From the IMG/VR virus record IMGVR_UViG_3300023199_000021, positions 66,846 through 130,845 of that record: 64,000 nt of DNA. One strand, 5' to 3'. The position numbers and the translations under genes are program-made. How positions within the stretch are numbered: position 1 is the first letter of the stretch; every line of letters begins with the position of its first letter. Positions 1 to 64,000 of the stretch are shown here, in pieces. This DNA comes from a virus. Under the pieces are notes generated by a model. The model saw only the letters and a list, made by a program, of their open reading frames with translations, was not told where the DNA came from and ran no database searches.

Positions 1-672
1 AATGGTACCTGTCCTGCTCCGTGGACACTAGCCGCAGCTACCGGTTCTCCGAACTTTGCATCCAACAACGATGCCCCGGTTGGTTCTGGTGGTGTTAACC
101 GTCGTGAAAACATGATCTTCGCTACAACTAATGGTGAAGCAGGCGATGCTGACTACACTCGTCTTCCCGGTGACATTTTTGGTGTTTCCGAAAGCGGTGT
201 GAAGTCTAGTACCTGTCACGTAGCGTCTATCACTGTTTCTACTGACTTGGCTCGTGAAGACCTTTTCGAGCTAGGTGCTAAAAGTCCTTACGCTAAGACT
301 GTTAACTTCCCTGTAGAAGTTACTTGCGATATTGAAGTAACCTCTATCTCAGGTGATCAAGTTACAGCTATCGACGACTGTGGTGGTGCTGCCGCAGTAT
401 GTTCAACTGCTACCAACTTGAGCGACCGTATCATTCGTATCGCTACCTGTGAAGGAACTCGTATCTATCTTGGTGAGAAGAACAAGCTGGCCTCCGTATC
501 TTACGGTGGTGGTGACGCTGGTGGTGGTAACGTAACAGTAACTTACTCTTACACAACCTTCAACGACTTTACAGTTCTTCACTCAAATGACGATTTCAAT
601 GCAGATGGTCAAACTTGGTGGTCAACCCGTTCTGGATATTTAGGTCCAGCCGGTACTACCCAAGATACCTAA
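1..672 (+). CDS. Major tail tube protein (5'-truncated by window edge)
   Basis: Frame is open from position 1 through the 112..672 ORF. Motifs (SITVSTDLAREDLFELG..PY..VNFPVEV, YGGGDAGGGN) resemble tail tube proteins of large phages; it lies upstream of chaperones and the tape measure and is followed by a terminator. Confidence 0.7.
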   Translation, partial: NGTCPAPWTLAAATGSPNFASNNDAPVGSGGVNRRENMIFATTNGEAGDADYTRLPGDIFGVSESGVKSSTCHVASITVSTDLAREDLFELGAKSPYAKTVNFPVEVTCDIEVTSISGDQVTAIDDCGGAAAVCSTATNLSDRIIRIATCEGTRIYLGEKNKLASVSYGGGDAGGGNVTVTYSYTTFNDFTVLHSNDDFNADGQTWWSTRSGYLGPAGTTQDT

Positions 673-691
673 TCAGATATTTGAACAAACA

Positions 692-728
692 TAGGGTTGG
701 GGGGGGGATTTCCCTCTAGCCCTTTTTG
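692..728 (+). terminator. Intrinsic terminator after tail tube gene
   Basis: AGGGTTGGGGGG...TCCCTCTAGCCCT hairpin followed by TTTT. Confidence 0.75.
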
Positions 729-747
729 TTCTCTCAGGACTTTTAGG

Positions 748-1812
748 ATGGATAGTGCAAAAAAGCTCTCTATTTTGAATAGGATTATGACGGGGATGGT
801 GTGTCTTGACATAAATAACACCGTCTACACACTGAATCCGCCCAACAAGCAACAAATAGTTTTGGGTGAATTAGTGTATCGGAACACCCTCAACAATAGC
901 AAGTACAACGATCTTATGACACGAGATCAAGCTGCTGCACTTCTACACAAGCGTCGTATCTGGACTACTGAAAATGATCAGCAGTACGAACAGCTTTCTA
1001 AAACTCTTGATGATTTAAAGGTTGAACTTTATCGTTCTCTTTATAATGATCGCAAAAAAGATCAGCTAAGAAAACGAATCAAACAAGTAACCAACGGTCT
1101 GCATAAAAGTCTAGAAAAGAAATACAGTCTAGACCATATGACTCTTGAGAACCATGCTGAAACAACTAGAGATGAGTTTCTAGCCGCTATCTGTATCACA
1201 GACCCTCATGGTAATCCCGTATACACATACGACAATTACGATAAAAAGGGGAATTATGTACTTCAAAGGTTCCTAAATTACCTGATGAAGAATATAATAA
1301 CTGTAGAAGAATACAGAGAAATAGCTAGGGCAGACCCGTTTAGATCAATGTGGATGATAGGTCAGGCAAGTGTTTTTGATGTTCCTTCTTGTCTACTTTC
1401 AATAGAGCAAAAATCTTTGATTATGTACTCTCGTATGTACGATAACGTATATGAGCATATGGAGAGGCCCTCAGACGAGGTTATTGAAGATGACGATATG
1501 CTTGACGGATGGTTTATCCAAGAGCGTCGTGAGGCCGACAAGGAACGCAAGAAGAAAGAAATCGACAAGCTTATGGAAGGTAAGGGTGCCAACAAGCATG
1601 GTGGTAATGGTGAATTGTTTGTTGTTGCTGAAACCCAAAAAGAAGCTGACAAGATTCGACAGCTTAATGACCTTAACACAAACATGAAAATGAAACAAAG
1701 AGATCAGGCCCTTAGAGAAAAGGGTAGATTAGAAGAACATCAATTGCCAGATGTTCAACTGGAACTAAGAAACAAAGCTATGAGGCAAATAGCGGATAGA
1801 GGAAAGAAGTAA
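748..1812 (+). CDS. Putative tail assembly chaperone-like protein
   Basis: Long ORF between tail tube and tape measure; start moved to ATG 748 (MDSAKK), downstream of the terminator; DDDMLDGW motif, coiled-coil. Confidence 0.5.
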   Translation: MDSAKKLSILNRIMTGMVCLDINNTVYTLNPPNKQQIVLGELVYRNTLNNSKYNDLMTRDQAAALLHKRRIWTTENDQQYEQLSKTLDDLKVELYRSLYNDRKKDQLRKRIKQVTNGLHKSLEKKYSLDHMTLENHAETTRDEFLAAICITDPHGNPVYTYDNYDKKGNYVLQRFLNYLMKNIITVEEYREIARADPFRSMWMIGQASVFDVPSCLLSIEQKSLIMYSRMYDNVYEHMERPSDEVIEDDDMLDGWFIQERREADKERKKKEIDKLMEGKGANKHGGNGELFVVAETQKEADKIRQLNDLNTNMKMKQRDQALREKGRLEEHQLPDVQLELRNKAMRQIADRGKK

Positions 1813-1813
1813 C

Positions 1814-2137
1814 ATGAATTCAAACTACAATGATTTCTCTAAGAAAAGATTGTTGAACAATCTAAAGAAGAAATTCAACACAACAATCATTGGTTCTCTG
1901 GCCGTGTTTGAAGAAATCTTTGGTCATCTGTGGGGACACGGACTGCCATATGACCAGCTAACCGATGAACAAAAAGAATTGCATCAGGCTTGGAAACAAG
2001 CTAGGACTAGAATTTTAGATTCCGGTAATTCGAATCTGAGAGCCGCACAAAGCGAACTAGCTCAATATTCGTTCCATTGGAATCGCTATGTAACTCACTT
2101 TGAATTAAAGGGTAATCAGGAGAACGACAATGCCTAA
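1814..2137 (+). CDS. Hypothetical phage protein (tail module)
   Basis: 107-aa ORF tightly coupled to its neighbours. Confidence 0.65.
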   Translation: MNSNYNDFSKKRLLNNLKKKFNTTIIGSLAVFEEIFGHLWGHGLPYDQLTDEQKELHQAWKQARTRILDSGNSNLRAAQSELAQYSFHWNRYVTHFELKGNQENDNA

Positions 2138-3056
2138 AGTTGACAAACTAGAAGATCGTAGGGTATTCACTGTTGAAGGCAAAGGGTATGCAGTAAGAAT
2201 GCCTACAATGCAGGAATTAGTAAAGGCTAATGAGCTTCGTAGAAAGACATTCAACGAAGAACTGACAGCGGGAACTTTACTGCGTGACCAACTCGACGAA
2301 GAACTTCGTAAGAGAAAATTGTGGTCAGATGACCGTGAGGCCAGATATCAGGCACTACGTCAAGAAGTAATTGACGCCGAATATCAACTGGCTCGTGGTG
2401 GTATTTCCTTGAAACAAGCCAAGGATATTGCCATTAGTATGAGGCGTAAGCGTCAAGAGATGGTAGAAATGTTGTCGTCTCGAACAGACCTAGACTCCAA
2501 TACTTGTGAAGGTAAGGCTGATGCTATTCGCTTTAACTTTCTTTTTGCCAATTGCTTGGTGTATAATGATACGGAGGAACCTTACTTTAAGCAAGGTTTG
2601 AACGAATATATGCTCCGTCAAGAAGACCCTGTGGCATTGGTTGGAGCGAGTGAGTTCTTCTACCTTATCTCCGAGACAGATGATGTAGACTCCAAACTTC
2701 CAGAAAACAAATTTCTAAAGAAATATAAGTTTGCCAACGAGAACTACCATCTGGTAGATGAAAGTGGTCGTTTGGTAGACACTGACGGAAAACACATTGA
2801 TGAAATGGGCAACTACATCAAGTGGATTTCTGATGAAGAATACGTAAAAGTGGACGTTGATGGTCGTGAGATCGACGAGCAAGGCGAGTTCATTGTAGAG
2901 CATGAGCCTTTCCTAGATGATAGCGGTAAGCCCATCGACGAATCAATTTACGAAGAAAAAGAAGAAGAACCAGAGGCCGAAGAAGAAAAACCAAAGCCCA
3001 AAAGACGGACACGCAAAAAGGCTACTGCATCTAAAGGAAATGAAGACGCAGAATAA
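2130..3056 (+). CDS. Putative tail assembly chaperone
   Basis: 308 aa, immediately upstream of the tape measure; shares L.KR..W..D/E region with 748..1812; acidic/basic tail. Confidence 0.5.
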   Translation: MPKVDKLEDRRVFTVEGKGYAVRMPTMQELVKANELRRKTFNEELTAGTLLRDQLDEELRKRKLWSDDREARYQALRQEVIDAEYQLARGGISLKQAKDIAISMRRKRQEMVEMLSSRTDLDSNTCEGKADAIRFNFLFANCLVYNDTEEPYFKQGLNEYMLRQEDPVALVGASEFFYLISETDDVDSKLPENKFLKKYKFANENYHLVDESGRLVDTDGKHIDEMGNYIKWISDEEYVKVDVDGREIDEQGEFIVEHEPFLDDSGKPIDESIYEEKEEEPEAEEEKPKPKRRTRKKATASKGNEDAE

Positions 3057-3078
3057 TAGCCAACGGTGACATTTGGAT

Positions 3079-3123
3079 AAGCGATCTATGTTGAATATTA
3101 CTTTCAAGGTAGGTCGCTTTTTG
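3079..3123 (+). terminator. Hairpin/intrinsic terminator before tape measure gene
   Basis: AAGCGATCTAT...GTAGGTCGCTT followed by a T-run. Confidence 0.6.
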
Positions 3124-3140
3124 TTTATGAGGTAATATAG

Positions 3141-6100
3141 ATGGCATTCAATATCAATGCACAAGTGGTACTAAGCGGTCCTAAGAATCTGCAAAAGGTA
3201 AGAAGTTCTATTCAGAACCAATTATCTAATGTTTCTGTACCAGTTAAGATTCAGATTTCCAAGAATGCAGCCTCACAACTTGGTACTTTCAACAAGCAAT
3301 TTACTGCCCTTAATGCAAACTTGATAAAAGTAGGCGGTAGTGCAAAGAAAGCTACCGCCTCTCTAAGTGCTTTGGGAAATGCCGCATCTAAGATCAACAA
3401 CGTAAGCTCAAAGCTGAGCGGTGCGAGTAAGCAGGTCAATACTAATCTGGCCCAAACTCAAAAGCAAGTAAAGGCTACCGCTGGTGAGATTGAAGCATTC
3501 GGTAAGGATGCTGCTTTGGCTATTCGTAGATTTTCTGCGTTTACCATCGCTACCGGTGCGATCTTTGGTTTCGTAAGAGCAGTTCAAAATGCTACAAGCG
3601 AAGCTATTAAGTTCGAAAGAGAATTAGCACGTATTGTTCAGGTTACAGGTGCTACAGGTCGAGAATTGCAAGGTCTACAAAAGACCGTTGATGTATTATC
3701 TGTAGGTCTTGGTTTGGATGCTAACCGTTTGCTTGAAGTATCTCGTATCTTTGCTCAAACCGGTCAATCTGTTGATCAAGTTCGTAAGTCTCTTTCTGCT
3801 GTAGCTAGGGCGTCTCTTGCTCCTACTTTTGGTGATATCAAAAAGACTACCGAGGGTGTTATTGCTGCGTTGAACCAGTTTAACTTGTCTGCCGATAGAG
3901 CAGAGAGTGTTCTTGGTTCTTTGAACGCTGTATCTAAAAGCTTCGCTGTTGAAGCGGACGACTTGATTTCTGTTATCCGTCGTGCTGGTGGTGTGTTCGC
4001 TGCGTCCACAAAACAGCTAGGGGCACCGGAAGAACGTCTACGTGAATTGATTGGTATCTTCACCGCTGTTCGTTCTACCACTCGTGAAACAGCCGATACC
4101 ATTGCTACTGGTCTTCGTACTATCTTCACTCGTATTCAAAGACCTCGAACAGTTAAGTTCCTAGAACAGTTCGGCATTCAATTACGTGCTACTGCTCAGG
4201 ACGCTAAAGACTTAGGTATTGCCCAAGGTGAGTTCGTTGGTATCTTTGAAGCCTTCCGCCGTATCTCTCAAGAGATTGACTCACTTGATACTTTATCCCT
4301 TGCTAAAGTAGTTGAAGAACTTGGTGGTATTCGTCAGGTAGGTAAGTTGCTGCCTGCGTTGCGTGAATTTGAAAAAGCAGAACGTGCTAGAGGCGTGGCT
4401 CTTGCTGGCACTGAGAGTATCAGTAAGGACGTTGCTATTGCTACGCAAACACTTCAAGTTCAAATAGAGCAATTGAGAGAGCGATTCCAAAAGTTCGTTC
4501 GTGATGTTTCTCAATCTGCTACTTTCCAAAATCTAGTCAAGTTCGCATTAAGTACTGCTAATGCCTTCATTACTTTGGCAGACGCTCTACGTCCAGCCTT
4601 GCCTCTGTTGACAGCTATTGCTGGTGTTAAACTAACTAGTGCCGCATTTGATTTTGCCAGAGGTTTCATTGGTGGTGTTAGAAAAGGTGGTGGTGCAGGT
4701 GGTGTTGGTGGAGCATTAGGTTCTGTAGTAATTGGTGGTGGCGGTGGCGGTAGTGCTGCTGCGGCTGCTACACAAAAGCAAACACAAAGTACAGTAGCAT
4801 CTAATACTCAGGCCGTATCTGCAAATACTACAGCCGTTAATACATTGAACGGTACTGTCAAGCTATTAAATACTACAGCAAACAATCTTGTTGCCCAAGG
4901 TAAAGCTGTGGCTGCATCTGCTGGCAATCTTGTATCTTCTCTTGCTAAGCTACCAATCACACTAAAGACAGCATTGGCTGGATTGGGTGGTTCTGGTGCT
5001 ATTAGATTCAGACGTGGCAAGGGAGGTAAGATTCCTAAATTTGCCAAAGGTGGATTTGTAAATGGTCCTTCTCACGCACAAGGCGGTGTAGTTGCCGAAC
5101 TCGAGGGTGGTGAGTTCGTAGTACCGAAAGATCGAGCTAAGAAGTTTGCCGCTGGTGGTATTGTTAAGCAATCACAAGTAGGTATCGTTTCCGCTGAATT
5201 CATTGATCCGATCAAAAAATTCCCCACTGTTTCTACTACTTTGGCACAGGTTTTAAAATCTGGTCGTGTCAAGGGCGGTGGGCAATCATTAAATGATGCT
5301 GCGGCTGATGTGTATAAGTCTGCAAAGGTTGCACTAACTCCTCGTGGAGTGCCAATGTCGGATATCAAACAAGCGTTGGGCACAAGCAAAACAGCATTTA
5401 AGTTTGATGGTATAATTGAAGGTGTAGGTAAAGACGAAGAAAAGATGTTTAGCAAAGCCTTTAACAATGGTGTTGAAGGAGCTTTACAGGGTGCCGGTAG
5501 TAAGATTGCTAACTTTGTTGGTACCCCCGTACCTAATTTTTCACAAGTGGGTGCTGATCAGGATTTCTATAAGAACTTCGACGCTGGCTTCAAAGGCCTA
5601 CTATTTGAGAACGTATTGAGTGCTTTGGGTGGGCAACCACTTCTTGCAAAAAATAAGAACAGACCGTTTGACTTTGTTGATGGGTTATCAGAAGCGGTTA
5701 GAAAACCATACAGCAAGACTGTATCTCAAGGTATTCAATATGTAGATGCTAAGGTTACTGCACAGTCAGCTAACCCTAAAGAATTACCAAAGAAAATTGT
5801 AAACCAAATCGCGGAAGATGCGTTAGCTAGACTACCCGCTGTAGTTGCTGCCAAGAAAGCTCAAGGTGCAATTAAGAAGGCAACCGGTGGTCCTATTGTT
5901 GATTCTGAAAACAGAATGGCAGATGTTGCTATCTCTGACGGAGAACTTATTGTTCCTCCTAGCGAAGCCAAAAGAAACTTGGGATTGTTACAGAGAGCAA
6001 ATCGTGGTTTCTTTGTTGGTGATCTAGTTAACAAACTTCCTAATTCCTATATTGCAAAGGGACCGGGAACCGGTACGTCCGACAGTATTAAGACAGAACT

Positions 6101-9100
6101 ACCACAGGGTACGTTTGTTGTTAATGCAAAAGATACTGAAAGAATATCTAACCAAACAGGCTTTGCGGCTGGTGGTCGCGTATCTAAGTTTGGTATAGGT
6201 GGTTCTGTTAAGAAAAGAGTACCACTTCAAGGTGGAGGTATCTTAGGTGCGTTGGGCAGTGGCAAAGGTGCTACCGGAATTCTACAAACTGTAGCCAATG
6301 TGTCTCTAGTAGGTGGTGTTATTTCCAGTCTTGATTTTAGTTCCTTTGAAGGACTAATCAACGGTGTGCTTGCCGCTGCAATTCCTCTTTCTCTACTATC
6401 TCAAAACGCCAAGAATGCAGGTGAAAGTCTTGAAGAAGCTGCCGCTAAAGGTGCCGATGCTGTTAATGATCTAGGTGCTGCTGCTGAGCAAACCGCACAA
6501 AGACAAAGAAGTGCTAACTTCGGTCGTGATGATGTAGAAGCGAGACTACGTGCCGCTAGAATTCGTGAAGCCAACGGTGGTGTCGGTGTCCTTGAGTCTG
6601 ATCTTGTACAAAGACAAGCAGCTAGAGATCGTCGTGCTGCACAACTAAGAAGAATCAGGGCACAACGTCGTACAGGTGGTGTGGTAGAAAGTGACCTAGT
6701 AGGTTTGGATGAACTTGATCGTGATCAAAGAGCAGCCAGAAGAAGAAGTCGCCGTAGAAGGCTAGGTAGAGGTAGCGTAACCAATAGGCTTGCTGCCGCT
6801 AGAGGTCGTACAGGTTTGGGTGGAGCCAGAGTCGGTCGTTTAAGTCGAGTTGGTTCTAGACTTGTCGGTGTTCGTGGCCTTGGTGGTTTTTCTAAGTTGG
6901 CACCTGTTTTGAATAAGTTAGGCCCTGCTCTTGCAAAAGTTGGTCGTGGGGCATTAAGCGGTCCCGGTGGTATTGCTGCTGCTGCATTGGCACTTGCTGT
7001 TAATCCTATTACTGATGCTATTGCTAAAGGCTTTGTAGGTGCTGCTAAAGACATTAATGGAACACGAGGTTTTACTGCGGGTCAAGGTGGTCAAACTACA
7101 GCACAAACTATTGGTGGTATCAAAGGTGGTGTCGGTGGTGCATTAGGTGGTGCTGCAATTGGTGGTGTTATTGGTAGTGTTATTCCCGGTATTGGTACTG
7201 CTATTGGTGCTGCTGTTGGTGCTTTGATTGGTGGTGTAACAGGTACTCTTACAGGTGTATTCACAGCGTTCAAAGAACAAGCTAAGTTTGAAGAACTAGA
7301 AAAGCTACAAAAGTCAAGCAAGACATTGAACGATGCATTTGACAAGCTTTCCGGTGAAGGAATCAAAAATGTAAATACACTTGAGCAAGTTGCTGAGGCT
7401 AGTAGTGATCTAACCAGACAGATTGTAAGTAGTGCTTCTGCTTTTCAAAACATCGCAGACAATTCTGGAAGAAACTTCTTCGGAGACAATCTTTTCGGTC
7501 AAACCGTTGACGGTCTAAGTAAGCTAAGCCAAGTAATTGGAACTGGAACCACGCTGGTTGAAAAGGGCTTTATTGCTTTAGATAGTGTTCTAGCTGCTGG
7601 TGGTGCAACCGCAGTCGGTGCCCTTGTTCCTATCATCGGCCCTCTGATTGGTGCTGGTATCGGAGCTATTTTTGATGCTATCAATCCCGACATTCAAGCA
7701 AATGCTCAAAGAAGACTAAATCAAAGAATTGGTATCTCTAACACTGTAGGTACAGCCAGAGGGTTTAGTGTTTCTCTAGAAGCTATTCCTCAAGAGGTAT
7801 TTGATAAGGCCGATGAAAACTTCAATAGGCTAGGCCAAACAATTCTAGATTCTATTCCTTTGGATAATTTGACTGGTATTGTGGCACTTGGCCCAGATGC
7901 AACCTTTGACGAATTGACTACCGCACTAGAATCAGCGGGAGATAATAGCGAAACATTTAGAAAACAACTGGAAGCATATAAGTCTCTACAAGGTGTTCAA
8001 ATTACTAAAGAGGCCAAACAACTTATTGCTGCATTCGATGCTTTAAGTCAAGGCAATCAAAAATTACAACAAAGCTTTGCTATTGGTACTGCTTCTGCTA
8101 GTAAATTCCTATCTACTTTCCAAGAAACAGGTAGTCTATTAGAAGCTAATGCTGCCGGTGGAGAAGCGTTCATTAAGAGCCTTCAAGCTAGAACTAGTGC
8201 CGCTGGTCAAAGACTTGACTTCAATGTTAACGATTTGTTTTCTGGTGGTTTTGAAGAACTAGCACAAACAGTAACAGACGCAGGCAATGGTAATCAGGAA
8301 GCCGCAGCTAAGATCGCACAGTTGGCCGCTGCTACCGATCAGAGTGCAGATGCTATTACTACAACAGTAAGCAAGTATGCCGCATTCACCCAAGCTAATA
8401 GAGAACAAGCTACTGCTCAAGCGGTTGCTATTGCAAAACAAAGAATCATAAACGATCTACTGAAAGCCTCAGCTCAAGGACTTGATGCCTTGGCCGCTGC
8501 CTTGCAAGGTCTAGTTTCAGCTACACAAAATGCCGTATCTGATTTCTCTATCTCATTAAGCAATATTGAGGCAGAAGTATCCAGAGTTCTATCTACAGAG
8601 CAATCAGTACAAGCCAACCAAAGAGCCAATGTATTTACCAACGGTGGTGCTGGAAGATCACTTGGAGAATTGACAGCCGGTGTTGAAAGAGTACGATCTG
8701 GACTAGGTGGTGACGCTTCTGCGTTTGCTGACCTACCAAGTACTGTACAATTGGGCCAAGCATTACCGAAGGCTTTGAAAGACACAATCGACGAGCTAGA
8801 AAGATCGGGCGAACGAATTGACCTAAATACTTTCCAAGATAGGTTGATTACTAAGATTCCCGATTTCAATCAGCTTTCTAAAGTAGTACAAACACAACTA
8901 TTAAACAACATTGAAGCTGCGTTTAGTGGTGCTAGACAAGGTGCGGACTTAGGTGCCGAAGGTATCAGTAAGCTTCTGGAAGAAGTTGGAAACCTAGATC
9001 AGTTCGTAGAACTAAGTGGTCAGGCTGCTTCTGCATTAGAAGAAGTAACCGCACAACTTAACTCCTTCAATTCTGCTGTACTTCAAGCTGTTAATCTACA

Positions 9101-12100
9101 GATTCAAGCCACCCGTCAAAGAGTAGATGCTGAACTTAGCATCCTAGAAAAGAGAGAGGCTGCTACTGATAGATTCGCTAAGTTTGAAGCAAGAAGCACA
9201 GCCGAACTTGCTAGAGCTAGACAAAGCTTGAACCGTGAGATCACTACTCTGCTTGACGCAGGTGGTGCTGGTAGTACAAGTGTACAAACTGTTGATGCAG
9301 CGGGCAATCCTGTTACTACTAATCTTGCTACCGTTGGTGGTGGAGATTTGTTGTCTAGGAGAGAAGGTCTTGAAGATATTAGAAGCCAGCTATTACAGGC
9401 CATTAGTGAAAGAACTGGTGTTGATCCTACAGATACAGCCGCTCTTGCTTCTCTTGATCTTCCTGAGATTGATCAACTACAAACAGAGTTGGCTAATGTT
9501 ACTTCTGCTTTGGAAGGAACTAAGAAGTCAATTGATGTATTGGCAAACGATACAAGAATTCTTACTGCCGTTGAGAATAAACTAACTTCAATTCAAGAGT
9601 CTCGTCTAACCGGTAGACAACGAGTTACCGCAGCATTGAGTCAATTGGCTAATGCTAGAACTCCAGAAGAACGAGCTAGAATCGTTAGTGAGATTCAACG
9701 TCCGGTATTGGCTGCACGTAAAGTAAACCAAGGTCAAGGTCTTAACCTACAAGAGTTTGCATCATTTGCTCAGTCTCTTGACGAGGGTGTTAATGGTGTG
9801 GCTGGAGAACTGTTGCGTAGAGGTAATCCCGGCATCAGCGAAGAAGACCTAGCTAGACTGGTAGATCAAAGTCGTGCTAACTTGCAAACCGGTTTCTTGA
9901 GAAACGTAGCACCTAACGCTGTTGGTCGCGGACTTGGTTTCGATAACTTTGCTGCTGATGTTATTTTCAATCCTCAAGGTGCTTCAACCGAGGCCGCTGG
10001 CCAAACCCCAGAAGAAAAGAGACTTCTAACTATTAAGGATCAAATCCTTAAAGTACAAGAAGATTTGATTAGAGGTACAGCAGATCAAAATGCTAAGTCC
10101 ATTGCCGATCAACAGGCTATCCTAAGAGATCAGTTAAGCAAGACTAAGAGTAGTCTAGACGCTGCTGCCGAAGCATTCAAGAGACTAAGAGAAGAACAAG
10201 AAGAACTTGTGGTAATCTCTCAGGCTCGTGCTGCCCAATTGAAACAATCTCAAGCTGCCGCTGAATCCAGAGAGGCAGAACAGGCTTTGAGTAAAATCAA
10301 TGAAGAAGTAGCTAATCTTCGTGAACAAGCCGCGAATCTAGACCCAGCAGACGTTTCCAGAAGACAACAAAATTTGGGTACTGCGTTAGGTCTTGCTACT
10401 GACTTTACAGCCCAGATTAGTAGAAACAAAGAAAATCCACTATTGGAATTTACTCAACAACTAGCGGGTTCAAGATTTGCACGTCCAGAAAATTCTTTCT
10501 TGCGTGACTCTGCATTTATTACCAGAGCGGTTGGTGCTGGCACTGGTGACAATACAAACTTTAATGCATTATCTAGTGAGCAAATTGCTAACCAGAAAGT
10601 ATTGTTTAGAGATTTGGCATCACAAATTTTGCCTGATGATCCTCTTGGTGCTGCTAATCTTGGTCAACAAATTGCAGATAGACTCGACGATATTAGAATC
10701 GGCCAAGACACTATAGCTCAAAACTCTGAAACAGGTCAGGTTGTTAAGGCTATCATTGCAGAGAATATTATTCCTGCTTTGAGAACAGCACAAACCAATC
10801 TTGGCGATCCAGAACAAGTAAGACAACAACTTCAAGAAGTAAATGCTAAACTGGCAGAAGCAAATACTAGACAAACAGAGCTTCAAGAAAGAGCTACTGG
10901 TTCCAGAACAGAGGCAGCTTCGGCTACCGCAACAGCAGAACTATTAACTGCACTTAAAAGAACCTCTAAGGATTCTAATGCTAGATTGACAGATAGACAG
11001 TCAGCAGCGTTGGGTCTATTCCAAGGTGACGGTGCGAATGCTGCCGGTGCAATTCAAGAGCTAACTGGTTTCCAAGTAACAGCTAACGAAACCGCACAGA
11101 TTTTGGAAACTCTGAAAGAAAAAGGTAACGCATTCCAGCAAAGTCTGGATGCTATGACTCAATCAACAGAGCAAAATACAACGGCCCAACAACAGCAACA
11201 GCAACAGGTTCAAAGAGATACTACTCCTGTTACTTCATCAACTCCTACCACTGTTCCAACAGCACCAGACACAACAATCAGATCAACACCTGATCCTGCG
11301 ATTGTTGCCGGTGTCGCCGCAATGGTAGGTAGAGCCACTGGCCCAATAGCAAGACCTGCTTCCGACCCTGCTCCCGATTCAGATGCAGCATTGTTAGGTG
11401 CTAGTGTATTAACTCCTAGACAACAAAGGCAACAAGCAATACAACAACAACGCGAGGCTAAAAGACAACAGTTTGAAGAACAACGTAACGCAAGACGTGA
11501 GGCTTTTGAAGCACCACGTAGGGAAAGACGTGAGATTGGTCAATTCCAATCCTTACAGTCTACAGTTGGAAGTCAACAGTCTGTTGAACAACTGATTGCT
11601 AAAGCGTCTGCTGGAGTGGAACAGCTAAGAACTAGTGGTGATACACCTGCTCAAGATCGTGCAATTGCTAATCTTCAAAGACTAGAACAACGTCGCGATT
11701 CTTTGGGAAGACGTAGAACAGCATTAGAGAACAACCTAGCTACTGCTACAGCCAGCAATCCTCAAAGTGCTGCTGGTCAAGCATTGTTTGGTTCTGTGCG
11801 TCAACGTACTGCCCAAGAACAACTGGCCTTTGTTAACAGATTTGAAGGACAAGAAAGACAGCAGGTTGCTCAAAGACTACTTCAAGGTCAAAACAATCAA
11901 CTGACTGGTCGAGAAAGACAACGAGTATTGAGTATTGCAGAAAATGGACTTACAAGAGTAGAAGCCGTTCGACAAGGTTTGGATAATACATTTAATACCT
12001 TTGCTGAAACACTACAGAATAATCCATTCGTTGCTGGTGTACAACAAGCAGCAGATAAACTTGCTGCCTTGCCTCAACTACAAGTTGCTTTGGATGCCAA

Positions 12101-12275
12101 TGTTGGTCAAGTAGAAGTAGTGCTGAATGGGGCGAGCTTGCTATCTTCATTCGGTGAAAAGGTTAAAGGAGAAATCCTACAAGCGGTATCTGAAAAGATT
12201 GCTGCTTTGATACCTAACCCTGATGGTTCTACAAACCAACCATCATTGTCAAGCCAAGGTAGACCTAGACAATAA
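3141..12275 (+). CDS. Tail tape measure protein
   Basis: 3044 aa, Ala/Gly/Gln-rich helical. TP901-like TMP core (FAQTG, LNAVSKSFAVEADDL, IATGLRTIFTRI), FAKGG..GPSHAQGG / GPGTGTSDSI motifs, glycine-zipper segments. Confidence 0.9.
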   Translation: MAFNINAQVVLSGPKNLQKVRSSIQNQLSNVSVPVKIQISKNAASQLGTFNKQFTALNANLIKVGGSAKKATASLSALGNAASKINNVSSKLSGASKQVNTNLAQTQKQVKATAGEIEAFGKDAALAIRRFSAFTIATGAIFGFVRAVQNATSEAIKFERELARIVQVTGATGRELQGLQKTVDVLSVGLGLDANRLLEVSRIFAQTGQSVDQVRKSLSAVARASLAPTFGDIKKTTEGVIAALNQFNLSADRAESVLGSLNAVSKSFAVEADDLISVIRRAGGVFAASTKQLGAPEERLRELIGIFTAVRSTTRETADTIATGLRTIFTRIQRPRTVKFLEQFGIQLRATAQDAKDLGIAQGEFVGIFEAFRRISQEIDSLDTLSLAKVVEELGGIRQVGKLLPALREFEKAERARGVALAGTESISKDVAIATQTLQVQIEQLRERFQKFVRDVSQSATFQNLVKFALSTANAFITLADALRPALPLLTAIAGVKLTSAAFDFARGFIGGVRKGGGAGGVGGALGSVVIGGGGGGSAAAAATQKQTQSTVASNTQAVSANTTAVNTLNGTVKLLNTTANNLVAQGKAVAASAGNLVSSLAKLPITLKTALAGLGGSGAIRFRRGKGGKIPKFAKGGFVNGPSHAQGGVVAELEGGEFVVPKDRAKKFAAGGIVKQSQVGIVSAEFIDPIKKFPTVSTTLAQVLKSGRVKGGGQSLNDAAADVYKSAKVALTPRGVPMSDIKQALGTSKTAFKFDGIIEGVGKDEEKMFSKAFNNGVEGALQGAGSKIANFVGTPVPNFSQVGADQDFYKNFDAGFKGLLFENVLSALGGQPLLAKNKNRPFDFVDGLSEAVRKPYSKTVSQGIQYVDAKVTAQSANPKELPKKIVNQIAEDALARLPAVVAAKKAQGAIKKATGGPIVDSENRMADVAISDGELIVPPSEAKRNLGLLQRANRGFFVGDLVNKLPNSYIAKGPGTGTSDSIKTELPQGTFVVNAKDTERISNQTGFAAGGRVSKFGIGGSVKKRVPLQGGGILGALGSGKGATGILQTVANVSLVGGVISSLDFSSFEGLINGVLAAAIPLSLLSQNAKNAGESLEEAAAKGADAVNDLGAAAEQTAQRQRSANFGRDDVEARLRAARIREANGGVGVLESDLVQRQAARDRRAAQLRRIRAQRRTGGVVESDLVGLDELDRDQRAARRRSRRRRLGRGSVTNRLAAARGRTGLGGARVGRLSRVGSRLVGVRGLGGFSKLAPVLNKLGPALAKVGRGALSGPGGIAAAALALAVNPITDAIAKGFVGAAKDINGTRGFTAGQGGQTTAQTIGGIKGGVGGALGGAAIGGVIGSVIPGIGTAIGAAVGALIGGVTGTLTGVFTAFKEQAKFEELEKLQKSSKTLNDAFDKLSGEGIKNVNTLEQVAEASSDLTRQIVSSASAFQNIADNSGRNFFGDNLFGQTVDGLSKLSQVIGTGTTLVEKGFIALDSVLAAGGATAVGALVPIIGPLIGAGIGAIFDAINPDIQANAQRRLNQRIGISNTVGTARGFSVSLEAIPQEVFDKADENFNRLGQTILDSIPLDNLTGIVALGPDATFDELTTALESAGDNSETFRKQLEAYKSLQGVQITKEAKQLIAAFDALSQGNQKLQQSFAIGTASASKFLSTFQETGSLLEANAAGGEAFIKSLQARTSAAGQRLDFNVNDLFSGGFEELAQTVTDAGNGNQEAAAKIAQLAAATDQSADAITTTVSKYAAFTQANREQATAQAVAIAKQRIINDLLKASAQGLDALAAALQGLVSATQNAVSDFSISLSNIEAEVSRVLSTEQSVQANQRANVFTNGGAGRSLGELTAGVERVRSGLGGDASAFADLPSTVQLGQALPKALKDTIDELERSGERIDLNTFQDRLITKIPDFNQLSKVVQTQLLNNIEAAFSGARQGADLGAEGISKLLEEVGNLDQFVELSGQAASALEEVTAQLNSFNSAVLQAVNLQIQATRQRVDAELSILEKREAATDRFAKFEARSTAELARARQSLNREITTLLDAGGAGSTSVQTVDAAGNPVTTNLATVGGGDLLSRREGLEDIRSQLLQAISERTGVDPTDTAALASLDLPEIDQLQTELANVTSALEGTKKSIDVLANDTRILTAVENKLTSIQESRLTGRQRVTAALSQLANARTPEERARIVSEIQRPVLAARKVNQGQGLNLQEFASFAQSLDEGVNGVAGELLRRGNPGISEEDLARLVDQSRANLQTGFLRNVAPNAVGRGLGFDNFAADVIFNPQGASTEAAGQTPEEKRLLTIKDQILKVQEDLIRGTADQNAKSIADQQAILRDQLSKTKSSLDAAAEAFKRLREEQEELVVISQARAAQLKQSQAAAESREAEQALSKINEEVANLREQAANLDPADVSRRQQNLGTALGLATDFTAQISRNKENPLLEFTQQLAGSRFARPENSFLRDSAFITRAVGAGTGDNTNFNALSSEQIANQKVLFRDLASQILPDDPLGAANLGQQIADRLDDIRIGQDTIAQNSETGQVVKAIIAENIIPALRTAQTNLGDPEQVRQQLQEVNAKLAEANTRQTELQERATGSRTEAASATATAELLTALKRTSKDSNARLTDRQSAALGLFQGDGANAAGAIQELTGFQVTANETAQILETLKEKGNAFQQSLDAMTQSTEQNTTAQQQQQQQVQRDTTPVTSSTPTTVPTAPDTTIRSTPDPAIVAGVAAMVGRATGPIARPASDPAPDSDAALLGASVLTPRQQRQQAIQQQREAKRQQFEEQRNARREAFEAPRRERREIGQFQSLQSTVGSQQSVEQLIAKASAGVEQLRTSGDTPAQDRAIANLQRLEQRRDSLGRRRTALENNLATATASNPQSAAGQALFGSVRQRTAQEQLAFVNRFEGQERQQVAQRLLQGQNNQLTGRERQRVLSIAENGLTRVEAVRQGLDNTFNTFAETLQNNPFVAGVQQAADKLAALPQLQVALDANVGQVEVVLNGASLLSSFGEKVKGEILQAVSEKIAALIPNPDGSTNQPSLSSQGRPRQ

Positions 12276-12287
12276 CAGGAACAAAAA

Positions 12288-13793
12288 ATGGCACTAGAAA
12301 TTGTATTCAAGTATGGCGACTACGAATTTGAACCTCGTCCGCTGTTTACTATTAATTCAGAACCTTTAAAGACTCCTGATGGTGTAGGCTATGGTATCAT
12401 CCATAATATCACACTAGACGGAGACTTGATCACTACTGATAAGGAAGTCGAGTCTGGTCTTGCTGGCGTTTTTGATAAGGTAGGAATCCTCAAGGACGCC
12501 CTAGACCACGACGGACGACTACTTGTGGTTACTTGTGATAATACTCCCATTCTGAGCGGATACCCTACGATAGAAGGTTATTCTTTCAACAATGAAAGTG
12601 ATAACTACACCCGTAGAGCGTCTTACAATATTGACTTTAGAATGCCTACTACAGTACTAGGTACTGGTAGCGATGTATTCAATAGCTCAGTAATTCCTCC
12701 ATATATTGAAAGTTGTAATGAGACTTGGGATGTTGAGTTTCAAGATGAAAGGATGCCTTTTGCTTGGAATGTTGGTCCTGATGTAGAAAGATTCGGCTAT
12801 GTCGCTGCCGTTACCCATACAGTTGATGTAAAGGCTCGAATCGCCTACACTGGTGATCGCACATCTAATACCCCTTGGCAAGATGCATTAGCCTATGCTA
12901 CAGGTAAGCTTGGATTTGATAATGAGTTCGTGACATTGACCGGTGTACTAGGTTTGCCGGGAGCCGGATTCGATCAAATCGTTACTTTTAATCAGTATAG
13001 ACAGGTATCGACAAACAAGACAGAAGGCTCTATTCAAGTAGTAGAAACCTTCCTTGTTACCCCTACCGGTGCAGCCACCAAAAGCCTTCCTAATGACGCC
13101 ATTGAAACATTCGACATAAGTACGTCTCAGAATGACGGTGTAATCACTGTTAACATTCAGGGTGAGATTCGAGGTCTTACATCTATCAGCTACAATAATG
13201 GTTTTGCTGTAGATTCCGACAAGTTTTCTGCCGCTTCGGGGTATTTTAAAGTAATCAAAGACAGGCTCTACGATAGAGCAAAAAATGCCTACACTGGTAT
13301 CATTGATAGTTGCTTCAATCGTAATCTAAACCCAACCGTTAGAAGTCGTACAGTAGGTATGAATCCTATTGAGGGAACTATCACTTACGACTACCAATAT
13401 GACACAGCAACCAACGGTTGTATCACTGGTGACTGTATTATTTCCCAGAACATCACTATTGATGATACTTTACAGACTGATGTTTTTGCTAGTCAGGTTG
13501 TGCTGGGTAGAGCAACTGGTCCTATCTTACAAGACATTGGTACTACCACAGCAAGAGTACGTACTGTAAATATCGAAATTGTAACCCTACCGCCAACGGG
13601 TTGTGGATCGGTAGCTGCCATTTATGAGCCTATACCTACAGAACAAGTACAGGATTTCATTTCAACTATCTCAGGCGATTTGGCAGCAAGCTACAACCAA
13701 GTTTTTGTTTCTTCCAATACTCAAAACTGGAATTTTACAAACGGTAGATACACAAAAAACATAGGCTTCACATATAATACATGTAGTGGCTAA
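12288..13793 (+). CDS. Tail/baseplate protein (distal-tail-like position)
   Basis: 501 aa, beta-rich, directly after the tape measure. Confidence 0.55.
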   Translation: MALEIVFKYGDYEFEPRPLFTINSEPLKTPDGVGYGIIHNITLDGDLITTDKEVESGLAGVFDKVGILKDALDHDGRLLVVTCDNTPILSGYPTIEGYSFNNESDNYTRRASYNIDFRMPTTVLGTGSDVFNSSVIPPYIESCNETWDVEFQDERMPFAWNVGPDVERFGYVAAVTHTVDVKARIAYTGDRTSNTPWQDALAYATGKLGFDNEFVTLTGVLGLPGAGFDQIVTFNQYRQVSTNKTEGSIQVVETFLVTPTGAATKSLPNDAIETFDISTSQNDGVITVNIQGEIRGLTSISYNNGFAVDSDKFSAASGYFKVIKDRLYDRAKNAYTGIIDSCFNRNLNPTVRSRTVGMNPIEGTITYDYQYDTATNGCITGDCIISQNITIDDTLQTDVFASQVVLGRATGPILQDIGTTTARVRTVNIEIVTLPPTGCGSVAAIYEPIPTEQVQDFISTISGDLAASYNQVFVSSNTQNWNFTNGRYTKNIGFTYNTCSG

Positions 13794-13815
13794 AAGGAAA
13801 TTAAGGAAATAACTC

Positions 13816-16800
13816 ATGGCAGAATTAGGCCAAAATCTATGTAGTCCAGCACGAATCTACGGCCCATTACCTCAAACTGTTTTCTGTGGCTGTAGTGTCT
13901 TAAGCTTTTCAGTTTCCGCAGGTTGGAACGAACAAGCATCTAATCTTACCGTTGAATTGGTACAGGATGATTGTGTCGGTCCTCGCGTGTGGTGGGATGA
14001 AAGTCTGCAAAGACAGACAGGAGATATTGCTGATCCCGGCTTTACAGAACCAGAACCGGGGTGTGCTGTTTATTTCCGTATCGAAGAAAATCCAGATGGA
14101 AGTACCGAGGCCGAAAGAGGCGGTTTCGAGTATGCTGGTGTTGTAGAAAGCTGGACTGAGAAGTTTGACTCAAACGGTAATCCTGTCTATACAATCACGA
14201 TTACTGACCCTAGAGTTGTTCTTGAAAATACTCAGATTATTGTAAATGACTTCCCCGGCACAACTTCTGGCGTATGGAATCTTATCAACGCCTATGCCTA
14301 CATTGAAAGTCTAGGTAGCACATGTACTGCTTCTCCCGCTGGTGCTATTGGTGGTGTTTCATTTGATAACGTCATTACCAATATCGCTAACGAAAGAGGT
14401 ATGGTCTGGAACGACTTGAAGTGTGCTATCCATACTCTAACTTCTGCTGTCGATAAAGCTTTAGCAAACTCATTGTACTATGGATATTGTGTAGACAATA
14501 GACTAGTATATGTTGGTCCTAATACTGGGGAAGAAGGTTATGGTGTTATTGAAAAAGATGATACCATCACCGATCCCGCTTTTCAAATTCTTCCTAACGT
14601 CAATTTAAATCAACAATACTACTACGTTGACCTTACCGAAGTTCCTTTCGCACCGCTTTACTACCGTATCTCAGGTCCAAACATTAGTTTGATGGAGGTA
14701 ATTAGTCAGGTATGTAAAGATGCAGGTTGTGATTATTACGTTGAGCTATTACCTATACGAAATGCCGGGAAGGTGTTGAAGGTAATCAAGGTGCGTGTTG
14801 CTGCACGATCTTCTCAGCCGCAGCTTGGTAGGATAGATGATTTCATAACCGCGAAACAATCCGAGGCATCAGATGCTAATGGGGGTGTGTTAGCGTATGT
14901 TCGTGGTGAAGAAGTTAGAAACGAAGAAACTTCTACATACCTTATCGGTGGTAAGATTCGAGAGCAATTCGAAGCCGATAGTACGCAAATGCTACCGTTC
15001 TGGGGAACAGACACAGACGGAAATATAATTCAGGCAACAACCTCTGTCGGTGAGTATCTTGTACGTCTTGACGTAGGAAGATTAAATACCACTTTGTACA
15101 ACGGCTTTGGTGCCCAGTATCAGTGGATTACCGAAAGCGAACTTCGTGCTGCGGTAGACGGAGATATTGACTCATGGAAAACTGTTACAGTAGCTAAAGC
15201 TGGTTCTTCTGACTTTGCAACATGGATGGCTGCAAATAAACATTCAGCTATTCTATCTCTTGAAAGAGCTAAAGAATGGTTTGAGGGTGCCAAGCCGGGA
15301 CACGCAGTTCCTTTCCCTCAACCAGAAGCACAATCAGACGATATTGATCCAGAAAGCAATGCTGCTCAAGACTTAGATAAGGTTTTTGAGTTTGTTAGAG
15401 CATATGCTGATGAATTCTATGGTAAGCAGTTTATTGTAAACGCACCGTTTGTTTGCTATGCTGTTGATGGTGAATCCAGCAAGCTTAGATATTCCCATGA
15501 GCCTTCAACCGAGGGTTGCTGGGTAGCAGACGGTACTTCTACAGTTATTGGTTTAACCCATGATTCTGCTGCTTCCGATTTCTTTAGAGACGACTCAGGT
15601 AAGTACGAAACAATTGTACGTTACCCACTAATCAATGCTTCCTCAATGGGTGGTCTTGGTGGCACTTTAATTGCCGATCCATCCAGACTTGGTGACGACA
15701 ACTATATCACAGACCAAGTAGACGAAATTTGGGTGAAGGCAGAGGTCGATTCAAGATGGTTATTTGGTACTCCGCTCAACCCATCTGCTTCTACTATATC
15801 TTTCGTAGTAAGAACAGCCGCTCCCGTTGTAAACAGAACAAGTAGTATTAATGGTTCAGACCACAACTTCATCGAAGGTGTTGGTGGTTTGGGTAACGCT
15901 ACAGACGCCGCTGGTTTAGGTGCGTTTGGTGTTCCAGACTTTAACGACCGTTCTATGGGAACTTTAGCTGCACTTCCTATTGCTATTGCTCCTAATGCCG
16001 CACTATGCCCTGTCTTGAATCACGTACAGGTTTACGGACCTTGGGGTGTGGCTGGATTGCCGGGACAAGTATCTCTAGAAACAGACGAAGGTTTCGTTCC
16101 TTGGGAATATGGTAGTGACGTAGTTATGTATCAAGCTGCCTTGGACAAGGTTGCATCATCTGTTACACAAATGCGTAAAGGCGAAAGAGGTTCTATCCGA
16201 GTAGCTGGTTTTCCAAACATTCCTCTGGGTGCCGAACTATTCTCAGTAGATGCTGGTTCTCCACCTAATTCTCAAGGTAATCAAAAATATGTAGGAACAC
16301 GTAGCTATTCTACCGCTCAGTGTGCCCCTGTGCTACCGTTTTTGTATTGTCCTATGAATGCTTGGACAGGTGAGTTCGGCCCCAACGTAACCAACATCAA
16401 TGTTCAAGTTGGTGCTGGTGGTTTTACAACAGAATATCAGTTTAGCACATACACTCCAGCATTCGGTAGATTCAACAAAGACAATGCTGAGCGACTAAGA
16501 AGAATCGGTCAAACCAGATTGCAGGCTATGCGTAATCTAAGGGCACAAGCAACCCTTAAGAACAACATTGCCGGTTCTCTTGCACGTAGTCGCCAAATGA
16601 TTCAGAATCAAATTGGACGATCTATTCGTGCCCCTAAATCTGCTCACCACGTATTCATTGGTAGATATACATCTAGCGGTAGACCAGAAATCCACACCCA
16701 TAGTGCTAAAGATGCTATCTTAACTTTCCCTAAAGATACCACATACGCAAATTCAGCTATGATTAGTTTGGATGCTCTTTATCGTCCGGTATCCAAGGCT

Positions 16801-19800
16801 GGTGATGGAAGTCTGCCTCGACTAATAAACTTTAGTGGACCCACATGTGGCTCAGGAACTAATCCTAGCCAACCAGACCCACCTATCAATGAATATCAAG
16901 GTCTGAAAATTGATCAAGACTATCTAGATGGTTTGGCTAATCCTAATTCTACTTTACCAACAGACAGATCAGATACCGCAGGTAGTGGTCACGACGTTGA
17001 GATATTAGGTAGAGGTTCAGCCGCTCCACCATCAGGTTGGGCTATTGCAGAAGGTGAAGAAGGAGGTACTGGCGGATATGAAACCGATTATCGTTTCTTG
17101 GCTTTGAAGGGACCGGTATACATTCAGCAATTTGGTTACGACCTATGCGGCAAGCCTGTACCTAATAAAGCAGACAGTGATGCTAACGCAGAAGCAGGTA
17201 CATTTACCAATTCAAACTTGCAAGATAAATTCCTTGACGGTTTCTTGAAGAAGCCTAAGACTTGGCCTGTAGCTCAATTGGACTTGAGGCTTGACCGAGA
17301 GCGTGGTTTGTGGGTAATGCCTCAGCCACCTAGAAATCTTCACGTAAACTCCACCGGCTGTATTTTAATCTCCAGTGGTGTGACCGTCCAGAACGGTAAG
17401 ACCGTATATGATTCAGCAGGTAGCCCTGTAGGATCGCCAACATTAGACGCAGAGTGGCCTTGGACTATCCAGCCGCCTAGCGGTATCGGTACGGTCCCAG
17501 TTTACTACGACACTGTTGATTGCAAGCATTATGTGTTCCCTGTCAACAGGTTAGACATTTCTGTTACTGGTGGTTCTCTAATTCAAGACGTAAAGACCAT
17601 CGAGTTTGGCTCTGGCTTTACACTAGAAAGTGTTACTTCTGACGAATGTATCAATAAAGTAGTAATCAGTACCCCCAGTGGTTCCGAAACCCCCGGTGGT
17701 AGTGGTTCCAAAACACAATTTGGTACAGACAATTCTTGGACTGGTTGTATTAGTGATTCTGGATATAGTGGTTGCTTAAGTTTGAACGGCTTCCCTGTTC
17801 CTCAAGCATCCGATGTTTGTTCTGACTATGACTGTATCACAGTAGGTAGAGGGCTGACGCTTGATCCTAACGGTCAACTTGATTCATGGATGTTTATCAA
17901 CTCGCTTGATGCTTGTGGTAGACCAGCAGAATCTTGTTCTGCTTTCAATATGTTGACCATCGGTACTGGTTTAAAACTTGTAACTAAAGAAACCAACTGT
18001 GTTTATGAGATACACTCAGCACTTGTTGGTAGTGGTCGTACACTTGCCTATCCAGACAATCCTTGCGATAGAGGAGCGTTATGGAAGCCTTCTGGTGAAT
18101 TTGAAATAATTAAATTCATTGGAAATCTGCATACTACGTTTGATGGTTGTGAAATGACCGTAAGCGGTGTGTCTAGGAATGGTATTGAAGTTTCTGGTAT
18201 CGCAGACTGCAATAGAGCTAGCGTTCCTACAAAAACAGTTGCAGGACTAGCATTTGGTACTGGTCTTCAATTGACAACTTTCGACTGTACTGGTATCGTT
18301 GATATAAATATCAAGGCTAGTGGTAGTGAAAGACTATCTTATTGTGATTCTCCTACAATTCCTTTGAAAGAAGGTTTCGAGGTACTTGAATTTGTAGGAG
18401 GTTTAAGTACTACTCAAGATGGCTGTAAGATAATTGTAAGCGGTATTGATCCGGCTATTTATTTCAGCGGTAGTGGGGCCTGCGGTGGAGGAGATGTAGG
18501 TGCTTTCCAAGGTAAAGAGCTAGTACTTGGAACAGGTATAAGAGTAACAGATAATGGAGATTGTAGTGCTACTATTTCTTCTAACATTACTGCTACTGGT
18601 AAAACCTATGATGTTGACAGTGTTTGTGAACCAACAAGATTAGGTTCTGTAGAATCAGTATTTGAAAACATTGAGTTCATTGGAAATCTAAGCGTAACCA
18701 AACCTAGCGATTGTAGTGTGGTGGTTAGCGGTATGGACAGTCCAATAACTTTTAGCGGACAGCCTTATTGCGGTGTAGGAGCAGTATCTCCTTTTAATGC
18801 TGCGACCATTGCTGTCAGCGGCATGACCATTGAAGATCGCGGAGACTGTGTTGCACTACTTAAAATTGATCAAACTATTGAGGGTAGAGACAATGAATGT
18901 AATCTCGGTGGAGTTGTTTCGGCGTCTCGTTACAGAAAATTAGTTATTGGTAGCGGCCTTGCCTTGCTTGATGCTGGTGATTGCGAATTCCATATCAATT
19001 CTAGAAACTACATTGAATCTAATGGGTCTTGCAGTACTAGTGCTGTATCTCCATTCTTTTATGGAAATCTAGTTTTAGGTATTGGTTTTGAATTAATTGA
19101 AGGCAACCCAAGTACATGCGAAGCTATTGTAAATACTTACTTTAGAGGCAGCGGATATGAAATTACCGATAACTGCCTGACTCAAGGCACACTGACACAA
19201 TCAAGATTTACTAATTTAAAATTCTTGGGCAATTTAAGTGTTACTCAAGAAGATGGTTGTGAGCTTATTGTTAGCGGTGCCCCGCAACCTATCCAAGTAT
19301 CAGGTCTAGAGGGCTGCAACGGTTCAAGTGTCCCCACAATCGACGCACACAAAATTGTTGCCGGCACAGGCTTGACAGTAGCAGCGGGTTCTAATTGTGA
19401 TGCGATACTATCGACTACCTTATCTATTTCTGCAACTGGAGCTACTTGTTATAGTGCTGTTGGTGGTGGAATCTTTAATAGCCTGATACTGAGTGGTCTT
19501 GACCTAGTAGATAAGGGCAACGACTGTGGGTTTGTTGTTAAACATATTCAACGTATTGGTAAAACAGACGATAACTGTACAAATCCCGGTGGTCTTGGTT
19601 CTACGCCGGAAGAATCTCAAAGAGATTTCACTAATTTTCAAGAACTAAATATTGGAGAAGGGCTTCGATTAACTGACCAAGGAAGTTGTAGATATCTAAT
19701 TGAGGGTGGTATCAAGATTGGTACAAAAGACCCCGATCAAGCATGTACTACTGCTGCTAGTGGTAGTTGGTATCCTCAATTGTTTGTTGGTGGAGGACTG

Positions 19801-20448
19801 ACACTTACTGACGATGGCTGTGGTGCTATTATTAGTAACCCAATTGTCGTTGGTGCTTCTAGCGAAGACGGTTCGTTTTTCCAAGCCGATGCCGACTGTG
19901 TTACAGGTTTGCCGGGACCGACATTTGCTTGTCTAACTCTCTGTGGTGGTGCTGGTTCTCTTGCTCTAGAAGGGCCATATTGTTATCGTAAACCTCCTAA
20001 GCATATTGAAACGCTATGGGCAGGTTTTGGTATTGGTGCAGCTTCATGTAGCGAATGCGAACTGATTCTTTTCAATAACCACCGCGATGTTGGTACTGAC
20101 AATAGTTGTAATTCAATTACAATTGGTCAAGTAGGTAAGCATAGCTGGAGCAGCGACTTTGCTTTGGCTGCTGGTGGTGAGGCTGGCGGTGCTTGTAGCG
20201 ATGACGGCTTTGATAACACAAAAGATACATCTATTACTTTGAATACCGGTGGTGGTTCTTGGAGTTGTAGTTTTGTTAAGAATATTACTGTTACTACCTC
20301 TGGTGGCTATGTAACTGACGTAACTTGGGAGTGTGGTAGTATTAGCGGAAGCAAGAGTTGTAGCGGTAAGTATTGGATTACTTCTACCGATTGCGGTTGT
20401 TCTGGTGGTTCTGGTGGTGGTGGTACAGGAACCGGAACCGGTGGCTAA
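13816..20448 (+). CDS. Baseplate hub/central tail fibre with Cys-rich C-terminal repeats
   Basis: 2210 aa; hub-like N-terminal half; C-terminal half made of G.GL...G.C...I repeats. Confidence 0.6.
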   Translation: MAELGQNLCSPARIYGPLPQTVFCGCSVLSFSVSAGWNEQASNLTVELVQDDCVGPRVWWDESLQRQTGDIADPGFTEPEPGCAVYFRIEENPDGSTEAERGGFEYAGVVESWTEKFDSNGNPVYTITITDPRVVLENTQIIVNDFPGTTSGVWNLINAYAYIESLGSTCTASPAGAIGGVSFDNVITNIANERGMVWNDLKCAIHTLTSAVDKALANSLYYGYCVDNRLVYVGPNTGEEGYGVIEKDDTITDPAFQILPNVNLNQQYYYVDLTEVPFAPLYYRISGPNISLMEVISQVCKDAGCDYYVELLPIRNAGKVLKVIKVRVAARSSQPQLGRIDDFITAKQSEASDANGGVLAYVRGEEVRNEETSTYLIGGKIREQFEADSTQMLPFWGTDTDGNIIQATTSVGEYLVRLDVGRLNTTLYNGFGAQYQWITESELRAAVDGDIDSWKTVTVAKAGSSDFATWMAANKHSAILSLERAKEWFEGAKPGHAVPFPQPEAQSDDIDPESNAAQDLDKVFEFVRAYADEFYGKQFIVNAPFVCYAVDGESSKLRYSHEPSTEGCWVADGTSTVIGLTHDSAASDFFRDDSGKYETIVRYPLINASSMGGLGGTLIADPSRLGDDNYITDQVDEIWVKAEVDSRWLFGTPLNPSASTISFVVRTAAPVVNRTSSINGSDHNFIEGVGGLGNATDAAGLGAFGVPDFNDRSMGTLAALPIAIAPNAALCPVLNHVQVYGPWGVAGLPGQVSLETDEGFVPWEYGSDVVMYQAALDKVASSVTQMRKGERGSIRVAGFPNIPLGAELFSVDAGSPPNSQGNQKYVGTRSYSTAQCAPVLPFLYCPMNAWTGEFGPNVTNINVQVGAGGFTTEYQFSTYTPAFGRFNKDNAERLRRIGQTRLQAMRNLRAQATLKNNIAGSLARSRQMIQNQIGRSIRAPKSAHHVFIGRYTSSGRPEIHTHSAKDAILTFPKDTTYANSAMISLDALYRPVSKAGDGSLPRLINFSGPTCGSGTNPSQPDPPINEYQGLKIDQDYLDGLANPNSTLPTDRSDTAGSGHDVEILGRGSAAPPSGWAIAEGEEGGTGGYETDYRFLALKGPVYIQQFGYDLCGKPVPNKADSDANAEAGTFTNSNLQDKFLDGFLKKPKTWPVAQLDLRLDRERGLWVMPQPPRNLHVNSTGCILISSGVTVQNGKTVYDSAGSPVGSPTLDAEWPWTIQPPSGIGTVPVYYDTVDCKHYVFPVNRLDISVTGGSLIQDVKTIEFGSGFTLESVTSDECINKVVISTPSGSETPGGSGSKTQFGTDNSWTGCISDSGYSGCLSLNGFPVPQASDVCSDYDCITVGRGLTLDPNGQLDSWMFINSLDACGRPAESCSAFNMLTIGTGLKLVTKETNCVYEIHSALVGSGRTLAYPDNPCDRGALWKPSGEFEIIKFIGNLHTTFDGCEMTVSGVSRNGIEVSGIADCNRASVPTKTVAGLAFGTGLQLTTFDCTGIVDINIKASGSERLSYCDSPTIPLKEGFEVLEFVGGLSTTQDGCKIIVSGIDPAIYFSGSGACGGGDVGAFQGKELVLGTGIRVTDNGDCSATISSNITATGKTYDVDSVCEPTRLGSVESVFENIEFIGNLSVTKPSDCSVVVSGMDSPITFSGQPYCGVGAVSPFNAATIAVSGMTIEDRGDCVALLKIDQTIEGRDNECNLGGVVSASRYRKLVIGSGLALLDAGDCEFHINSRNYIESNGSCSTSAVSPFFYGNLVLGIGFELIEGNPSTCEAIVNTYFRGSGYEITDNCLTQGTLTQSRFTNLKFLGNLSVTQEDGCELIVSGAPQPIQVSGLEGCNGSSVPTIDAHKIVAGTGLTVAAGSNCDAILSTTLSISATGATCYSAVGGGIFNSLILSGLDLVDKGNDCGFVVKHIQRIGKTDDNCTNPGGLGSTPEESQRDFTNFQELNIGEGLRLTDQGSCRYLIEGGIKIGTKDPDQACTTAASGSWYPQLFVGGGLTLTDDGCGAIISNPIVVGASSEDGSFFQADADCVTGLPGPTFACLTLCGGAGSLALEGPYCYRKPPKHIETLWAGFGIGAASCSECELILFNNHRDVGTDNSCNSITIGQVGKHSWSSDFALAAGGEAGGACSDDGFDNTKDTSITLNTGGGSWSCSFVKNITVTTSGGYVTDVTWECGSISGSKSCSGKYWITSTDCGCSGGSGGGGTGTGTGG

Positions 20449-20465
20449 CATAATAGAGATTTAAA

Positions 20466-20750
20466 ATGAGTGAACAACAAGATAAGCCATTACCTCAACA
20501 ATTGGACGAGGTTATTCAACATCTGGAAGTTGAAGAAGATGTCAAACTAGAAAACCATAAGCACAAAGACCCCGAAGGTTTGGGAGATACTTTGGAGCGT
20601 GTGTTCTCTAAGTTTGGAATTACAGAACAATGGATTAGTGCTGCTATGGGAATAGGTGGTTGCGGTTGTAGTAAGAGGAAGAATTTCCTTAATCAAATCT
20701 TTCCGTACCGCAAACAATCGAAAGACCATAACAAGACAGAAGACAAGTGA
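20466..20750 (+). CDS. Conserved small phage protein (GLGD...CGC..RK..LN..FPY)
   Basis: 94 aa with a recurrent phage motif; its stop codon lies within the adjacent IS end. Confidence 0.65.
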   Translation: MSEQQDKPLPQQLDEVIQHLEVEEDVKLENHKHKDPEGLGDTLERVFSKFGITEQWISAAMGIGGCGCSKRKNFLNQIFPYRKQSKDHNKTEDK

Positions 20751-20875
20751 ACTACTCATTTGCTAAAGACAAATGGACTTCGGGTTTCGTAGATAGTTGA
20801 GTATTACTACTTCTTACACCATCTCCACCCGTGTTATCGACCGTCCCAGCTTTAATCCCTCTCTTTACGGGATAC
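20747..20875 (-). mobile_element. Orphan IS200/IS605 right end / TnpB omegaRNA-like scaffold
   Basis: Minus strand reads GCTGGGACGGTCGATAACACGGGTGGAGATGGTGTAAG...GAAGTCCATTTGTCTTTAGCAAATGAGTAGTTCAC. It encodes AGTVDNTGGDGVR..TKPEVHLSLANE*, typical of TnpB C-termini; no tnpB in the window. Confidence 0.75.
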
Positions 20876-20879
20876 CTCA

Positions 20880-21281
20880 CTAGTCAGCAGGTTTACCTTT
20901 ATACTTGAACCAGCCGCCGTTGGGCAAAAACCCACTATGCTTGCTGGCGTATTCTTCTTCGTCAGCACGCTGTTCTTTTTGTGCATCTGATAGATGGTCC
21001 CATCGTGTTTTAGGATAGACCATAGCTCCGTCTTCTGTAGAACTATATACCAACTTGGCACCACAGTTCTTGAAGTCTTGACAAACTACTTCCATCCACT
21101 TACTTTTCTTTGCTGCTGCCCGAACGACGAACTTCACGTCTTTGTTTTCACACTTACCGCAGCACCCAACAGCGAACACTTCTTGGATACGTGCGATCTG
21201 TTTGAACAGTTCAGGTTCAGTATCAGCAGACACATCAAACCAAAGGCTGTCGGTAGCCTTAATTCTTGCTGTTACGGCCAT
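20880..21281 (-). CDS. Conserved hypothetical Zn-binding phage protein
   Basis: CGKC...CQDFKNC, C-terminal LPNGGW. Confidence 0.65.
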   Translation of the reverse strand: MAVTARIKATDSLWFDVSADTEPELFKQIARIQEVFAVGCCGKCENKDVKFVVRAAAKKSKWMEVVCQDFKNCGAKLVYSSTEDGAMVYPKTRWDHLSDAQKEQRADEEEYASKHSGFLPNGGWFKYKGKPAD

Positions 21282-22012
21282 TAACCTTTACCTCCAAATT
21301 CTTCTTCCCAATTGTCGTTATATCTAGCCATATCATCAGGTGTACCTTCACGCTGATAGCCAGATAGTTTGTTGATCATCAAGCGACCTTCCAAGTTCTT
21401 AACGTCACGGATGGTTTTCGGATCGTCCGAATTTTGCTTGACAAACTTAATAAGATCAACATCGTTTCTCTTACACATAGCCTTGATAGCTACGATTTGT
21501 TGGTCATTGATTGGTGAGTCTGTGTTGATTTTTTCATCATCAGCATTACCAGCCAATTCTTCGTGTGTTTGAACACGAATCTTCATCGCCCTACGAAGGG
21601 CCTTACCTTCTGCTTTCGTACAAGCACTAGCTACAAGGTGCTTATTGAACGGAGCAGGAAGGTTCTCTCCCAAAACATCAATACAAGCAGTTACTCGAAT
21701 CAATGCTTCGCTGCCATACTTAGCAATCACCAAAGTATGTTTTGCAGTAACTTTTCCTACGTAGGCTTTAGCAGGAATCTCTAGAATCTCTGTATCTGAT
21801 TCCAGAATCTCTCCATAAACCTTTTCACAGACACGCCGTAAACCGTCTGTAGTTGGGGCACCTTCAATTAGCTCGTGATCCGCAAGCTGGTCAACTACAT
21901 AGTCAACCCATTTGGGATCAGTTACCGCTGGTCGTTGTGGTCCGTCGTTCATAGATGTAGGTGCATCTTCCACGACTTCATCGACCATGTTTTCTAGTTG
22001 TGTATCTGTCAT
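21281..22012 (-). CDS. Possible single-strand annealing protein (Rad52/Sak-like)
   Basis: A.A.TKAEGKALRRA..I helix and EEL motif; C-terminal INDQQI helical domain. Confidence 0.45.
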   Translation of the reverse strand: MTDTQLENMVDEVVEDAPTSMNDGPQRPAVTDPKWVDYVVDQLADHELIEGAPTTDGLRRVCEKVYGEILESDTEILEIPAKAYVGKVTAKHTLVIAKYGSEALIRVTACIDVLGENLPAPFNKHLVASACTKAEGKALRRAMKIRVQTHEELAGNADDEKINTDSPINDQQIVAIKAMCKRNDVDLIKFVKQNSDDPKTIRDVKNLEGRLMINKLSGYQREGTPDDMARYNDNWEEEFGGKG

Positions 22013-22797
22013 ACCTCGAAATACCTCTTGTTCTTACTGGGAAACTTATCCTCGATCTGGTGAATAATTTCTATCACCTTCTCTTTAATCTCACGTATGT
22101 ACCGCTGAGATTCCCTCTTAGTCAATTTTACTCTGACAAGTACCATACCAGCAGATAAAATTAAACCATTTTTCTGAGAATCTGCGGCCTGTCTTTTCCT
22201 TAGCTTTTCCTCCCCATAAACAGGTTCAAAGTGCGTAGGCCCGTCAACTTCAATAGCTAAACGGCAGTCCCTCACATAAAGGTCAATATGGAACTTTTCG
22301 TTCTGTAGAATATGCTCTTTATGTTTGTCTACTCTATATCCCTTCTTGGTGAGGTAATCGTACAGGTATCGCTCCACCTTAGAGCCGTGTCTGGACGCCT
22401 GCTGGATCGCCTCGCTGGACCTTTTAAAGAATTCTGATCGCTCATACGCTGTTTTTTTATTCCATGCCTCTATGCCGATCTGAGAGCGATACTCCCTTTC
22501 TTCTTCGTCCATATTATCCCAGACCTTACCTTGACTCTCACTGATCTTGATTCTGGTCTGTTCTGACTGTGTTTTCCCCTTGGTAGGGTGTTCGTGACGC
22601 CCTTCCGAAATAGCCACTTTTTGAGCCGCAGATTTATCTCTAGATTCTAGACCTAGTCTGGTAGCATCCCTGCGTACCTTGTTAGCATAAGTTCCCAATT
22701 CTTTGGCGATCTTCGCCCAACTTAGCTTCTGCTTATTGTATAGCTCTCTGTATTTGGCTAATCTTTTTTCATCACTTAACTCGAAGAATTTTGACAT
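22009..22797 (-). CDS. HTH/NUMOD3 plus Vsr/DUF559-like endonuclease
   Basis: KGKTQSEQTRIKISES (NUMOD3-like); IDLY..AIEVDGPTH; start MSKFFE. Confidence 0.7.
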   Translation of the reverse strand: MSKFFELSDEKRLAKYRELYNKQKLSWAKIAKELGTYANKVRRDATRLGLESRDKSAAQKVAISEGRHEHPTKGKTQSEQTRIKISESQGKVWDNMDEEEREYRSQIGIEAWNKKTAYERSEFFKRSSEAIQQASRHGSKVERYLYDYLTKKGYRVDKHKEHILQNEKFHIDLYVRDCRLAIEVDGPTHFEPVYGEEKLRKRQAADSQKNGLILSAGMVLVRVKLTKRESQRYIREIKEKVIEIIHQIEDKFPSKNKRYFEV

Positions 22798-23237
22798 AAT
22801 GCTGCCCTTACTTGCTCTGCATCCCAATTGTAAATAATACTATGCGGTTCTTGAAACATCTTAGCAAGTAGATTCCAATGGGAAGTACTTCTCGCTATCA
22901 GTTTAACATCGTTATTGTAGAAAATCTTCTTCAATTGTTGTGAACCAAATTGTTGTAAGTTGACCCACTCTGGACACCAAACATAATAGTATTTGTCTCG
23001 TGCTGTCAAGCAGTTGGCTACAATCTGAGCATTAAGCATTGAAGTAGCGATCAAGACCCCTGAATGCTTTAGGGCCTCGACTTGCTGCAAGATAGCAAAG
23101 TTATGATTCATCGGCAAGGACTGGACGCTGTTGGTAAATAGATAGCAGTCTTCGTCCTGAGCCAGTTTGTTTAGTTCTCGAAAGAGAATATAGTTCTGTG
23201 GATTGTTCACCACGTTGTCTGCTACTACGCCTATCAT
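22776..23237 (-). CDS. Glycosyltransferase-like fragment / hypothetical
   Basis: KYYYVW..EW and LIARS motifs; lies in the GT cluster. Confidence 0.45.
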   Translation of the reverse strand: MIGVVADNVVNNPQNYILFRELNKLAQDEDCYLFTNSVQSLPMNHNFAILQQVEALKHSGVLIATSMLNAQIVANCLTARDKYYYVWCPEWVNLQQFGSQQLKKIFYNNDVKLIARSTSHWNLLAKMFQEPHSIIYNWDAEQVRAALCQNSSS

Positions 23238-24013
23238 ACTCCCAGTTCCTTAATGATTTGTTTTGCTAGTTCAACATAGGTTTTACCTTCTGATTGCTTT
23301 CTCAATTCGGGCAACCACTCAGGCTCTCCTTCCAATATTTGATCACAAAGAGATACTACTTCTTCGTATTGATCAAACATCCAAGGCTTCTCTTTCTTCC
23401 TATCAAACAACAAGGGAACCTTGCCGTTCAAGACCGTACCGTGAAACCATTCGTCGTCCATCATGATCACAGCCTTTGCTGACTGAATGATGTTCTTATA
23501 TTCTTCCGGCTGGGGTCTTCCTAAGTAGTATGGAATAGGAATTCTATTTGTTCCGTAAATTTTAAAGTGGTACTTGTTACCAATAGCGGATAACCACTTC
23601 AACATTTCCTTGTTCTTACCGTCCAGTCTATTGCTGAAAAGAACAAAGTCGCATTTGTACTGGGCAACTTCTTCTCCACCGTCTAGGGCGACAGGGTTAG
23701 ACAGATAGGGAACATACTTGGGTGACTTGGGATTGCTCAGACTATAGATCGCATCAAACCCCTCTGTTACTTCATCCCCTTCTGTAAACAGAACAAACTT
23801 GATATCGGGGAATTCGTGCTTGGCATATTTGATATGGTCATCTTGAGTATCACCATCGTTCAAGAAGATGATATCTGGCTTCTTATCCTCGATCAAGTCG
23901 AACAGTGATACCTGACCCTTATGCCAAAAGAAAGAGTCTGGGATTATTGTTTCGATTCCTTGGGCCACCCCAACTATCTTTGGGTGTTCTGTGGCACTAA
24001 AATAAGCTTTCAT
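23234..24013 (-). CDS. GT-B-like protein
   Basis: KPDIIF, FKIYG, YLG..EEY..IIQSAK. Confidence 0.5.
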   Translation of the reverse strand: MKAYFSATEHPKIVGVAQGIETIIPDSFFWHKGQVSLFDLIEDKKPDIIFLNDGDTQDDHIKYAKHEFPDIKFVLFTEGDEVTEGFDAIYSLSNPKSPKYVPYLSNPVALDGGEEVAQYKCDFVLFSNRLDGKNKEMLKWLSAIGNKYHFKIYGTNRIPIPYYLGRPQPEEYKNIIQSAKAVIMMDDEWFHGTVLNGKVPLLFDRKKEKPWMFDQYEEVVSLCDQILEGEPEWLPELRKQSEGKTYVELAKQIIKELGV

Positions 24014-24714
24014 ATTACTTCTGATACCCTTTCTAGGTCTTTGGAACTATCAATGTCAATTACTCTGGCTTTTGAATGGGAACAGCAGTTAAATGTTCCT
24101 CCTGCCGCAACTACCTCGTTTAAGACTTCAAATCCAAACATATTGTAGTTACTTGGATTCCAACAGGTTTCTTTGAATAGTTGAAGCTCTTTGTCTTTCA
24201 AGAACACCATCTGTCCCCACTTGTTCGGTAGGTCGTACATCATGTGTTCTAGGTATTGTTTGTTATTTATTGTGCATCCGACTTCTGATTTCGACATAAT
24301 ATCTTTGCCAACAAATATGGAAGACTTATTCAGGTTCATTTGATCTATGCAAAAATCATTGAATACCAAGTCTCCATAAACAATGAGTACGTCGTGTTGT
24401 GAGGCTCGTAGCCCCAAACCCATTGACCGAGCCACGTTTGTATTCTCATAGTTTTCGTTTTCTATTTTGATGATATTGCTCGGCGTTGAGTTCATTAGCT
24501 GTATTGCTTGGAAACCACAAACCAAGATGATATTGGCGTTAGGTAGAAACTTCTTGAAAACTTTAAGCTGTTGGTCTAGAATGGTCTTGGTTCCCTTTAC
24601 CCTGACCAAAGGCTTAGGTCCATAAGATTTCATACGCTTGCCTAATCCGGCAGCGGGAATGATAATGTCGATAGCAGTAGGCTCATTGATAGCCTTGATA
24701 TGTCTTACACTCAT
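24010..24714 (-). CDS. Sugar/choline-phosphate nucleotidyltransferase (LicC/NTP_transf-like)
   Basis: IIPAAGLGKRMKSYGPKPL, YENTN, YGDLVF, DIDS..DL. Confidence 0.85.
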   Translation of the reverse strand: MSVRHIKAINEPTAIDIIIPAAGLGKRMKSYGPKPLVRVKGTKTILDQQLKVFKKFLPNANIILVCGFQAIQLMNSTPSNIIKIENENYENTNVARSMGLGLRASQHDVLIVYGDLVFNDFCIDQMNLNKSSIFVGKDIMSKSEVGCTINNKQYLEHMMYDLPNKWGQMVFLKDKELQLFKETCWNPSNYNMFGFEVLNEVVAAGGTFNCCSHSKARVIDIDSSKDLERVSEVI

Positions 24715-25082
24715 TCTTGTAACACTACTATTGGATCGGCAATATGCTCGAAATAGTATCCTTTACTGCCTAGTTGTTGCATAAGGTTGGCTTTGGCATT
24801 CGGCACGTCTTGTGCTACTAGCCCCGGTATTTTTCTCAGAAAGAAAGGACAGTCTGCTAGGTCGGTTCCGTTTAGAAAATCGACCAGTTCCATATCTCCT
24901 GTTTTTACAACGAAGTCTGTGTAAACGAATCCTATCTTCGGATCATCAAAACAAGGCAAAATCATTTCTTCTATCGCCCCCTCAGATACCGAAGTGTTCT
25001 TGTCCATCAGAGCAACGATAGTGTTGTCTGGAACTTCGTTTAACTTGTTGATATCGTCTATGATTACGAAAGGCTTGGACAT
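24711..25082 (-). CDS. Degenerate GT-A (GT2-like) domain protein
   Basis: FDDPKIGFVYTD, HIADP. Confidence 0.45.
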   Translation of the reverse strand: MSKPFVIIDDINKLNEVPDNTIVALMDKNTSVSEGAIEEMILPCFDDPKIGFVYTDFVVKTGDMELVDFLNGTDLADCPFFLRKIPGLVAQDVPNAKANLMQQLGSKGYYFEHIADPIVVLQE

Positions 25083-25924
25083 ATATCTTTTACCTCACAC
25101 ATAAATTTTTCTGCGTCTTCTTCAAATTGTTCAATCTTAGATTCTAGATGAACCCCAAAGCTGTTACCACCATGTTTCTTATGAGCAACACGGTTTACGA
25201 TCATACCGCTTAGATCATCAACGGGCTTAACGAAACCTACCTGCATCATCTTGATTAGGATTGCGTCGTTAAATTCCTTGCTGAAATTTTCTGGTACATC
25301 AAAGCCTGCTCGGAATACTACGTAGAAGGGATACAGGCTTGACTTAGTGTTATCAAAAACCAAGTCGATCAAGTCGCGATCACTCAGGTCTTCGTCGTAC
25401 ACGTTTTTAAGACTGAACTTGTGGAATTCGAAATTCTTCAACAAATCTAAAAGCACACTAGGCTTAAGATACTTTGTTGGAGCATCGTCTTTCTTGTCGG
25501 TCTGTTCTCTTACATAGAATGGATACTGCTTATTGACTACAGTTACCAAGTTCGGCTTGATTGCCTGTTCGTGAAGCTGTCGCAATATCTTCTTGAGGCT
25601 TTGGAATGTAGTGTCTTCTTCCACAAAAACCATAGCCTGATAAGGTACTTTGGTTTGTAGATGAACCAGACTCTCCCAAGTATCTCTTGGGTACTTTCCC
25701 ATGACTTCAAGGTTTCGGTAAAACATACAGAATCGACCGTTGATCAAATAGAATTCTACGTCTTTGTCATCAAAGACTTCTAGAACTTCTACGCCAGCAT
25801 TCTTGTAGTCGTCAATTTTGCCAAGCTTGCAGCCTGTTTGTGTCTTGCCAGTTTCATCAAACTGGGCAAAAACACAATGCCTGCATGTGGTGTGTACCTG
25901 ACTTACCTTTATGTCTTCTTTCAT
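25064..25924 (-). CDS. Hypothetical protein (N-terminal Cys motif, GT2-like C-terminus)
   Basis: TTCRHCVFA..QTGC..FC; HKKHGGN. Confidence 0.55.
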   Translation of the reverse strand: MKEDIKVSQVHTTCRHCVFAQFDETGKTQTGCKLGKIDDYKNAGVEVLEVFDDKDVEFYLINGRFCMFYRNLEVMGKYPRDTWESLVHLQTKVPYQAMVFVEEDTTFQSLKKILRQLHEQAIKPNLVTVVNKQYPFYVREQTDKKDDAPTKYLKPSVLLDLLKNFEFHKFSLKNVYDEDLSDRDLIDLVFDNTKSSLYPFYVVFRAGFDVPENFSKEFNDAILIKMMQVGFVKPVDDLSGMIVNRVAHKKHGGNSFGVHLESKIEQFEEDAEKFMCEVKDICPSLS

Positions 25925-26316
25925 TGTCTTACTGCCTCAACTAAATAGCGACCTTGATCTAGTCCTACAAAACGAATGTCCCACTTCTTCTCCAAAAAGT
26001 ATTGCTTTAAAGTAGCAACAGAGTGTAGGTTATTCACATGCTTGAAGAACTGTTCTGCCGCCATACCCAAGGGCATCTGCCCATAGAATACCTTGCGACA
26101 CATATCGAGTCCGTCAACTCCGTTGAGAACGACCTTGCCACCCTTTCTTACTTTACTGCAAATCTTATCTAGTAAGTCTTTATCCTGAGCGGTTTCCAGT
26201 ACGTCCAAGACTTTGATTTCCAAGAAGAATCCATCTGGAGCATTCATCAGGTCTTCTTGCAGAAAATCATTTTCTTGTTGCTTACTTGGAACCAGTCTGA
26301 TGTTTTTGCTTATCAT
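25921..26316 (-). CDS. Degenerate SAM-methyltransferase-like protein
   Basis: DVLE...SKVRKGGKVVL..YLVEAVR; ATGA overlap with upstream stop. Confidence 0.4.
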   Translation of the reverse strand: MISKNIRLVPSKQQENDFLQEDLMNAPDGFFLEIKVLDVLETAQDKDLLDKICSKVRKGGKVVLNGVDGLDMCRKVFYGQMPLGMAAEQFFKHVNNLHSVATLKQYFLEKKWDIRFVGLDQGRYLVEAVRQ

Positions 26317-27251
26317 GCTATTCCTCTTAGATATGTATTGTTGGTTACGTGTCTTAGAACAGATTCCCAACTGTTCTTGAATTCTTCTACGTTTGTTCTA
26401 TTCGCATACTTCTTTGCGTTTTCGACAATCTTGTTTAGTTGTGGAAATCCCATTATTTCATCAACAAATGTAGGCTGTCCTACGATGTTTAGGTCTTGAA
26501 TGATAACGCAGGATTGCTCTTTGATTATCTCTGCAAAGTCATGGTCGCTCATGGTGATGACCGGGATACCCGAAGCCATGCAGTCGATCATCATCGGTGT
26601 GACATTCTTCCACAGATGCAGGTATATCTTAGCTTCTGTAGGGTCGGTCGTAAACTTGTCAGGACTTGCTACGAAAGGTAGTGAGTCAATATACTCTTGA
26701 GGCAACGTCGTATCAATCAAGATTTTACTTGCTGCTTCTTTTGATTCAATTTCGATTGGAGGAACAGCGATAGGTAGACTAAGACTTTGATATGGAGACT
26801 GCCAAGAGTCTGCTACAATTTCAGTGATACCTACCGAAGCATTTCCATTTCTTTGAAATAGTTGTGGGGGGTTGTTGACCACGACAGTTGCGAAGAACGG
26901 AAGCGGAACGTGGTTGATTGAACAGGTAATGTCTACAACAATGATCGGCAGGTGCCAAACATTAGACAGTGATTTCGCTCTCTCCCATAATCCGGCTCTA
27001 TTGAAAACGATGATGGTATCCAGTTGAGACAGGCAATGGTCTTGTAGCCTGTTTGCTATATGGATATTGTTGAACCCTTTTGGACTATTCCACTGGGGAA
27101 CACCATACATATCGTTGGCGATATAGAAGTCGTGGTCGAGACATTCTAGCCTTCTGATGTAGTCGTCATAGTGTTCATTCAAAACTAAAATAGAAAGCCG
27201 ATCTTCCGGCTTCCTAATAGCGGTTTGAACGATATTGTTTATTGTGTACAT
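26313..27251 (-). CDS. GT-B glycosyltransferase-like protein
   Basis: MIDCMASGIPVIT, ENAKKY..F..SW. Confidence 0.65.
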   Translation of the reverse strand: MYTINNIVQTAIRKPEDRLSILVLNEHYDDYIRRLECLDHDFYIANDMYGVPQWNSPKGFNNIHIANRLQDHCLSQLDTIIVFNRAGLWERAKSLSNVWHLPIIVVDITCSINHVPLPFFATVVVNNPPQLFQRNGNASVGITEIVADSWQSPYQSLSLPIAVPPIEIESKEAASKILIDTTLPQEYIDSLPFVASPDKFTTDPTEAKIYLHLWKNVTPMMIDCMASGIPVITMSDHDFAEIIKEQSCVIIQDLNIVGQPTFVDEIMGFPQLNKIVENAKKYANRTNVEEFKNSWESVLRHVTNNTYLRGIA

Positions 27252-28315
27252 AGTAAATCAACGATCCTTTTGTTTGGAATTTTAAACAAGCTTGATTTCA
27301 ATTTCATTACTTGTTGTGACGCTTTCTCAAGCACTTCTTCGTCTGCGTTGTAGATAGCCCGCATATTTGCTCTGATACTATTCATGCTTGGCATTTCCCA
27401 AGAGAACTCTCCAGAATACAATTCCCTAATTGGTCTTTGAGGGTAGATCGAAATGTCGTTATGAGTTTTGATTGTAAAAGGATAGTCCTTGATGATTCCA
27501 CAAACGTCTGTCATCATGGGTAGGCTGTTGTAAGCTATAGCCTTTAGCATGTTCTGATTTGTTCGTGAGTTGTATGACGCATCAATGTAACAGTCACAAT
27601 AGTCATGAACATAGTTCAGGATCGGCAGATTTGTATTATTGATAATCGCAATATGCGGATAGTGCTGTTCGTCAAAGAACTTACCTAGTCCTGACTTGAT
27701 TACCTTGATTTCTTCTTCTAGCTTTTGTGCGTCAGATGAACAAACCACCAACATCACGTTGTCTAGAATCGTGAAGGCAGATAGGTAGGACGCAACCACT
27801 TCTCTTAGTCCAGACTTGATATCAAGCGAGCCGATAGTGTAAAACTTGAACCTATTGAATTTTAGGTTCAGGTCTTCAACTTCATTTGAAAAATACAGTG
27901 GAGCAAAGTCGAAGTGAAATACTTCTGTAGTCACACCAGAATCTTTGAGTAGTTGTGCTTCATGTTCTGAGAACACTACCACAGTATCGAACAGATTAAG
28001 GTGAGTGACCCAGTCAGTATTGTCCACTCTACAATCCACACTAGTAACCGCGATATTCTTCTTAAAGTTTCCATTGTAATTCAGATAATTGGGGAGGCCA
28101 TGTTGAATAATAACGTCAGGACTGTCTACTTTTTTGAACTCGTATTCTTCCAGTTGTCCTATATCCGTTAATTTTTGTTGATTATTAAACCAAACCGGAC
28201 GCATGACAAGATCGGGTAACTGTTCCTTTTGTGCTGCCAATAAATTGGCAAAGGCACGACTGGTATATCCCCACTCGTCTTGTTGTCTATACGGTCCTAC
28301 ATACAAAACACTCAT
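27239..28315 (-). CDS. GT4-like glycosyltransferase
   Basis: VLYVGPYR..WG, FYTIG, CDCYI. Confidence 0.7.
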   Translation of the reverse strand: MSVLYVGPYRQQDEWGYTSRAFANLLAAQKEQLPDLVMRPVWFNNQQKLTDIGQLEEYEFKKVDSPDVIIQHGLPNYLNYNGNFKKNIAVTSVDCRVDNTDWVTHLNLFDTVVVFSEHEAQLLKDSGVTTEVFHFDFAPLYFSNEVEDLNLKFNRFKFYTIGSLDIKSGLREVVASYLSAFTILDNVMLVVCSSDAQKLEEEIKVIKSGLGKFFDEQHYPHIAIINNTNLPILNYVHDYCDCYIDASYNSRTNQNMLKAIAYNSLPMMTDVCGIIKDYPFTIKTHNDISIYPQRPIRELYSGEFSWEMPSMNSIRANMRAIYNADEEVLEKASQQVMKLKSSLFKIPNKRIVDLLCTQ

Positions 28316-29964
28316 TATTTCTTCACTCTCCTGTGTGCTTCCATGATAAATTGTTGAGGGTCAGAATTAGCCTGCCCTGTTCTTAGAGCATCAAAAAGGA
28401 ATCTACGTTCAGCGATTGCCATGTTCTCTTTGAACACGCTTTCTTGGGTACATTGATCTAATTTACCCTGTCCAAAGGATGCACCAAAGTTTAAATCTCT
28501 CAGGGTTGAAAGCATTTTGTAGCTGAAAGCGTGGGTTTGGTCTTGAAGTAAGTGAGTACATATCCACTCACAAAACTGGTGATTATTCAAATCTTGTGGC
28601 GGTTCTTGAGGCAGAGGACGCATTAATAGTGAAGCATCCCACTGACCCTCCAAACCTTTCGGTTCTACTTTATCTAGATATCGCTCCCAAGCTTTAGCGG
28701 CATTGTCCCAAGTATATCTTTCAACACAAGCTTTCCTTGTTTCCAATCTTTGCTTCTTTCGTTGTGCCTCGCTTTGCTTCGCACAGGTCAAAAGGACATT
28801 GGCTAGTTCATCGTTGTTTGCTTTACATCTGTCAGCATTTGTTTCTAGCTCTCTTTCAAGAGCAGTACTAATGGGATATCCTTTGACAAATCTAACTACG
28901 TCTTCCATAGCACTATAGTCGATAGCTGCCACAGGAACACCACAAGCAGCGGCTTCCACTTGAGGCATACCGAAACCTTCACAGATTGCGTACTGAACAT
29001 ACAGGTCCATCAGGTTGTAGATATTGATCAATTCAGCATGTTCAATACCATTGGATACGCCGGGAAGTGTGGCTGTGTGCCTACTACAGTGGTTGCATAT
29101 GGTAATAGCGTCTCTGTAGTGTGAGCAGAAGTACTTCTTACATGATCTACATACATAGGTTGTAATGGCCTTGGAGCCCAAGCCGTATTCGTGAAGTAGA
29201 GAAGTGATATCCCAACCGTGTTTCTCTGGATGGCTGGTATGCAGATACAGGAAAGACTTTCTAGCAATATCCTGTGGGGCGTTTTCAATGAACTGCTTGA
29301 ACCCCTTCATTAACTCAGGAAACATTTTTCGCTTTTGGTTACGCATAACAGTTCCTACAATGAAACTATCAGCCGGTAATCCGAAGCGTTCTTTATGCTT
29401 ACCCTTGTTAGGAATGATGTTAAACAAAGAAGGATCAATAGCTGGAGACGCACAATCTACAGGCTTGACCCTTCCATTTGTTTGTTCATCTAATACTCTG
29501 ATACCATATTCTGAATAGGCCAATAGTCCGTCACAACGGTCGAACATGTAGAGCCATTCTGGTTTCTGCGGCTGACTGTCAACCGTAGGCATCCAGACCC
29601 AGTGAAAGAATGGGAGAAAAGGACTGTCGGCAATGTAAGCGTCCATCCAAGGGTCACGATATGCCATAACAATATCTGGTTTGAAGTCCAGACAGGCATA
29701 TTCAAATCTAGCTATACCCCATTGTACTTGTGGCATCTGAGTATGCTGTTGTGCATATTCTTCTTCATTGTCCATTGGGGCAACACCATATGTTAGCCAC
29801 TCGGTATTTTGAAAAGCATCCGGTGGACTATAGCAAGCGAACTGTGCTATTTCATACTTGTTGGTTGCGTGTAGTCGCTTTAGAATCTCTTTTGCATACG
29901 TACCGAATCCAGAAGCTAGTTTATGTGACTCGGTAACGAACAGTATTCTCTTTTTTCTAGGCAT
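28315..29964 (-). CDS. GT4 glycosyltransferase with Zn-ribbon insert
   Basis: RNQKRK, EGFGMPQVEAAACGVP, CRSC/CNHC. Confidence 0.85.
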   Translation of the reverse strand: MPRKKRILFVTESHKLASGFGTYAKEILKRLHATNKYEIAQFACYSPPDAFQNTEWLTYGVAPMDNEEEYAQQHTQMPQVQWGIARFEYACLDFKPDIVMAYRDPWMDAYIADSPFLPFFHWVWMPTVDSQPQKPEWLYMFDRCDGLLAYSEYGIRVLDEQTNGRVKPVDCASPAIDPSLFNIIPNKGKHKERFGLPADSFIVGTVMRNQKRKMFPELMKGFKQFIENAPQDIARKSFLYLHTSHPEKHGWDITSLLHEYGLGSKAITTYVCRSCKKYFCSHYRDAITICNHCSRHTATLPGVSNGIEHAELINIYNLMDLYVQYAICEGFGMPQVEAAACGVPVAAIDYSAMEDVVRFVKGYPISTALERELETNADRCKANNDELANVLLTCAKQSEAQRKKQRLETRKACVERYTWDNAAKAWERYLDKVEPKGLEGQWDASLLMRPLPQEPPQDLNNHQFCEWICTHLLQDQTHAFSYKMLSTLRDLNFGASFGQGKLDQCTQESVFKENMAIAERRFLFDALRTGQANSDPQQFIMEAHRRVKK

Positions 29965-30406
29965 TTGCGTTGGCTTCTCTTAATCTAGCGATTAGCTTAT
30001 AGAACTTGTTCTTCACCGCCGAAGGAGTTTCATTGACAATTTCGCATATCTCTCTGAACTTGTAACCTTGACACCTTAGTTCGATAAGGCGTCGTTCTTC
30101 ATCTGTCATATCACTAGTGTAATACTCCCAGATGCTTTCAGAGTGTTTGGTTAGTGGCGGCAATACGTCATTAAGCGAAACTGATTTTCTGTGATTTTTG
30201 ATTTCTCGAATGATAGACCATCGTATCGGTTGCCAAGCATAAGTAGATAGAAGATGGCCGTGTTTCTTGTTGTATTTTTGCAAAGCCTTCCATAAACCTA
30301 TTCTTCCTGCATCCATCAAATCCTGACGTTCTGTATGATTACGTGGTCCGAATTGATTGACTATTGAGGCAACTAGCCCCATGTTTTGTTCAATTAGTTC
30401 GTCCAT
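29957..30406 (-). CDS. Small sigma-70 family RNA polymerase sigma factor
   Basis: NMGLV..., DLMDAGRIGLWKA..Y, STYA...IR (region 2); C-terminal HTH GYKFREI (region 4). Confidence 0.85.
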   Translation of the reverse strand: MDELIEQNMGLVASIVNQFGPRNHTERQDLMDAGRIGLWKALQKYNKKHGHLLSTYAWQPIRWSIIREIKNHRKSVSLNDVLPPLTKHSESIWEYYTSDMTDEERRLIELRCQGYKFREICEIVNETPSAVKNKFYKLIARLREANANA

Positions 30407-30418
30407 TGTACACCCTTA

Positions 30419-32044
30419 TTATATACATTGAGTTAGCTTTTGTACCTGCTTAACTAAGAAACTTCCTCGATTTTTGTCGCGGCTACCACGGAGTAACACT
30501 ATCTTTCCGATTTCTACTTTGTCCTTAACCTTTTTCCAGTCGTCCGAAAAGATAGTAACATTATCGAGTGAACATGTTCCGTCGCTGACTCTTAGGAACG
30601 CCATTACTGAACCTTTATTTTTTCCGCCCTTAGTTTTCCATTCACGAACGTCATCTATTTGTGCTGCAATCGCTATTGACTGTGAATCAAATCCTTTGGC
30701 ATACTCACGGCATGTACAGTTGGCATCGCCAATATCATATTCGTCAATTTCTGAACATGTTAGCTCAATACCTAGCAGGTCACGCTCTTGCTTTGCTCTC
30801 CACGCAGGACGATCTTCAAGATCATATGGTGGCTCGGCAAGCGATAGAAGCAAACCTTCAATCAATTCAGTGTGTCGATCTGTGAAGACGCCAGCCTTTT
30901 TGGTTTTACGAATATGGTCGATTAGTTTCTCCAGACCTTCCTTTAGGTTTTTGGAATCGTCTTTAGTTAGAAACTCTCTGTCTCCATCCTTCAATTCTCG
31001 ATAGATATTGAATTGGTATAGCATCTTTTGTCTATTATGTTCATAGCAGTCAAATATGCCTGCTTTAATCATAGACTCAAAAGAGTTACTTTTGATGTAG
31101 CGTCCTAGACGCATCAGGAATTCTTCCCAATCCATCTTTGATACATCATATTTATTATTCTTAACTACACCATAAATCTGGTCAAATACTGAGCGACCTA
31201 CGTTTTTTACGTTGATCAGACCAAATGTGGGGCAATTGTCAATCAAACAAAATTCGGAATTCATGTTAAGAATGCTAGGAGGCCTAACATCAATGTCCAT
31301 TGTTCTCGCGTTATTCACCAATCCGTTTACTTCAAGGAACGGCTTTGGCTTACCGTTTGCGTGTCTTAGATATGAAGTAAAGAAGGCTCTGGGGAAGTGG
31401 GCCTTTGCATATGCTGTTTGATAACCGTTCAAAGCATAGCTTATTGAGTGGGATTTGTTGAACGAATACTTCTGGGACTTTTCGATCCAGCTAAAGATTT
31501 CCTCGGCGTCTTTACGTGAGAACATACCTACCTTCTCAGCACCGTCTAGGAACTCTTTCTTAACTTGGGCCATCAGGTCAACTTTCTTTTTACCGATAGC
31601 CTTACGAAGCGTATCCGCTTGTTGCAGACTGAAACCAGCAACCAGTTGGGCGATTTGCATAGCCTGCTCTTGATATACCAAGATACCATACGTTGTACCA
31701 AGGATAGGTTCTAGTCTGGAATCGAAGTACTTAACTTCGTCTTTACCTGACTTACGATCAATATAGTGTTGTGTTAGAGATTTTCCATCAACAATAGCAT
31801 CACCGCAACCGGGACGGATGATAGCAATAAGGTCTGAAAGTTCTTCAATATCTCTAGGCTTTACTTCCTTTGCCTTACCTTGTCCAAGATTAGACTCTAG
31901 CTGGAATACCCCCTTCGTATTGCCTTCGCAAATCATATCCCATGTACGTCTACAATCGAGAGGAATAGCCTCGATGTTTGGATTGAATATAGGCAGACCT
32001 TTCTTGTTCTGTTCAAATACACAACCGCAAGGAAATTCAATCAT
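30419..32044 (-). CDS. dnaE: DNA polymerase III alpha, C-terminal part
   Basis: TKGVFQLES, IRPG, TYGILVYQEQ, LRKAIGKK, YSFNKSHS, HhH and OB fold. Confidence 0.92.
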   Translation of the reverse strand: MIEFPCGCVFEQNKKGLPIFNPNIEAIPLDCRRTWDMICEGNTKGVFQLESNLGQGKAKEVKPRDIEELSDLIAIIRPGCGDAIVDGKSLTQHYIDRKSGKDEVKYFDSRLEPILGTTYGILVYQEQAMQIAQLVAGFSLQQADTLRKAIGKKKVDLMAQVKKEFLDGAEKVGMFSRKDAEEIFSWIEKSQKYSFNKSHSISYALNGYQTAYAKAHFPRAFFTSYLRHANGKPKPFLEVNGLVNNARTMDIDVRPPSILNMNSEFCLIDNCPTFGLINVKNVGRSVFDQIYGVVKNNKYDVSKMDWEEFLMRLGRYIKSNSFESMIKAGIFDCYEHNRQKMLYQFNIYRELKDGDREFLTKDDSKNLKEGLEKLIDHIRKTKKAGVFTDRHTELIEGLLLSLAEPPYDLEDRPAWRAKQERDLLGIELTCSEIDEYDIGDANCTCREYAKGFDSQSIAIAAQIDDVREWKTKGGKNKGSVMAFLRVSDGTCSLDNVTIFSDDWKKVKDKVEIGKIVLLRGSRDKNRGSFLVKQVQKLTQCI

Positions 32045-32262
32045 TCTAATAGCTCTCTATCGTCGCTCAATTCACAGATTAAGGTTATGATCTGGGCCGA
32101 TCCCGGCTTCCATCTGTTATACATATAACTGCTTTTGGCATACACCTTTTCCGTAAAGGTACGGGCATCGTCCAGTTTTTCTACCCGGTGGATATTTCTA
32201 GTGTTTCCGCCTAAAAAGTGTTTATCCCTAAGTCTTTGTATCGCAAACTTCTTGGTAATCAT
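32041..32262 (-). CDS. Hypothetical protein
   Basis: 73-aa ORF coupled to both neighbours by ATGA overlaps. Confidence 0.55.
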   Translation of the reverse strand: MITKKFAIQRLRDKHFLGGNTRNIHRVEKLDDARTFTEKVYAKSSYMYNRWKPGSAQIITLICELSDDRELLE

Positions 32263-32954
32263 TGTATGTCCACTCCAGCGAACGATCCCTTAAACTTGTC
32301 AACTCTGGACTGCTTACGATGGAACTTCATGAAACGTGTGACGATAGCTGATTCTTCGTATACGTCAGTCAAAGCATCGTGGGCAATACCGCCCTTGAGT
32401 TTAATCTCAAAGAACTCACGCCATGTGTCCATCTTGAAGTCGTATGGCTCGTCCAAATTTTCAAACCACCAGAACAACATATCCATCGCATCCAGCTTGG
32501 TCACTTCTGAGAATGGCATCTTTGTCTTGTGCTTTTTGGCAAGACGCTGAGCGATTGGAATGTCGAACCCTGTAATATTATACCCTGCTGGTATCGGTTC
32601 AGGGAACCATTGTCCCGGTCTTTTGTCAACAACGTACTTGGAGGCGTAGGTGCAAAAGTTTTTCCATGCAACCTTTTCAGCTACTCCACCTTTCCATTTT
32701 TCAATAACTTCTTCTGGTGTAATCCCGTAGTTGTCGGCGTGCCATTGAATAGTTTTTTCTCGCTTGGGAACATCAAAGTACTCTGGCTTATCAATCCCCG
32801 GCGGCTTAATCATTACGTTGAATGCTTGATCTTTCTTAACGTCTAACGTCTCAGGATCAATAGGTACTGCCGCTAACTGTACGACATTACATTCATCCTT
32901 ATTCGGTAGATCAGTTTCAAAGTCAAAGCATAGAATCCATCTGTTATTTTTCAT
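32259..32954 (-). CDS. DEDDh 3'-5' exonuclease (DnaQ-like)
   Basis: FDFETD, GYNITGFD, AHDALTD; start MKNNRW. Confidence 0.85.
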   Translation of the reverse strand: MKNNRWILCFDFETDLPNKDECNVVQLAAVPIDPETLDVKKDQAFNVMIKPPGIDKPEYFDVPKREKTIQWHADNYGITPEEVIEKWKGGVAEKVAWKNFCTYASKYVVDKRPGQWFPEPIPAGYNITGFDIPIAQRLAKKHKTKMPFSEVTKLDAMDMLFWWFENLDEPYDFKMDTWREFFEIKLKGGIAHDALTDVYEESAIVTRFMKFHRKQSRVDKFKGSFAGVDIQ

Positions 32955-33151
32955 CTTGAACACCCACAAGTACAAAATCCACAAAGCGGCGTACCGCATA
33001 CTAAACTGCCAGCCATAGGGCAACCTTTTATTGCCTGAGTCTTTTTACAAACAAAACATTTCTTTCCGTCATGCTCTGCACAATACTTGCTGCCTTTAAC
33101 GGTAGGCTTATTGCATGGGCCATACCAAGGCATATCGTATTCACACTTCAA
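32951..33151 (-). CDS. Small Cys-rich Zn-finger protein
   Basis: 66 aa; YCAEH, CFVC, LVCGTPLC. Confidence 0.6.
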   Translation of the reverse strand: MKCEYDMPWYGPCNKPTVKGSKYCAEHDGKKCFVCKKTQAIKGCPMAGSLVCGTPLCGFCTCGCSR

Positions 33152-33353
33152 TGGCTGGCTCCACTGCTAATTGATCGAATTGCATTTTACCTGCCTTGTC
33201 TTTGATATGCTGCTCCGTAGTCCCATCTTCTTCCTTGAGTTGGTGATCAAAAGACTTACAGATTTCGGTCCACATTTCCGGTGTGACCGTCACACGTACT
33301 ATGCCGGGATACTTGGAGGCAAGCCTTAGCATATCATTTCTGAAATTTAACAT
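33141..33353 (-). CDS. Hypothetical protein
   Basis: 70-aa coupled ORF. Confidence 0.5.
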   Translation of the reverse strand: MLNFRNDMLRLASKYPGIVRVTVTPEMWTEICKSFDHQLKEEDGTTEQHIKDKAGKMQFDQLAVEPAIEV

Positions 33354-35239
33354 ATATCTTCTCCAGCTACAATTTTAACAGTGTCCATAACCTTGTCCAA
33401 AGAACGAGTAGCCAAGCAGTCTAGCTTAAGTAGACCTGCCGATTCGCAACTTGGACCTTCGTATCCAGCACGATACTCTTTACCTTTGGAATCCAAAATC
33501 ATTGGACAAGAAGCACTAATTGGCTTGTTTGAGATAACCACACCCGCAGCGTGAGTACCCATAATAATCTTGGTATGCTCTAGACGAATGGCTTGTTCAA
33601 ATACTTTCGCCATCTTTCCTTCCAGCTTACCATCGTCTCCGATATGACACCACGCTTTTAGCTTACCGGGAGTATTTTCCAAGGCCCATAGGATACTAGA
33701 AGAATAACCGTATTCGTTTTCGATATCCTTTAATTCGTCAGAAACACTAGCTGGTTCAGGCAGAACCTTAGTAATAGCCTTTTGTTCGTCAAACGAAATA
33801 CTACCACGAGCTGCCATAGTTCTGGTCAAAGCTGCCTTACCCTTCAATGTTTGGAAGGTAATGATTTGGGCAACATTTTCTTCACCATACTTTTGACGAA
33901 TGTATTCAATTGTTTCTTCTCTAGCTGCTTTTGGAATATCAAAGTCAATATCAGGCCAAGAGATTTTCCCCGGTGCGTTACGGCCAGCATTGTAGAATCG
34001 CTCAAAGATCAAGTGATACGGGATAGGATCAACCTGAGTGATACCCAAAAGGTTAGAAACCATACAACCAGCAGCGGAACCACGACCAACTCCGGTGATG
34101 TACCCTTTATTACGCACGAAATTAAGAATATCATCCACAATAAGGAAGTAACTAGATAGGCCGATAGAAGTAAAGACCTCCAACTCATGATTGGTTCTTT
34201 CTCCGTACTGATTAAATTTAGGGTGATTTGAATATACTATATGAGCCATACGCTCTTTCCAGCCCTCCGCACATAGCTTGCGAAGGTATTGCCCTGGGGT
34301 TAGACCGTCTGGACATTTGAATTCGGGGGGTTGTGGTGACTGCAAAATACTATAGTCATCACACATATCTCTGATGACATTAGTGTTAGACAGTTCTTCC
34401 TCTGAATGGAACCCCAACATATCCTCATAAGATGGAATGTGGTAGTTATCTGATCGGAAAAACGTAATCAAGGAACGATTAGCGGTACCAGCTTTTAATT
34501 CTCGCTGTACTTGTCCTATGGTCTTTTTAAAGTAGGTGCAAAGCAGAACTCTTTGATCCTCAGCATCTTCCCTTTCGCAATAGTGAGCGTCCGGTGTAGC
34601 AACACATGGGATGCCTGTAGTTTTTGAAATTTGTCTAAGAGCATTGCCTACTTGACCCGCAAGCTTGTTTATCTTGGAATCAATTAATTGAATTTCAATA
34701 AAGAAGTTGCCCTTACCAAAGATACCTTCCAGGGTCTTAGCCATGTACATGCCCCTCTTCATCCAATCAGGGGCTAGCTTTTCTCCATCGGTAATAGCGT
34801 GAGCTAGAATAGAACCTAAGTGTCCGCTGAAAGATACCAAGTTGCCTTGACTAGCCGCCATAGCTAGAAGGTCGATATCGACTCTTGGCTTATGATAGAA
34901 GTGTTCTTTTTTGTTGGCAGCAGATACTAGTCCCAACAAGTCACGCCAACCCTGTAGGTTCTTGGCGATTACAACTTGGTGGCTTAGCTTTCTGTTTTCT
35001 TTATTTCTTTCGGTTGCTGGTGCTGTCATGCAGACATACATTTCACAACCTAGCAATGGCTTTAGCCCAGCGTCATGCATTTCTTGAGAAAAGTCAATGG
35101 CTCCCGACACGGAACCATGATCGGTTAGGGCACACGCATTCGCTCCAATCTTTTTTGTACGCTCTGCAATATCTTCACACTTGCTTAAACCGTCAAGCAA
35201 GCTGTACTCAGAGTGAACATGTAGTGGCGTGTATGACAT
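33347..35239 (-). CDS. dnaE: DNA polymerase III alpha, N-terminal part (PHP + palm)
   Basis: LHVHSEYSLLDG, TDHG, GRGSAAG, FERF, PDIDFD, HAAGVVI, LLKLD; start MSYTP. Confidence 0.92.
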   Translation of the reverse strand: MSYTPLHVHSEYSLLDGLSKCEDIAERTKKIGANACALTDHGSVSGAIDFSQEMHDAGLKPLLGCEMYVCMTAPATERNKENRKLSHQVVIAKNLQGWRDLLGLVSAANKKEHFYHKPRVDIDLLAMAASQGNLVSFSGHLGSILAHAITDGEKLAPDWMKRGMYMAKTLEGIFGKGNFFIEIQLIDSKINKLAGQVGNALRQISKTTGIPCVATPDAHYCEREDAEDQRVLLCTYFKKTIGQVQRELKAGTANRSLITFFRSDNYHIPSYEDMLGFHSEEELSNTNVIRDMCDDYSILQSPQPPEFKCPDGLTPGQYLRKLCAEGWKERMAHIVYSNHPKFNQYGERTNHELEVFTSIGLSSYFLIVDDILNFVRNKGYITGVGRGSAAGCMVSNLLGITQVDPIPYHLIFERFYNAGRNAPGKISWPDIDFDIPKAAREETIEYIRQKYGEENVAQIITFQTLKGKAALTRTMAARGSISFDEQKAITKVLPEPASVSDELKDIENEYGYSSSILWALENTPGKLKAWCHIGDDGKLEGKMAKVFEQAIRLEHTKIIMGTHAAGVVISNKPISASCPMILDSKGKEYRAGYEGPSCESAGLLKLDCLATRSLDKVMDTVKIVAGEDIC

Positions 35240-35240
35240 T

Positions 35241-35380
35241 TTACCCATTAGCAATACGCTCCCAAACCCATAGAACCAATTCAATTAACTTCCACAATCC
35301 AAGTGTGGAACAAATAAAACACAAAGAACAAATAGGCATCCGATCAAATGACCGATGCCTTTGAAAGCATTACTATCCAT
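35241..35380 (-). pseudogene. Small membrane protein with 2-nt (CA) duplication frameshift
   Basis: MDSNAFKGIGHLIGCLFVLCVLFVP and LGLWKLIELVLWVWERIANG* join if one CA of CCACACTT (~35303) is removed. Confidence 0.55.
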
Positions 35381-36500
35381 CCTTTTTATCTTTCTTATCT
35401 AGTACGTTGTTTCCGTCTTGTATTTTGCCGCCACCTTGACCGTACTTACCGTGTACGTGATCTGGGTGAGTGTAGTTGTCAGTTACCCAATCAATACCCT
35501 TCTTCTTGATCATATACCTGATCTGCTCACACTTACTCATTGTTTCACCGTACTTGGTATATTGACCAACTCGTTTTTCAACGATAGGTTCTACGTGTGT
35601 GTCTTCAAAGGTTGTCATGCCAGCGTGACAAAGTTTGCGACATTTCCAACCCTGAGAGGGGTCTATCTGTCTAATTATACTCGGTTCCTCGGTCTGCTGG
35701 ATGACTTCGTATCGTTTGCGGATCATTTGCTCGGTTTTTTCCAGATCAGAATCTTGGAAGTGAACCGTAAAAGCACCACCGTCATTGATAAACATGATAG
35801 TAACCAAGAAGGTATGGACATCTGGGTACATCTGTTTTACAGCATAATGGTACAGTCGAAGCTGTGCGTCAGAGAAAAGCTTGTGTTGATCTTTCGTTTT
35901 ACCAGTAGCCCAGTCTAATCTACGGCCAGTCTTCCAGTCAATCACTTCGTAGACACCATCGCCAACGTCGGTAATCAAGTCGATAGTTCCTTTGAGTGCT
36001 AAGCGACCTTTCAATCCGTGTTCTGGATACTCATAGTTCGCCCAATCGAATGGCATTTCAAAGTCGAAGTGAGGTTCGGCATCTACCACGTTACGATTAC
36101 GTGGATCAAACATACCGTCTCTGTACTTCAATGCCTTCCATGCCCAATTCAAACAGTCTTCGAAGTCTTTATCCGTCCAAGCATGACGCCCTTTGTGATA
36201 ATCAAACTTTTTTGTGTAGAACTGGTAGGCCCGTGCCGCAACCGCAGCTAGGTATTCTGGGCCATAATTGTCAGTTAAAACTTCTCCGATATCTTCATCG
36301 TCGATTACTGCCAATCCATCTTGTGACGCCTTCTTGCAAAGGGCACAGATTTCCAGTATCTTGTGTGTAATGGTTCCTTTGTCAGCTTTTTTATTGCCTT
36401 GTCCACGCAGGCCCAATACATATTCGGAGTAGAATTGCATAGGACAGAAACGGTGGCAGTTGAAGGAACTACTTCTAAAGTAAACAATTGGTATTCCCAT
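35373..36500 (-). CDS. Cas4/AddB-like PD-(D/E)XK exonuclease
   Basis: FCP, GTITH, GTIDL, IDWKTG, QLRLY, C-terminal Cys. Confidence 0.85.
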   Translation of the reverse strand: MGIPIVYFRSSSFNCHRFCPMQFYSEYVLGLRGQGNKKADKGTITHKILEICALCKKASQDGLAVIDDEDIGEVLTDNYGPEYLAAVAARAYQFYTKKFDYHKGRHAWTDKDFEDCLNWAWKALKYRDGMFDPRNRNVVDAEPHFDFEMPFDWANYEYPEHGLKGRLALKGTIDLITDVGDGVYEVIDWKTGRRLDWATGKTKDQHKLFSDAQLRLYHYAVKQMYPDVHTFLVTIMFINDGGAFTVHFQDSDLEKTEQMIRKRYEVIQQTEEPSIIRQIDPSQGWKCRKLCHAGMTTFEDTHVEPIVEKRVGQYTKYGETMSKCEQIRYMIKKKGIDWVTDNYTHPDHVHGKYGQGGGKIQDGNNVLDKKDKKDG

Positions 36501-36501
36501 A

Positions 36502-36752
36502 TTAATCCTCAAGAGGCCATTTAGTGTAAACGTCTTTTTCGTTGCATACTCTGCAAACCTTTACTGTTACCTTCCACCACTTGCCGTATCCGTTATCACA
36601 ATTTTCTTCATATGTTCTGTAAAAATGGTGTTTACAGCCTAACTCGTCAATCTTTTTTTTTCGAGTTTTCGAACCTTAGCTATAGCGATGGCTGCTTCCT
36701 TGTTCATATCGTCAAGGTGATCAAGGTATTTCTTTTCTTCCGCACAACCCAT
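36502..36752 (-). pseudogene. 83-aa Zn-ribbon-like protein interrupted by frameshift in A9 run
   Basis: MGCAEEKK...KLEK then, in the -1 frame, KIDELGCKHH...CRVCNEKDVYTKWPLED*; fills the gap between neighbours exactly. Confidence 0.6.
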
Positions 36753-36753
36753 C

Positions 36754-37605
36754 TTATACTCCTAGATCGGTCAAATGCTTACAGCCAGCTTGCTTCAAAG
36801 CCATATAAACTTCTCGGTTCTGATCGCCAATGCTAAGGTGTCCGTTCTGAATGATCTTATCACACAGTTGTAAGTTGACCTGTTCGCTGGCGTGAGTATC
36901 TTTTGACTGGAAGATATCTCTTTCCAGACCAATAATGATTACGCCTGCCTTTTGAAGCAGGGCGATTTCGTTGTCAAATCTTACATCGCAGACTAGGGCT
37001 AGTTGCGGTTTATCATTTTCAATTCTTCTAACCAATGCATCAATCCATACGGTATCATACATGCGTCGGAAGATTTCAGTACCCATGAATTGAAGTACAT
37101 CACGAATAGTCATTGGTCCCGGCTCATGATATATCATCGGGATCAAAAAGTCATCGCCTTCTGTCTTGTGGTAATAGTACCCTGGCCTACCTTCAACTTC
37201 TTCAAAGATTCTGTTTGGAATCGGTTGGGTCACGACCCCCGGCATATTTTCCCACAACAAATGGGTTTCGGCCATCTTGTCCACATCTGTTCCATATACC
37301 TTATCTTCTGGTAGCCCAAGAATGTCGATAGCGACCCTCTTAAGACCGTCAGCAAGGGCATAGATTTTAACTGCGTTCAGTTCGTTTAAAACCGCCCCGG
37401 TGTTGACCGGTGGATTTTTAAAAAGGAACCAATCCTTGTCCGGTAAAGTATCTCCAAAGATATCACTTACCTCGATTTCACCGTCATCATTGAGTCGAGC
37501 GTTCTTACAGACGCCATTTTCCAACAACTTAAGCATAGTCAAAAAGTTACAGCAAGTGTTCTTGCCGCTTTGTTTCTTTCCTGCAAATCCAATAATCTGT
37601 GTCAT
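36754..37605 (-). CDS. Deoxynucleoside monophosphate kinase
   Basis: GFAGKKQSGKNT, RDVLQFMGTE, DVRFDNE, HASE. Confidence 0.85.
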   Translation of the reverse strand: MTQIIGFAGKKQSGKNTCCNFLTMLKLLENGVCKNARLNDDGEIEVSDIFGDTLPDKDWFLFKNPPVNTGAVLNELNAVKIYALADGLKRVAIDILGLPEDKVYGTDVDKMAETHLLWENMPGVVTQPIPNRIFEEVEGRPGYYYHKTEGDDFLIPMIYHEPGPMTIRDVLQFMGTEIFRRMYDTVWIDALVRRIENDKPQLALVCDVRFDNEIALLQKAGVIIIGLERDIFQSKDTHASEQVNLQLCDKIIQNGHLSIGDQNREVYMALKQAGCKHLTDLGV

Positions 37606-38750
37606 AGCGAATATACTTCCTTTGCTTGTTCAATCCAAGGTTTGATATCCTCGGTTACTTCGTTGGTACTCATTTCACCTACATCGTTCTTGTTAATGTC
37701 AACAATATAGGCTCTGTAGGATCGTTCACATTGTTCTTTGATCTTCTCAGCGGCAGCTTGTCCAGCACCGTTCTCGTCGTTATCCATAATCAGAATGATC
37801 GTCAAAGCACCTGACTCGTCGATCAATTGTTTTTGCGGAGGATTTAAACTGGTTCCAAAGAGTGCTACTGAATTGTGAATACCGGCTTCTTCTAATCTCC
37901 AGACATTTCCCGGCGATTCTACTAACACAATTATACCGCTTTCTTGAATATGCGGCCTAGCTTTCCAGTAATTATACAGACATTTTTCCTTTTGGAAACC
38001 TTTTGTATGTCTCCACTTAGGGAAATGGTGACAGCCTTTATCTGGATTGTGATAAGAGTTGCATTCTTCGCACTTTTCAAAGATGCTTCTACCAGTAAAA
38101 CCGATGATCATTTCTCCGGTATCATCGTAAACTGGAACAACAGCCCTGTTGAAGAAAGGCTTGCCGTAAGTCTTACATGTTCCTACGTCATAATCGTCTA
38201 ATACCTCAATACTGTATCCTCGTTCAAGATAGTATTGGGATGGAATCTCCACCTTGTCACGGTAGAATTCACGACTGATGTTTCCTTTGATTTTGTTTTC
38301 GCTACCTAGAGCGTCAACTACTTTGCAGAACTCATGATTACCAACGTCAACCTTTTCACCTTTGATCTTCCAAAAGTCCAGCTTGAACTTGTCAAGCAAG
38401 AACTCAATCGTTTGATCAAACGTAATCATTTTATCTCCCGGCACACTCCAGTCGTATTTGATATGCGATAGGCCACCGCGAATCATACTTAATAGAGAAG
38501 TACCGAAATGTGCTTCGCAACCATGAGTCCTGCACTTGTAGTGAATGCGATAGTCCGCATTGTAGTACAGGTTTAGAGCGGTCTTATTGTCCCCACCGTG
38601 AATGAAACATGTGGAGAAATACACCTTCTGTCCCTTATAATAGGGAGCCTCAAAGTAGTCATAGATATTCTCAATGTGTTCTAATACAATATTGGTCAAA
38701 GCATTAAGCTTGGCCTGATCTTTGTATTTAGAAGGCAATGTCTTCTTCAT
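37602..38750 (-). CDS. dnaG: DNA primase (DnaG-like, Zn finger + TOPRIM)
   Basis: CFIHGGDN..CRTHGC, GFTGR, LVESPG, MDND..G; exact start uncertain. Confidence 0.85.
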   Translation of the reverse strand: MKKTLPSKYKDQAKLNALTNIVLEHIENIYDYFEAPYYKGQKVYFSTCFIHGGDNKTALNLYYNADYRIHYKCRTHGCEAHFGTSLLSMIRGGLSHIKYDWSVPGDKMITFDQTIEFLLDKFKLDFWKIKGEKVDVGNHEFCKVVDALGSENKIKGNISREFYRDKVEIPSQYYLERGYSIEVLDDYDVGTCKTYGKPFFNRAVVPVYDDTGEMIIGFTGRSIFEKCEECNSYHNPDKGCHHFPKWRHTKGFQKEKCLYNYWKARPHIQESGIIVLVESPGNVWRLEEAGIHNSVALFGTSLNPPQKQLIDESGALTIILIMDNDENGAGQAAAEKIKEQCERSYRAYIVDINKNDVGEMSTNEVTEDIKPWIEQAKEVYSL

Positions 38751-40182
38751 CGTCGTCATCTTCCTCAACATATGAGCCTCCGTCATTCAGTTCGTATGCT
38801 GTTTTTCCTTCGATTAGTTTAGCGTACTGACCCTTCATCAATACATTGATATAGTCTCCGCTTTCCAAACCTTCGCCGTGACGTGCGATCACAGGAACCA
38901 GTTTTCGGTTTCCATGTTCTTCACCGTCTTTGGCGATTTCTTCATCTGACTTTTGCTTGTAGATTGTAAAGTTCGAGCATAGCCAGATAACACGGTCGGA
39001 ACCACTAGCGGTATCTGTTGACTCTTTTGTAATACCGTCCCTGTTCAACTGAATGAATGTCAGGATCGGAATCTCGTATCTCAAAGCAAAGTTGTGCAAT
39101 GAGGTCATCATGAAACCTAACGCTTGAAACTCGGCTAGGTCGCCTCGAATCTTAGTAGAATCCATCAGTTTCAAATAGTCATAGATAACGACACAATCGT
39201 TAGCCTTACCTTGATCATTTAATCCTACTACGCGAGCCAACCATCTACGCATAATAGATAGCTGATCCTCAAAGGGCTTACCACCGATGTTCTTGTGGTA
39301 GTAAGGAACCTTCTTATATTTCTTACCTTCTTCAATCAGTTTTGTTTTACGAAAGTCGTTATTCGCAAACTGACCGGTTTCGATTTCAGCGATTGTAGAC
39401 TTACCATTAGTACCGTATGAAATCATCGCAGCACCACGGTCTTTGTGGTCTTTAATTCTCATTTCGGTATCAAGGTCCAATACAGGTATACCTCGCTTAG
39501 CAATATCAATACCCATATTCATAGCCATAAGTGTCTTACCCGTTTTAGGTCGGGCACCTATGACATTAACAGTACCACGTCGGAGGCCACCACCAATTGC
39601 AAAGTCGTACTTGGTGAAGCCGGTAGCAATACCTACCTGATCTACCTTATTGTTAGCTCGTTCTTCAAGGTAATCGTCAATGTCTCCGAACACCAATTCT
39701 GGTGCTTCATCATGGTCATTGAGCAATGAAGTAAAGTCAAAGATAGATTCTTCGGCCATACCGAGGATATGCGAAATAGACTCGTCACCTTTAACGTGCA
39801 TATACTTGTCTTTGGTCGCTTCTAATTGATCGACCATCAATCGTGAGATTTGAAGCTTACGAATCTTTGCCGCAAACTTTCTCACGTTATCAAGCAGCCC
39901 CGGAAATTTCAGTACTGCTCCCAAGTGGGATAGTTCGTTGTTATTGTTAAAGTAATCTCCCAATCCCAGTTCTCTTGCAGAAGATAGAATTGAGGGAACA
40001 TCAATTTTTCTTGTGTCGTCTTCTTCAAGTAGTCGCTTAACACAAGTGTAAATAACAGAATTTGACTCTACAGTAAAAGTAGACTCGTCAATGATATCTG
40101 CTACATCGTAATATGCCTCGGCACCATGCCTGCATATTCCTGAGATTACAGCACGTTCTGCTGCTGGATCGGATAGTATCAT
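38728..40182 (-). CDS. dnaB: Replicative DNA helicase
   Basis: GARPKTGKT, DTEM, YDYLKLM, QLNR, ARHG. Confidence 0.92.
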   Translation of the reverse strand: MILSDPAAERAVISGICRHGAEAYYDVADIIDESTFTVESNSVIYTCVKRLLEEDDTRKIDVPSILSSARELGLGDYFNNNNELSHLGAVLKFPGLLDNVRKFAAKIRKLQISRLMVDQLEATKDKYMHVKGDESISHILGMAEESIFDFTSLLNDHDEAPELVFGDIDDYLEERANNKVDQVGIATGFTKYDFAIGGGLRRGTVNVIGARPKTGKTLMAMNMGIDIAKRGIPVLDLDTEMRIKDHKDRGAAMISYGTNGKSTIAEIETGQFANNDFRKTKLIEEGKKYKKVPYYHKNIGGKPFEDQLSIMRRWLARVVGLNDQGKANDCVVIYDYLKLMDSTKIRGDLAEFQALGFMMTSLHNFALRYEIPILTFIQLNRDGITKESTDTASGSDRVIWLCSNFTIYKQKSDEEIAKDGEEHGNRKLVPVIARHGEGLESGDYINVLMKGQYAKLIEGKTAYELNDGGSYVEEDDDDEEDIAF

Positions 40183-40185
40183 ACT

Positions 40186-40719
40186 TTAGTACCCCGGTTG
40201 AGTTGAACATTCATTACATTTCCATCGTCTTGCATCATGAACCATAGATGCGGACACGGTTTCTTCTTCACCGCATACGCAACATTCAACATCAACTAGG
40301 CTGTTGCCTCTACTCTGCTTTTTGAATCTGGGTTTAACACTTCTTGCTTTTTCATCTGCTTCTTTTGCCTCCGCTAACTCGCGTTGTTCCCCGGTGTCCA
40401 ACGCAACATTGTCAATCAAATCTTCAAATTTATTTGGCCGGTTCTCATAAATGTCCATCGGCAAGACTCTGCATTGCTTGCCTTTAGATATTCTACCACG
40501 CCTTTTGCGTTTCTTGTCAGTGGTTTTCTCTTTTTTTTCTTGACGCTGCTTTTTGGCGTGTCCGCTACCCCTTCTATTGTTGATCGTGTGGGTGTGCGTG
40601 TCCTGTTCTGCTTGAGCCGCCTCGACCACTTCTTCTTCGTCGCCATCATCTAATAGTTCTTCTAGTTCTTCTTCGCTAAGCTTCTCAAGCAGCTTGGCTA
40701 TTAGCTTTTTCTTACTCAT
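40186..40719 (-). CDS. Hypothetical protein with C-terminal Zn ribbon
   Basis: CCVCG...KCNEC. Confidence 0.6.
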   Translation of the reverse strand: MSKKKLIAKLLEKLSEEELEELLDDGDEEEVVEAAQAEQDTHTHTINNRRGSGHAKKQRQEKKEKTTDKKRKRRGRISKGKQCRVLPMDIYENRPNKFEDLIDNVALDTGEQRELAEAKEADEKARSVKPRFKKQSRGNSLVDVECCVCGEEETVSASMVHDARRWKCNECSTQPGY

Positions 40720-41201
40720 TTCATCACCTTAGCCATTTGTAGATTCTTAAAGAGGTCACTCATATTCTTAACTGACGTAGCTAAGAATGTAAGACGGTCC
40801 ACTCTTTGTTGTGCATATGATTTTAGTTTCAATAGACCTTTGGCAAAGTCATCATCCTTGATAGCTTGGTGAAACTGGCTATCCCAAGACCCAACGTATT
40901 GTTGTTCCTTGCCAGAGATTAGTTTCTTCAAACGGTTTTCAGCCCATTTTACTCTGGCTGTTTCTCTATTCAAACATCGTTGTAAATGAAACGAGAATCC
41001 CCCTAGTGCCAACGCTATCTCGGCACACTGTTCGACACCTAGCTTCTCCATTTGCTCACGGCTCATAGAAAGATATTGCTTTACGTCATCGTCAACAACA
41101 TCTTCAATGAATCCCGGCAAACCAATTTTCTTCTCGTATTCATCTAAAGCGGAATCGAGAATCTGCATTTGCCCTAGCGGTGTTCTATCCTGTTCTTCCA
41201 T
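40716..41201 (-). CDS. Helical protein, possibly UvsY-like recombination mediator
   Basis: Coiled-coil, located near recA and dnaB. Confidence 0.4.
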   Translation of the reverse strand: MEEQDRTPLGQMQILDSALDEYEKKIGLPGFIEDVVDDDVKQYLSMSREQMEKLGVEQCAEIALALGGFSFHLQRCLNRETARVKWAENRLKKLISGKEQQYVGSWDSQFHQAIKDDDFAKGLLKLKSYAQQRVDRLTFLATSVKNMSDLFKNLQMAKVMK

Positions 41202-41584
41202 TCTTCTTCCTTCTCATTATATGGCAATTCAATATAGGTAATGTTGTTGAGTTCACACCAATCCTTCTTGTCAATGTCACGCTTCTTCTGTTCTAAAAAG
41301 TCGCGTGCTGAGGAATGGAACAGACTACTAAATTTATAGTGCTGCTCGCCGTGAACTTCAACGCAAAGCTTGATCTGATTAATGTAGAAATCGAGATACT
41401 GAGTTCTTCCCGGCCTACAATTCACTGGAGCTTCTTCAAGGATTTGCATGGTAGGAAATAGCTCGTAAAGGATTCGTCTAGCTTGATTATGAAGCTTTGA
41501 TCTAGACTTGGAATCGTTTCCCGTAACTATTTCCCCACGCAATTTCCATTTACCTATGTTGCCAGCTAAGTCTCTTACTTTCAT
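41174..41584 (-). CDS. Vsr/PD-(D/E)XK-like endonuclease
   Basis: LDFYI..EVHGEQHY..RD..K..WC; ATGA-coupled start MKVRDL. Confidence 0.7.
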   Translation of the reverse strand: MKVRDLAGNIGKWKLRGEIVTGNDSKSRSKLHNQARRILYELFPTMQILEEAPVNCRPGRTQYLDFYINQIKLCVEVHGEQHYKFSSLFHSSARDFLEQKKRDIDKKDWCELNNITYIELPYNEKEEEWKNRIEHR

Positions 41585-42612
41585 GCTGCTAACATTACCT
41601 TGTTTGCATTCAATATTGCGAAGCCTTCGGTATTCCAAACCATACCTTGACCCTTGTAGGGCGTGATATTTCTATGAAACACGGTTGGGTCGGTGATTTC
41701 TGTGTTGATGAAAGAATCTCTCGTTCCCAAATCCAATACTACTCCGAAATCTTTCTCTGGCTCGTACCAAGACAGTTCGGGAGCGTGATTTACCTTGACT
41801 CCAAGCACACACATGGATTTGTCGCAGTTCAGAATGTCCTTTTCGATATGCACTTGCTCAAACATTTTGTAGTAGGTATGAGTAGGAACAAAGATATCGG
41901 TTGCTCTATTTCTGAATGGGCTAGAACTATCTCTACAGTCATTTCTTCGCATAGCAGTTTTACAAATACCGATTGTGCGTTGTACATCGGTAAAGTCTTC
42001 AATGGTAGGACCAGTGTTTTGCTTACTCGCTGCCATCAAAACATCCCATGCACCCTTTGCCATTTTCTTACGCATGGAATGGGCAATCTCTTGGACCCAC
42101 ATGCTTACCCTATCCCACTTGCCAATCATATTACTGAATTCAAAATTAATCCAGTCTCCTTCAAAGTCTGATTGTGGGACAAGAACATAGTCTACACTGT
42201 CATTGTCAATAACAACATTCTTGTTTTCATCAAGAAAAACAATGGGGTTGTTGACGTTTAATGTAGTAAGACCGTTCTTCTCTCGATGGAACGCTAGAAG
42301 GTCAAGCGGAAACTTTGGGATTTCTCCCGGTTGAATCTTTACTTTCTCGTAAATTTTCTGATAAGAAAAACCAAATCTTTCGATATCGGTTTTCATTACC
42401 TTGTGAGCGGCCTGAATGATATCCTCAAACGAAGCTTGTTTGATAATGCTCTCTGCCTTTTCCCTAAGAACAGGTAGTTCTCTCAGGTGAGCATCAAAGC
42501 TATCGTTATCTACTTCACCTAGATGTTGTTTTACTAGATCAAGCGATGGAAGAATAGGTGCTGCGGCAAATATCGCAGCTACGCTTTTTACAAAGTCACG
42601 CCTATCAAGCAT
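41581..42612 (-). CDS. Tat-signal-bearing diverged major capsid protein paralog
   Basis: N-terminus DRRDFV plus hydrophobic stretch. Body motifs PKFPLDLLA, DYVLVP, KKM..G.W..LMAA, KTAMRRN, TDIFV, LDL..RDSFI, EGFAILN.NKV match the large-phage MCP family as recalled. Confidence 0.7.
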   Translation of the reverse strand: MLDRRDFVKSVAAIFAAAPILPSLDLVKQHLGEVDNDSFDAHLRELPVLREKAESIIKQASFEDIIQAAHKVMKTDIERFGFSYQKIYEKVKIQPGEIPKFPLDLLAFHREKNGLTTLNVNNPIVFLDENKNVVIDNDSVDYVLVPQSDFEGDWINFEFSNMIGKWDRVSMWVQEIAHSMRKKMAKGAWDVLMAASKQNTGPTIEDFTDVQRTIGICKTAMRRNDCRDSSSPFRNRATDIFVPTHTYYKMFEQVHIEKDILNCDKSMCVLGVKVNHAPELSWYEPEKDFGVVLDLGTRDSFINTEITDPTVFHRNITPYKGQGMVWNTEGFAILNANKVMLAA

Positions 42613-42697
42613 GATGAATTCCTAAGATAGTATGTTTGTTGTTTAGACAAGAGACACCGACAGCACCCAACACTTTAATAAAATCTCTACGCTGCAT
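42605..42697 (-). CDS. 30-aa Tat-signal-only peptide
   Basis: MQRRDFIKVLGAVGVSCLNNKHTILGIHHA*; overlaps the recA stop and the next start. Confidence 0.55.
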   Translation of the reverse strand: MQRRDFIKVLGAVGVSCLNNKHTILGIHHA

Positions 42698-43688
42698 GTT
42701 CCATTCCTATCATTTCGAATACTTGTTGTCTTAGTTCATTGTAGTATTCAGGATTTTCCTCTAGGTATGTAGCAAAGTTTGCCATACCCTGAACCTTCTC
42801 ACCATTAGGCAAGGTCAACCAAGTTTTTCCTTCAACTACGCCAAAGTCCTTGGCTAGCTCTGCTAGCTCATACTCATTCCAAATACCTCGACCGTATTTG
42901 ATAATGCTAGTCACTTTTTGACCGGGAGGCCCAATGGCTGAGTTTTCTACAATCCAGTGAACCTTCTGTCCAATTTGTGTTTCCCCCTGCTTCAACGCTT
43001 CCTTGTGCGTTGCCCACAACTTTACGTCCTGAGCATACTTCAAAGCGTTACCTGATTTCTCAGTCTTACTTTTACCTGCTCCGAACTTCTGAATGTTAGC
43101 CATCAAGTGTGTAATACCTACGAGGGTTACACGGTTAATAGGTAGAACATTAGCGAATCGCCTAGTGAACTTAGCAAGATAGCGATTCATAGCGGCAACT
43201 TGAGTGTCGGTGATATCACCAACAAGTTCGTCTTCTGCTGCTAGTGCAGAGAAAGAGTCTATCACGCATACAGCGTGTGGTTCATTATGAATGATATTGT
43301 CAAAGATGGCAAGGTATTTTTCACCCGAAAGAATGTTGCCTTTCGTGGAACCAACAACTTTTAATCCTTCGGGTGAATAGTCCAATCCATGAATACCTTC
43401 GAGGTCACGCTTTTTCAATCGTCCTTCGATATTGCCATAATAGATTTTGCGTTTTGCTTCTGATTCGGTCGCCACCTTTTGTGCATTTTTACAAAATTGC
43501 AAAGCTTGTACAGTCTTACCCACTTTTTCTGGTCCTGTCATGATAAACAGACAGCCTTCGGGGACACCGCCCCCCAAGGCTATATCTATTTTAGGGCTCA
43601 CCGAAATTAACGGAGGCGGATTATCGACGATGTAAGACGCTTCAAGTAGCACGTCACCATACTCTTTAATAATGTCTTTTTCTGTCAT
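42687..43688 (-). CDS. recA: RecA/UvsX-like recombinase
   Basis: GGGVP, GPEKVGKT, IDSFSAL, SGNALKY. Confidence 0.88.
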   Translation of the reverse strand: MTEKDIIKEYGDVLLEASYIVDNPPPLISVSPKIDIALGGGVPEGCLFIMTGPEKVGKTVQALQFCKNAQKVATESEAKRKIYYGNIEGRLKKRDLEGIHGLDYSPEGLKVVGSTKGNILSGEKYLAIFDNIIHNEPHAVCVIDSFSALAAEDELVGDITDTQVAAMNRYLAKFTRRFANVLPINRVTLVGITHLMANIQKFGAGKSKTEKSGNALKYAQDVKLWATHKEALKQGETQIGQKVHWIVENSAIGPPGQKVTSIIKYGRGIWNEYELAELAKDFGVVEGKTWLTLPNGEKVQGMANFATYLEENPEYYNELRQQVFEMIGMEHAA

Positions 43689-44119
43689 TCCAAATCCTTG
43701 AGTTTTGATATAACTGACTTCTTGTTATTGTTAGTGTCAAAGGTTTTCTTTTCCGAGAAGTCATACTCAACCTTTTGGGCAATCTTACGTGCGATTTCTG
43801 CTTTGTCTTTGTATTCTTTGACAACCTTTTCAAGCCAAGGACTACGTAAGGAATACGTCTTCCATGTACGGTTGTCTTGCAGAGCAGAGATTACAGCGTG
43901 TTCCCCATATTCTTTGATAAGCTTATTGGCAAGAGTAATTTGGTATCTGTAGAACTTAAGCCATTCTTTTAATTCCCAGAACTTTAGAGGAAGTTCCTTG
44001 TTTTCTGTTTTTGCTTTTTTCTCACAGATTAGCTCAGTGATATACTGTGCCGCATGTACCCACTCTCGCGGTGAATAGCGGGATGGGTACTTACTTTTTT
44101 CAGTTCTTTGTTTGGCCAT
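43685..44119 (-). CDS. Conserved hypothetical phage protein
   Basis: AAQYITELICE, YSLRSPW. Confidence 0.6.
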   Translation of the reverse strand: MAKQRTEKSKYPSRYSPREWVHAAQYITELICEKKAKTENKELPLKFWELKEWLKFYRYQITLANKLIKEYGEHAVISALQDNRTWKTYSLRSPWLEKVVKEYKDKAEIARKIAQKVEYDFSEKKTFDTNNNKKSVISKLKDLE

Positions 44120-44456
44120 CGTCTTTGGAGATAATATGAGTAGTCGGTTTGAACCTTTTTACAATTTTACTCTGCTTTTTACCTCTCGTTAGCTCTGATC
44201 TGGAAGATTCTGCCTCGGTCATAATGCTGACGCCCCTGTTGTTTTGGGCAGCGGTACGACGAACAAACTGGGTAGGATTCTTTTTGCCAGATTCCTCTTG
44301 AACTTCTTCTTCCGGTTCAAATACTGAATCCACATGCTTTTGTACAGCCTGTGAGCTACGCCCCAAGAAGTCTGCGATTTCATCAATCTCATTATCTTGT
44401 TCGTACATGGTTTCAATAGTGAACTTTTCTGCTTTACTTAATCTACCTTTAGCCAT
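44100..44456 (-). CDS. HTH-containing protein
   Basis: IDEIADFLGRSSQAV; IMTEAES. Confidence 0.55.
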   Translation of the reverse strand: MAKGRLSKAEKFTIETMYEQDNEIDEIADFLGRSSQAVQKHVDSVFEPEEEVQEESGKKNPTQFVRRTAAQNNRGVSIMTEAESSRSELTRGKKQSKIVKRFKPTTHIISKDDGQTKN

Positions 44457-44857
44457 TACACTTCCCTTTCTGCGTTACGAAGCCACGCCGAATTTTTTGT
44501 TTGAAGAAATTTGATATAGTAATTGAAGACCTTACTACTGGTCGCCTCGAATCTCCATTCTGGCCTGCCAGCGTGTCGCATCTGCTTGTTTTTAGTTCCC
44601 TCTGTGTACATGCCAATCGGATTATAAAGATGGCCGTGACGCCCACGCTTTACGTAATACGTGGTAAGTCTGCCCTTTGTAATCTTTAAGGCATACGCAT
44701 CTGGTGAGGAAAATAAATCTTCTAAGTCTTCCTCGCCAATCTCTATCATTGGATAGCCCTGATCATCCATAAAGTCATGCTCACCTTTGAAAGTGTAAGC
44801 TGAGATTAGAATGTCAGACGGGTCTTCTTTGTCTCTGTCGATTTTAAAAGTGGTCAT
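44456..44857 (-). CDS. Conserved hypothetical phage protein
   Basis: LYNPIG, YIKFL.TKN.AWL.NAERE. Confidence 0.6.
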   Translation of the reverse strand: MTTFKIDRDKEDPSDILISAYTFKGEHDFMDDQGYPMIEIGEEDLEDLFSSPDAYALKITKGRLTTYYVKRGRHGHLYNPIGMYTEGTKNKQMRHAGRPEWRFEATSSKVFNYYIKFLQTKNSAWLRNAEREV

Positions 44858-45240
44858 TTACCCTTCCTTTTCTTTTTAGCGTCTTGTTTTGAAATACGAG
44901 GCATATCGCTATTTGTTTTAGCTCGACTCATACCGGATGGTAGTTCTTTTATTCCAGTGTTAGGGTTCTTCTTTGTCTTATAGCTACGTAGCTTTGCATC
45001 ACGTTCGTCACGACTTAGTTTGGCAGTTTGTTTGTCTGCATATTCACCCAGAGTCGTTGCTTCGTGAAGGCCCTTGACATAGTTTGGAACAATACGGTCT
45101 GCACCGTAGTCCCTCAATACCCTCTTACTTTTGCATTCGGGGCATTTTACCTTTTTGATTTTTTCGTCGTATTCTGCTATTGAGAATACTGAGGTAAAAG
45201 CTACCTCACACTTTTCACATTCAAAACTATATTCCGGCAT
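44854..45240 (-). CDS. FmdB-family Zn-ribbon protein
   Basis: MPEYSFECEKC...CPECKS. Confidence 0.75.
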   Translation of the reverse strand: MPEYSFECEKCEVAFTSVFSIAEYDEKIKKVKCPECKSKRVLRDYGADRIVPNYVKGLHEATTLGEYADKQTAKLSRDERDAKLRSYKTKKNPNTGIKELPSGMSRAKTNSDMPRISKQDAKKKRKGK

Positions 45241-45478
45241 TACGAATTGTCCCCCATGCGTCGTCGTCCATTTTCTTTTTGAATCCTTCTTCTATAATTT
45301 TCATGGCACGTCCTACAACGTCCCAGCTTCCGATTTCAGATTCAGTTTTAACAGGGAAATTCACATACTTATGATAAGATGTTTTGCGACCCAATTCGCA
45401 AATTTCTTCCCTGTCTAGGTTACAAGATACACCAATGTTTTGAAAGTGGGGTGAATTATTTCCCAAACCACCATGCAT
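45227..45478 (-). CDS. Hypothetical protein, possibly frameshifted at upstream A7 run
   Basis: Frame is open upstream (KERDPRIFYPEKQIEM) as far as a TAA inside the A7 run. DREEI.ELG.K..Y.K.VNFPV resembles part of the tail tube sequence. Confidence 0.45.
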   Translation of the reverse strand: MHGGLGNNSPHFQNIGVSCNLDREEICELGRKTSYHKYVNFPVKTESEIGSWDVVGRAMKIIEEGFKKKMDDDAWGTIRNAGI

Positions 45479-45560
45479 TTCTATCTGCTTTTCAGGATAG
45501 AAGATACGTGGGTCACGCTCCTTTTTTTAGGAACGTCTGTAATTGTTTTTTTTGCACAAG

Positions 45561-45595
45561 AAAAAGGCAACGCCCTCGCAAGTGGGAGTGCTGCC
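45561..45595 (-). terminator. Intrinsic terminator
   Basis: GGCAGCACTCCC-ACTTGCGA-GGGCGTTGCC followed by TTTTT. Confidence 0.65.
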
Positions 45596-45613
45596 AATAG
45601 TTTGTTGGAATCT

Positions 45614-45841
45614 CTACGTTTCATTTTCATCCTCTAAGAAGTGCCCTTGAACGTCCAAACACTTTTTACAGTAAACCTTCGCTGCTCGAATTTCTACCGC
45701 ATCTGGAGAAAGTTTCAGGCCGTACCCTAAATAGTCTTTGCGGTATCGACCTGCCACTTCCACGTCAGGTATTATTACTGTTACTTTATCTCCATGTTCG
45801 AGCATACGATGGCAATTGTCGCACCGTTTAAGCTCGTACAT
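45614..45841 (-). CDS. Small Zn-binding protein
   Basis: CDNC...YCKKC. Confidence 0.6.
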   Translation of the reverse strand: MYELKRCDNCHRMLEHGDKVTVIIPDVEVAGRYRKDYLGYGLKLSPDAVEIRAAKVYCKKCLDVQGHFLEDENET

Positions 45842-46376
45842 ATGTTCTCCATTCTTTTGGCATGGTAGACCAAGGAGACATACCAGTGTAGAACTTGCTT
45901 GGATCAGGTTCGTGTGGTATAGACAGCAACTTCATTCCAGCTTGGTCTAGAGTTCTATCGTCCTTGCGAGAGTTGCAACGCAGACACGCGATTACCGTGT
46001 TCTCCCAAGTATGAGCCTCTTTTGGTTTTGCAAAATGGCTTTTGGGCTTAACGTGATCGATAGTAGCAACCTTTGGTGCCAATTCTTCACCGCAGTATTG
46101 ACAGCTACGGTTGTCACGAATCAACAGATTACGCTTCTTAAGAGCAATCTTACGACGACGCTTTACATAACGATTAGCTACAGCAACAGCCGGTACTGGA
46201 AATAGATCGCCGCCAGCAGACTCAACAATATCGTCTTCGTAGTATTCGATTACTCGAACACCTTCTCCCGGCATTTCTTTTCCAATAATTTGCAAGCATA
46301 ATGCTCTTTTCCAACTGATCACAACCAAAGGTGTGTAGTCTTGGTTCAAGATCAAACAAGGTTCGTGCTTAGCCAT
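45828..46376 (-). CDS. HNH endonuclease (McrA-like)
   Basis: LILN.DY.PL, RD..SCQYCG, TIDHVKP, WEN.V.AC..CN..K. Confidence 0.9.
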   Translation of the reverse strand: MAKHEPCLILNQDYTPLVVISWKRALCLQIIGKEMPGEGVRVIEYYEDDIVESAGGDLFPVPAVAVANRYVKRRRKIALKKRNLLIRDNRSCQYCGEELAPKVATIDHVKPKSHFAKPKEAHTWENTVIACLRCNSRKDDRTLDQAGMKLLSIPHEPDPSKFYTGMSPWSTMPKEWRTYVRA

Positions 46377-46485
46377 TTTAAAAAGTCCATATCAAAAAAA
46401 GTAAAGTTTAGTTTCCCGAAAAGAGAAGCTACTCCAATTATAGCCGGTTCTCTCTGTCTTCGGGCGTTTTTCCGTAGGTTTTTGC

Positions 46486-47328
46486 TTATTTTTTCAGCCT
46501 CAATTTACTGACCTGATCCACCGTTTCATGTTTTGGATGCGTCGAACAGTGAATCAGAATTGGTTTTAGTTGCAAGAATGTCTTCAATGTCATCTGAGTA
46601 ATGGGTTCTCTGCTAAATCTTGGAGGATAGAAAACTTCATCAAACAGCTTGGAGTTCATGACTATCTCTAAAAGTATCTCGTCGTTGAACACCGCTGGGT
46701 TTTTAGGCCAAAAGTGTTTGTTTGCTTTGTTTGTTTTGTTTATTATTTCTACGAAGTGGTCTTCGTTAGTTGGGTCTAGCCCATTGTCTCGTAAGAAAGC
46801 GAGCATCTTGTCACAGTTCTCATGAGAAAAGGAATTGAATCCGCTGCCACAAGTTTTGTATTCGTCAACATCTATATCGTGCAATAGGTTCGACACATAG
46901 TACTTGAAGAAGTACATTGTGCTAGCGGTTATTGGTCCCTTTCTATTTATCACAGAATGAGGCATGTAGACTTTATCCCAGTCTAGAACATCGAAGTAGT
47001 TTTCTTCGTCGCTTACTGAGACAATATCCATATCTAGAAACAACGCCTGATCATAATCAGAATCGGAAAAGGTATAGAATCTGGAAATCTTACGAAGCGT
47101 TGCTCTCCACCAAGAGTTAACTGAATCGGCATAACTACAATGTTTCTCTACAAAGCTTTCAATTTTAGCCATGTATTCGTTATCTAATCCTACCCACTGT
47201 ATCTCGATTCCGAATCTTTTAAAGTAGTTGGAAAGGTTCTCTTTAGCTTTCCTTTGCCAATTACCAAAGCCATAACTACCATCTGCTAGTCGCGGATACG
47301 TGTCTTGAATGTATACTGTTCTTTTCAT
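46486..47328 (-). CDS. GT-A (GT8/GT34-like) glycosyltransferase
   Basis: YDQALFLDMDI DxD motif, SGF, NDE, LIH. Confidence 0.6.
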   Translation of the reverse strand: MKRTVYIQDTYPRLADGSYGFGNWQRKAKENLSNYFKRFGIEIQWVGLDNEYMAKIESFVEKHCSYADSVNSWWRATLRKISRFYTFSDSDYDQALFLDMDIVSVSDEENYFDVLDWDKVYMPHSVINRKGPITASTMYFFKYYVSNLLHDIDVDEYKTCGSGFNSFSHENCDKMLAFLRDNGLDPTNEDHFVEIINKTNKANKHFWPKNPAVFNDEILLEIVMNSKLFDEVFYPPRFSREPITQMTLKTFLQLKPILIHCSTHPKHETVDQVSKLRLKK

Positions 47329-47329
47329 G

Positions 47330-48025
47330 TTATTTTCTTATAGCTAAGGCTGTTCCTGTAATAATGACTCGACGATCCAATCCTACTGCAAAAGGACCAT
47401 TAGGCTTTTTTGCTTCTTCTTCATTGATTTCGATACCGCGTTCTTCGGCAAATTCAATTACCGCTCTCTTAGCACCGGGACATTTCCAAAAGGCATAGTC
47501 GTCCATCATTATGATACCGTCATCTACCAATCTCTCCCAAGTATTCTCCATAGAAAACTTAGTTGCTTTATACAGGTCTACATCTATAAAAGAAAAAGAA
47601 ATCTTATCAGGCAAGTCTTCTTCTACTAAATCTAATATATTTTTGTTGTGTATTTCTGGCAGTTCCATATTTCGGCTTTGAAACATATCTATGAACTTGT
47701 CAATATCCCATTTTAGATCACCCTCCTTGAATGGTGTTGGTTCTACCCAATCAAATATTGGACTATCTGTTATTTCTTCATCAAATTCGTGCAGGTTTGT
47801 TAAACCCTGCCAATGATCATAACAATGTAGTTTCTTCTCAGGACAAAGACTATCTATGATAGCTTTCATGAAGACAGAACTGGATCCGCGAAAGCACCCG
47901 AACTCTGTAACGTCGCCTTCTAATTCTTTTGTTCTGTCGAGATATAGGGCAATGGCGAATTTTCTTTCCGAAGTAGTAACCTGCCGATTGCAAACCAAGA
48001 ATTGTATAAAGTTTTTTAGTTCCAT
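47330..48025 (-). CDS. TylF/MycF family O-methyltransferase
   Basis: GDVTEFGCFRG, YDHWQG, FIDVDLY, DDY..CPGAK.AV. Confidence 0.88.
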   Translation of the reverse strand: MELKNFIQFLVCNRQVTTSERKFAIALYLDRTKELEGDVTEFGCFRGSSSVFMKAIIDSLCPEKKLHCYDHWQGLTNLHEFDEEITDSPIFDWVEPTPFKEGDLKWDIDKFIDMFQSRNMELPEIHNKNILDLVEEDLPDKISFSFIDVDLYKATKFSMENTWERLVDDGIIMMDDYAFWKCPGAKRAVIEFAEERGIEINEEEAKKPNGPFAVGLDRRVIITGTALAIRK

Positions 48026-48035
48026 ATATTCCCCC

Positions 48036-48069
48036 AAAAAAATAGGGCCACGTTATTACACATGGCCCC
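48036..48069 (-). terminator. Intrinsic terminator
   Basis: GGGCCATG...CGTGGCCC followed by TATTTTTT. Confidence 0.7.
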
Positions 48070-48095
48070 GTAACTGTTCGATTATCTCTAGCGAT

Positions 48096-48422
48096 CTAGT
48101 TAGATGGCTGAGGATTATTTGGTTCCGGCTCTGGCTTATGGATTTCATATGGCTTGACCAGCATAGGAAATACTTCTTGCAACTTAGCACAGGCTTTATG
48201 CAGTTCATGCTCATGGCAACAATCTGCCAAACACTCCCACTTGCTAACCAACGATGTTAGATCATGATCAGGCTTTGCATCAGGTTCCACGCTTGGTGCT
48301 ACATTCTTATTGCTAAAGCCCAACTTCTCAGAAATTGTAGGCCATAGCAGAAACAAACCACCTGCTAATAAAATCCATTGTAGAGCGTCTAGGCCCTTGA
48401 AAAATTCGATTATTTGATCCAT
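48096..48422 (-). CDS. Membrane-anchored hypothetical protein
   Basis: N-terminal TM; KWE.L...C...AC..L..VFP.L. Confidence 0.6.
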   Translation of the reverse strand: MDQIIEFFKGLDALQWILLAGGLFLLWPTISEKLGFSNKNVAPSVEPDAKPDHDLTSLVSKWECLADCCHEHELHKACAKLQEVFPMLVKPYEIHKPEPEPNNPQPSN

Positions 48423-48441
48423 GAGTTAAACTCCTTAGTTC

Positions 48442-48624
48442 TTACTTGGTTTCACGGACAGTGTCACCAACAATCCATGCTACCACGATGGTAGCGACAG
48501 CTACAACTTGCTCAGTATCTAACTTGATACCAAACATCTCTGAACTAACCACAGCGGCAAGACCGGCAGCGGCAACCCAGAAACGACGAGAAGTTAATAG
48601 TGATTTCAATTTGTTGTTTTCCAT
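48442..48624 (-). CDS. Holin-like two-TM protein
   Basis: SRRFW motif plus two hydrophobic helices, 60 aa. Confidence 0.6.
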   Translation of the reverse strand: MENNKLKSLLTSRRFWVAAAGLAAVVSSEMFGIKLDTEQVVAVATIVVAWIVGDTVRETK

Positions 48625-48628
48625 AGTT

Positions 48629-48988
48629 TTACCTCGCTAATGTAAACAGTTTTTTGCGTTCATCATCCGATAAGTTATACACTAAATTGTACAACGAATC
48701 GTAGATGTACTTCGCTTCTTCTTTACTTCTTGCTTCCTTTCGGACAAATCTCCAAAGAATCCACTTCTTTAAGATGTTCATTTTTGTGAGTGAATTAGCT
48801 GCTTTCGCTGTATCACTGTAGTACCATTCCAGAATGTACTTAACAATCTGTAATATGACTGATACTATAGTCAATATAATTACAGGATCAATACTAAACT
48901 TATCTTTAGCTGCTATTCGCTGTATATCATAGTATGCTCTGTCAGCTAATTCAGAAACAAAAGCTCTGTATTCTATCGTCTCAGCCAT
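48629..48988 (-). CDS. Membrane protein
   Basis: IDPVIILTIVSVILQIV TM segment. Confidence 0.55.
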   Translation of the reverse strand: MAETIEYRAFVSELADRAYYDIQRIAAKDKFSIDPVIILTIVSVILQIVKYILEWYYSDTAKAANSLTKMNILKKWILWRFVRKEARSKEEAKYIYDSLYNLVYNLSDDERKKLFTLAR

Positions 48989-50079
48989 CTTCTCAGTATA
49001 CCTCGTCTCATAGGAGTAGCACAATTACCATCAGGGCAATTGCTGTAGTTGTAAGTGTTGTAGTCCGATCTGGTTACAGTTCGTGATCTACTTGTGGTTG
49101 TGGTGCCACTTGGAGCGACAGCATAACCGTGTAGATAATCATGCAACCAGTATTGTTGATTGATTGTTAAAGTATCGACAAATGATGCAGGAACAGGGTT
49201 GTGTTCTCCCGGTGCCCCAGCCACCAAATGATACCTAACAGTCATGCCTATAACCCCAACTTGCGGACTGTAGTTAGCATAATTTGGAATCTCAAACCCA
49301 AAAGGGGAATTGCTTTCCAGGACGCTCACAGTTTCCTTACTACTACACTTGCACTCTCCATCACCGCAGCTACAGTTTCCACCACAATTACAACTGGAAC
49401 CAATAGCTGCTCCCTTGCAATTACAAGTGCCACCGTCTGCTACGCATGGGCAGGGTGTCTTGTGCCCGTCTCCGTGAACAATATATCCCTTACCTTCACA
49501 GGGGCAGTCTACATTGTCATCTGGACTAGGGTTGTCGTCTTCTTTATTATACTCCGCAATCGCCGCTAATGTCTTTGATTTATAATTTTCAAAGACTTCA
49601 TCTTGCGTTGGTTCATATAATTTCCAAGAGAAACCATATAGTAGTCTAGCCAGCTTCTTCTTTTCCTCCGATGTTAGAGGGGTTTCTTCGGTCTGAGGAC
49701 CAATCACAGAAGCAATTAGCTTAGCTGCTGACGGAGCAAAATCGGGATACTTTGGTGAAGACACATTGTTGTTCGTCACCATTAGTTCATCGCCCATTAC
49801 TTTTCTTCCTACAAAGTCCAAGAAGTATTGAACTTGTAGGTTAGAAGTTAGCTCTGTTTCTTCTAGTTTCTCTGACATAGTATAGAAAATACCAGACAAC
49901 TTGTTAGCGTCGATTTCATTTGAAATTGGTTCCAACGTATCGACTAGCTGAACGATTGCTTCTTCTGGCTTTTCTAGCTTATCTGGTGTGGGTGTAAATG
50001 GACTATTGTCACCGCCTTGATAAAACAAAGCAACTGCGATCAACAGAACACCTAGCCACATTCTTAATTCTTTACTCAT
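48973..50079 (-). CDS. Signal-anchored protein with metallothionein-like Cys cluster
   Basis: N-terminal TM; CPC.G.G..HGDGH.TPCPC..CNC..CNC..CSC..CKC; C-terminal CPDGNC..RRGILRRWLRR. Confidence 0.65.
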   Translation of the reverse strand: MSKELRMWLGVLLIAVALFYQGGDNSPFTPTPDKLEKPEEAIVQLVDTLEPISNEIDANKLSGIFYTMSEKLEETELTSNLQVQYFLDFVGRKVMGDELMVTNNNVSSPKYPDFAPSAAKLIASVIGPQTEETPLTSEEKKKLARLLYGFSWKLYEPTQDEVFENYKSKTLAAIAEYNKEDDNPSPDDNVDCPCEGKGYIVHGDGHKTPCPCVADGGTCNCKGAAIGSSCNCGGNCSCGDGECKCSSKETVSVLESNSPFGFEIPNYANYSPQVGVIGMTVRYHLVAGAPGEHNPVPASFVDTLTINQQYWLHDYLHGYAVAPSGTTTTSRSRTVTRSDYNTYNYSNCPDGNCATPMRRGILRRWLRR

Positions 50080-51011
50080 TATACCCAACCTCCTAAACCA
50101 TAATTAGGCAATTGACGTGCTGGAAAACCATCAACGTCACTGAAAACAAAAGAGCCTCTAGCGTTTAGGATAGCACGAGCATCTTTCTCTCTGATCCAAA
50201 AGCTACCGTCCGGTTGACCGTGACGCTTAGGACCACCGTTCCACTTGCCCCAACTGTTTTGAACTAGGAATAGAGTTTCATCGTACAAATCACGAGTATC
50301 GTCACAGGCGATCCAAGCCATAGCATGTGACCATGATCCTTCGCGACGTGCGATACCGTTTTGATCACGCTTAGAACTAAAACCTAATCCACTACAACAA
50401 GACAAAGCATACCCGTTTGCTAATGCATCACGAGCTTCTTCGATTGTTGCTACCAAAGATACAGTTCTGACTTGATGCTTACGAGCTTCATCACGATATA
50501 CAGAACTAGGAATCCTGTGATTCGCACCAAGAGAAGAATTGTATTTTGATAGGTCTACGTCTCCATAGTCCTTACGGATCAGCAAACCACCGGTATCGTT
50601 TACGTATCTAGCAGCACCAGAACAAGTCATACCCTGTTCACGGTGTCCTCTAGATTGATAGATACCTTCGGTAGCACCCCTAGCTTCAAAAGATTCTGCC
50701 TGACCTTGAACATCAATTTCAACTGCTCTTGTAACGTCAATAGCGTTACGTGTAGCGTGACTAACGCAGTCACCAGTTGTTTGTTGTTCGGCGGGACCAA
50801 AGCCGGGGTCAAATTTTAACAAAGACTTGAATGGAAGGCTCAACTTACCTTCGCCTGAATATTCTAGATGATACGCTGCCGCACCAAATAGAGGCATAGG
50901 TAGTTCGCCTAATAATGCCTTTAGGCCTTCGGGATCACAAGCTGCACCCTCTAGACCGTTATTATAGGCATCCATCAAATCTTGTGGATTTCTATAATCT
51001 TCCATCATCAT
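50079..51011 (-). CDS. Papain-like (C1) cysteine peptidase
   Basis: Q..GDCVSH, SHAM, QNSWG, DGSFW. Confidence 0.85.
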   Translation of the reverse strand: MMMEDYRNPQDLMDAYNNGLEGAACDPEGLKALLGELPMPLFGAAAYHLEYSGEGKLSLPFKSLLKFDPGFGPAEQQTTGDCVSHATRNAIDVTRAVEIDVQGQAESFEARGATEGIYQSRGHREQGMTCSGAARYVNDTGGLLIRKDYGDVDLSKYNSSLGANHRIPSSVYRDEARKHQVRTVSLVATIEEARDALANGYALSCCSGLGFSSKRDQNGIARREGSWSHAMAWIACDDTRDLYDETLFLVQNSWGKWNGGPKRHGQPDGSFWIREKDARAILNARGSFVFSDVDGFPARQLPNYGLGGWV

Positions 51012-51056
51012 CCCCTTCGGATTGATATTACGAACTGTTAAACATTTCGGCCTTCC

Positions 51057-53597
51057 TTAAGCACATCTTGACCAACCACATTGGGTACAGGTCACACAAC
51101 CCTCTTGTCTGACAAGACATTCACCACCCTCACATTCTGGACAAGTACCTTCTTCTTTAGCACCATCAGGAATATATTTCTTGAGTGCCCTTGCCATACT
51201 ACGTGCAAAGCAATTCATATCGCCCTTAACCTTTTCTAGTTGCTGGACGACCATATGAATATCTGCACCATGCCGTAGTGCTGTAGATGCCATTCTTGTT
51301 AGTGCATCTTCTTCGTCACTACAAGTCGCATTAATTGGAGATAGTTCTAAGCCGTTTTCTAGAATAGCCTTGTAGACACCCTTTGGCCTTCCAAGTTTTC
51401 TGATAACGCCTGTTCCTACCTTCTTGTCAATAAAACCATTCTTTCCTGCGAACACTTCGTAAGGATCGCCTTCAAGCAACCCAACCAATACGAAATATTC
51501 TTCACCCTTTACTCTTATATGGTGAACATCGCAATCCAATTCTTTTGGTCTTTCTGGAGCGATAGTTTTTGGTATTGTATCTTTGTCTTCATCATCGTCA
51601 AGAGAAGATGATTCGGACAGCACAGCGGTCATGGTTCCTGCACGATAGGTTGTGAAACCTTTAATACCGTTCTTCCATGCCTTTGTGTAAACGTCTTTGA
51701 AATCTTCGTAAGGATAGTCATTTGGCAAGTTGATCGTCTTAGAGATAGCAGAGTCTACCCAATTTGCGAAGATTGACATCGTGTTGACGTGGGCATCAAC
51801 ATTCAAATCCATAGTACATGCTGCCCACACCATTTCGGGGTTCCACTTTCCTTCTCCCTTAAGATAAGATACACCATAATCCTCAATCCATTCTTCCTTT
51901 AGTAACCCCCTACTGCGGTCATATTTCCAGACTTTTCCTTCAAATTTTGTAGCTAACAGGTCTTCATCCCCCTCTTTTAACCATCTCCAACCGGGGTCTG
52001 GTGCGACTTGATCGTTACCATCAAGGTTAAAGTGCCTATTTTTCCAGTCAACATTGATAGGCATTGTTAATCCGTTAGGAGGAACAGGTTGAATGGAAGT
52101 ACGGACGTATCCATGCATGAAAAGTGGCTCCAAACCACCACTAACTAGATTGGCATAGCAAGAACCGTTACCTGTAGGTTGAATTGAAGAAACATGAGAG
52201 TTGCGAATACCATACTTCTTGATCAAAGCAATAGTATTCTTGTTTAATTTCTTAACAAAATTACTATCAAGATACTTTTCTTCATCATAGAGAGGGAAAG
52301 AACCCTTCTCTTTAGCTAGAAGTGCCGATGCCTTGTACGCTTCGTTGGTGAAGAACTCCATCAACTTGTCTGTCATTTCCAAGGCTTTCTTACTACCATA
52401 TTTGATACGAGCCATCAATAAAGCAGACCCATATCCTAGAACACCAAGGCCGATACGTCGCTTGTTGAGCAAGTTATCTTTCTGACTCTCCAAAGGTACA
52501 TAGGTCTTGTCGTTTACGTTGTCCATAAAACGAACTGCCGTATGGATAGTCTCTTTTAGTTCGTCATACTTCCAACCCCTAGACTTAGGATCAACGAAGT
52601 GAACCAAGTTGATAGAGCCAAGCAAACATACACCACCAATAGGTAGTACTTGTTCGCCACAGGGGTTGGTCGCATTAATCCACTCGCAATAACGAAGATT
52701 ATTCATGCGATTCATATTGTCTACGAACAATACTCCCGGTTCATTTCGGTTATACGTGTTGTCCATGATAAGATCCCAAAGTTCTCTTGCAGAATCAAAT
52801 CTATGGTAGACAACAAAAGGATCAGCATCACTCTCCCCGTTGAAATCACAGGCGTCTTTCCAGTCATTGATATCTCCCTTCCAATACTCCTTGTAAGTTA
52901 CTGGATACGACTCATAGTTTGGGAAAATAAGCTCCCAAGGTTCGTAGTTCTCTACAGCTTCCATGAACCTGTCGGTACACAATACAGACATATTGAACTT
53001 AGAAAGTCTGCCGGGAGTTTCCTTGGCACCGATGTATTCCATAATGTCAGGATGCCAGCAAGACATTGTTACCATCTGGGCACCCTTACGGATGAAGTTC
53101 TTTTGGTCTTTTCGAGAAGCCTTATTGGAACCAGCGGTAATAATCTCAGAAGATTTATCCCATAGCTCAAGAAACTTAACGGCACCGGGAGATTGGTTAG
53201 CAATACCATGGATGTGAGAGCCACAAGGACGCATTACGTCAGCACAGAAACCGTAGCCACCCTCACTCTTTAAAATCTTTGCCTGTCTAAGTAGACAAGA
53301 ATAAATACCTTCGATTGAATCGAGGTCTTCGCCTTCAAAACCATCAACAAAGCAGTTGATATAGGTGGTTCCTTTTAGGCCGGTTCCCGCATTACTGGTG
53401 ATACGTCCACCGGGCACGAATTTGAAATCATCTAGAGCATCGTAAAACTTTTGTTCCCACTTCTCTTTGTCTTCTTCAATAGATGCTAAATCTTTTGCTA
53501 CTCTTTTCCATGTGTCTTCTACGCATTCGTCTTCTCCAAACTTATACTTTTGAAACCAAGTTTCCTCGGAGAAGGAATTAGAAAATTTGCTTGTCAT
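51057..53597 (-). CDS. nrdJ: Class II (adenosylcobalamin) ribonucleotide reductase
   Basis: PGGRI, INCFV, NPCGEQ, CLLGS, QPTG, ISKTIN; C-terminal TSCPD-like/Zn ribbon; SD AAGGAG before ATG 53597. Confidence 0.9.
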   Translation of the reverse strand: MTSKFSNSFSEETWFQKYKFGEDECVEDTWKRVAKDLASIEEDKEKWEQKFYDALDDFKFVPGGRITSNAGTGLKGTTYINCFVDGFEGEDLDSIEGIYSCLLRQAKILKSEGGYGFCADVMRPCGSHIHGIANQSPGAVKFLELWDKSSEIITAGSNKASRKDQKNFIRKGAQMVTMSCWHPDIMEYIGAKETPGRLSKFNMSVLCTDRFMEAVENYEPWELIFPNYESYPVTYKEYWKGDINDWKDACDFNGESDADPFVVYHRFDSARELWDLIMDNTYNRNEPGVLFVDNMNRMNNLRYCEWINATNPCGEQVLPIGGVCLLGSINLVHFVDPKSRGWKYDELKETIHTAVRFMDNVNDKTYVPLESQKDNLLNKRRIGLGVLGYGSALLMARIKYGSKKALEMTDKLMEFFTNEAYKASALLAKEKGSFPLYDEEKYLDSNFVKKLNKNTIALIKKYGIRNSHVSSIQPTGNGSCYANLVSGGLEPLFMHGYVRTSIQPVPPNGLTMPINVDWKNRHFNLDGNDQVAPDPGWRWLKEGDEDLLATKFEGKVWKYDRSRGLLKEEWIEDYGVSYLKGEGKWNPEMVWAACTMDLNVDAHVNTMSIFANWVDSAISKTINLPNDYPYEDFKDVYTKAWKNGIKGFTTYRAGTMTAVLSESSSLDDDEDKDTIPKTIAPERPKELDCDVHHIRVKGEEYFVLVGLLEGDPYEVFAGKNGFIDKKVGTGVIRKLGRPKGVYKAILENGLELSPINATCSDEEDALTRMASTALRHGADIHMVVQQLEKVKGDMNCFARSMARALKKYIPDGAKEEGTCPECEGGECLVRQEGCVTCTQCGWSRCA

Positions 53598-53613
53598 TTC
53601 TACTCCTTGAGAT

Positions 53614-53648
53614 AAAAAAAGACCCACCTTAAGACGACAAGATGGGTC
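53614..53648 (-). terminator. Terminator in the nrdJ 5' leader
   Basis: GACCCATCTT-GTCGTCTT-AAGGTGGGTC followed by T7, just upstream of the nrdJ RBS. Confidence 0.75.
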
Positions 53649-53843
53649 GTGATTTTCGAAAGCGACACGTTTTAATATTCCAATGATGACCACATAGTAA
53701 ATTGTTTTGTTGTTATTGAAATAAACCAACCGAATAAATTTGGTTGTGGTCAACTCAGAATTGTAATTAATAGCCAGACTCGTGCCGCTTTAACGGTGAG
53801 AGAATTACGCTCTTTATGTGTCTAGCCAATAGTAATATACACC
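53649..53843 (-). promoter_or_regulatory. Structured nrdJ leader (attenuator/riboswitch or ncRNA candidate) with GGTGTATA promoter-like motif
   Basis: Stems GGCTAGAC/GTCTGGCT and TGACCACA/TGTGGTCA enclose hairpins. Confidence 0.45.
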
Positions 53844-53876
53844 GCCCGAACCCATTTTAAAGTTGCTGTCAACTTT

Positions 53877-54226
53877 TTAATTTTCGCTTTTGTGCAAATT
53901 CCTTATATCTAGTTCAGGTGGTACACTAATGCGACGACGCTTGATACCGGCGTCATCTAACATTTCATTAGCGAGTTCTAAATCTTCTCCCCACTGTACT
54001 CCTTTACCAGTGAACTACCTCTACCCTAAACTGATTTTTGATCCGATTTCTTGGGGAAGGTTAGTTGAAGATAGTGAGTCCTATGAAATCAGCTTCATCT
54101 TGCGTTGATTTGCGTCATGTTTGATGACATTTTTAGCTCAGTCGCTTCGCTTATGACCAGCCAATTCTCTTTTAGAATTGGTAGGGGCTTTCTGCCCGCT
54201 AAGAGGTAAAACTCGTCCCAGTTCAT
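53877..54226 (-). pseudogene. dCMP deaminase remnant
   Basis: N-terminus MNWDEFYL (TGATG-coupled start) and C-terminus QWGEDLELANEMLDDAGI; catalytic core replaced by an IS-end element. Confidence 0.6.
54010..54202 (-). mobile_element. Miniature IS200/IS605-type palindromic element
   Basis: GCGGGCAGAAAGCCCCTACC...TTTAGGGTAGAGGTAGTTCAC with several internal hairpins. Confidence 0.7.
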
Positions 54227-54459
54227 CAGTTATATTTCCTTACGTTTTTACGTGTACATGAGCAGTATTCAAGACGTTGCAAGATAGGTCTATCGTTGCG
54301 AATGGTTGTTGTTCCTACGCCGGTTTGATAAACCAAATATCCCTTGCCATAGCAAGTTTTGCATCTTTCTTTTGCATAAAGCTCTGCAATATCAGGGTCT
54401 ACTTGATACTTGTAGCGTCCCTGAAAGGATTTCTTTCCAAAATTTAAGCCTTCAATCAT
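54226..54459 (-). CDS. Small DnaJ-type Zn-finger protein
   Basis: CKTCYGKG...CSC. Confidence 0.6.
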   Translation of the reverse strand: MIEGLNFGKKSFQGRYKYQVDPDIAELYAKERCKTCYGKGYLVYQTGVGTTTIRNDRPILQRLEYCSCTRKNVRKYN

Positions 54460-54473
54460 TATTTATTTCTCCA

Positions 54474-54524
54474 AAAAAAACGACAGAGCATACCTTCCTC
54501 GTTAAAGAAATTATACTCTGTCGT
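54474..54524 (-). terminator. Intrinsic terminator
   Basis: ACGACAGAGTATA...TATGCTCTGTCGT followed by T6. Confidence 0.7.
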
Positions 54525-54542
54525 TGAGCGGTTTATCTGCTT

Positions 54543-54869
54543 TTAATCTGAATTTTCTTCGTTGTTGCCAGAGCCAAGAATGGAGTTTGCACAGCTAGTT
54601 AGTACACTCGTCATGATCTCAATCTTGGAATTAAGGTTCATTTCTAGCTTGTCGATTTTCTGTTCGATCTTATTGTCGAAAGTATCTATTTTGCGTTCCA
54701 TAACTTCCAGCCTACGGTTAATTTCGGCGTTCACTTTTTCTTCCAGTAAGTCTAGCTTACGATTGTGTGATATCACAGTCTTAAGCAACCAAGCGACTAT
54801 AGGCAAAAAAACAAGAGCAGAGATTTCAAGTATTAACTTGGTGGTTTCTAAGATTGAAGTCTCGTCCAT
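54543..54869 (-). CDS. TM plus coiled-coil protein
   Basis: N-terminal TM followed by heptad repeats. Confidence 0.6.
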   Translation of the reverse strand: MDETSILETTKLILEISALVFLPIVAWLLKTVISHNRKLDLLEEKVNAEINRRLEVMERKIDTFDNKIEQKIDKLEMNLNSKIEIMTSVLTSCANSILGSGNNEENSD

Positions 54870-54896
54870 TTTACTTACTCTACCTTTGTTAAAGAC

Positions 54897-54931
54897 AAAA
54901 AAAGAAGCGTAAGCGTTGAAACTTACGCTCT
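54897..54931 (-). terminator. Intrinsic terminator
   Basis: AGCGTAAG-TTTCAACG-CTTACGCT followed by a T-run. Confidence 0.7.
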
Positions 54932-54944
54932 TAGAGTGAGGTTA

Positions 54945-55550
54945 TTAGTAAACTGTCTTTGCTTTGTAATCGTCTTGTTTAGGCAGAGGACTACCATCGC
55001 GGTAAACAAGTTCACCGGGAACAGCAGCAGAAGGATTAGCAGCGTTGTCTGTTCCACTAGATGCAACGGATGCACCAACGTCGCCTGTAGCACTAATGTC
55101 CCAAGCACCAGTGTTGCTAACACTTACAGCAGGATCGAATACACCCGAGAACTCTTGCCAACCACCTGTACGTACCGCAGTCTTGTAGAAATAGGTAGAT
55201 ACAGTTGTCTTTTGCTTGATAGAGAACGGACGGTTCGCAGAATTAGAACCACCAGAAAGAAGTGCGGTATTTGCTAGGTTAGCTAGATCGCTAGTTACTC
55301 TACGAATAACTTGATCACCACCATTGAATACGGCACCAGCAGAACCGTTAACAGCTTCAACACCGTTCACACCAGAATTGATGGTAACGTAGCGAGAAAG
55401 CCCTAAGTTAACAGCATCAGCGGTGAAACGAGTGTCGGCTGGAATATTACCACCAGCACGAATTGTACCTTGGTCGTTATCGACACCGCTTGGCAAACCA
55501 TCTGCATTTAGGTTTGCAACTTTGCTTGAGGAAATGCTCCAAAAACTCAT
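54945..55550 (-). CDS. Probable virion structural protein
   Basis: Gly/Ala/Ser-rich; TDNAANP..AVPGELVY..G...P..DDY motif; has its own terminator. Confidence 0.5.
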   Translation of the reverse strand: MSFWSISSSKVANLNADGLPSGVDNDQGTIRAGGNIPADTRFTADAVNLGLSRYVTINSGVNGVEAVNGSAGAVFNGGDQVIRRVTSDLANLANTALLSGGSNSANRPFSIKQKTTVSTYFYKTAVRTGGWQEFSGVFDPAVSVSNTGAWDISATGDVGASVASSGTDNAANPSAAVPGELVYRDGSPLPKQDDYKAKTVY

Positions 55551-55622
55551 AATACATACTCCATACGTTCGATATGGAATAATCCTAGTACTCCAACATT
55601 TAAAATCCTGTTCCTGTATTTA

Positions 55623-56246
55623 TTAATTACACCAAAGATTCAAATTGTAGAGTCTAAGGCCGAAGATTTCCGTACTAAGTACTAGGTCTAGCTGATCTTT
55701 TTTCCATATGTACCCGTTGAAAATAGTGGACATTTCGGTTTTTGTTTCAATAAGATTTGCTGCAATCAGATTATCGAAGAAATCGTCGTGATGATACCCA
55801 ATCGTGGGGAAAGCTATCTCAACCCCTAATTCATGGCATATTCTGGAGAAATTCACGATATTACTAATGTGGTGGTAGTCCAGAAACATGCGAAAAGTAG
55901 CCACATAGTCATCGCACATTGCCTTTGCTACTTTAATTTCACCTAGAAATTCCTTGTATTTACATCTAAATAGGTATTGATTGGGAACATAGTCGATAGC
56001 ATTAGCCCCGCTTTGTAGCGAGTTCAATATCATGAAGTTTCTAGCCTTGGTAGAGGCGTAACCGGATGGAAAATCAACGGGAGCGGCCAACACAATATCT
56101 TCTGGCATGTATTCTTTGATCTCTCGTATCATATGGATAGGTAATGCTAGCCCTTTTAGGTCGTTTTCTAGTGCAAGGAAGATATGTTTAAGTTCTGACT
56201 CGTAGCTCTCGATGTACCTATTGTAATTGCAGTATTCAACATACAT
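55623..56246 (-). CDS. Degenerate DeoC-like TIM-barrel protein
   Basis: VDFPSG..ST..R, GANAID.V; lacks the KTSTG lysine. Confidence 0.55.
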   Translation of the reverse strand: MYVEYCNYNRYIESYESELKHIFLALENDLKGLALPIHMIREIKEYMPEDIVLAAPVDFPSGYASTKARNFMILNSLQSGANAIDYVPNQYLFRCKYKEFLGEIKVAKAMCDDYVATFRMFLDYHHISNIVNFSRICHELGVEIAFPTIGYHHDDFFDNLIAANLIETKTEMSTIFNGYIWKKDQLDLVLSTEIFGLRLYNLNLWCN

Positions 56247-56919
56247 GTGATTTGATATTTTCTAGAGTTTCGTAACCTTCCGTTCCCCATACCGCATCTG
56301 CAAAACCATGAGCTACGGCTTCCTCGGAAGATAACCACCAATCCTCTTTCTTTTCTAGGTGTTTTTTGATGGAGTTTTTAATCTGGGTTTCTGATTTGCC
56401 GCTGTACAGTTCAGAATTTGCACAGACACCGGCATAGATATCCATCATTTGTTTACGCGTTCTGTCTTCCCATTCGGCCCAAGACTTAGCTTGTCTCATT
56501 ACCTGACCATTGATATCTGTATATCCGTCATGAATCAGCCACCAACAGTTCGGCATACTAACTCTTAAATCGGCTGCTTGGGGAACGATACTTCCCATAG
56601 ATGCTGCAATACCGTGAGTAATGACGATTACAGGAGCATCACATGTTTGTATCGCATCGTACATCATCACCCCCTCGGTCCAATAACCGCCTACTGAATG
56701 TTGATGTATCACAATTGGCTTTGAAGTATCAATACGACTTAGCAATAACATATTCTTCAAGAAGTAATTTGCCATACGATATTCAACGCCGGGGTCTTCT
56801 TCATCGTTGTCGATGTAACCATGTAGAAAGACCTCTCTAGATTCCAAGAGAATACTAAAGCGATGCATTTCATCAACAATGTATCCCTTGGATACCCTAT
56901 CTCTATTCCTCAAGCTCAT
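56236..56919 (-). CDS. clpP: ClpP-family serine protease
   Basis: HSVGG, GIAASMGS, LIHDG, DWWLSSEEAV.HGFAD. Confidence 0.88.
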   Translation of the reverse strand: MSLRNRDRVSKGYIVDEMHRFSILLESREVFLHGYIDNDEEDPGVEYRMANYFLKNMLLLSRIDTSKPIVIHQHSVGGYWTEGVMMYDAIQTCDAPVIVITHGIAASMGSIVPQAADLRVSMPNCWWLIHDGYTDINGQVMRQAKSWAEWEDRTRKQMMDIYAGVCANSELYSGKSETQIKNSIKKHLEKKEDWWLSSEEAVAHGFADAVWGTEGYETLENIKSHVC

Positions 56920-57361
56920 TTTGTTTCACCACTCCCAACAGGGTCTTTCGTACAGCGTGCATAACCTCCCTGTCTCTAAATAATTTACCGACACCTATTC
57001 TAAACCTATAGGGTGTCAGTATGTCTACTGATTCTACACCCCTACATGCTTCGATGATAGGATAATAATTTTCTAGAAGTTTGAAGTTAGAATGTCCTAC
57101 CCAGAACTTGAAGTGAGAACTTGCTAAACTATTCTCTGTTAGGGGCAGAACACCAAAAGGGGTTATGATTGTCTTAATCGGCTTTTCAAAGAATGGCAGT
57201 TCTTCCATTTCCTCAAAATCAATATCTTCTTGAGTATCTTCTAGCTCTCTTTCAAATGCTTCTTTTGCATTGTTAATTGATTCATCAGAATAGGCATCTA
57301 CCCAAGGCTCCCAATATACATCGAAATCACTTGGGATAGGCATTTCATTTGTGTTGCTCAT
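56903..57361 (-). CDS. Conserved hypothetical phage protein
   Basis: TPFG, FKFWVGHSNF, GVE...TPYRFRIGVGKLF. Confidence 0.6.
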   Translation of the reverse strand: MSNTNEMPIPSDFDVYWEPWVDAYSDESINNAKEAFERELEDTQEDIDFEEMEELPFFEKPIKTIITPFGVLPLTENSLASSHFKFWVGHSNFKLLENYYPIIEACRGVESVDILTPYRFRIGVGKLFRDREVMHAVRKTLLGVVKQNELEE

Positions 57362-57370
57362 ATTTCACCT

Positions 57371-58336
57371 TTATACTGCGACAGCACCGAAGTCTATCTT
57401 AGGATGTGGATCATATCCTACCAGTTCGAAGTCCTCATACGTCCAATTAAAAATATCGAATGGTTCCCCACTGATTTTTAATTGAGGCAATTTGCGGGGC
57501 GTTCTCGTAAGCTGTTCCTTTGCCCCTCCGTCAATCTGATTTTCATAGATATGACAGTCCTCTAGAACACCCACTAGCTCTCCCGCTTTTAGACCACTTT
57601 CTTTGCAGAGCAATTCTAAAAGTAGTGCATAGCTGGCAATGTTGAAAGGTACTCCCAACATCAGGTCGCAAGATCTTTGCTTCCAACATAAATTTAATAC
57701 ACCATTAATATGTACTAGGGTAAAGGCATAATGGCAAGGTGGTAGAGCCATAAGGTGAATTTGGTTAGGATTCCATGCAGAAACGACCATCCTGCGATCA
57801 TCAGGGTTGGTTTTTAAAGTTTCAACAACTTTCTTTAGCTGGTCGGTTCCTTTAAAAACACCGTTGACCTTTAATATTCCTGCATTTGCACCTTGATCAT
57901 CCCAAAAATCATCGCCACTTCTATTGGGAAAATGCTGATCGAACTTACGCCATTGATATCCATAGATAGGTCCAAGGTCTATTATTTTTTCTTGTATCTG
58001 CTTTTTAGTTTTAATTTTTTCATCATTTTGAAATGGATTAAGATTTCTTGCCGAGTAGTAAAGTTTATCAACCTCTTTTGGATTAGCCCATTCATTCCAA
58101 ATCTTACACTTGCGTTCTTGATACCAAGATTTATCTGTAACTCCTTTGATAAACCCTTCAAGTTCGACAGCCATAGCTTTGACTGCCATCTTTTTAGTTG
58201 TCAATAAAGGAAAACCCTTAGACATATCATGCCGAAAGATTTCGCAGAAAGTGGCTAATGTCCTATACTTAGTACGATTACCTTTCCATTGTCCTGTATG
58301 TAGCACATTATGTACTATGTCCAAATAGCTTTTCAT
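57371..58336 (-). CDS. thyA: Thymidylate synthase
   Basis: FPLLTTKK, LGPIYGYQWR, ALPPCH, QRSCD..LGVPFNIASY, HIY. Confidence 0.95.
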   Translation of the reverse strand: MKSYLDIVHNVLHTGQWKGNRTKYRTLATFCEIFRHDMSKGFPLLTTKKMAVKAMAVELEGFIKGVTDKSWYQERKCKIWNEWANPKEVDKLYYSARNLNPFQNDEKIKTKKQIQEKIIDLGPIYGYQWRKFDQHFPNRSGDDFWDDQGANAGILKVNGVFKGTDQLKKVVETLKTNPDDRRMVVSAWNPNQIHLMALPPCHYAFTLVHINGVLNLCWKQRSCDLMLGVPFNIASYALLLELLCKESGLKAGELVGVLEDCHIYENQIDGGAKEQLTRTPRKLPQLKISGEPFDIFNWTYEDFELVGYDPHPKIDFGAVAV

Positions 58337-58767
58337 TCTTTCATTCTTCTGAAATTAAAAACTTGTGATGCGGGTGACGCTACCCTGCCACCAGATTGTA
58401 CTTTTTGGTCTAGAACGAAACTATGTAGCTTTTGCATTTGGTTTACAAGCTGTTCGTTGAATGCTTTCTTTTCTGGATCGTCACCGGCCCACATTTTCAG
58501 CGATTCATAGATAAAGTTCTCCAACTCTCCCTGAGAGATATGAAAGATTAAGTAGGAAAGGATGTTAACCGAATCTTCTGACAGGTCATCTATTTCGGAT
58601 AGAACCGTAAAGTTCCCCGTACCTGAATTGTACTCAATTAGAATCTTACCAGCAGCATCGCTCTCGATTTCTTCTGGTATAATCTTTTCTTTTTGAAGAC
58701 TGTTTAGTAAGTATTGTAACAAACTCATGATCCCGTTATATATTGATTGAAACTTGGGCAAATCCAT
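58333..58767 (-). CDS. Hypothetical protein
   Basis: ORF with P..VF C-terminus; true start may be MSLLQY. Confidence 0.5.
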   Translation of the reverse strand: MDLPKFQSIYNGIMSLLQYLLNSLQKEKIIPEEIESDAAGKILIEYNSGTGNFTVLSEIDDLSEDSVNILSYLIFHISQGELENFIYESLKMWAGDDPEKKAFNEQLVNQMQKLHSFVLDQKVQSGGRVASPASQVFNFRRMKE

Positions 58768-59265
58768 CGCTATCCTTTGAACTTAGAAAAGTGCCGATAC
58801 GATTGCCTTGATAGTTGTTGACTACTCCATTGTGGGAATAGGCTGTTTCACCAGCTTTAGCTTCTCCATCAACAGTAATGGTTACGATTCCATTTCTTAG
58901 AACCTGAACCTTGCCTCCTTGCATAACCTGATCGCTGCAACTGATATGCTGTTTTGTTAAGTCGATATTACATGCTCAAAGTCTAGGTCAGGCACCCATA
59001 CAATCTCAAGTGCCCCACCATCGCCCTGACTATTCAATATATCCGCTAGGCTTCCACTTGTGTTACTAGGAAGCATACCGGTAACTGGAGAAGTTAATAG
59101 TTGTAACTTAGACGGAGGATCAACAGGTTGATCTAAGTCAATAAACTGGCTCGACTTAACTGCTTCCTCAGCGGCTCCTACTCTTTTCTTGATAGGTACG
59201 GTTGCCGCAGCCGCAGCACCGAAACCTAGCATCTTTAGAAATCCTCTACGTTCTATTTTAGTCAT
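58736..59265 (-). pseudogene. Tat-signal-bearing capsid decoration-like paralog, split by a -1 frameshift at ~58968
   Basis: ERRGFLK signal ORF (58957..59265) continues in the -1 frame as NIDLTKQHI...QGGKVQVLRNG...IGTFLSSKDSDGFAQVSINI. Confidence 0.6.
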
Positions 59266-60367
59266 CTGTTGTACGGTCGAAATGAGTCCTATTTACCCGT
59301 ACTGCCTTAGCACACTTGGACAAATCCTTTAGACAGGTCGCTCCAACGTAAGCACAACAACTTACTAACCCGCCCTTTATTTTCTGAACTACTTCATGGG
59401 CTGGACCCTTGTAGTCTATATATTTTACCCTTCCTTCGCTGGTTTTGTACGAAGCCATCCCTCCATTATGCTTATCTTGGGCTGTTTTTGATGACATTCC
59501 GTAGAATTTTAGTGCTTTTTTTCTAGTTCCCGGTCCAATTTGAATGCCATCAATCAATGTTCTTAACCTTTCTGTATGATACTCCCATTCGCCCTCACAC
59601 TCGTCACAACCAGCAAACATACCACCGAGCATCACGAAGTCGGCACCGCCTGCAAACGCTTTATTCACATCACACGGTTGTCTACAGCCACCGTCCCCAC
59701 AGACAAGCCCTAGTCGTTTCTCAGCACTCTTAAGACCGTGGGCCACTTGACTACACTCCATGATCGCAGAGAGTTGTGGATAGCCCACACCGGCCATCAG
59801 GCGAGTCGTACAGGCCGAGCCGGGACCGATGCCAATCTTGACGATATCAACACCACCATGTAGTATTAGTTCCTGTGTCATTTCAGGAGTGCATACGTTG
59901 CCTGCCATAATGATAGGGTAAGTACCTAATTTTTTACGAATAGAAGCACAGTATTCTACAAACCTTTCAGTATAACCATTGGCAATATCAATGCACACGT
60001 TTGGTACTTTACAAATTGCTTCGCATAGATCGAATAGTTTTTTGGAGTCTCCTCTTTTCATGCCGATACTAACCCAAGCGTTCTGTAGGTTTAATGGAAA
60101 TTTAAACGCTTGAATTAGGTGTTCTAGATCGTAATGCTTATGTAAACATGTTACCATGTTGTGTCGTTGTAAAGCATTAGCCATTTCTATAGTGCCTGTA
60201 GTATCCATGTTAGCTGCTATAATAGGCACACCATTCCACTCTCTATTAGAATGAAAGAAGGTGTACTTACGCGACAAGTTTACATCTGATCGTGATGCAT
60301 TAGGACTACGTTGTGGCACCAAAAGGATATCCTCAAAGTCCAACTTGGTATCATTGCTTATTTGCAT
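59258..60367 (-). CDS. guaC: GMP reductase
   Basis: [46 protein letters not shown]. Confidence 0.92.
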
Positions 60368-60981
60368 ACCCAGTCTCTTTCCTCAAAGTATTTGTGATAG
60401 TCATACGATCTTAGTATGATACCTATCTTGTTTCCCATGTAGGGGATAGGTTGAAACAGATCGTTTTCCTCAGCCTCTTTGTAAAGCCTTTTAACTTCGG
60501 AAGATTTCATGATCCCCCAACGAATAGCAAAGGCGTTCTTTTCGATCAGTTTGATATGGCGATCCAAATCATAGTTCGCAGGTTTCTTAAGCCTAGCACG
60601 ACCAGTATTGTAGATAAAAAGAATATCTGCGTCTTCTTTGATATAGGCTTTAAGATTATTCCTTTTAAGAGTAAACTTACCAGCAGTAGGAACCCATTTG
60701 ATTTCTAGCGGTATGTCGTTTACTTTATAGTCAGCACCAGCCGTATTGCCACTGGCTATGAACTCACCATCATTATCGCACCCGTTGTCTTCCCAAGTAA
60801 GGTTCGGGTCATCAACTTTTGCGATATCTAACCACTTGTGAAAGAAATACTTCTCCAGCATTGTGCCGAACTTGATATCTTTCTTGAAGCGGTCAACTGT
60901 ACGGTTGTCAAATCTATTCACCACTACTACCAAACCCTTCTTCACCACGATCACTCTCGGCCAACTCGTCAACTTCAACAA
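60358..60981 (-). CDS. PD-(D/E)XK-like nuclease-fold protein
   Basis: ADY....LEIK; true start probably GTG near 60924. Confidence 0.5.
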   Translation of the reverse strand: MLKLTSWPRVIVVKKGLVVVVNRFDNRTVDRFKKDIKFGTMLEKYFFHKWLDIAKVDDPNLTWEDNGCDNDGEFIASGNTAGADYKVNDIPLEIKWVPTAGKFTLKRNNLKAYIKEDADILFIYNTGRARLKKPANYDLDRHIKLIEKNAFAIRWGIMKSSEVKRLYKEAEENDLFQPIPYMGNKIGIILRSYDYHKYFEERDWVCK

Positions 60982-61477
60982 GTTGCACGTCAGGGATCGG
61001 TTGGAATAAAATTTGGGCGACCCTATCGCCCTTCTTGATTAAAACGTCTCCGTCTCCGTCTTCGTCGTAAAACAATGGCAAAGGCACACTATACAAGCAT
61101 ACCATGATTTCTCCACGATAGCCGGAATCAACCACGCCAGCTAAAACATCAAGTCCTTTTTTTACAGACAAACCAGATCGGGGCCAGATCAAACCAACCC
61201 ATTCATCTGGAATTTGTAATGCGATACCAGTTTTGATTATTGCTCTGCTCCCACCGCGAATCATTACGTCTTCAATAGCATATAAGTCCCACCCCGCATC
61301 AGAAAGATTTGTGCGAGTGGGAATGATTGCTTCTGGATGGAGAGACTTAACTCTTACTTTAGACGTACCTATATTGGGCATAGCCTCAATGTCTTTAATA
61401 CGTTCTAGAAGTTGTCTTACTTCTATAATCCTTTGTAGTTGGTTTTGTCTAGCTGTGTGATCTTGATGCTTACTCAA
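60914..61477 (-). CDS. dut: dUTPase
   Basis: AGWDL, PRSG, GVVDSGYRGE, GDRVAQ, RGEEGFGSSG. Confidence 0.95.
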   Translation of the reverse strand: MSKHQDHTARQNQLQRIIEVRQLLERIKDIEAMPNIGTSKVRVKSLHPEAIIPTRTNLSDAGWDLYAIEDVMIRGGSRAIIKTGIALQIPDEWVGLIWPRSGLSVKKGLDVLAGVVDSGYRGEIMVCLYSVPLPLFYDEDGDGDVLIKKGDRVAQILFQPIPDVQLVEVDELAESDRGEEGFGSSGE

Positions 61478-62561
61478 CTCTATCTCCTAGAATAATGTTG
61501 TAAACTTGTTGGGCCATGTTTTCCCAAGTAAGTTTTTTGCTTGTTTCGATACCTGCCTCGTTGACAGACATAGGGTCGTCTTTCCATTTACGATACATGG
61601 TTTGCAGGTGTCCCTTTAACGATACTTCATCAATCGAAGCCCACACTCCGTTGTCTCCTACAAACCAGCTACCATCATACATTGGTTCTTCTTCATGAAC
61701 ATTAAGTAGTAGAGAATTGTATGGGTCGCAGAATGCAGTATGAGCAGAATAGCCTGTGATTATTACCTGCTTTCCACAGGCCATCATTTCAAGTACCTCT
61801 AGGTTCCAGCCTTCGGCACGCGATGGGAACACACCACAAAAGGTCTGTCCCATTATCTTTGCTAGTTCCTCTTGGTATTGTACGCGAGGAATCAGTTTGA
61901 TCCTACTGTCTTTGTATAGACCTTCCCACTTAGCCTTTTCTTCTGGCTTTAAGAATGGGTTCTCGGTCATCATCCATAGTTCTACATTCTCTTTGTTTTG
62001 GAAAGCCTCTTTAAATGCTTTGTGTAGAATATCATGACCTTTACGTACTTCCCACTTACCACAGTTGAAGAAGATACACTTGTCTTGATTAGGTACAGAT
62101 AGAGACTCGTTAAAGATATTGCGATCCACGCCGCACGTAACGGTGTGAACACGTTCTTTTTCAAAAGCTGTCTCTTTAAGGATGATATCGTTTGCCCACT
62201 TAGAAGTAACGATAACTTCATCTACAGAATGCAGGTGGGTGATACGGCGTTTGTTGAATTTGCTTACTTCAAAGAAAGATAGAGCATAATATGTCCCTCT
62301 ACCTACGTGCTCCGCCAAATGATTTTCATGCCACACTTTAAGATTAGGAACATTATAATCGTAATCATCCTGTTTTCCTATGTCAATACGTAACTGTTGA
62401 ATTATTTCGTCGTCTATTTGGCATGGCGGTTGTACATTGCGTGAGTCAGGAACAGGCCAAAGAGTAACATCACAAATCTTGTTTAACTCTTTCCACAGGT
62501 TGTATCCTACTACTCCATACCCTAGACTATTGATCGGAACACTCAAGTTCAATTTCTTCAT
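61470..62561 (-). CDS. GT4 glycosyltransferase
   Basis: GKWEVRKG, FPSRAEGWNLEVLEMMACG. Confidence 0.85.
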   Translation of the reverse strand: MKKLNLSVPINSLGYGVVGYNLWKELNKICDVTLWPVPDSRNVQPPCQIDDEIIQQLRIDIGKQDDYDYNVPNLKVWHENHLAEHVGRGTYYALSFFEVSKFNKRRITHLHSVDEVIVTSKWANDIILKETAFEKERVHTVTCGVDRNIFNESLSVPNQDKCIFFNCGKWEVRKGHDILHKAFKEAFQNKENVELWMMTENPFLKPEEKAKWEGLYKDSRIKLIPRVQYQEELAKIMGQTFCGVFPSRAEGWNLEVLEMMACGKQVIITGYSAHTAFCDPYNSLLLNVHEEEPMYDGSWFVGDNGVWASIDEVSLKGHLQTMYRKWKDDPMSVNEAGIETSKKLTWENMAQQVYNIILGDRVE

Positions 62562-62615
62562 AATCCTCTACTTCCTCGATTGTGATTGCTAGTTCAATGA
62601 TCATTACCTAACTCC

Positions 62616-62653
62616 AAAAAAAAAGCCATAGGGACCGACCGGCTTCCTATGGC
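62616..62653 (-). terminator. Intrinsic terminator
   Basis: GCCATAGG...CCTATGGC followed by T9. Confidence 0.8.
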
Positions 62654-62677
62654 AATTGTACTTTGTTATCTTGGGAT

Positions 62678-62953
62678 TCAGCGGTTAAAAGCACGATAGA
62701 CCGCACAACGGACTGGCTTTTGATCCCTTAAGTATCGAGCGGTTCTGAAAGGGAGCGTTGCTGCTCGTCTTACAGGACGCACACGATCTACTGCTCGTGC
62801 AACTCTTACAGGTGTACAAACAACGATACGAACTACTGCTCGTACTGTGTTGCGAACAGGCTGGCGATCACAAGCATCTGCGTTCCCTACAGAAGCAAAC
62901 ACCAATGCGATAGCCAAGATACATGGTGCTAGAAATTTCATTTCATTCCTCAT
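62678..62953 (-). CDS. Small secreted Arg/Val-rich peptide
   Basis: Sec signal ending ADA, then repeated PVR motifs. Confidence 0.6.
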   Translation of the reverse strand: MRNEMKFLAPCILAIALVFASVGNADACDRQPVRNTVRAVVRIVVCTPVRVARAVDRVRPVRRAATLPFRTARYLRDQKPVRCAVYRAFNR

Positions 62954-62997
62954 TTGTTGTTAAATCAAAGTGTTGGCTGGACCTTCCAGCCTTCAAG

Positions 62998-63279
62998 TGG
63001 AGCCGGTGGGAGTCGAACCCACGTCCTTCACTGTTTTTCCACAAAACGTCTACATGTTTAGGTCGAGCTAAGCCCTGCACGACCAACGGGCGAGATAGTC
63101 AACGGCCAAACGCTATCTAGCTTGGATTAACGGGGTGCTAGATAACCCCTACTGCTTACGCAGCCATCGCGAATTGAGATTCTGCAATTAAACTTTAGTC
63201 TTGTTTTTAGGTAGCCTCAAGACTAACTACCACATGCAATTCTGTTTCTTCCCAGGAAGTCGATACCAGTTTCGGCCCC
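62998..63279 (-). ncRNA. ssrA: tmRNA, tag AESQFAMAA
   Basis: 5' GGGGCCGAAACTGGTATCGAC and 3' GTGGGTTCGACTCCCACCGGCTCCA, with G3:U70; tag ORF 63156..63185 follows TTAATT. Confidence 0.95.
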
Positions 63280-63287
63280 TTTCCTAG

Positions 63288-63363
63288 AGGGCAAGGTTAG
63301 GTTCGAACTCACGATGAATCCTGTTTTGCAGACAGGTGCTTTCAGCCACTTAGCTACTTGCCC
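63288..63363 (-). tRNA. tRNA-Cys(GCA)
   Basis: GGGCAAG/CTTGCCC acceptor, CCTGT-CTGCAAA-ACAGG arm, TTCGAAC loop, U73; one T-stem mismatch; CCA not encoded. Confidence 0.85.
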
Positions 63364-63899
63364 ATGTTTTCTTTGATCTTGGTAATCCAACCTAACATAA
63401 AGCTAGTTTGTCTAAGACCGGTAAATCTTCCTTCTTCCTTCCACTTACCGTCTTGATATGAATAAACACACACGGTAGGAAGTGATGAAGGTTTTGCAAT
63501 ACTCGTCCACTTTTGAGAGTTTTCGTCAGCGGCTTCAATGTCGATAACGAAATAACCCTTAGTGTCTTCTTTGAAGTATTGTTGTAGTCTTGCGTCATTC
63601 TTAATCTCGTTCTTTAATGCATGACAAGGACCACACCATTCAGCACTAAACTGTAGAACGATAATGTCACCGTTCTCATACTTAGGCTTTTCTTCTTGCT
63701 TCGGTTCTTCTTGTTGAACAGGCTCTTGTTCTTGTACTACCTGCTCTACTGGTTCTTGTACTACCTGCTCTACTGGTTCTTGTGCTGCTGCCGCAACTAC
63801 GGCTTCGGCAACTTTGTTACTATTCTTGTATTTGCTGCTACAACAACTTATAATGAATATTCCAGCTAGAACTAAACCTACTAAATTTTTATTGAACAT
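63354..63899 (-). CDS. Exported/lipoprotein-like thioredoxin
   Basis: Hydrophobic signal ending IISCC; Q/E linker; FSAEWCGPC. Confidence 0.85.
   Translation of the reverse strand: MFNKNLVGLVLAGIFIISCCSSKYKNSNKVAEAVVAAAAQEPVEQVVQEPVEQVVQEQEPVQQEEPKQEEKPKYENGDIIVLQFSAEWCGPCHALKNEIKNDARLQQYFKEDTKGYFVIDIEAADENSQKWTSIAKPSSLPTVCVYSYQDGKWKEEGRFTGLRQTSFMLGWITKIKENMGK
63728..63783. repeat. 24-bp tandem repeat (2.3 copies) in thioredoxin linker
   Basis: GTTCTTGTACTACCTGCTCTACTG x2, encoding QEPVEQVV. Confidence 0.9.
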
Positions 63900-63954
63900 A
63901 GCTATAACCTTTCGTGTAAACGTTAACTTAGCCCGAAAGGCTATACACCAAAAG

Positions 63955-64000
63955 TGCAGCTACGGAAAGTCGAACTCCGGCCACCTGCATGGCAAGCAGG
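63955..64000 (-). tRNA. tRNA-Gly(GCC), 3' part (truncated by window edge)
   Basis: CCTGC-TTGCCAT-GCAGG arm, CGGAG-TTCGACT-TTCCG T arm, TAGCTGCA 3' end. Confidence 0.8.

Follow-up and report, generated by a model that had tools for sequence, protein, structure and literature searches.

Tat-like N-termini on copies and mosaics of virion proteins in a TatA-encoding marine tailed phage: a candidate accessory system

The capsid, portal and tail proteins of tailed phages are taken to work solely in the particle and in the cytoplasm of the cell, and Tat is regarded as a pathway of the host. In the phage described here, a Tat component occurs together with a family of copies and patchworks of the phage's virion proteins that bear putative Tat addresses. 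The genome is that of a tailed phage and is complete (130,845 bp; 130.8 kb), and the stretch of DNA that was analysed, hereafter the window (64,000 nt), is its right half; positions beginning with C1: are coordinates of the full phage genome, and all other positions are those of the window. The setting is that of a large, lytic-type marine phage. For comparison, we used the nearest relative (G001), four further contigs (L004, L005, L006 and L124) and 12 relatives chosen by their major capsid proteins (MCPs). Contigs of a possible source run match positions 41500–59400 with no differing letters. In a second sample of the same study, 46 contigs reproduce this region, at least 99% alike and with no indel listed, and one of that sample's contigs covers 45267–46053 without difference. 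The original prediction listed three minus-strand ORFs with RRxF-hydrophobic starts, and all three (343, 30 and 102 aa) are real; a fourth, degenerate Tat-like ORF of 49 aa had been missed (Table 1).

Table 1. Tat-type ORFs, passenger ORFs and neighbouring genes in the window
Feature	Coordinates	Strand	Description
Homing-endonuclease-like gene	41174..41638	-	Directly downstream of the capsid paralog; phrog_559 (E 3e-17), phrog_9084 (E 2e-15)
343-aa protein	41581..42612	-	Tat-type N-terminus (residues 1 to ~30), ~50-residue linker, full-length MCP paralog of predicted HK97 fold
30-aa ORF	42605..42697	-	Twin-arginine signal, little else
recA-like recombinase	42687..43688	-	Pfam RecA, 80.5 bits
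83-aa mosaic ORF	45227..45478	-	Tail-tube piece, then capsid piece
49-aa ORF	45481..45630	-	Tat-like but degenerate start: KRRD followed by a Leu/Ala/Pro-rich stretch that an R interrupts
62-aa ORF	58736..58924	-	No signal; paralogous to the C-terminal half of the cement/decoration protein
102-aa protein	58957..59265	-	Canonical twin-arginine signal (residues 4-31), linker, C-terminal portal-like motif

The N-termini of the 343-, 30- and 102-aa ORFs share the pattern M-x(1-5)-RR-x-F-[VIL]-K, followed by 12–15 uncharged residues. Their motifs (DRRDFVK, QRRDFIK and ERRGFLK) correspond to the Tat consensus (S/T)-R-R-x-F-L-K, and all three have an h-region of the Tat kind, which is uncharged, moderately hydrophobic and about 12–20 residues long; the 49-aa ORF starting at 45630 has no such h-region. 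We formulated an in-house Tat rule with three elements: an RR pair no later than residue 20, a hydrophobic residue at +2/+3, and a following run of 12 or more uncharged residues, most of them hydrophobic. Among 1543 ORFs of at least 25 aa in the whole genome, this rule flags exactly the above three. As a background, it flags 8 of 2821 ORFs of at least 60 aa in 1.18 Mb of related phage loci, and six of these eight are a single tail-tube N-terminus for which a wrong start was used. Against the curated TIGR01409 cut-off of 16.7 bits, the 102-aa ORF passes (21.1), the 30-aa ORF lies just under (16.0) and the 343-aa protein fails (12.1). The last also gave no Pfam TAT_signal report at E ≤ 0.1, and PF10518 gave 17.6 bits for one relative, as compared with a cut-off of 22.7. 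Within the family, TIGR01409 at E ≤ 0.02 is reached by 5 of 17 aligned members and missed by 12, and the RR pair is invariant in all 17, of which the small ones were picked partly by the RR motif.

Loss of the RR motif in homologs would have spoken against the original prediction. Using homologs found through the capsid body and not through the signal, we found RR and the hydrophobic stretch in all five that include an N-terminus (P0002, P0003, P0004, P0006 and P0007); the more capsid-like P0009 likewise keeps both. In all 10 pairs compared, conservation of the capsid paralog is higher over residues 1–33 than over the body. The conserved region includes a stretch beyond the hydrophobic core, and its conservation is above that usual for signal peptides. 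Since the N-terminus is so conserved, it may act otherwise than, or beyond, targeting. After its h-region, the 102-aa protein has KKR-V-G-A and then A, that is, a basic c-region and a candidate AxA-type site. The alignment of the capsid-paralog family has no conserved small-x-small (AxA) site, and thus the signal of the capsid paralog may be an uncleaved anchor. It was also found that the nearest relative carries a bona fide Tat-family gene (DUF1501, 186 bits) with a near-identical MKRRDFIK start, indicating that Tat signals are in normal use within this phage group.

The 343-aa protein has the capsid cargo that had been proposed for it: it aligns end to end with the genuine MCP (23% identity, E 2e-14), and the capsid-paralog profile matches the MCPs of all 12 relatives (E 1e-29 to 1e-37). 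In the AF2 model, which is of moderate confidence (pLDDT 62.8, pTM 0.64), residues 1–60 are unmodelled. Foldseek returned 202 PDB matches at E ≤ 1e-3, and the matches listed are all encapsulins or phage, GTA or PICI capsids; we assign the HK97 fold to this protein with moderate confidence. The genuine MCP itself matches NF042927 at E 2.4e-6, below the cut-off of that model, and also phrog_2522, and the capsid family to which it belongs is highly abundant among marine sequences, with over 4065 protein clusters at E ≤ 1e-5. The paralog was said to be far from a head module, and indeed the head genes are located at C1:52–61 kb on the opposite strand, outside the window, while the paralog sits among replication genes, 47 kb from the genuine MCP gene (C1:60272–61273). 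Since the genes of this set lie on the replication and nucleotide-metabolism strand, they are probably expressed earlier than the virion genes or separately from them. In L004, L005 and L006, the recA-like gene is likewise found upstream of the capsid paralog as a conserved neighbour, and the paralog remains full-length and intact in homologs across 27–61% identity. The 30-aa ORF overlaps the stop of the recA-like gene on one side and the beginning of the 343-aa gene on the other. Over its opening 35 nt, it shares 74% identity with the beginning of the 49-aa ORF (45630); it has no counterpart in L004, L006 or G001.

The second cargo of the original prediction, a decoration-like protein, stood in part. 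A cement paralog exists near 59 kb, but it is the signal-less 62-aa ORF and not the 102-aa Tat ORF, which has no similarity to the cement protein or to the PF22758 family. The genuine cement protein (156 aa; Pfam Phage_cement, 27.9 bits against a cut-off of 27) is encoded beside the MCP. The 62-aa ORF resembles its residues 90–155 (41% identity, E 3e-10), and with 14.8 bits it stays under the Phage_cement (PF22758) cut-off of 27, covering only profile positions 82–145 of 146. What the 102-aa ORF carries is a portal-like motif: its residues 70–95 resemble portal residues 345–370 (46%, E 2e-4; portals of this phage and G001), and the same motif opens a truncated mosaic ORF in L124. Thus, the idea of two graftings onto partner proteins does not hold. 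The 62-aa ORF begins 32 bases past the stop of the 102-aa ORF, in a different frame and with no slippery run in the overlap.

The 49- and 83-aa ORFs lie at a hot spot. The 49-aa ORF is located between an HNH gene (45828–46376) and a zinc-ribbon gene (44854–45240), and clusters of Tat-like ORFs occupy the same site in L004, L006 and L124. A −1 shift at an A7 run would join the 49-aa ORF to the next ORF. In the 83-aa ORF, residues 4–64 resemble tail-tube residues 227–287 (36% identity, E 9e-9), and residues 52–83 resemble MCP residues 125–156 (56% identity, E 1e-9). The nearest relative has no counterpart ORF at this position, and the sole match of the 83-aa ORF there falls inside the capsid gene of that relative. 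Two of the units are divided between one ORF with the signal and another with the passenger, an arrangement that could equally mean decay.

The distribution among relatives bears on whether these ORFs serve the particle. The nearest relative is 92% identical to this phage in MCP and 90% in RecA. Nevertheless, it is without the capsid paralog and the 30-aa ORF, the flanking genes being adjacent and intact and the homing-endonuclease-like gene coming directly after recA; without the 102- and 62-aa ORFs between the GMP reductase gene and a 144-aa gene; and without the 49/83-aa pair, again with intact flanks. Neither a second capsid copy nor TatA was found in any of the 12 MCP-chosen relatives. 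Hence, the virion can do without these ORFs. The four further contigs repeat this architecture at 27–61% identity. All seven small Tat-like ORFs of L004 and L006 have a structural protein as their sole or best match in the phage proteome (best meaning ahead of the 83-aa mosaic ORF), and both complete small Tat-like ORFs of L124 likewise match structural proteins best. In L004, L005 and L006, no non-Tat ORF has a structural fragment as its best match; a further L124 ORF with such a match is cut by the contig end, its N-terminus lying beyond the contig. The passengers are pieces of capsid, portal, tube and, in one relative, terminase. These pieces keep their original reading frames within intact ORFs of 83–379 aa, and the passenger families are conserved between lineages at 36–59% identity.

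The phage also encodes a TatA (C1:34254–34508), which scores 50.4 / 49.9 bits with PF02416 (cut-off 21) and has the LLFG hinge, placing it in the TatA/B/E family. No TatC is encoded in the phage genome; any export would therefore depend on the host. The closest cellular TatA found (54% identity) is in a Planctomycetota MAG with two tandem TatA genes. This is the only host lead. In the whole-genome scan with the Tat rule, no client for the phage TatA was found other than the Tat-type ORFs. A TatA profile picked out three other viral contigs with TatA. In two of them, TatA has a canonical Tat-signal ORF as its immediate neighbour, and both of these hold a second Tat-signal ORF; the Tat passengers in the other TatA-bearing contigs have no structural paralogy. 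The co-occurrence of TatA and cargo is documented by a single complete genome, since the contigs L004, L005, L006 and L124 are short.

With RR kept in the homologs and a TatA in the phage, the Tat-like N-termini on head-protein paralogs are upheld as a conserved candidate system. We consider it somewhat probable that the products imitate virion proteins, take the Tat route and serve an accessory role in conflict, rather than being building blocks of the particle. They would form an accessory gene family within one subgroup of a marine lineage of tailed phages that is very common. Each member would combine a putative Tat signal peptide with a passenger drawn from the phage's own late proteins: either a whole diverged capsid paralog of predicted HK97 fold or a short patchwork made up of capsid, cement, portal and tail-tube pieces (also terminase in one relative). 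From this arrangement, we infer the following route. The RR signal would bring the product to the host TatBC receptor, and the phage TatA would contribute translocation capacity. The passenger would become periplasmic or be tethered at the outer face of the inner membrane through an uncleaved signal. At its destination or en route, the mimic might exclude related phages or titrate a host factor that recognises virion proteins. Tat normally proofreads folding, and the mosaics of fragments are unlikely to fold. The periplasmic shell considered in the original prediction fits poorly, because most family members are short mosaics of capsid, portal, tube and terminase pieces.

Several other readings were weighed against Tat-routed mimicry. 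The N-terminus may not be an export signal, and the 343-aa protein may be a minor or vertex capsid protein, as T4 gp24 is to gp23; its N-terminus would then act in cytoplasmic head assembly as a membrane tether, a scaffold-binding element or a protease-removed propeptide. The full-length, intact paralog, an N-terminus that is conserved beyond the generic need of targeting and fails the TIGR01409 cut-off, and a ClpP-type protease gene in the same arm (56236–56919; 88 bits; phrog 'head maturation protease') are in keeping with this. However, G001 has the ClpP gene but lacks the paralog at intact flanks despite 92% MCP identity, a second capsid copy occurs in 0 of 12 relatives, and the gene lies among replication genes on the strand opposite to the head module. 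Moreover, short mosaics of tube, portal and terminase cannot be capsid subunits, and the phage TatA is left unexplained. We therefore regard a vertex role as unlikely. A reading that retains the Tat route, but which we hold to be quite improbable, is that early mimics bind host sensors or factors and drag them to or through Tat as hitchhikers. The phage TatA would raise the capacity, and the cytoplasm would be cleared of sensors before the real late proteins appear. Conserved capsid, portal, tail-tube, cement and large terminase proteins are targets of bacterial pattern-recognition immune sensors. Such disposal would account for the pieces of terminase, a strictly cytoplasmic protein, for the sequence closeness to the genuine proteins and for the hypervariability of the accessory genes.

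Two further readings deny the passengers a role. In one, the signals occupy or stall the host TatBC and halt the export of host substrates during infection, the passengers being incidental. The signal-only 30-aa ORF, the mosaics that probably do not fold and the signal region as the most conserved part would suit such interference. Nevertheless, it is very unlikely: the jamming of the translocon, which had been suggested originally, is at odds with a phage that brings extra TatA and so raises capacity rather than blocking it. In addition, the passengers come repeatedly from late proteins, in families held at 36–59% identity between lineages, and the full-length capsid paralog is intact across 27–61% identity. 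Least probable in our judgement is that the ORFs are what is left of late genes that were duplicated, or copied ectopically, in the vicinity of homing-endonuclease genes, and that they are drifting to loss with a functionless Tat-likeness. The split units (30 + 343, 49 + 83 and 102 + 62 aa), the degenerate 49-aa start with an A7 run at the frame change and the endonuclease genes adjoining both hot spots would be expected from decay. Against this, the pieces remain in their original frames in intact ORFs of 83–379 aa, the architecture recurs in L004, L005, L006 and L124 at 27–61% identity, the N-terminus is the best conserved part, and the frames are reproduced in the contigs of the second sample.

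We found no description of a combination of Tat signals on virion-protein copies and a phage TatA. If export is true, phages re-use structural-protein surfaces as envelope-directed effectors, and accessory functions would gain a new class. This could bear on superinfection exclusion and the evasion of defences that recognise conserved phage proteins, as well as on Tat biology, namely, the client range, hitchhiking and the effect of extra TatA.

Among known systems, T4 offers a pair of capsid-protein paralogs, gp24 (vertex) and gp23, and our phage similarly has a second diverged MCP copy of predicted HK97 fold in one genome. Unlike gp24, the paralog lies on the strand opposite to the head module and 47 kb away from it, bears a twin-arginine N-terminus and is missing from close relatives with nearly the same capsid. 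The best structural matches of the 343-aa model are encapsulins (Foldseek E 8e-7 and below), and both would be HK97-fold shell proteins with a non-virion role, a putative one for the paralog. Unlike encapsulins, it is phage-encoded and by sequence a paralog of the phage's own MCP; the likeness extends to the fold and no further. Neither a partner for cargo loading nor a gene for cargo was seen, and the neighbours of the paralog are the recA-like and endonuclease genes. We know of no encapsulin with a Tat signal.

The 102-aa protein is like bacterial Tat substrates in its S/T-R-R-x-F-L-K-type n-region, moderately hydrophobic h-region and basic c-region, and differs from them in its origin, a phage of lytic type with a TatA of its own. 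Within this phage group, G001 has the DUF1501 protein with a nearly identical N-terminal motif, and the passenger of that protein belongs to an ordinary cellular enzyme family. Bacterial Tat export has a hitchhiker mode, e.g., HybO/HybC and PaoABC (PMC4273604, available part of the text). The order of a signal ORF and then a signal-less partner ORF (102 + 62 aa and 49 + 83 aa) is like that of the hitchhikers described there. Unlike them, the phage passengers are virion-protein copies or mosaics and not cofactor enzymes, and their pairing is one of genes.

Finally, envelope-located superinfection-exclusion proteins include the lipoprotein Ltp of TP-J34 and Imm and Sp of T4; they and the host effector HXS act on phage components during DNA entry. 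HXS is Tat-exported and periplasmic and blocks phage DNA entry (PMC13128918, available part of the text). As far as that text and the known examples go, these proteins are not derived from virion proteins, and the capsid, portal and terminase pieces of our phage family are without an obvious periplasmic target. Within the same bounds, the two groups are alike in that they are accessory, vary in presence between close relatives, are probably early and are directed, by prediction in our case, to the periplasm.

The original prediction, that twin-arginine (Tat) export signals are joined to paralogs of head-shell proteins, proved right in its core. A simple rule of our own for Tat-type N-termini, which is not a published predictor, flagged three of the 1543 genome ORFs of at least 25 aa, and these were exactly the 343-aa, 30-aa and 102-aa ORFs. 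In the related loci (1.18 Mb), it flagged 8 of the 2821 ORFs of at least 60 aa, and 6 of these 8 represent one tail-tube N-terminus read from a false upstream start. The scores on the curated model TIGR01409 (cut-off, 16.7 bits) were 21.1 bits for the 102-aa ORF, 16.0 bits for the 30-aa ORF and 12.1 bits for the 343-aa ORF. The Tat-type motif is real and non-random, and the curated model is passed by only one ORF, that of 102 aa; at the level of sequence, the family fits a Tat signal only partly. The region 41500-59400 is matched without difference by contigs of a possible source run, and also by 46 contigs (at least 99% alike, no indel listed) from a second sample of the same study. Since two data sets reproduce this region, the ORF boundaries do not stem from an assembly error confined to a single one. 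Among the sequencing runs listed for this sequence, none was of RNA. No long DNA repeats marking a mobile cassette were found; the sole finding of the repeat type was a 35-nt match (74%) between two signal-coding starts.

Coordinates of the features (plain numbers, window; C1, whole record; L numbers, loci or contigs)
Feature	Coordinates	Strand or block	Size	Remarks
343-aa ORF	41581-42612	minus	343 aa	twin-arginine-type start
30-aa ORF	42605-42697	minus	30 aa	twin-arginine-type start
102-aa ORF	58957-59265	minus	102 aa	twin-arginine-type start
62-aa ORF	58736-58924		62 aa	no signal
Fourth unit	45227-45630
49-aa ORF	45481-45630		49 aa	degenerate Tat-like
83-aa ORF	45227-45478		83 aa	follows the 49-aa ORF
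Homing-endonuclease-like gene	41174-41638
Putative HNH-type gene	45828-46376
Ribonucleotide reductase	51057-53753
ClpP-family protease	56236-56919
Large terminase	C1:52096-55398	plus block, outside window	1100 aa	intein-sized
Portal		plus block	720 aa	ESM Atlas structure, TM 0.60-0.64 to portal clusters
Coiled-coil protein		plus block, between portal and cement	524 aa
Cement/decoration protein		plus block	156 aa	Pfam Phage_cement, 27.9 bits (cut-off 27)
Major capsid protein	C1:60272-61273	plus block	333 aa	NF042927, E 2.4e-6; phrog_2522 'major head protein'
Tail tube protein		plus block	384 aa	Atlas score 0.96 to Phage_tube_2 clusters
Tape measure protein		plus block	3044 aa
Phage TatA	C1:34254-34508 (L009 1414-1668)	minus, left arm, outside window	84 aa
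Protein with lipoprotein-type signal	L009 1997-2896		299 aa	adjoins phage TatA
G001 DUF1501 gene	C1:19166-20398 (L121 667-1899)		410 aa	186 bits
L006 helicase homolog	L006 6729-9242		837 aa
L124 mosaic ORF	L124 12-545			single-frame; portal motif + tube
L124 mosaic ORF	L124 547-1107			single-frame; capsid + capsid + tube
L124 mosaic ORF	L124 1129-1737			single-frame; capsid + large terminase
TatA and Tat-signal ORF	L140 (= L010) 5983-6938
TatA and Tat-signal ORF	L142 5582-6165

The virus record is complete (130,845 bp, with direct terminal repeats), and the window corresponds to C1:66846-130845. Its late genes form a plus-strand block that begins outside the window and runs in the order from terminase to tape measure, and the portion of the window from 20.9 to 64 kb is a minus-strand block of replication and nucleotide-metabolism genes, including a recA-like gene, a helicase, a ribonucleotide reductase, a thymidylate synthase and a ClpP-like protease. 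Members of the capsid family abound in marine data, where they number at least 599 stretches of IMG/VR and, at E ≤ 1e-5, more than 4065 protein clusters. Three side observations were made on these genes. One is that the ClpP-family protease (88 bits; PHROG 'head maturation protease') lies amid metabolism genes, a long way from the head genes, and that the nearest long relative phage (G001) keeps it too; it may be the prohead protease or an auxiliary one. Another is that the ribonucleotide reductase has 22.6% identity over 509 aligned residues to the syntenic G001 gene, which suggests that it may have been swapped for a different type relative to G001. The last is that the large terminase has 1100 aa and that the helicase homolog in L006 has 837 aa, against 484 aa for the helicase here; judged by length and sequence alone, both sizes suggest inteins.

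The passenger of the 343-aa protein, that is, the part after the signal, is a capsid paralog: the whole protein from residue 45 on aligns with the genuine major capsid protein (MCP) at 23% identity (E 2e-14), and a separate comparison of the two gave E 6.5e-11. Its AlphaFold2 model, based on a 62-row alignment, was moderate (pLDDT 62.8, pTM 0.64; residues 1-60 unmodelled) and gave 202 PDB matches at E ≤ 1e-3, those listed being all encapsulins or capsids of phages, GTA and PICI; an earlier model from a 6-row alignment (pLDDT 36.1) was discarded. The PDB sequence search with the capsid profile gave one weak match (6wkk, 'Gp27 major capsid protein', E 0.018), and that with the portal gave no match. 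The decoration paralog had been placed in the 102-aa ORF, and this assignment has to be moved: likeness to the cement protein was not detected in the 102-aa protein, and is found in the next ORF, of 62 aa, which has 41% identity to residues 90-155 of the cement protein (E 3e-10). Residues 70-95 of the 102-aa protein instead match residues 345-370 of the portal (46%, E 2e-4) in this phage and in G001. The modelled complex of the 102-aa passenger (residues 30-102) and the 62-aa protein scored 0.01, which is uninformative for or against pairing, and a frameshift fusing the two ORFs is unsupported, their 6-codon overlap being without a slippery run. A sediment metagenome contig from another study (run X3) matches 58971-59064, where the 102-aa gene encodes its portal motif, and differs there at 1 of 94 letters; below 58971 the two sequences no longer resemble each other, which suggests a relative that may carry the portal-motif piece in a different context.

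The ORFs listed in the original prediction are real, but the set is wider than it had stated, since it includes a fourth unit in the window and mosaics in the relatives. In the fourth unit, the 83-aa ORF consists of a tail-tube piece (36%, E 9e-9) and then a capsid piece (56%, E 1e-9). An A7 run (CCT AAA AAA AGG) lies at the frame change between the 49-aa and 83-aa ORFs, where a -1 shift would fuse both; slippage, phase variation or a fixed frameshift is possible there. This pair occupies a hot spot, flanked by a putative HNH gene on one side and a zinc-ribbon gene on the other, at which further Tat-like ORFs were found in four relative contigs (L004, L005, L006 and L124), and the capsid paralog directly follows the recA-like gene, at the same place, in the IMG/VR contigs L004, L005 and L006. 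The passengers of the hot-spot ORFs are non-collinear pieces of late proteins. In the numbering of this phage's MCP, the capsid pieces in the relatives correspond to residues 33-73, 78-100, 112-135, 201-229 and 311-324 (50-69% identity), and tail-tube pieces also occur; in L124, a capsid piece is combined with one of the large terminase (37%, E 1e-4), and an ORF truncated at the contig end has the portal motif first and then a tube piece. For all seven small Tat-like ORFs in L004 and L006, a structural protein is the only or the best match in this phage's proteome, "best" meaning ranked ahead of the 83-aa mosaic ORF itself, and in L004, L005 and L006, a fragment match of this kind is never the best hit of a non-Tat ORF. 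The families of these small ORFs are kept between lineages at 36-59% identity. Both hot spots adjoin endonuclease genes, one homing-endonuclease-like and one putatively of HNH type, and break repair at the endonuclease sites might be a route by which late-gene pieces are copied into them.

An exhaustive HMMER search with the 343-aa protein (1.84 billion representatives, E ≤ 1e-3) gave 9 proteins including the query: three full-length homologs with 32-39% identity (P0003, P0004 and P0006), an N-terminal fragment (P0007), a C-terminal fragment (P0005), a more capsid-like protein of 370 aa (P0009), an ordinary MCP (P0008) and a 2545-aa protein, which was set aside as irrelevant. A word-index search added one close homolog only (P0002, 61% identity). 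The RR and the hydrophobic stretch are kept in all five homologs with an N-terminus (P0002, P0003, P0004, P0006 and P0007) and also in P0009, and are lacking in the ordinary MCP. Because the homologs were found through the capsid body, this test of RR retention is not circular. In all 10 pairs compared, conservation is also higher over residues 1-33 than in the body. In the tree, the Tat-bearing capsid proteins lie on long branches beside slowly evolving genuine MCPs; since the tree allows one origin for all of them, an independent origin of P0009 is not claimed. The cultured-phage collection gave no match to the 343-aa protein (tblastn), 20 kb of DNA (megablast) or TatA, and the IMG/VR scan with the 343-aa protein as a single query gave no relative. 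The scan with the 102-aa protein gave only L003, an unrelated Tat lipoprotein that matches in the signal peptide alone.

G001 is closely related to this phage (MCP, 92% identical; RecA, 90% identical; 89 of the 174 ORFs in common). In G001, the endonuclease gene directly follows the recA-like gene, only a 57-aa hydrophobic ORF lies between the GMP reductase and 144-aa genes, and no ORF counterpart exists at the site of the 83-aa mosaic, whose sole match in G001 is inside the capsid gene. Among 12 MCP relatives, searched as whole records, neither a second capsid copy nor TatA was found; the 13 records searched include G013, chosen for its TatA, and do not include L016.

This phage encodes a TatA, scoring about 50 bits (50.4) on PF02416 (cut-off, 21), and TatC was not found in its genome. 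No candidate clients of the phage TatA other than the ORFs studied here occur in this genome. The arm carrying TatA (about C1:22-45 kb) is variable and has almost no counterpart in G001, so that the absence of TatA there is weak evidence. The TatA profile search gave three other viral contigs; two of these have a canonical Tat-signal ORF immediately next to TatA as well as a second ORF of this kind, and structural paralogy was not detected in the Tat passengers of these other contigs. Such adjoining pairs were observed in L140 and L142, unrelated high-GC viral contigs, and the pair of L140 immediately precedes a gene of terminase size; cassettes that join TatA to a client may be more widespread among phages. 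The nearest cellular TatA detected, with 54% identity over residues 1-56, belongs to a Planctomycetota MAG, in which two tandem TatA genes have the same N-terminal extension; for the host, this match would be a lead, not a finding. G001, which is without TatA, carries a DUF1501 gene, of a classic Tat family, with a twin-arginine start nearly identical in motif to those of the window ORFs; it would be an exported-type auxiliary gene in a phage. This gene and the TatA match together point toward Planctomycetota-like hosts.

The set of Tat passengers is a real, conserved, non-chance feature, and the ORFs are intact under genetic code table 11; that they are decay products is the least probable of the explanations weighed here. 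Interference of the ORFs with host Tat, to which the signal-only 30-aa ORF might seem suited, is scarcely more probable. A cytoplasmic assembly or vertex role of the capsid paralog, which has the capsid fold, deserves somewhat more credit and is still unlikely: since the Tat-passenger genes are absent from G001, and none of the 12 MCP relatives has a second capsid copy or TatA, this kind of virion can be built without them.

We lean towards Tat routing with a non-virion, mimic role. The motifs, the homologies, the fold, the conserved signal, the mosaic make-up, the dispensability and the phage TatA are shown, and the steps that follow are inferred. The products would be made alongside the early or middle genes, a timing read only from strand and neighbours; the RR signal would bring them to the host TatBC receptor, the extra phage TatA may help to move or anchor them, and they would mimic virion proteins in some conflict. 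Within this mimic role, exclusion of related phages and titration of a host factor cannot be separated. In the periplasm, an incoming tail could be met by the pieces of tube and portal, but not by those of capsid and terminase; the host-factor version gains appeal from the terminase piece and from how close the pieces remain to the genuine proteins. A novel case of that version, in which the passengers bind host immune sensors and Tat then drags these out of the cytoplasm (decoy and dispose), is improbable, a little more so than the assembly or vertex role.

The finding is unexpected and open to direct test. In the freely searchable full texts of main articles, no description was found of Tat-signal capsid paralogs, of phage-encoded TatA or of their combination, and in a 2026 Tat review (PMC13673990), the mentions of phage, virus or viral are all unrelated. 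The parts themselves are already known: Tat signals, TatA, HK97 capsid paralogs and cement proteins. The family differs from virion capsid proteins in its place and its dispensability, and from encapsulins in its context.

What the first reader, a model, noticed from the sequence alone, without database searches (positions are those of the whole stretch)
41581..42612. Major capsid protein paralog with N-terminal Tat signal, next to recA
MLDRRDFVKSVAAIFAAAP is followed by a colinear series of blocks (IYE..IQPG..PKFPLDLLA; DYVLVP; KWD.V; KKM..GAW..LMAA; KTAMRRN; TDIFV; LGVKV; LDL..RDSFI; W..EGFAILNANKVML). These match my recollection of MCPs from this phage group (PEFPLDFLA, DYVMVP, KKMNDDGW..LLAA, KTVMRRN, LDL..RDSF, QGFAVLDNRRV). 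The ORF is intact and coupled to its neighbours, which argues that it is maintained.
Basis: partly seen in the sequence, partly recalled or inferred. Interest (0 to 1): 0.8.

Follow-up and report, generated by a model that had tools for sequence, protein, structure and literature searches.

The report
Export-tagged second capsid protein in phage
A large uncultured phage keeps, beside its recombinase gene, an old second copy of its head-shell protein that starts with a bacterial Tat-type export leader, and the phage also carries its own Tat pore gene, which hints at an undescribed use of capsid proteins outside the virus particle.

Summary
Window 41581-42612 (minus strand) is an intact 343-aa ORF. 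It is 23% identical over 338 aa (E 7e-13) to the phage's canonical major capsid protein, which lies in the head module outside the window. Its model has the HK97 fold. It starts with MLDRRDFVK plus a 15-residue hydrophobic stretch. All 8 leader-bearing full-length proteins (of 18 family members) keep RR and fall outside the canonical capsid clade. The only models that hit the leader are Tat-signal models, and the target scores 16.4 bits against a cut-off of 16.7. New here: the same complete 130.8-kb genome encodes a TatA/E pore subunit above curated cut-offs. The window holds three more RR-leader ORFs, including a split cement-protein paralog. Related contigs keep the order UvsX, RR-capsid copy, endonuclease-like gene, and add RR-tagged capsid and tail-protein pieces. 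Best reading (0.5): a Tat-targeted, non-virion capsid paralog. Export and function are untested. This scan has noted the same design on other DNA. My paper searches found no description.

The parts
41581..42612 (-). RR-leader major-capsid-protein paralog, 343 aa, with an HK97 fold
   Evidence: ORF. Paralogy to the canonical MCP (E 7e-13). AF2 model pLDDT 76.9, pTM 0.80. Foldseek top hits are all HK97-type capsids or encapsulins, prob 1.00. Atlas structural neighbours are phage MCP clusters at TM 0.60-0.71.
42541..42612 (-). Leader, aa 1-24: n-region with the twin arginine (DRRDFVK), then the h-region SVAAIFAAAPILPSL
   Evidence: TIGR01409 16.4 bits (cut-off 16.7) and PF10518 12.9 bits (cut-off 22.7); these were the only families hit. 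27 of the first 30 residues are identical to P0002, against 61-64% overall. RR is kept in all 9 leader-bearing family members listed.
42605..42697 (-). 30-aa ORF MQRRDFIK plus a hydrophobic run: a stand-alone RR leader. Its ATG lies inside the last codons of uvsX and its TGA overlaps the target's ATG
   Evidence: Sequence. Motif scan. TIGR01409 16.0 bits and PF10518 18.8 bits, both below cut-off. Its codons differ from those of the target's leader, so it is not a recent DNA duplication.
42687..43688 (-). RecA/UvsX-type recombinase, upstream neighbour
   Evidence: PF00154 E 1.8e-22; phrog_97 UvsX-like E 2.4e-37.
41174..41584 (-). Endonuclease-like gene (136 aa from the ATG that overlaps the target's stop), downstream neighbour, syntenic in relatives
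   Evidence: phrog_559, phrog_9084 and phrog_7140 hits, E 2.9e-17 to 2.3e-11, on the longer 154-aa reading. No Pfam family. ATGA overlap. Same position in L002 (10367-10774) and L004.
45481..45630 (-). 49-aa RR-leader remnant (MKMKRRDSNKLLAALPLARALP...). It sits where relatives have a 198-215-aa RR ORF
   Evidence: Looser RR scan; frames. Positional counterparts are L002:4275-4922 and L004:748-1344. The resemblance of the leaders was judged by eye.
45227..45478 (-). 83-aa ORF that ends in a copy of the canonical MCP spine-helix segment; no RR leader
   Evidence: blastp to canonical MCP residues 125-156: 56% identity over 32 aa, E 3.8e-11.
58957..59265 (-). 102-aa ORF with the best Tat-type leader in the genome ([24 protein letters not shown])
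   Evidence: TIGR01409 21.2 bits, above the 16.7 cut-off; TIGR02811 E 5.3e-5. No homolog other than itself in the 5.8-billion-protein search.
58736..58972 (-). Cement/decoration-protein-like C-terminal part, in another frame, starting inside the 3' end of the 102-aa RR ORF: a split or frameshifted RR-cement paralog
   Evidence: tblastn of the canonical cement protein (PF22758), residues 71-155: 40% identity over 85 aa, E 1.3e-11. No indel at this place in Logan's contigs of runs X1 (possible source, depth 25) and X2.

Best explanation
The gene encodes an old, diverged, full-length copy of the phage's own HK97-fold major capsid protein. It has been moved out of the head module into the recombination/replication gene string and fitted with a twin-arginine (Tat-type) leader. 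Shown: the paralogy, the fold, the conserved leader, the conserved synteny, and a phage-encoded TatA/E pore subunit in the same complete genome. Inferred: the protein folds in the cytoplasm, its leader is recognised by the host's TatBC receptor, and the phage's extra TatA raises translocation capacity. The capsid-like body then ends up on the far side of the cytoplasmic membrane. It is either released or, because the target's leader has no clear signal-peptidase site, left tethered by the uncleaved leader. It belongs to a set: the split RR-tagged cement paralog and the RR remnants in this genome, plus RR-tagged capsid and tail-protein pieces in relatives. The set points to a phage programme that places copies of abundant virion proteins in the cell envelope, probably together with replication genes rather than late. 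The purpose is a guess. My favoured guess is protection of the infected cell's envelope, meaning superinfection exclusion or a decoy, rather than virion building.
For: Paralogy: blastp E 7e-13 to the canonical MCP. That MCP sits after the portal-sized, scaffold-like and cement (PF22758) genes and matches phrog_2522 and Bacillus phage G's major head protein. Fold: AF2 pTM 0.80; Foldseek hits are HK97 capsids and encapsulins at prob 1.00; Atlas TM 0.60-0.71 to phage MCP clusters. Leader: RRDFVK plus a 15-residue h-region. Only Tat-signal models are hit. RR is present in 8 of 18 full-length family members and in one fragment. Those 8 all lie outside the canonical clade of 10, which has 95/93 support, so a single gain of the leader is enough. 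The leader is the best-conserved part between the target and P0002: 27 of 30 identical against 61-64% overall. Tat machinery: PF02416 50.4 bits, E 1.9e-14; TIGR01411 54.5 bits against a 53.9 cut-off; solved TatA chains at E 2.5e-8. The genome is rated complete, with direct terminal repeats. Set: 3 strict RR ORFs plus 1 remnant in this genome, and 2 of them are tied to capsid or cement paralogs. In L002 and L004, short RR ORFs carry canonical-MCP segments at 40-69% identity and a tail-module segment at E 4e-11. Maintenance: intact 340-379-aa ORFs at 27-64% identity in the same UvsX/endonuclease-like position in L002, L003 and L004. Location: the gene lies among uvsX, helicase and primase genes.
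Against: The target's leader is below both curated cut-offs (16.4 against 16.7 bits; 12.9 against 22.7 bits). Several relatives' leaders gave no TIGR01409 hit at all: 5 of the 10 peptides tested. The target has no AxA-type cleavage site, since AAA is followed by Pro. No TatC is encoded by the phage. The host is unknown, so the presence of a host Tat system is assumed. The short RR-tagged capsid pieces in relatives cannot have a whole HK97 fold, which fits poorly with Tat's preference for folded cargo. Two of the four RR ORFs in this genome are decayed or split, so the set is not uniformly maintained. There is no expression, localisation or proteomic evidence of any kind.
Confidence: 0.5

Rival explanations
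1. Cytoplasmic assembly modulator. The RR leader is a conserved N-terminal handle, such as a membrane or TatBC tether on the cytoplasmic face or a recognition tag, and is not an export signal. The capsid-like body binds capsid assembly intermediates of this phage, of a competitor or of a satellite. That would resemble the way satellite-encoded coat-like or scaffold-competing proteins redirect capsid assembly.
For: The body keeps the whole HK97 fold. In relatives, capsid pieces that could not fold alone carry the same type of leader. The target's leader is sub-threshold and has no clear cleavage site. A capsid-forming PICI coat is among the fold matches (9gyi). An earlier scan note names CpmB and Ccm as the nearest in print (recalled there, not checked here).
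Against: The leader matches the Tat consensus position by position (RR, F, L/V, K, A/G-rich h-region) in 9 leader-bearing family members. Several relatives have classical AxA-type ends, for example AVA|N, SFA|E and SQA|K (judged by eye). The phage carries its own TatA, which a pure cytoplasmic handle does not explain.
Confidence: 0.2
2. Specialised virion protein. On this reading it is a vertex (penton) or minor shell protein, like the MCP paralog gp24 of T4. Its hydrophobic N-terminus would tether early head assembly to the membrane and would be cut off by the prohead protease.
For: It is a full-length MCP paralog at about the divergence recalled for T4 gp23/gp24 (the T4 figure is recalled). 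From memory, T4 has a head-assembly gene (gene 40) between uvsX and the helicase gene 41, the same relative position as here. A paralog of the cement protein also exists.
Against: It is not in the head module but among replication genes. The RR clade lacks roughly 25 residues that the canonical MCPs have in the region of alignment columns 445-490. The same leader is on a cement paralog and, in relatives, on capsid and tail fragments that cannot be shell subunits. The Tat consensus and the phage TatA would be coincidences.
Confidence: 0.12
3. Tat-directed host manipulation. On this reading the leader brings an oligomerising, hard-to-transport capsid-like body to the Tat translocon, together with phage TatA, to block or open the translocon. 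The aim would be to shut off host Tat export or to help depolarise the membrane for lysis timing, not to deliver the cargo anywhere.
For: Capsid proteins oligomerise, and Tat cargo size is limited (established knowledge). TatA is the pore-forming subunit, and the phage brings only TatA, not TatC.
Against: There is no direct evidence. The gene lies with replication genes, not with lysis genes. The small RR-tagged fragments in relatives would be poor plugs.
Confidence: 0.08
4. Functionless duplicate in a decaying genome.
For: Other RR ORFs in this genome are truncated or split.
Against: Intact ORFs of 340-379 aa are kept at 27-64% identity in the same genomic position in at least five lineages, and the leader is the best-conserved part. 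The model is confident.
Confidence: 0.03

Closest known systems
The phage's own canonical HK97-fold major capsid protein (genome 60272-61273; phrog_2522-like; distantly like Bacillus phage G major head protein gp27)
   Same: Colinear homology over 338 aa, and the same fold with shared motif blocks.
   Different: Only 23% identity. It has an added ~20-residue RR leader, a longer N-arm region and a shorter stretch around alignment columns 445-490. It has 4 Cys against 0. It lies in the replication module, not the head module.
T4 gp24 vertex protein, the textbook case of a second, diverged MCP copy in one phage (recalled, not tested here)
   Same: A full-length MCP paralog kept alongside the main MCP.
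   Different: From memory, gp24 lies beside gp23 in the late head operon, has no export-type leader and is a virion protein. None of these applies or is known here.
Signal-peptide-bearing encapsulin cEnc of the anammox bacterium Kuenenia stuttgartiensis (bioRxiv 10.1101/085266; I read two passages of its methods in find mode)
   Same: An HK97-fold shell protein with an N-terminal export-type signal, which the authors call 'reminiscent of twin-arginine peptides'. Encapsulins are also among the best fold matches.
   Different: It is a cellular gene with a cargo enzyme, and the signal quoted there has no RR pair. The present protein is phage-encoded, is a close-family paralog of a real capsid protein, and has no cargo gene recognised next to it.
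Bacterial Tat signal peptides (TIGR01409 / PF10518), including uncleaved Rieske-type signal anchors (the latter recalled)
   Same: An RRxF(L/V)K n-region followed by a mildly hydrophobic A/G-rich h-region. These models are the only ones hit.
   Different: The target is 0.3 bits under the TIGR01409 cut-off and has no AxA site. The passenger is a virus shell protein, not a cofactor enzyme.
Dedicated Tat components encoded beside their cargo, e.g. Bacillus subtilis TatAd-TatCd with PhoD (recalled; also named in an earlier scan note)
   Same: A mobile or specialised genome brings its own TatA together with RR-leader cargo.
   Different: Here only TatA is brought, without TatC. It lies 75 kb from the cargo gene, and the carrier is a phage.
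Satellite capsid-redirecting proteins (PICI Ccm, SaPI CpmB; recalled, and named in an earlier scan note)
   Same: Coat-like or coat-binding proteins that are not the main shell subunit.
   Different: From memory, they carry no export-type leader and are encoded by satellites, not by the phage whose coat they resemble.

Membership tests
HK97-fold major capsid protein family | HK97 fold: long spine helix, P and A domains, E-loop hairpin, N-arm | tested here: met
   AF2 model with pTM 0.80 and a spine helix at 166-196. Foldseek top matches are HK97, NF5 and DT57C capsids and encapsulins at prob 1.00, E about 1e-6 to 4e-5. Atlas TM 0.60-0.71 to phage MCP clusters.
HK97-fold major capsid protein family | Sequence homology to a protein that is the capsid protein by context | tested here: met
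   E 7e-13 to the MCP of the head module. Neither Pfam nor PHROG models hit the target itself.
HK97-fold major capsid protein family | Encoded in the head module and present in virions as the shell subunit | tested here: not met
   It lies between uvsX and the helicase/primase genes, 48 kb from the head module. Presence in virions cannot be tested with these tools.
Tat (twin-arginine) substrates | Consensus (S/T)RRxFLK in the n-region | tested here: met
   DRRDFVK in the target. The RR-plus-four strings of all 9 leader-bearing members are listed, and 8 of the 9 have F at RR+2.
Tat (twin-arginine) substrates | Score above the curated cut-off of a Tat-signal model | tested here: not met
   Target: TIGR01409 16.4 against 16.7 bits; PF10518 12.9 against 22.7 bits. 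The sister ORF at 59265 passes TIGR01409 with 21.2 bits.
Tat (twin-arginine) substrates | h-region followed by a c-region with a signal-peptidase (AxA) site, or a known signal-anchor arrangement | tested here: inconclusive
   The h-region SVAAIFAAAPILPSL is present, but AAA is followed by Pro. Relatives P0003, P0007, P0019 and P0017 have plausible sites (judged by eye, no SignalP/TatP available).
Tat (twin-arginine) substrates | A Tat translocase is available in the infected cell | tested here: inconclusive
   The phage encodes TatA/E (PF02416 50.4 bits; TIGR01411 54.5 against 53.9 bits) but no TatC. The host is unknown. Weak hints only: a related contig was binned in a Dehalococcoidia MAG, and the Atlas neighbours of the TatA are Planctomycetota.
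Tat (twin-arginine) substrates | Tat-dependent translocation shown | not testable with these tools
   Needs a reporter or fractionation experiment.
Encapsulins | Cellular shell gene with an adjacent cargo protein that carries a targeting peptide | tested here: not met
   The context is a phage genome and the neighbours are UvsX and an endonuclease-like gene. Targeting peptides were not searched for.
T4 gp24-type vertex paralog | Second MCP copy encoded beside the MCP and built into the vertices | tested here: not met
   It is not adjacent to the MCP. Incorporation at the vertices is not testable here.

The most novel reading that the evidence does not exclude
Some large uncultured phages run a Tat-export programme of their own. 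They bring a TatA pore subunit and tag paralogs or pieces of their most abundant virion proteins (capsid, cement, a tail-module protein) with twin-arginine leaders. Capsid-derived proteins are then placed in the envelope of the infected cell during the replication phase. There the full-length HK97-fold copy, perhaps with the cement-like partner, forms capsomer-like assemblies that shield the cell, as superinfection exclusion or a decoy. This would be a function of capsid proteins outside the virion, and a class of viral Tat cargo, that neither the phage nor the Tat papers I searched describe.
Probability: 0.3. Interest if true: 0.9.

Novelty: new variant of a known kind. Interest (0 to 1): 0.72.

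Why it matters
Capsid proteins of tailed phages are known as builders of shells: virions, and by descent encapsulins and gene-transfer agents. If a full-length, well-kept capsid paralog is sent through the Tat pathway, with the phage supplying extra TatA, three things would follow. Phages would be re-using their own structural folds as envelope-located effectors. Phages would be manipulating the folded-protein export pathway. And Tat would carry a kind of cargo that the 2026 Tat review, searched in find mode for phage, virus, viral and capsid, does not mention. The case is directly testable with a leader-reporter fusion. Genome annotation would also need to stop calling every MCP-like ORF in a phage a 'major capsid protein'.

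Tried and rejected
The following led nowhere or were rejected.

- Pfam, PHROGs and PDB-sequence searches of the target gave nothing.
- tblastn of the target against 50,697 phage records gave no match.
- The word-indexed search of 5.8 billion proteins found only the target itself plus P0002.
- The first viral-contig scan, with the 2-sequence alignment A2, found no relative. The 24-row alignment A3 was too diverse to derive patterns (error). I then used the 6-row alignment A4, which gave 3 loci.
- The genome contigs and metagenome-contig scans only re-found the same contigs: L005 = L003, L006 = L002, L007 = L004.
- No viral-contig loci were found for P0019, P0007 or P0017, so the context of the three other RR-bearing lineages is unknown.
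- P0010 (2545 aa) is a leucine-rich-repeat protein that matched the leader region spuriously. I dropped it.
- In the tree script my crude regex labelled P0012 as RR-bearing. It has RR but no hydrophobic run, so I count 8 RR rows, not 9. Six fragments under 300 aa were left out of the tree.
- Complex prediction with 3 copies of residues 76-343 returned no verdict (score 0.00, controls not run).
- No RNA holder was listed among the sequencing runs.
- Contigs of runs X1 (possible source) and X2 are identical to the window over 41400-59400. X3 and X4 cover only small parts.
- dN/dS could not be done. L002 and L003 are 99.8% identical, and the gene differs only by an in-frame 8-codon indel. The other pairs are too diverged.
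- TatA was not found in the four fragmentary records behind L002, L003, L004 and L009, which are 10-57% complete, so this is uninformative.
- The one viral contig with a TatA relative (G005, 69% G+C, 60% complete) has no member of this capsid family.
- tblastn of the phage TatA against the phage records gave no match.
- The promoter/terminator scan found 27 promoter-like sites against 20.7 +/- 3.5 expected and 13 terminator-like sites against 9.2 +/- 3.2, so no usable signal.
- The Cys count (median 4 in the 8 RR rows against 1 in 9 canonical full-length rows, P0008 left out because its C-terminus looks frameshifted) is suggestive at best, and the positions are not conserved.
- The 102-aa RR ORF shows no similarity to the N-terminal half of the cement protein.
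- The 1100-aa ORF that I took for the large terminase gave only intein domains in Pfam, so that name is unverified.
- The 384-aa tail-module protein has no Pfam or PHROG family, so I do not call it sheath or tube.
- Papers: six searches gave no paper on Tat-tagged capsid copies or phage tatA. I saw listings and abstract starts only, plus find-mode passages of PMC13673990 and 10.1101/085266. Supplements were not opened.
Full report
**What is there.** On the minus strand, 41581-42612 is an intact 343-aa ORF. The plus-strand reading of the same coordinates is full of stops. The window is the second half of a complete 130,845-bp virus record with direct terminal repeats. The ORF begins MLDRRDFVKSVAAIFAAAPILPSL. 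In its first 120 codons the only in-frame start codons are codons 1 and 73, and an AGGA lies 7 nt upstream of codon 1. Its ATG overlaps the TGA of a 30-aa upstream ORF. Its TGA overlaps the ATG of the next gene as ATGA. The upstream gene is a RecA/UvsX recombinase. Downstream come an endonuclease-like gene, two small ORFs, a DnaB-type helicase and a Toprim primase.

**It is a capsid-protein paralog, and a canonical MCP exists elsewhere.** I compared the target with all 785 ORFs of at least 40 aa in the genome. There was one clear paralog, genome 60272-61273, with 23% identity over 338 aa (E 7e-13). That 333-aa protein lies in the head module. It follows a 1100-aa intein-bearing ORF, a 720-aa portal-sized ORF, a 524-aa coiled-coil acidic ORF and a 156-aa cement protein (PF22758). 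It matches phrog_2522 'major head protein' (E 2.8e-5) and the major head protein of Bacillus phage G (E 1e-5). The target itself hits no Pfam, PHROG or PDB sequence.

An AlphaFold2 model built on a 24-row alignment has mean pLDDT 76.9 and pTM 0.80, with a long spine helix at 166-196. Its Foldseek matches in the PDB are HK97-type capsid proteins and encapsulins at probability 1.00: NF5, Thermotoga encapsulin, the Pyrococcus virus-like particle and HK97 itself. The ESM Atlas's own model of the protein has phage major-capsid clusters as its structural neighbours, at TM 0.60-0.71.

**The leader.** The N-terminus reads RRDFVK followed by a 15-residue A/I/L/P-rich stretch. I scanned the first 45 residues against NCBIfam and Pfam at E up to 10. 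Only Tat-signal models were hit: TIGR01409 at 16.4 bits (cut-off 16.7) and PF10518 at 12.9 bits (cut-off 22.7). By curated thresholds the target is just below the line.

Conservation argues that the leader matters. A profile search of 1.84 billion representative proteins returned 23 proteins. One of them, P0010, is a spurious leucine-rich-repeat match. Of the 18 full-length family members, 8 start with RR plus a hydrophobic run: the target, P0002, P0003, P0004, P0006, P0007, P0019 and P0017. One fragment, P0011, does too. The strings are RRDFVK, RRNFLK, RRNFLA, RRDFLK, RRNFLR and RRQAIQ. Between the target and P0002, 27 of the first 30 residues are identical, against 61-64% overall.

In a maximum-likelihood tree of the 18 full-length rows (6 fragments left out), the five closest RR proteins form a clade with 100/100 support. 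P0007 and P0019 group together, and P0017 branches next. The 10 leaderless MCPs, including this genome's, form one clade with 95/93 support. One gain or loss of the leader is therefore enough to explain the distribution. My script mislabelled P0012, which has RR but no hydrophobic run. The alignment places the start of the canonical MCP's N-arm (NPEMEAILRQSG) against LPSLDLVKQHLGE of the target. The leader is thus an add-on of about 20 residues in front of a complete capsid protein. I see no good AxA cleavage site in the target, because AAA is followed by Pro. Several relatives do have one, by eye.

**The phage brings its own TatA.** A search of the whole genome with PF02416 found one match at 50.4 bits (E 1.9e-14), at genome 34341-34475, inside an 84-aa ORF. 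That ORF passes TIGR01411 tatA/E (54.5 against 53.9 bits) and matches solved TatA chains at E 2.5e-8. No TatC was found. I made this search before I read the earlier scan notes that mention TatA.

**More RR ORFs.** A six-frame scan for RRxF[ILVMA]K found exactly three matches in the genome. All three are in this window, on the minus strand and at ORF starts. They are the target, a 30-aa ORF just upstream of it (MQRRDFIKVLGAVGVSCL...), and a 102-aa ORF at 58957-59265. The leader of the 102-aa ORF passes TIGR01409 at 21.2 bits.

Directly after the 102-aa ORF, in another frame, lies an 85-residue match to the C-terminal half of the canonical cement protein: 40% identity, E 1.3e-11. This looks like an RR-tagged cement paralog that is split by a frameshift. 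Logan's contigs of two runs show no indel there, although one of those runs may be the source of the record. A looser scan added a 49-aa RR remnant at 45630. It sits next to an 83-aa ORF that ends in a 56%-identical copy of the MCP spine-helix segment.

**Relatives.** Three IMG/VR contigs (L002, its near-copy L003, and L004) keep the same gene order. UvsX is followed by the RR-capsid paralog (340-379 aa), the endonuclease-like gene, two small genes, the helicase and the primase. A few kb upstream they carry further RR-leader ORFs, at the place where this window has only remnants. Some of these contain segments of canonical-MCP-like sequence at 40-69% identity in non-native order. One example puts the C-terminal strand motif before the N-arm. 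Another puts the spine helix before the E-loop region. One pair of ORFs shares a 45-55-residue segment with the N-terminus of a 384-aa tail-module protein (E 4e-11 and 8e-6).

The family is rare in the databases: clusters of 1-3 members, all from metagenomes. Host hints are weak. One contig is binned in a Dehalococcoidia MAG, and the Atlas neighbours of the TatA are mostly Planctomycetota.

**How it most likely works.** Five things are shown: an old full-length HK97-fold paralog, a conserved Tat-consensus leader, conserved placement among recombination and replication genes, a phage TatA, and sister ORFs that put the same kind of leader on cement-, capsid- and tail-derived sequence. From these I infer that the protein is a Tat cargo. 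It would fold in the cytoplasm, dock on the host's TatBC and cross the membrane with help from extra, phage-made TatA. It would then act in the envelope, free or tethered by an uncleaved leader. I put this at 0.5.

What it does there is a guess. I favour protection of the infected cell (superinfection exclusion or a decoy). The genes lie with replication genes, and the tagged proteins derive from the abundant shell and tail proteins.

The rivals are these:
- A cytoplasmic assembly modulator with a non-export 'handle' (0.2). This is favoured by the sub-threshold score, the missing cleavage site and the unfoldable fragments in relatives.
- A vertex or minor virion protein (0.12). This is disfavoured by the location and by the tagged fragments.
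- A Tat-blocking or lysis-timing role (0.08).
- A dead duplicate (0.03). This is disfavoured by conservation.

**Against my reading.** The target's leader is below both curated cut-offs. Five of the ten leaders tested gave no TIGR01409 hit. The phage has no TatC and the host is unknown. Two of the four RR ORFs in this genome are broken. I could not see the grounds of that check in detail.

**Known things and novelty.** The closest known things are the following:
- The phage's own MCP.
- T4's gp24 as the classic second MCP copy (recalled).
- The signal-peptide-bearing encapsulin of Kuenenia, read as passages.
- Tat signal peptides.
- Dedicated TatA-cargo pairs such as B. subtilis TatAd/PhoD (recalled).

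Six full-text searches found no paper on Tat-tagged capsid copies or phage tatA. A 2026 review of Tat, searched in find mode for phage, virus, viral and capsid, mentions none.

The design is not new to this scan. Earlier notes describe RR-tagged capsid copies or pieces in other uncultured phages, and one describes a copy next to a recombinase gene, as here. The notes are e1-5704116, e1-5957921, e1-3266402, e1-3437571, e1-6112975, e1-5786194 and e1-3272148. I file the protein as a member of the HK97-fold capsid family by fold and homology, but not as 'the' capsid protein. It is Tat-signal-like, but not a proven Tat substrate.

Noticed in passing
genome 34254-34508 (outside the window; L008:1414-1668, minus strand): The phage encodes a TatA/E family protein of 84 aa (PF02416 50.4 bits; TIGR01411 above cut-off). 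Just upstream lies a 299-aa ORF (L008:1997-2896) whose start looks like a lipoprotein signal (by eye). No TatC is present in the genome.
   Followed up: partly
L002:5094-6612 and L004:1348-1599: Short RR-leader ORFs in related contigs contain pieces of canonical-MCP-like sequence in shuffled order: C-terminal motif before the N-arm, spine helix before the E-loop region, and a 'SPEALEDIRNWGVDE' piece. They are 40-69% identical to this genome's MCP. Whether they are functional or recombination debris is open.
   Followed up: partly
L002:4275-4922, L004:748-1344; window 1-672 with genome 66363-66845: RR-leader ORFs of 198-215 aa share a 45-55-residue segment with the N-terminus of a 384-aa protein of the tail module (E 4e-11 and 8e-6). 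That protein has no Pfam or PHROG family, so I could not tell whether it is sheath, tube or major tail protein.
   Followed up: partly
window 58933 (run X4): A sediment-metagenome contig follows the cement-like ORF (58587-58933, 4 differences). It then continues with unlike sequence exactly upstream of that ORF's ATG, so a relative lacks the 102-aa RR ORF at this place.
   Followed up: no
L012-L014 (virus record G005, 48,270 bp, 69% G+C): An unrelated high-G+C virus contig carries a TatA relative (46% identity). It also has, at about 16.3 kb and close to the TatA, a 249-aa ORF with an SRRDILRGAGIFGALAAV-type leader, plus a 98-aa ORF starting VNRRGFFAAVAAGLAG. It has no member of this capsid family.
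   Followed up: partly
L009:2208-2573: Another virus contig has a 121-aa ORF whose leader (QDRRGFLKMLGFGSAALVPGC) is 87% identical over 15 residues to that of the ORF at 59265. It ends in a lipobox-like VPGC.
   Followed up: no
L001:2096-5398; L004:6729-9242 and L004:11589-13604: Inteins. The 1100-aa head-module ORF has LAGLIDADG and Hint domains. In L004 the helicase (837 aa, against 484-494 aa here and in L002) and a 671-aa ORF (359 aa in L002) have large insertions that look like inteins by eye.
   Followed up: partly
window 48445-48624, minus strand: A 60-aa ORF, MENNKLKSLLTSRRFWVAAAGLAAVVSS..., came up in the loose RR scan. It looks more like a small membrane protein, possibly holin-like, than a Tat leader.
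   Followed up: no
window 41174-43688: From memory, T4 has a head-assembly gene (gene 40) between uvsX and the helicase gene 41. That is the same relative position as the capsid paralog here. I did not check this with any tool.
   Followed up: no
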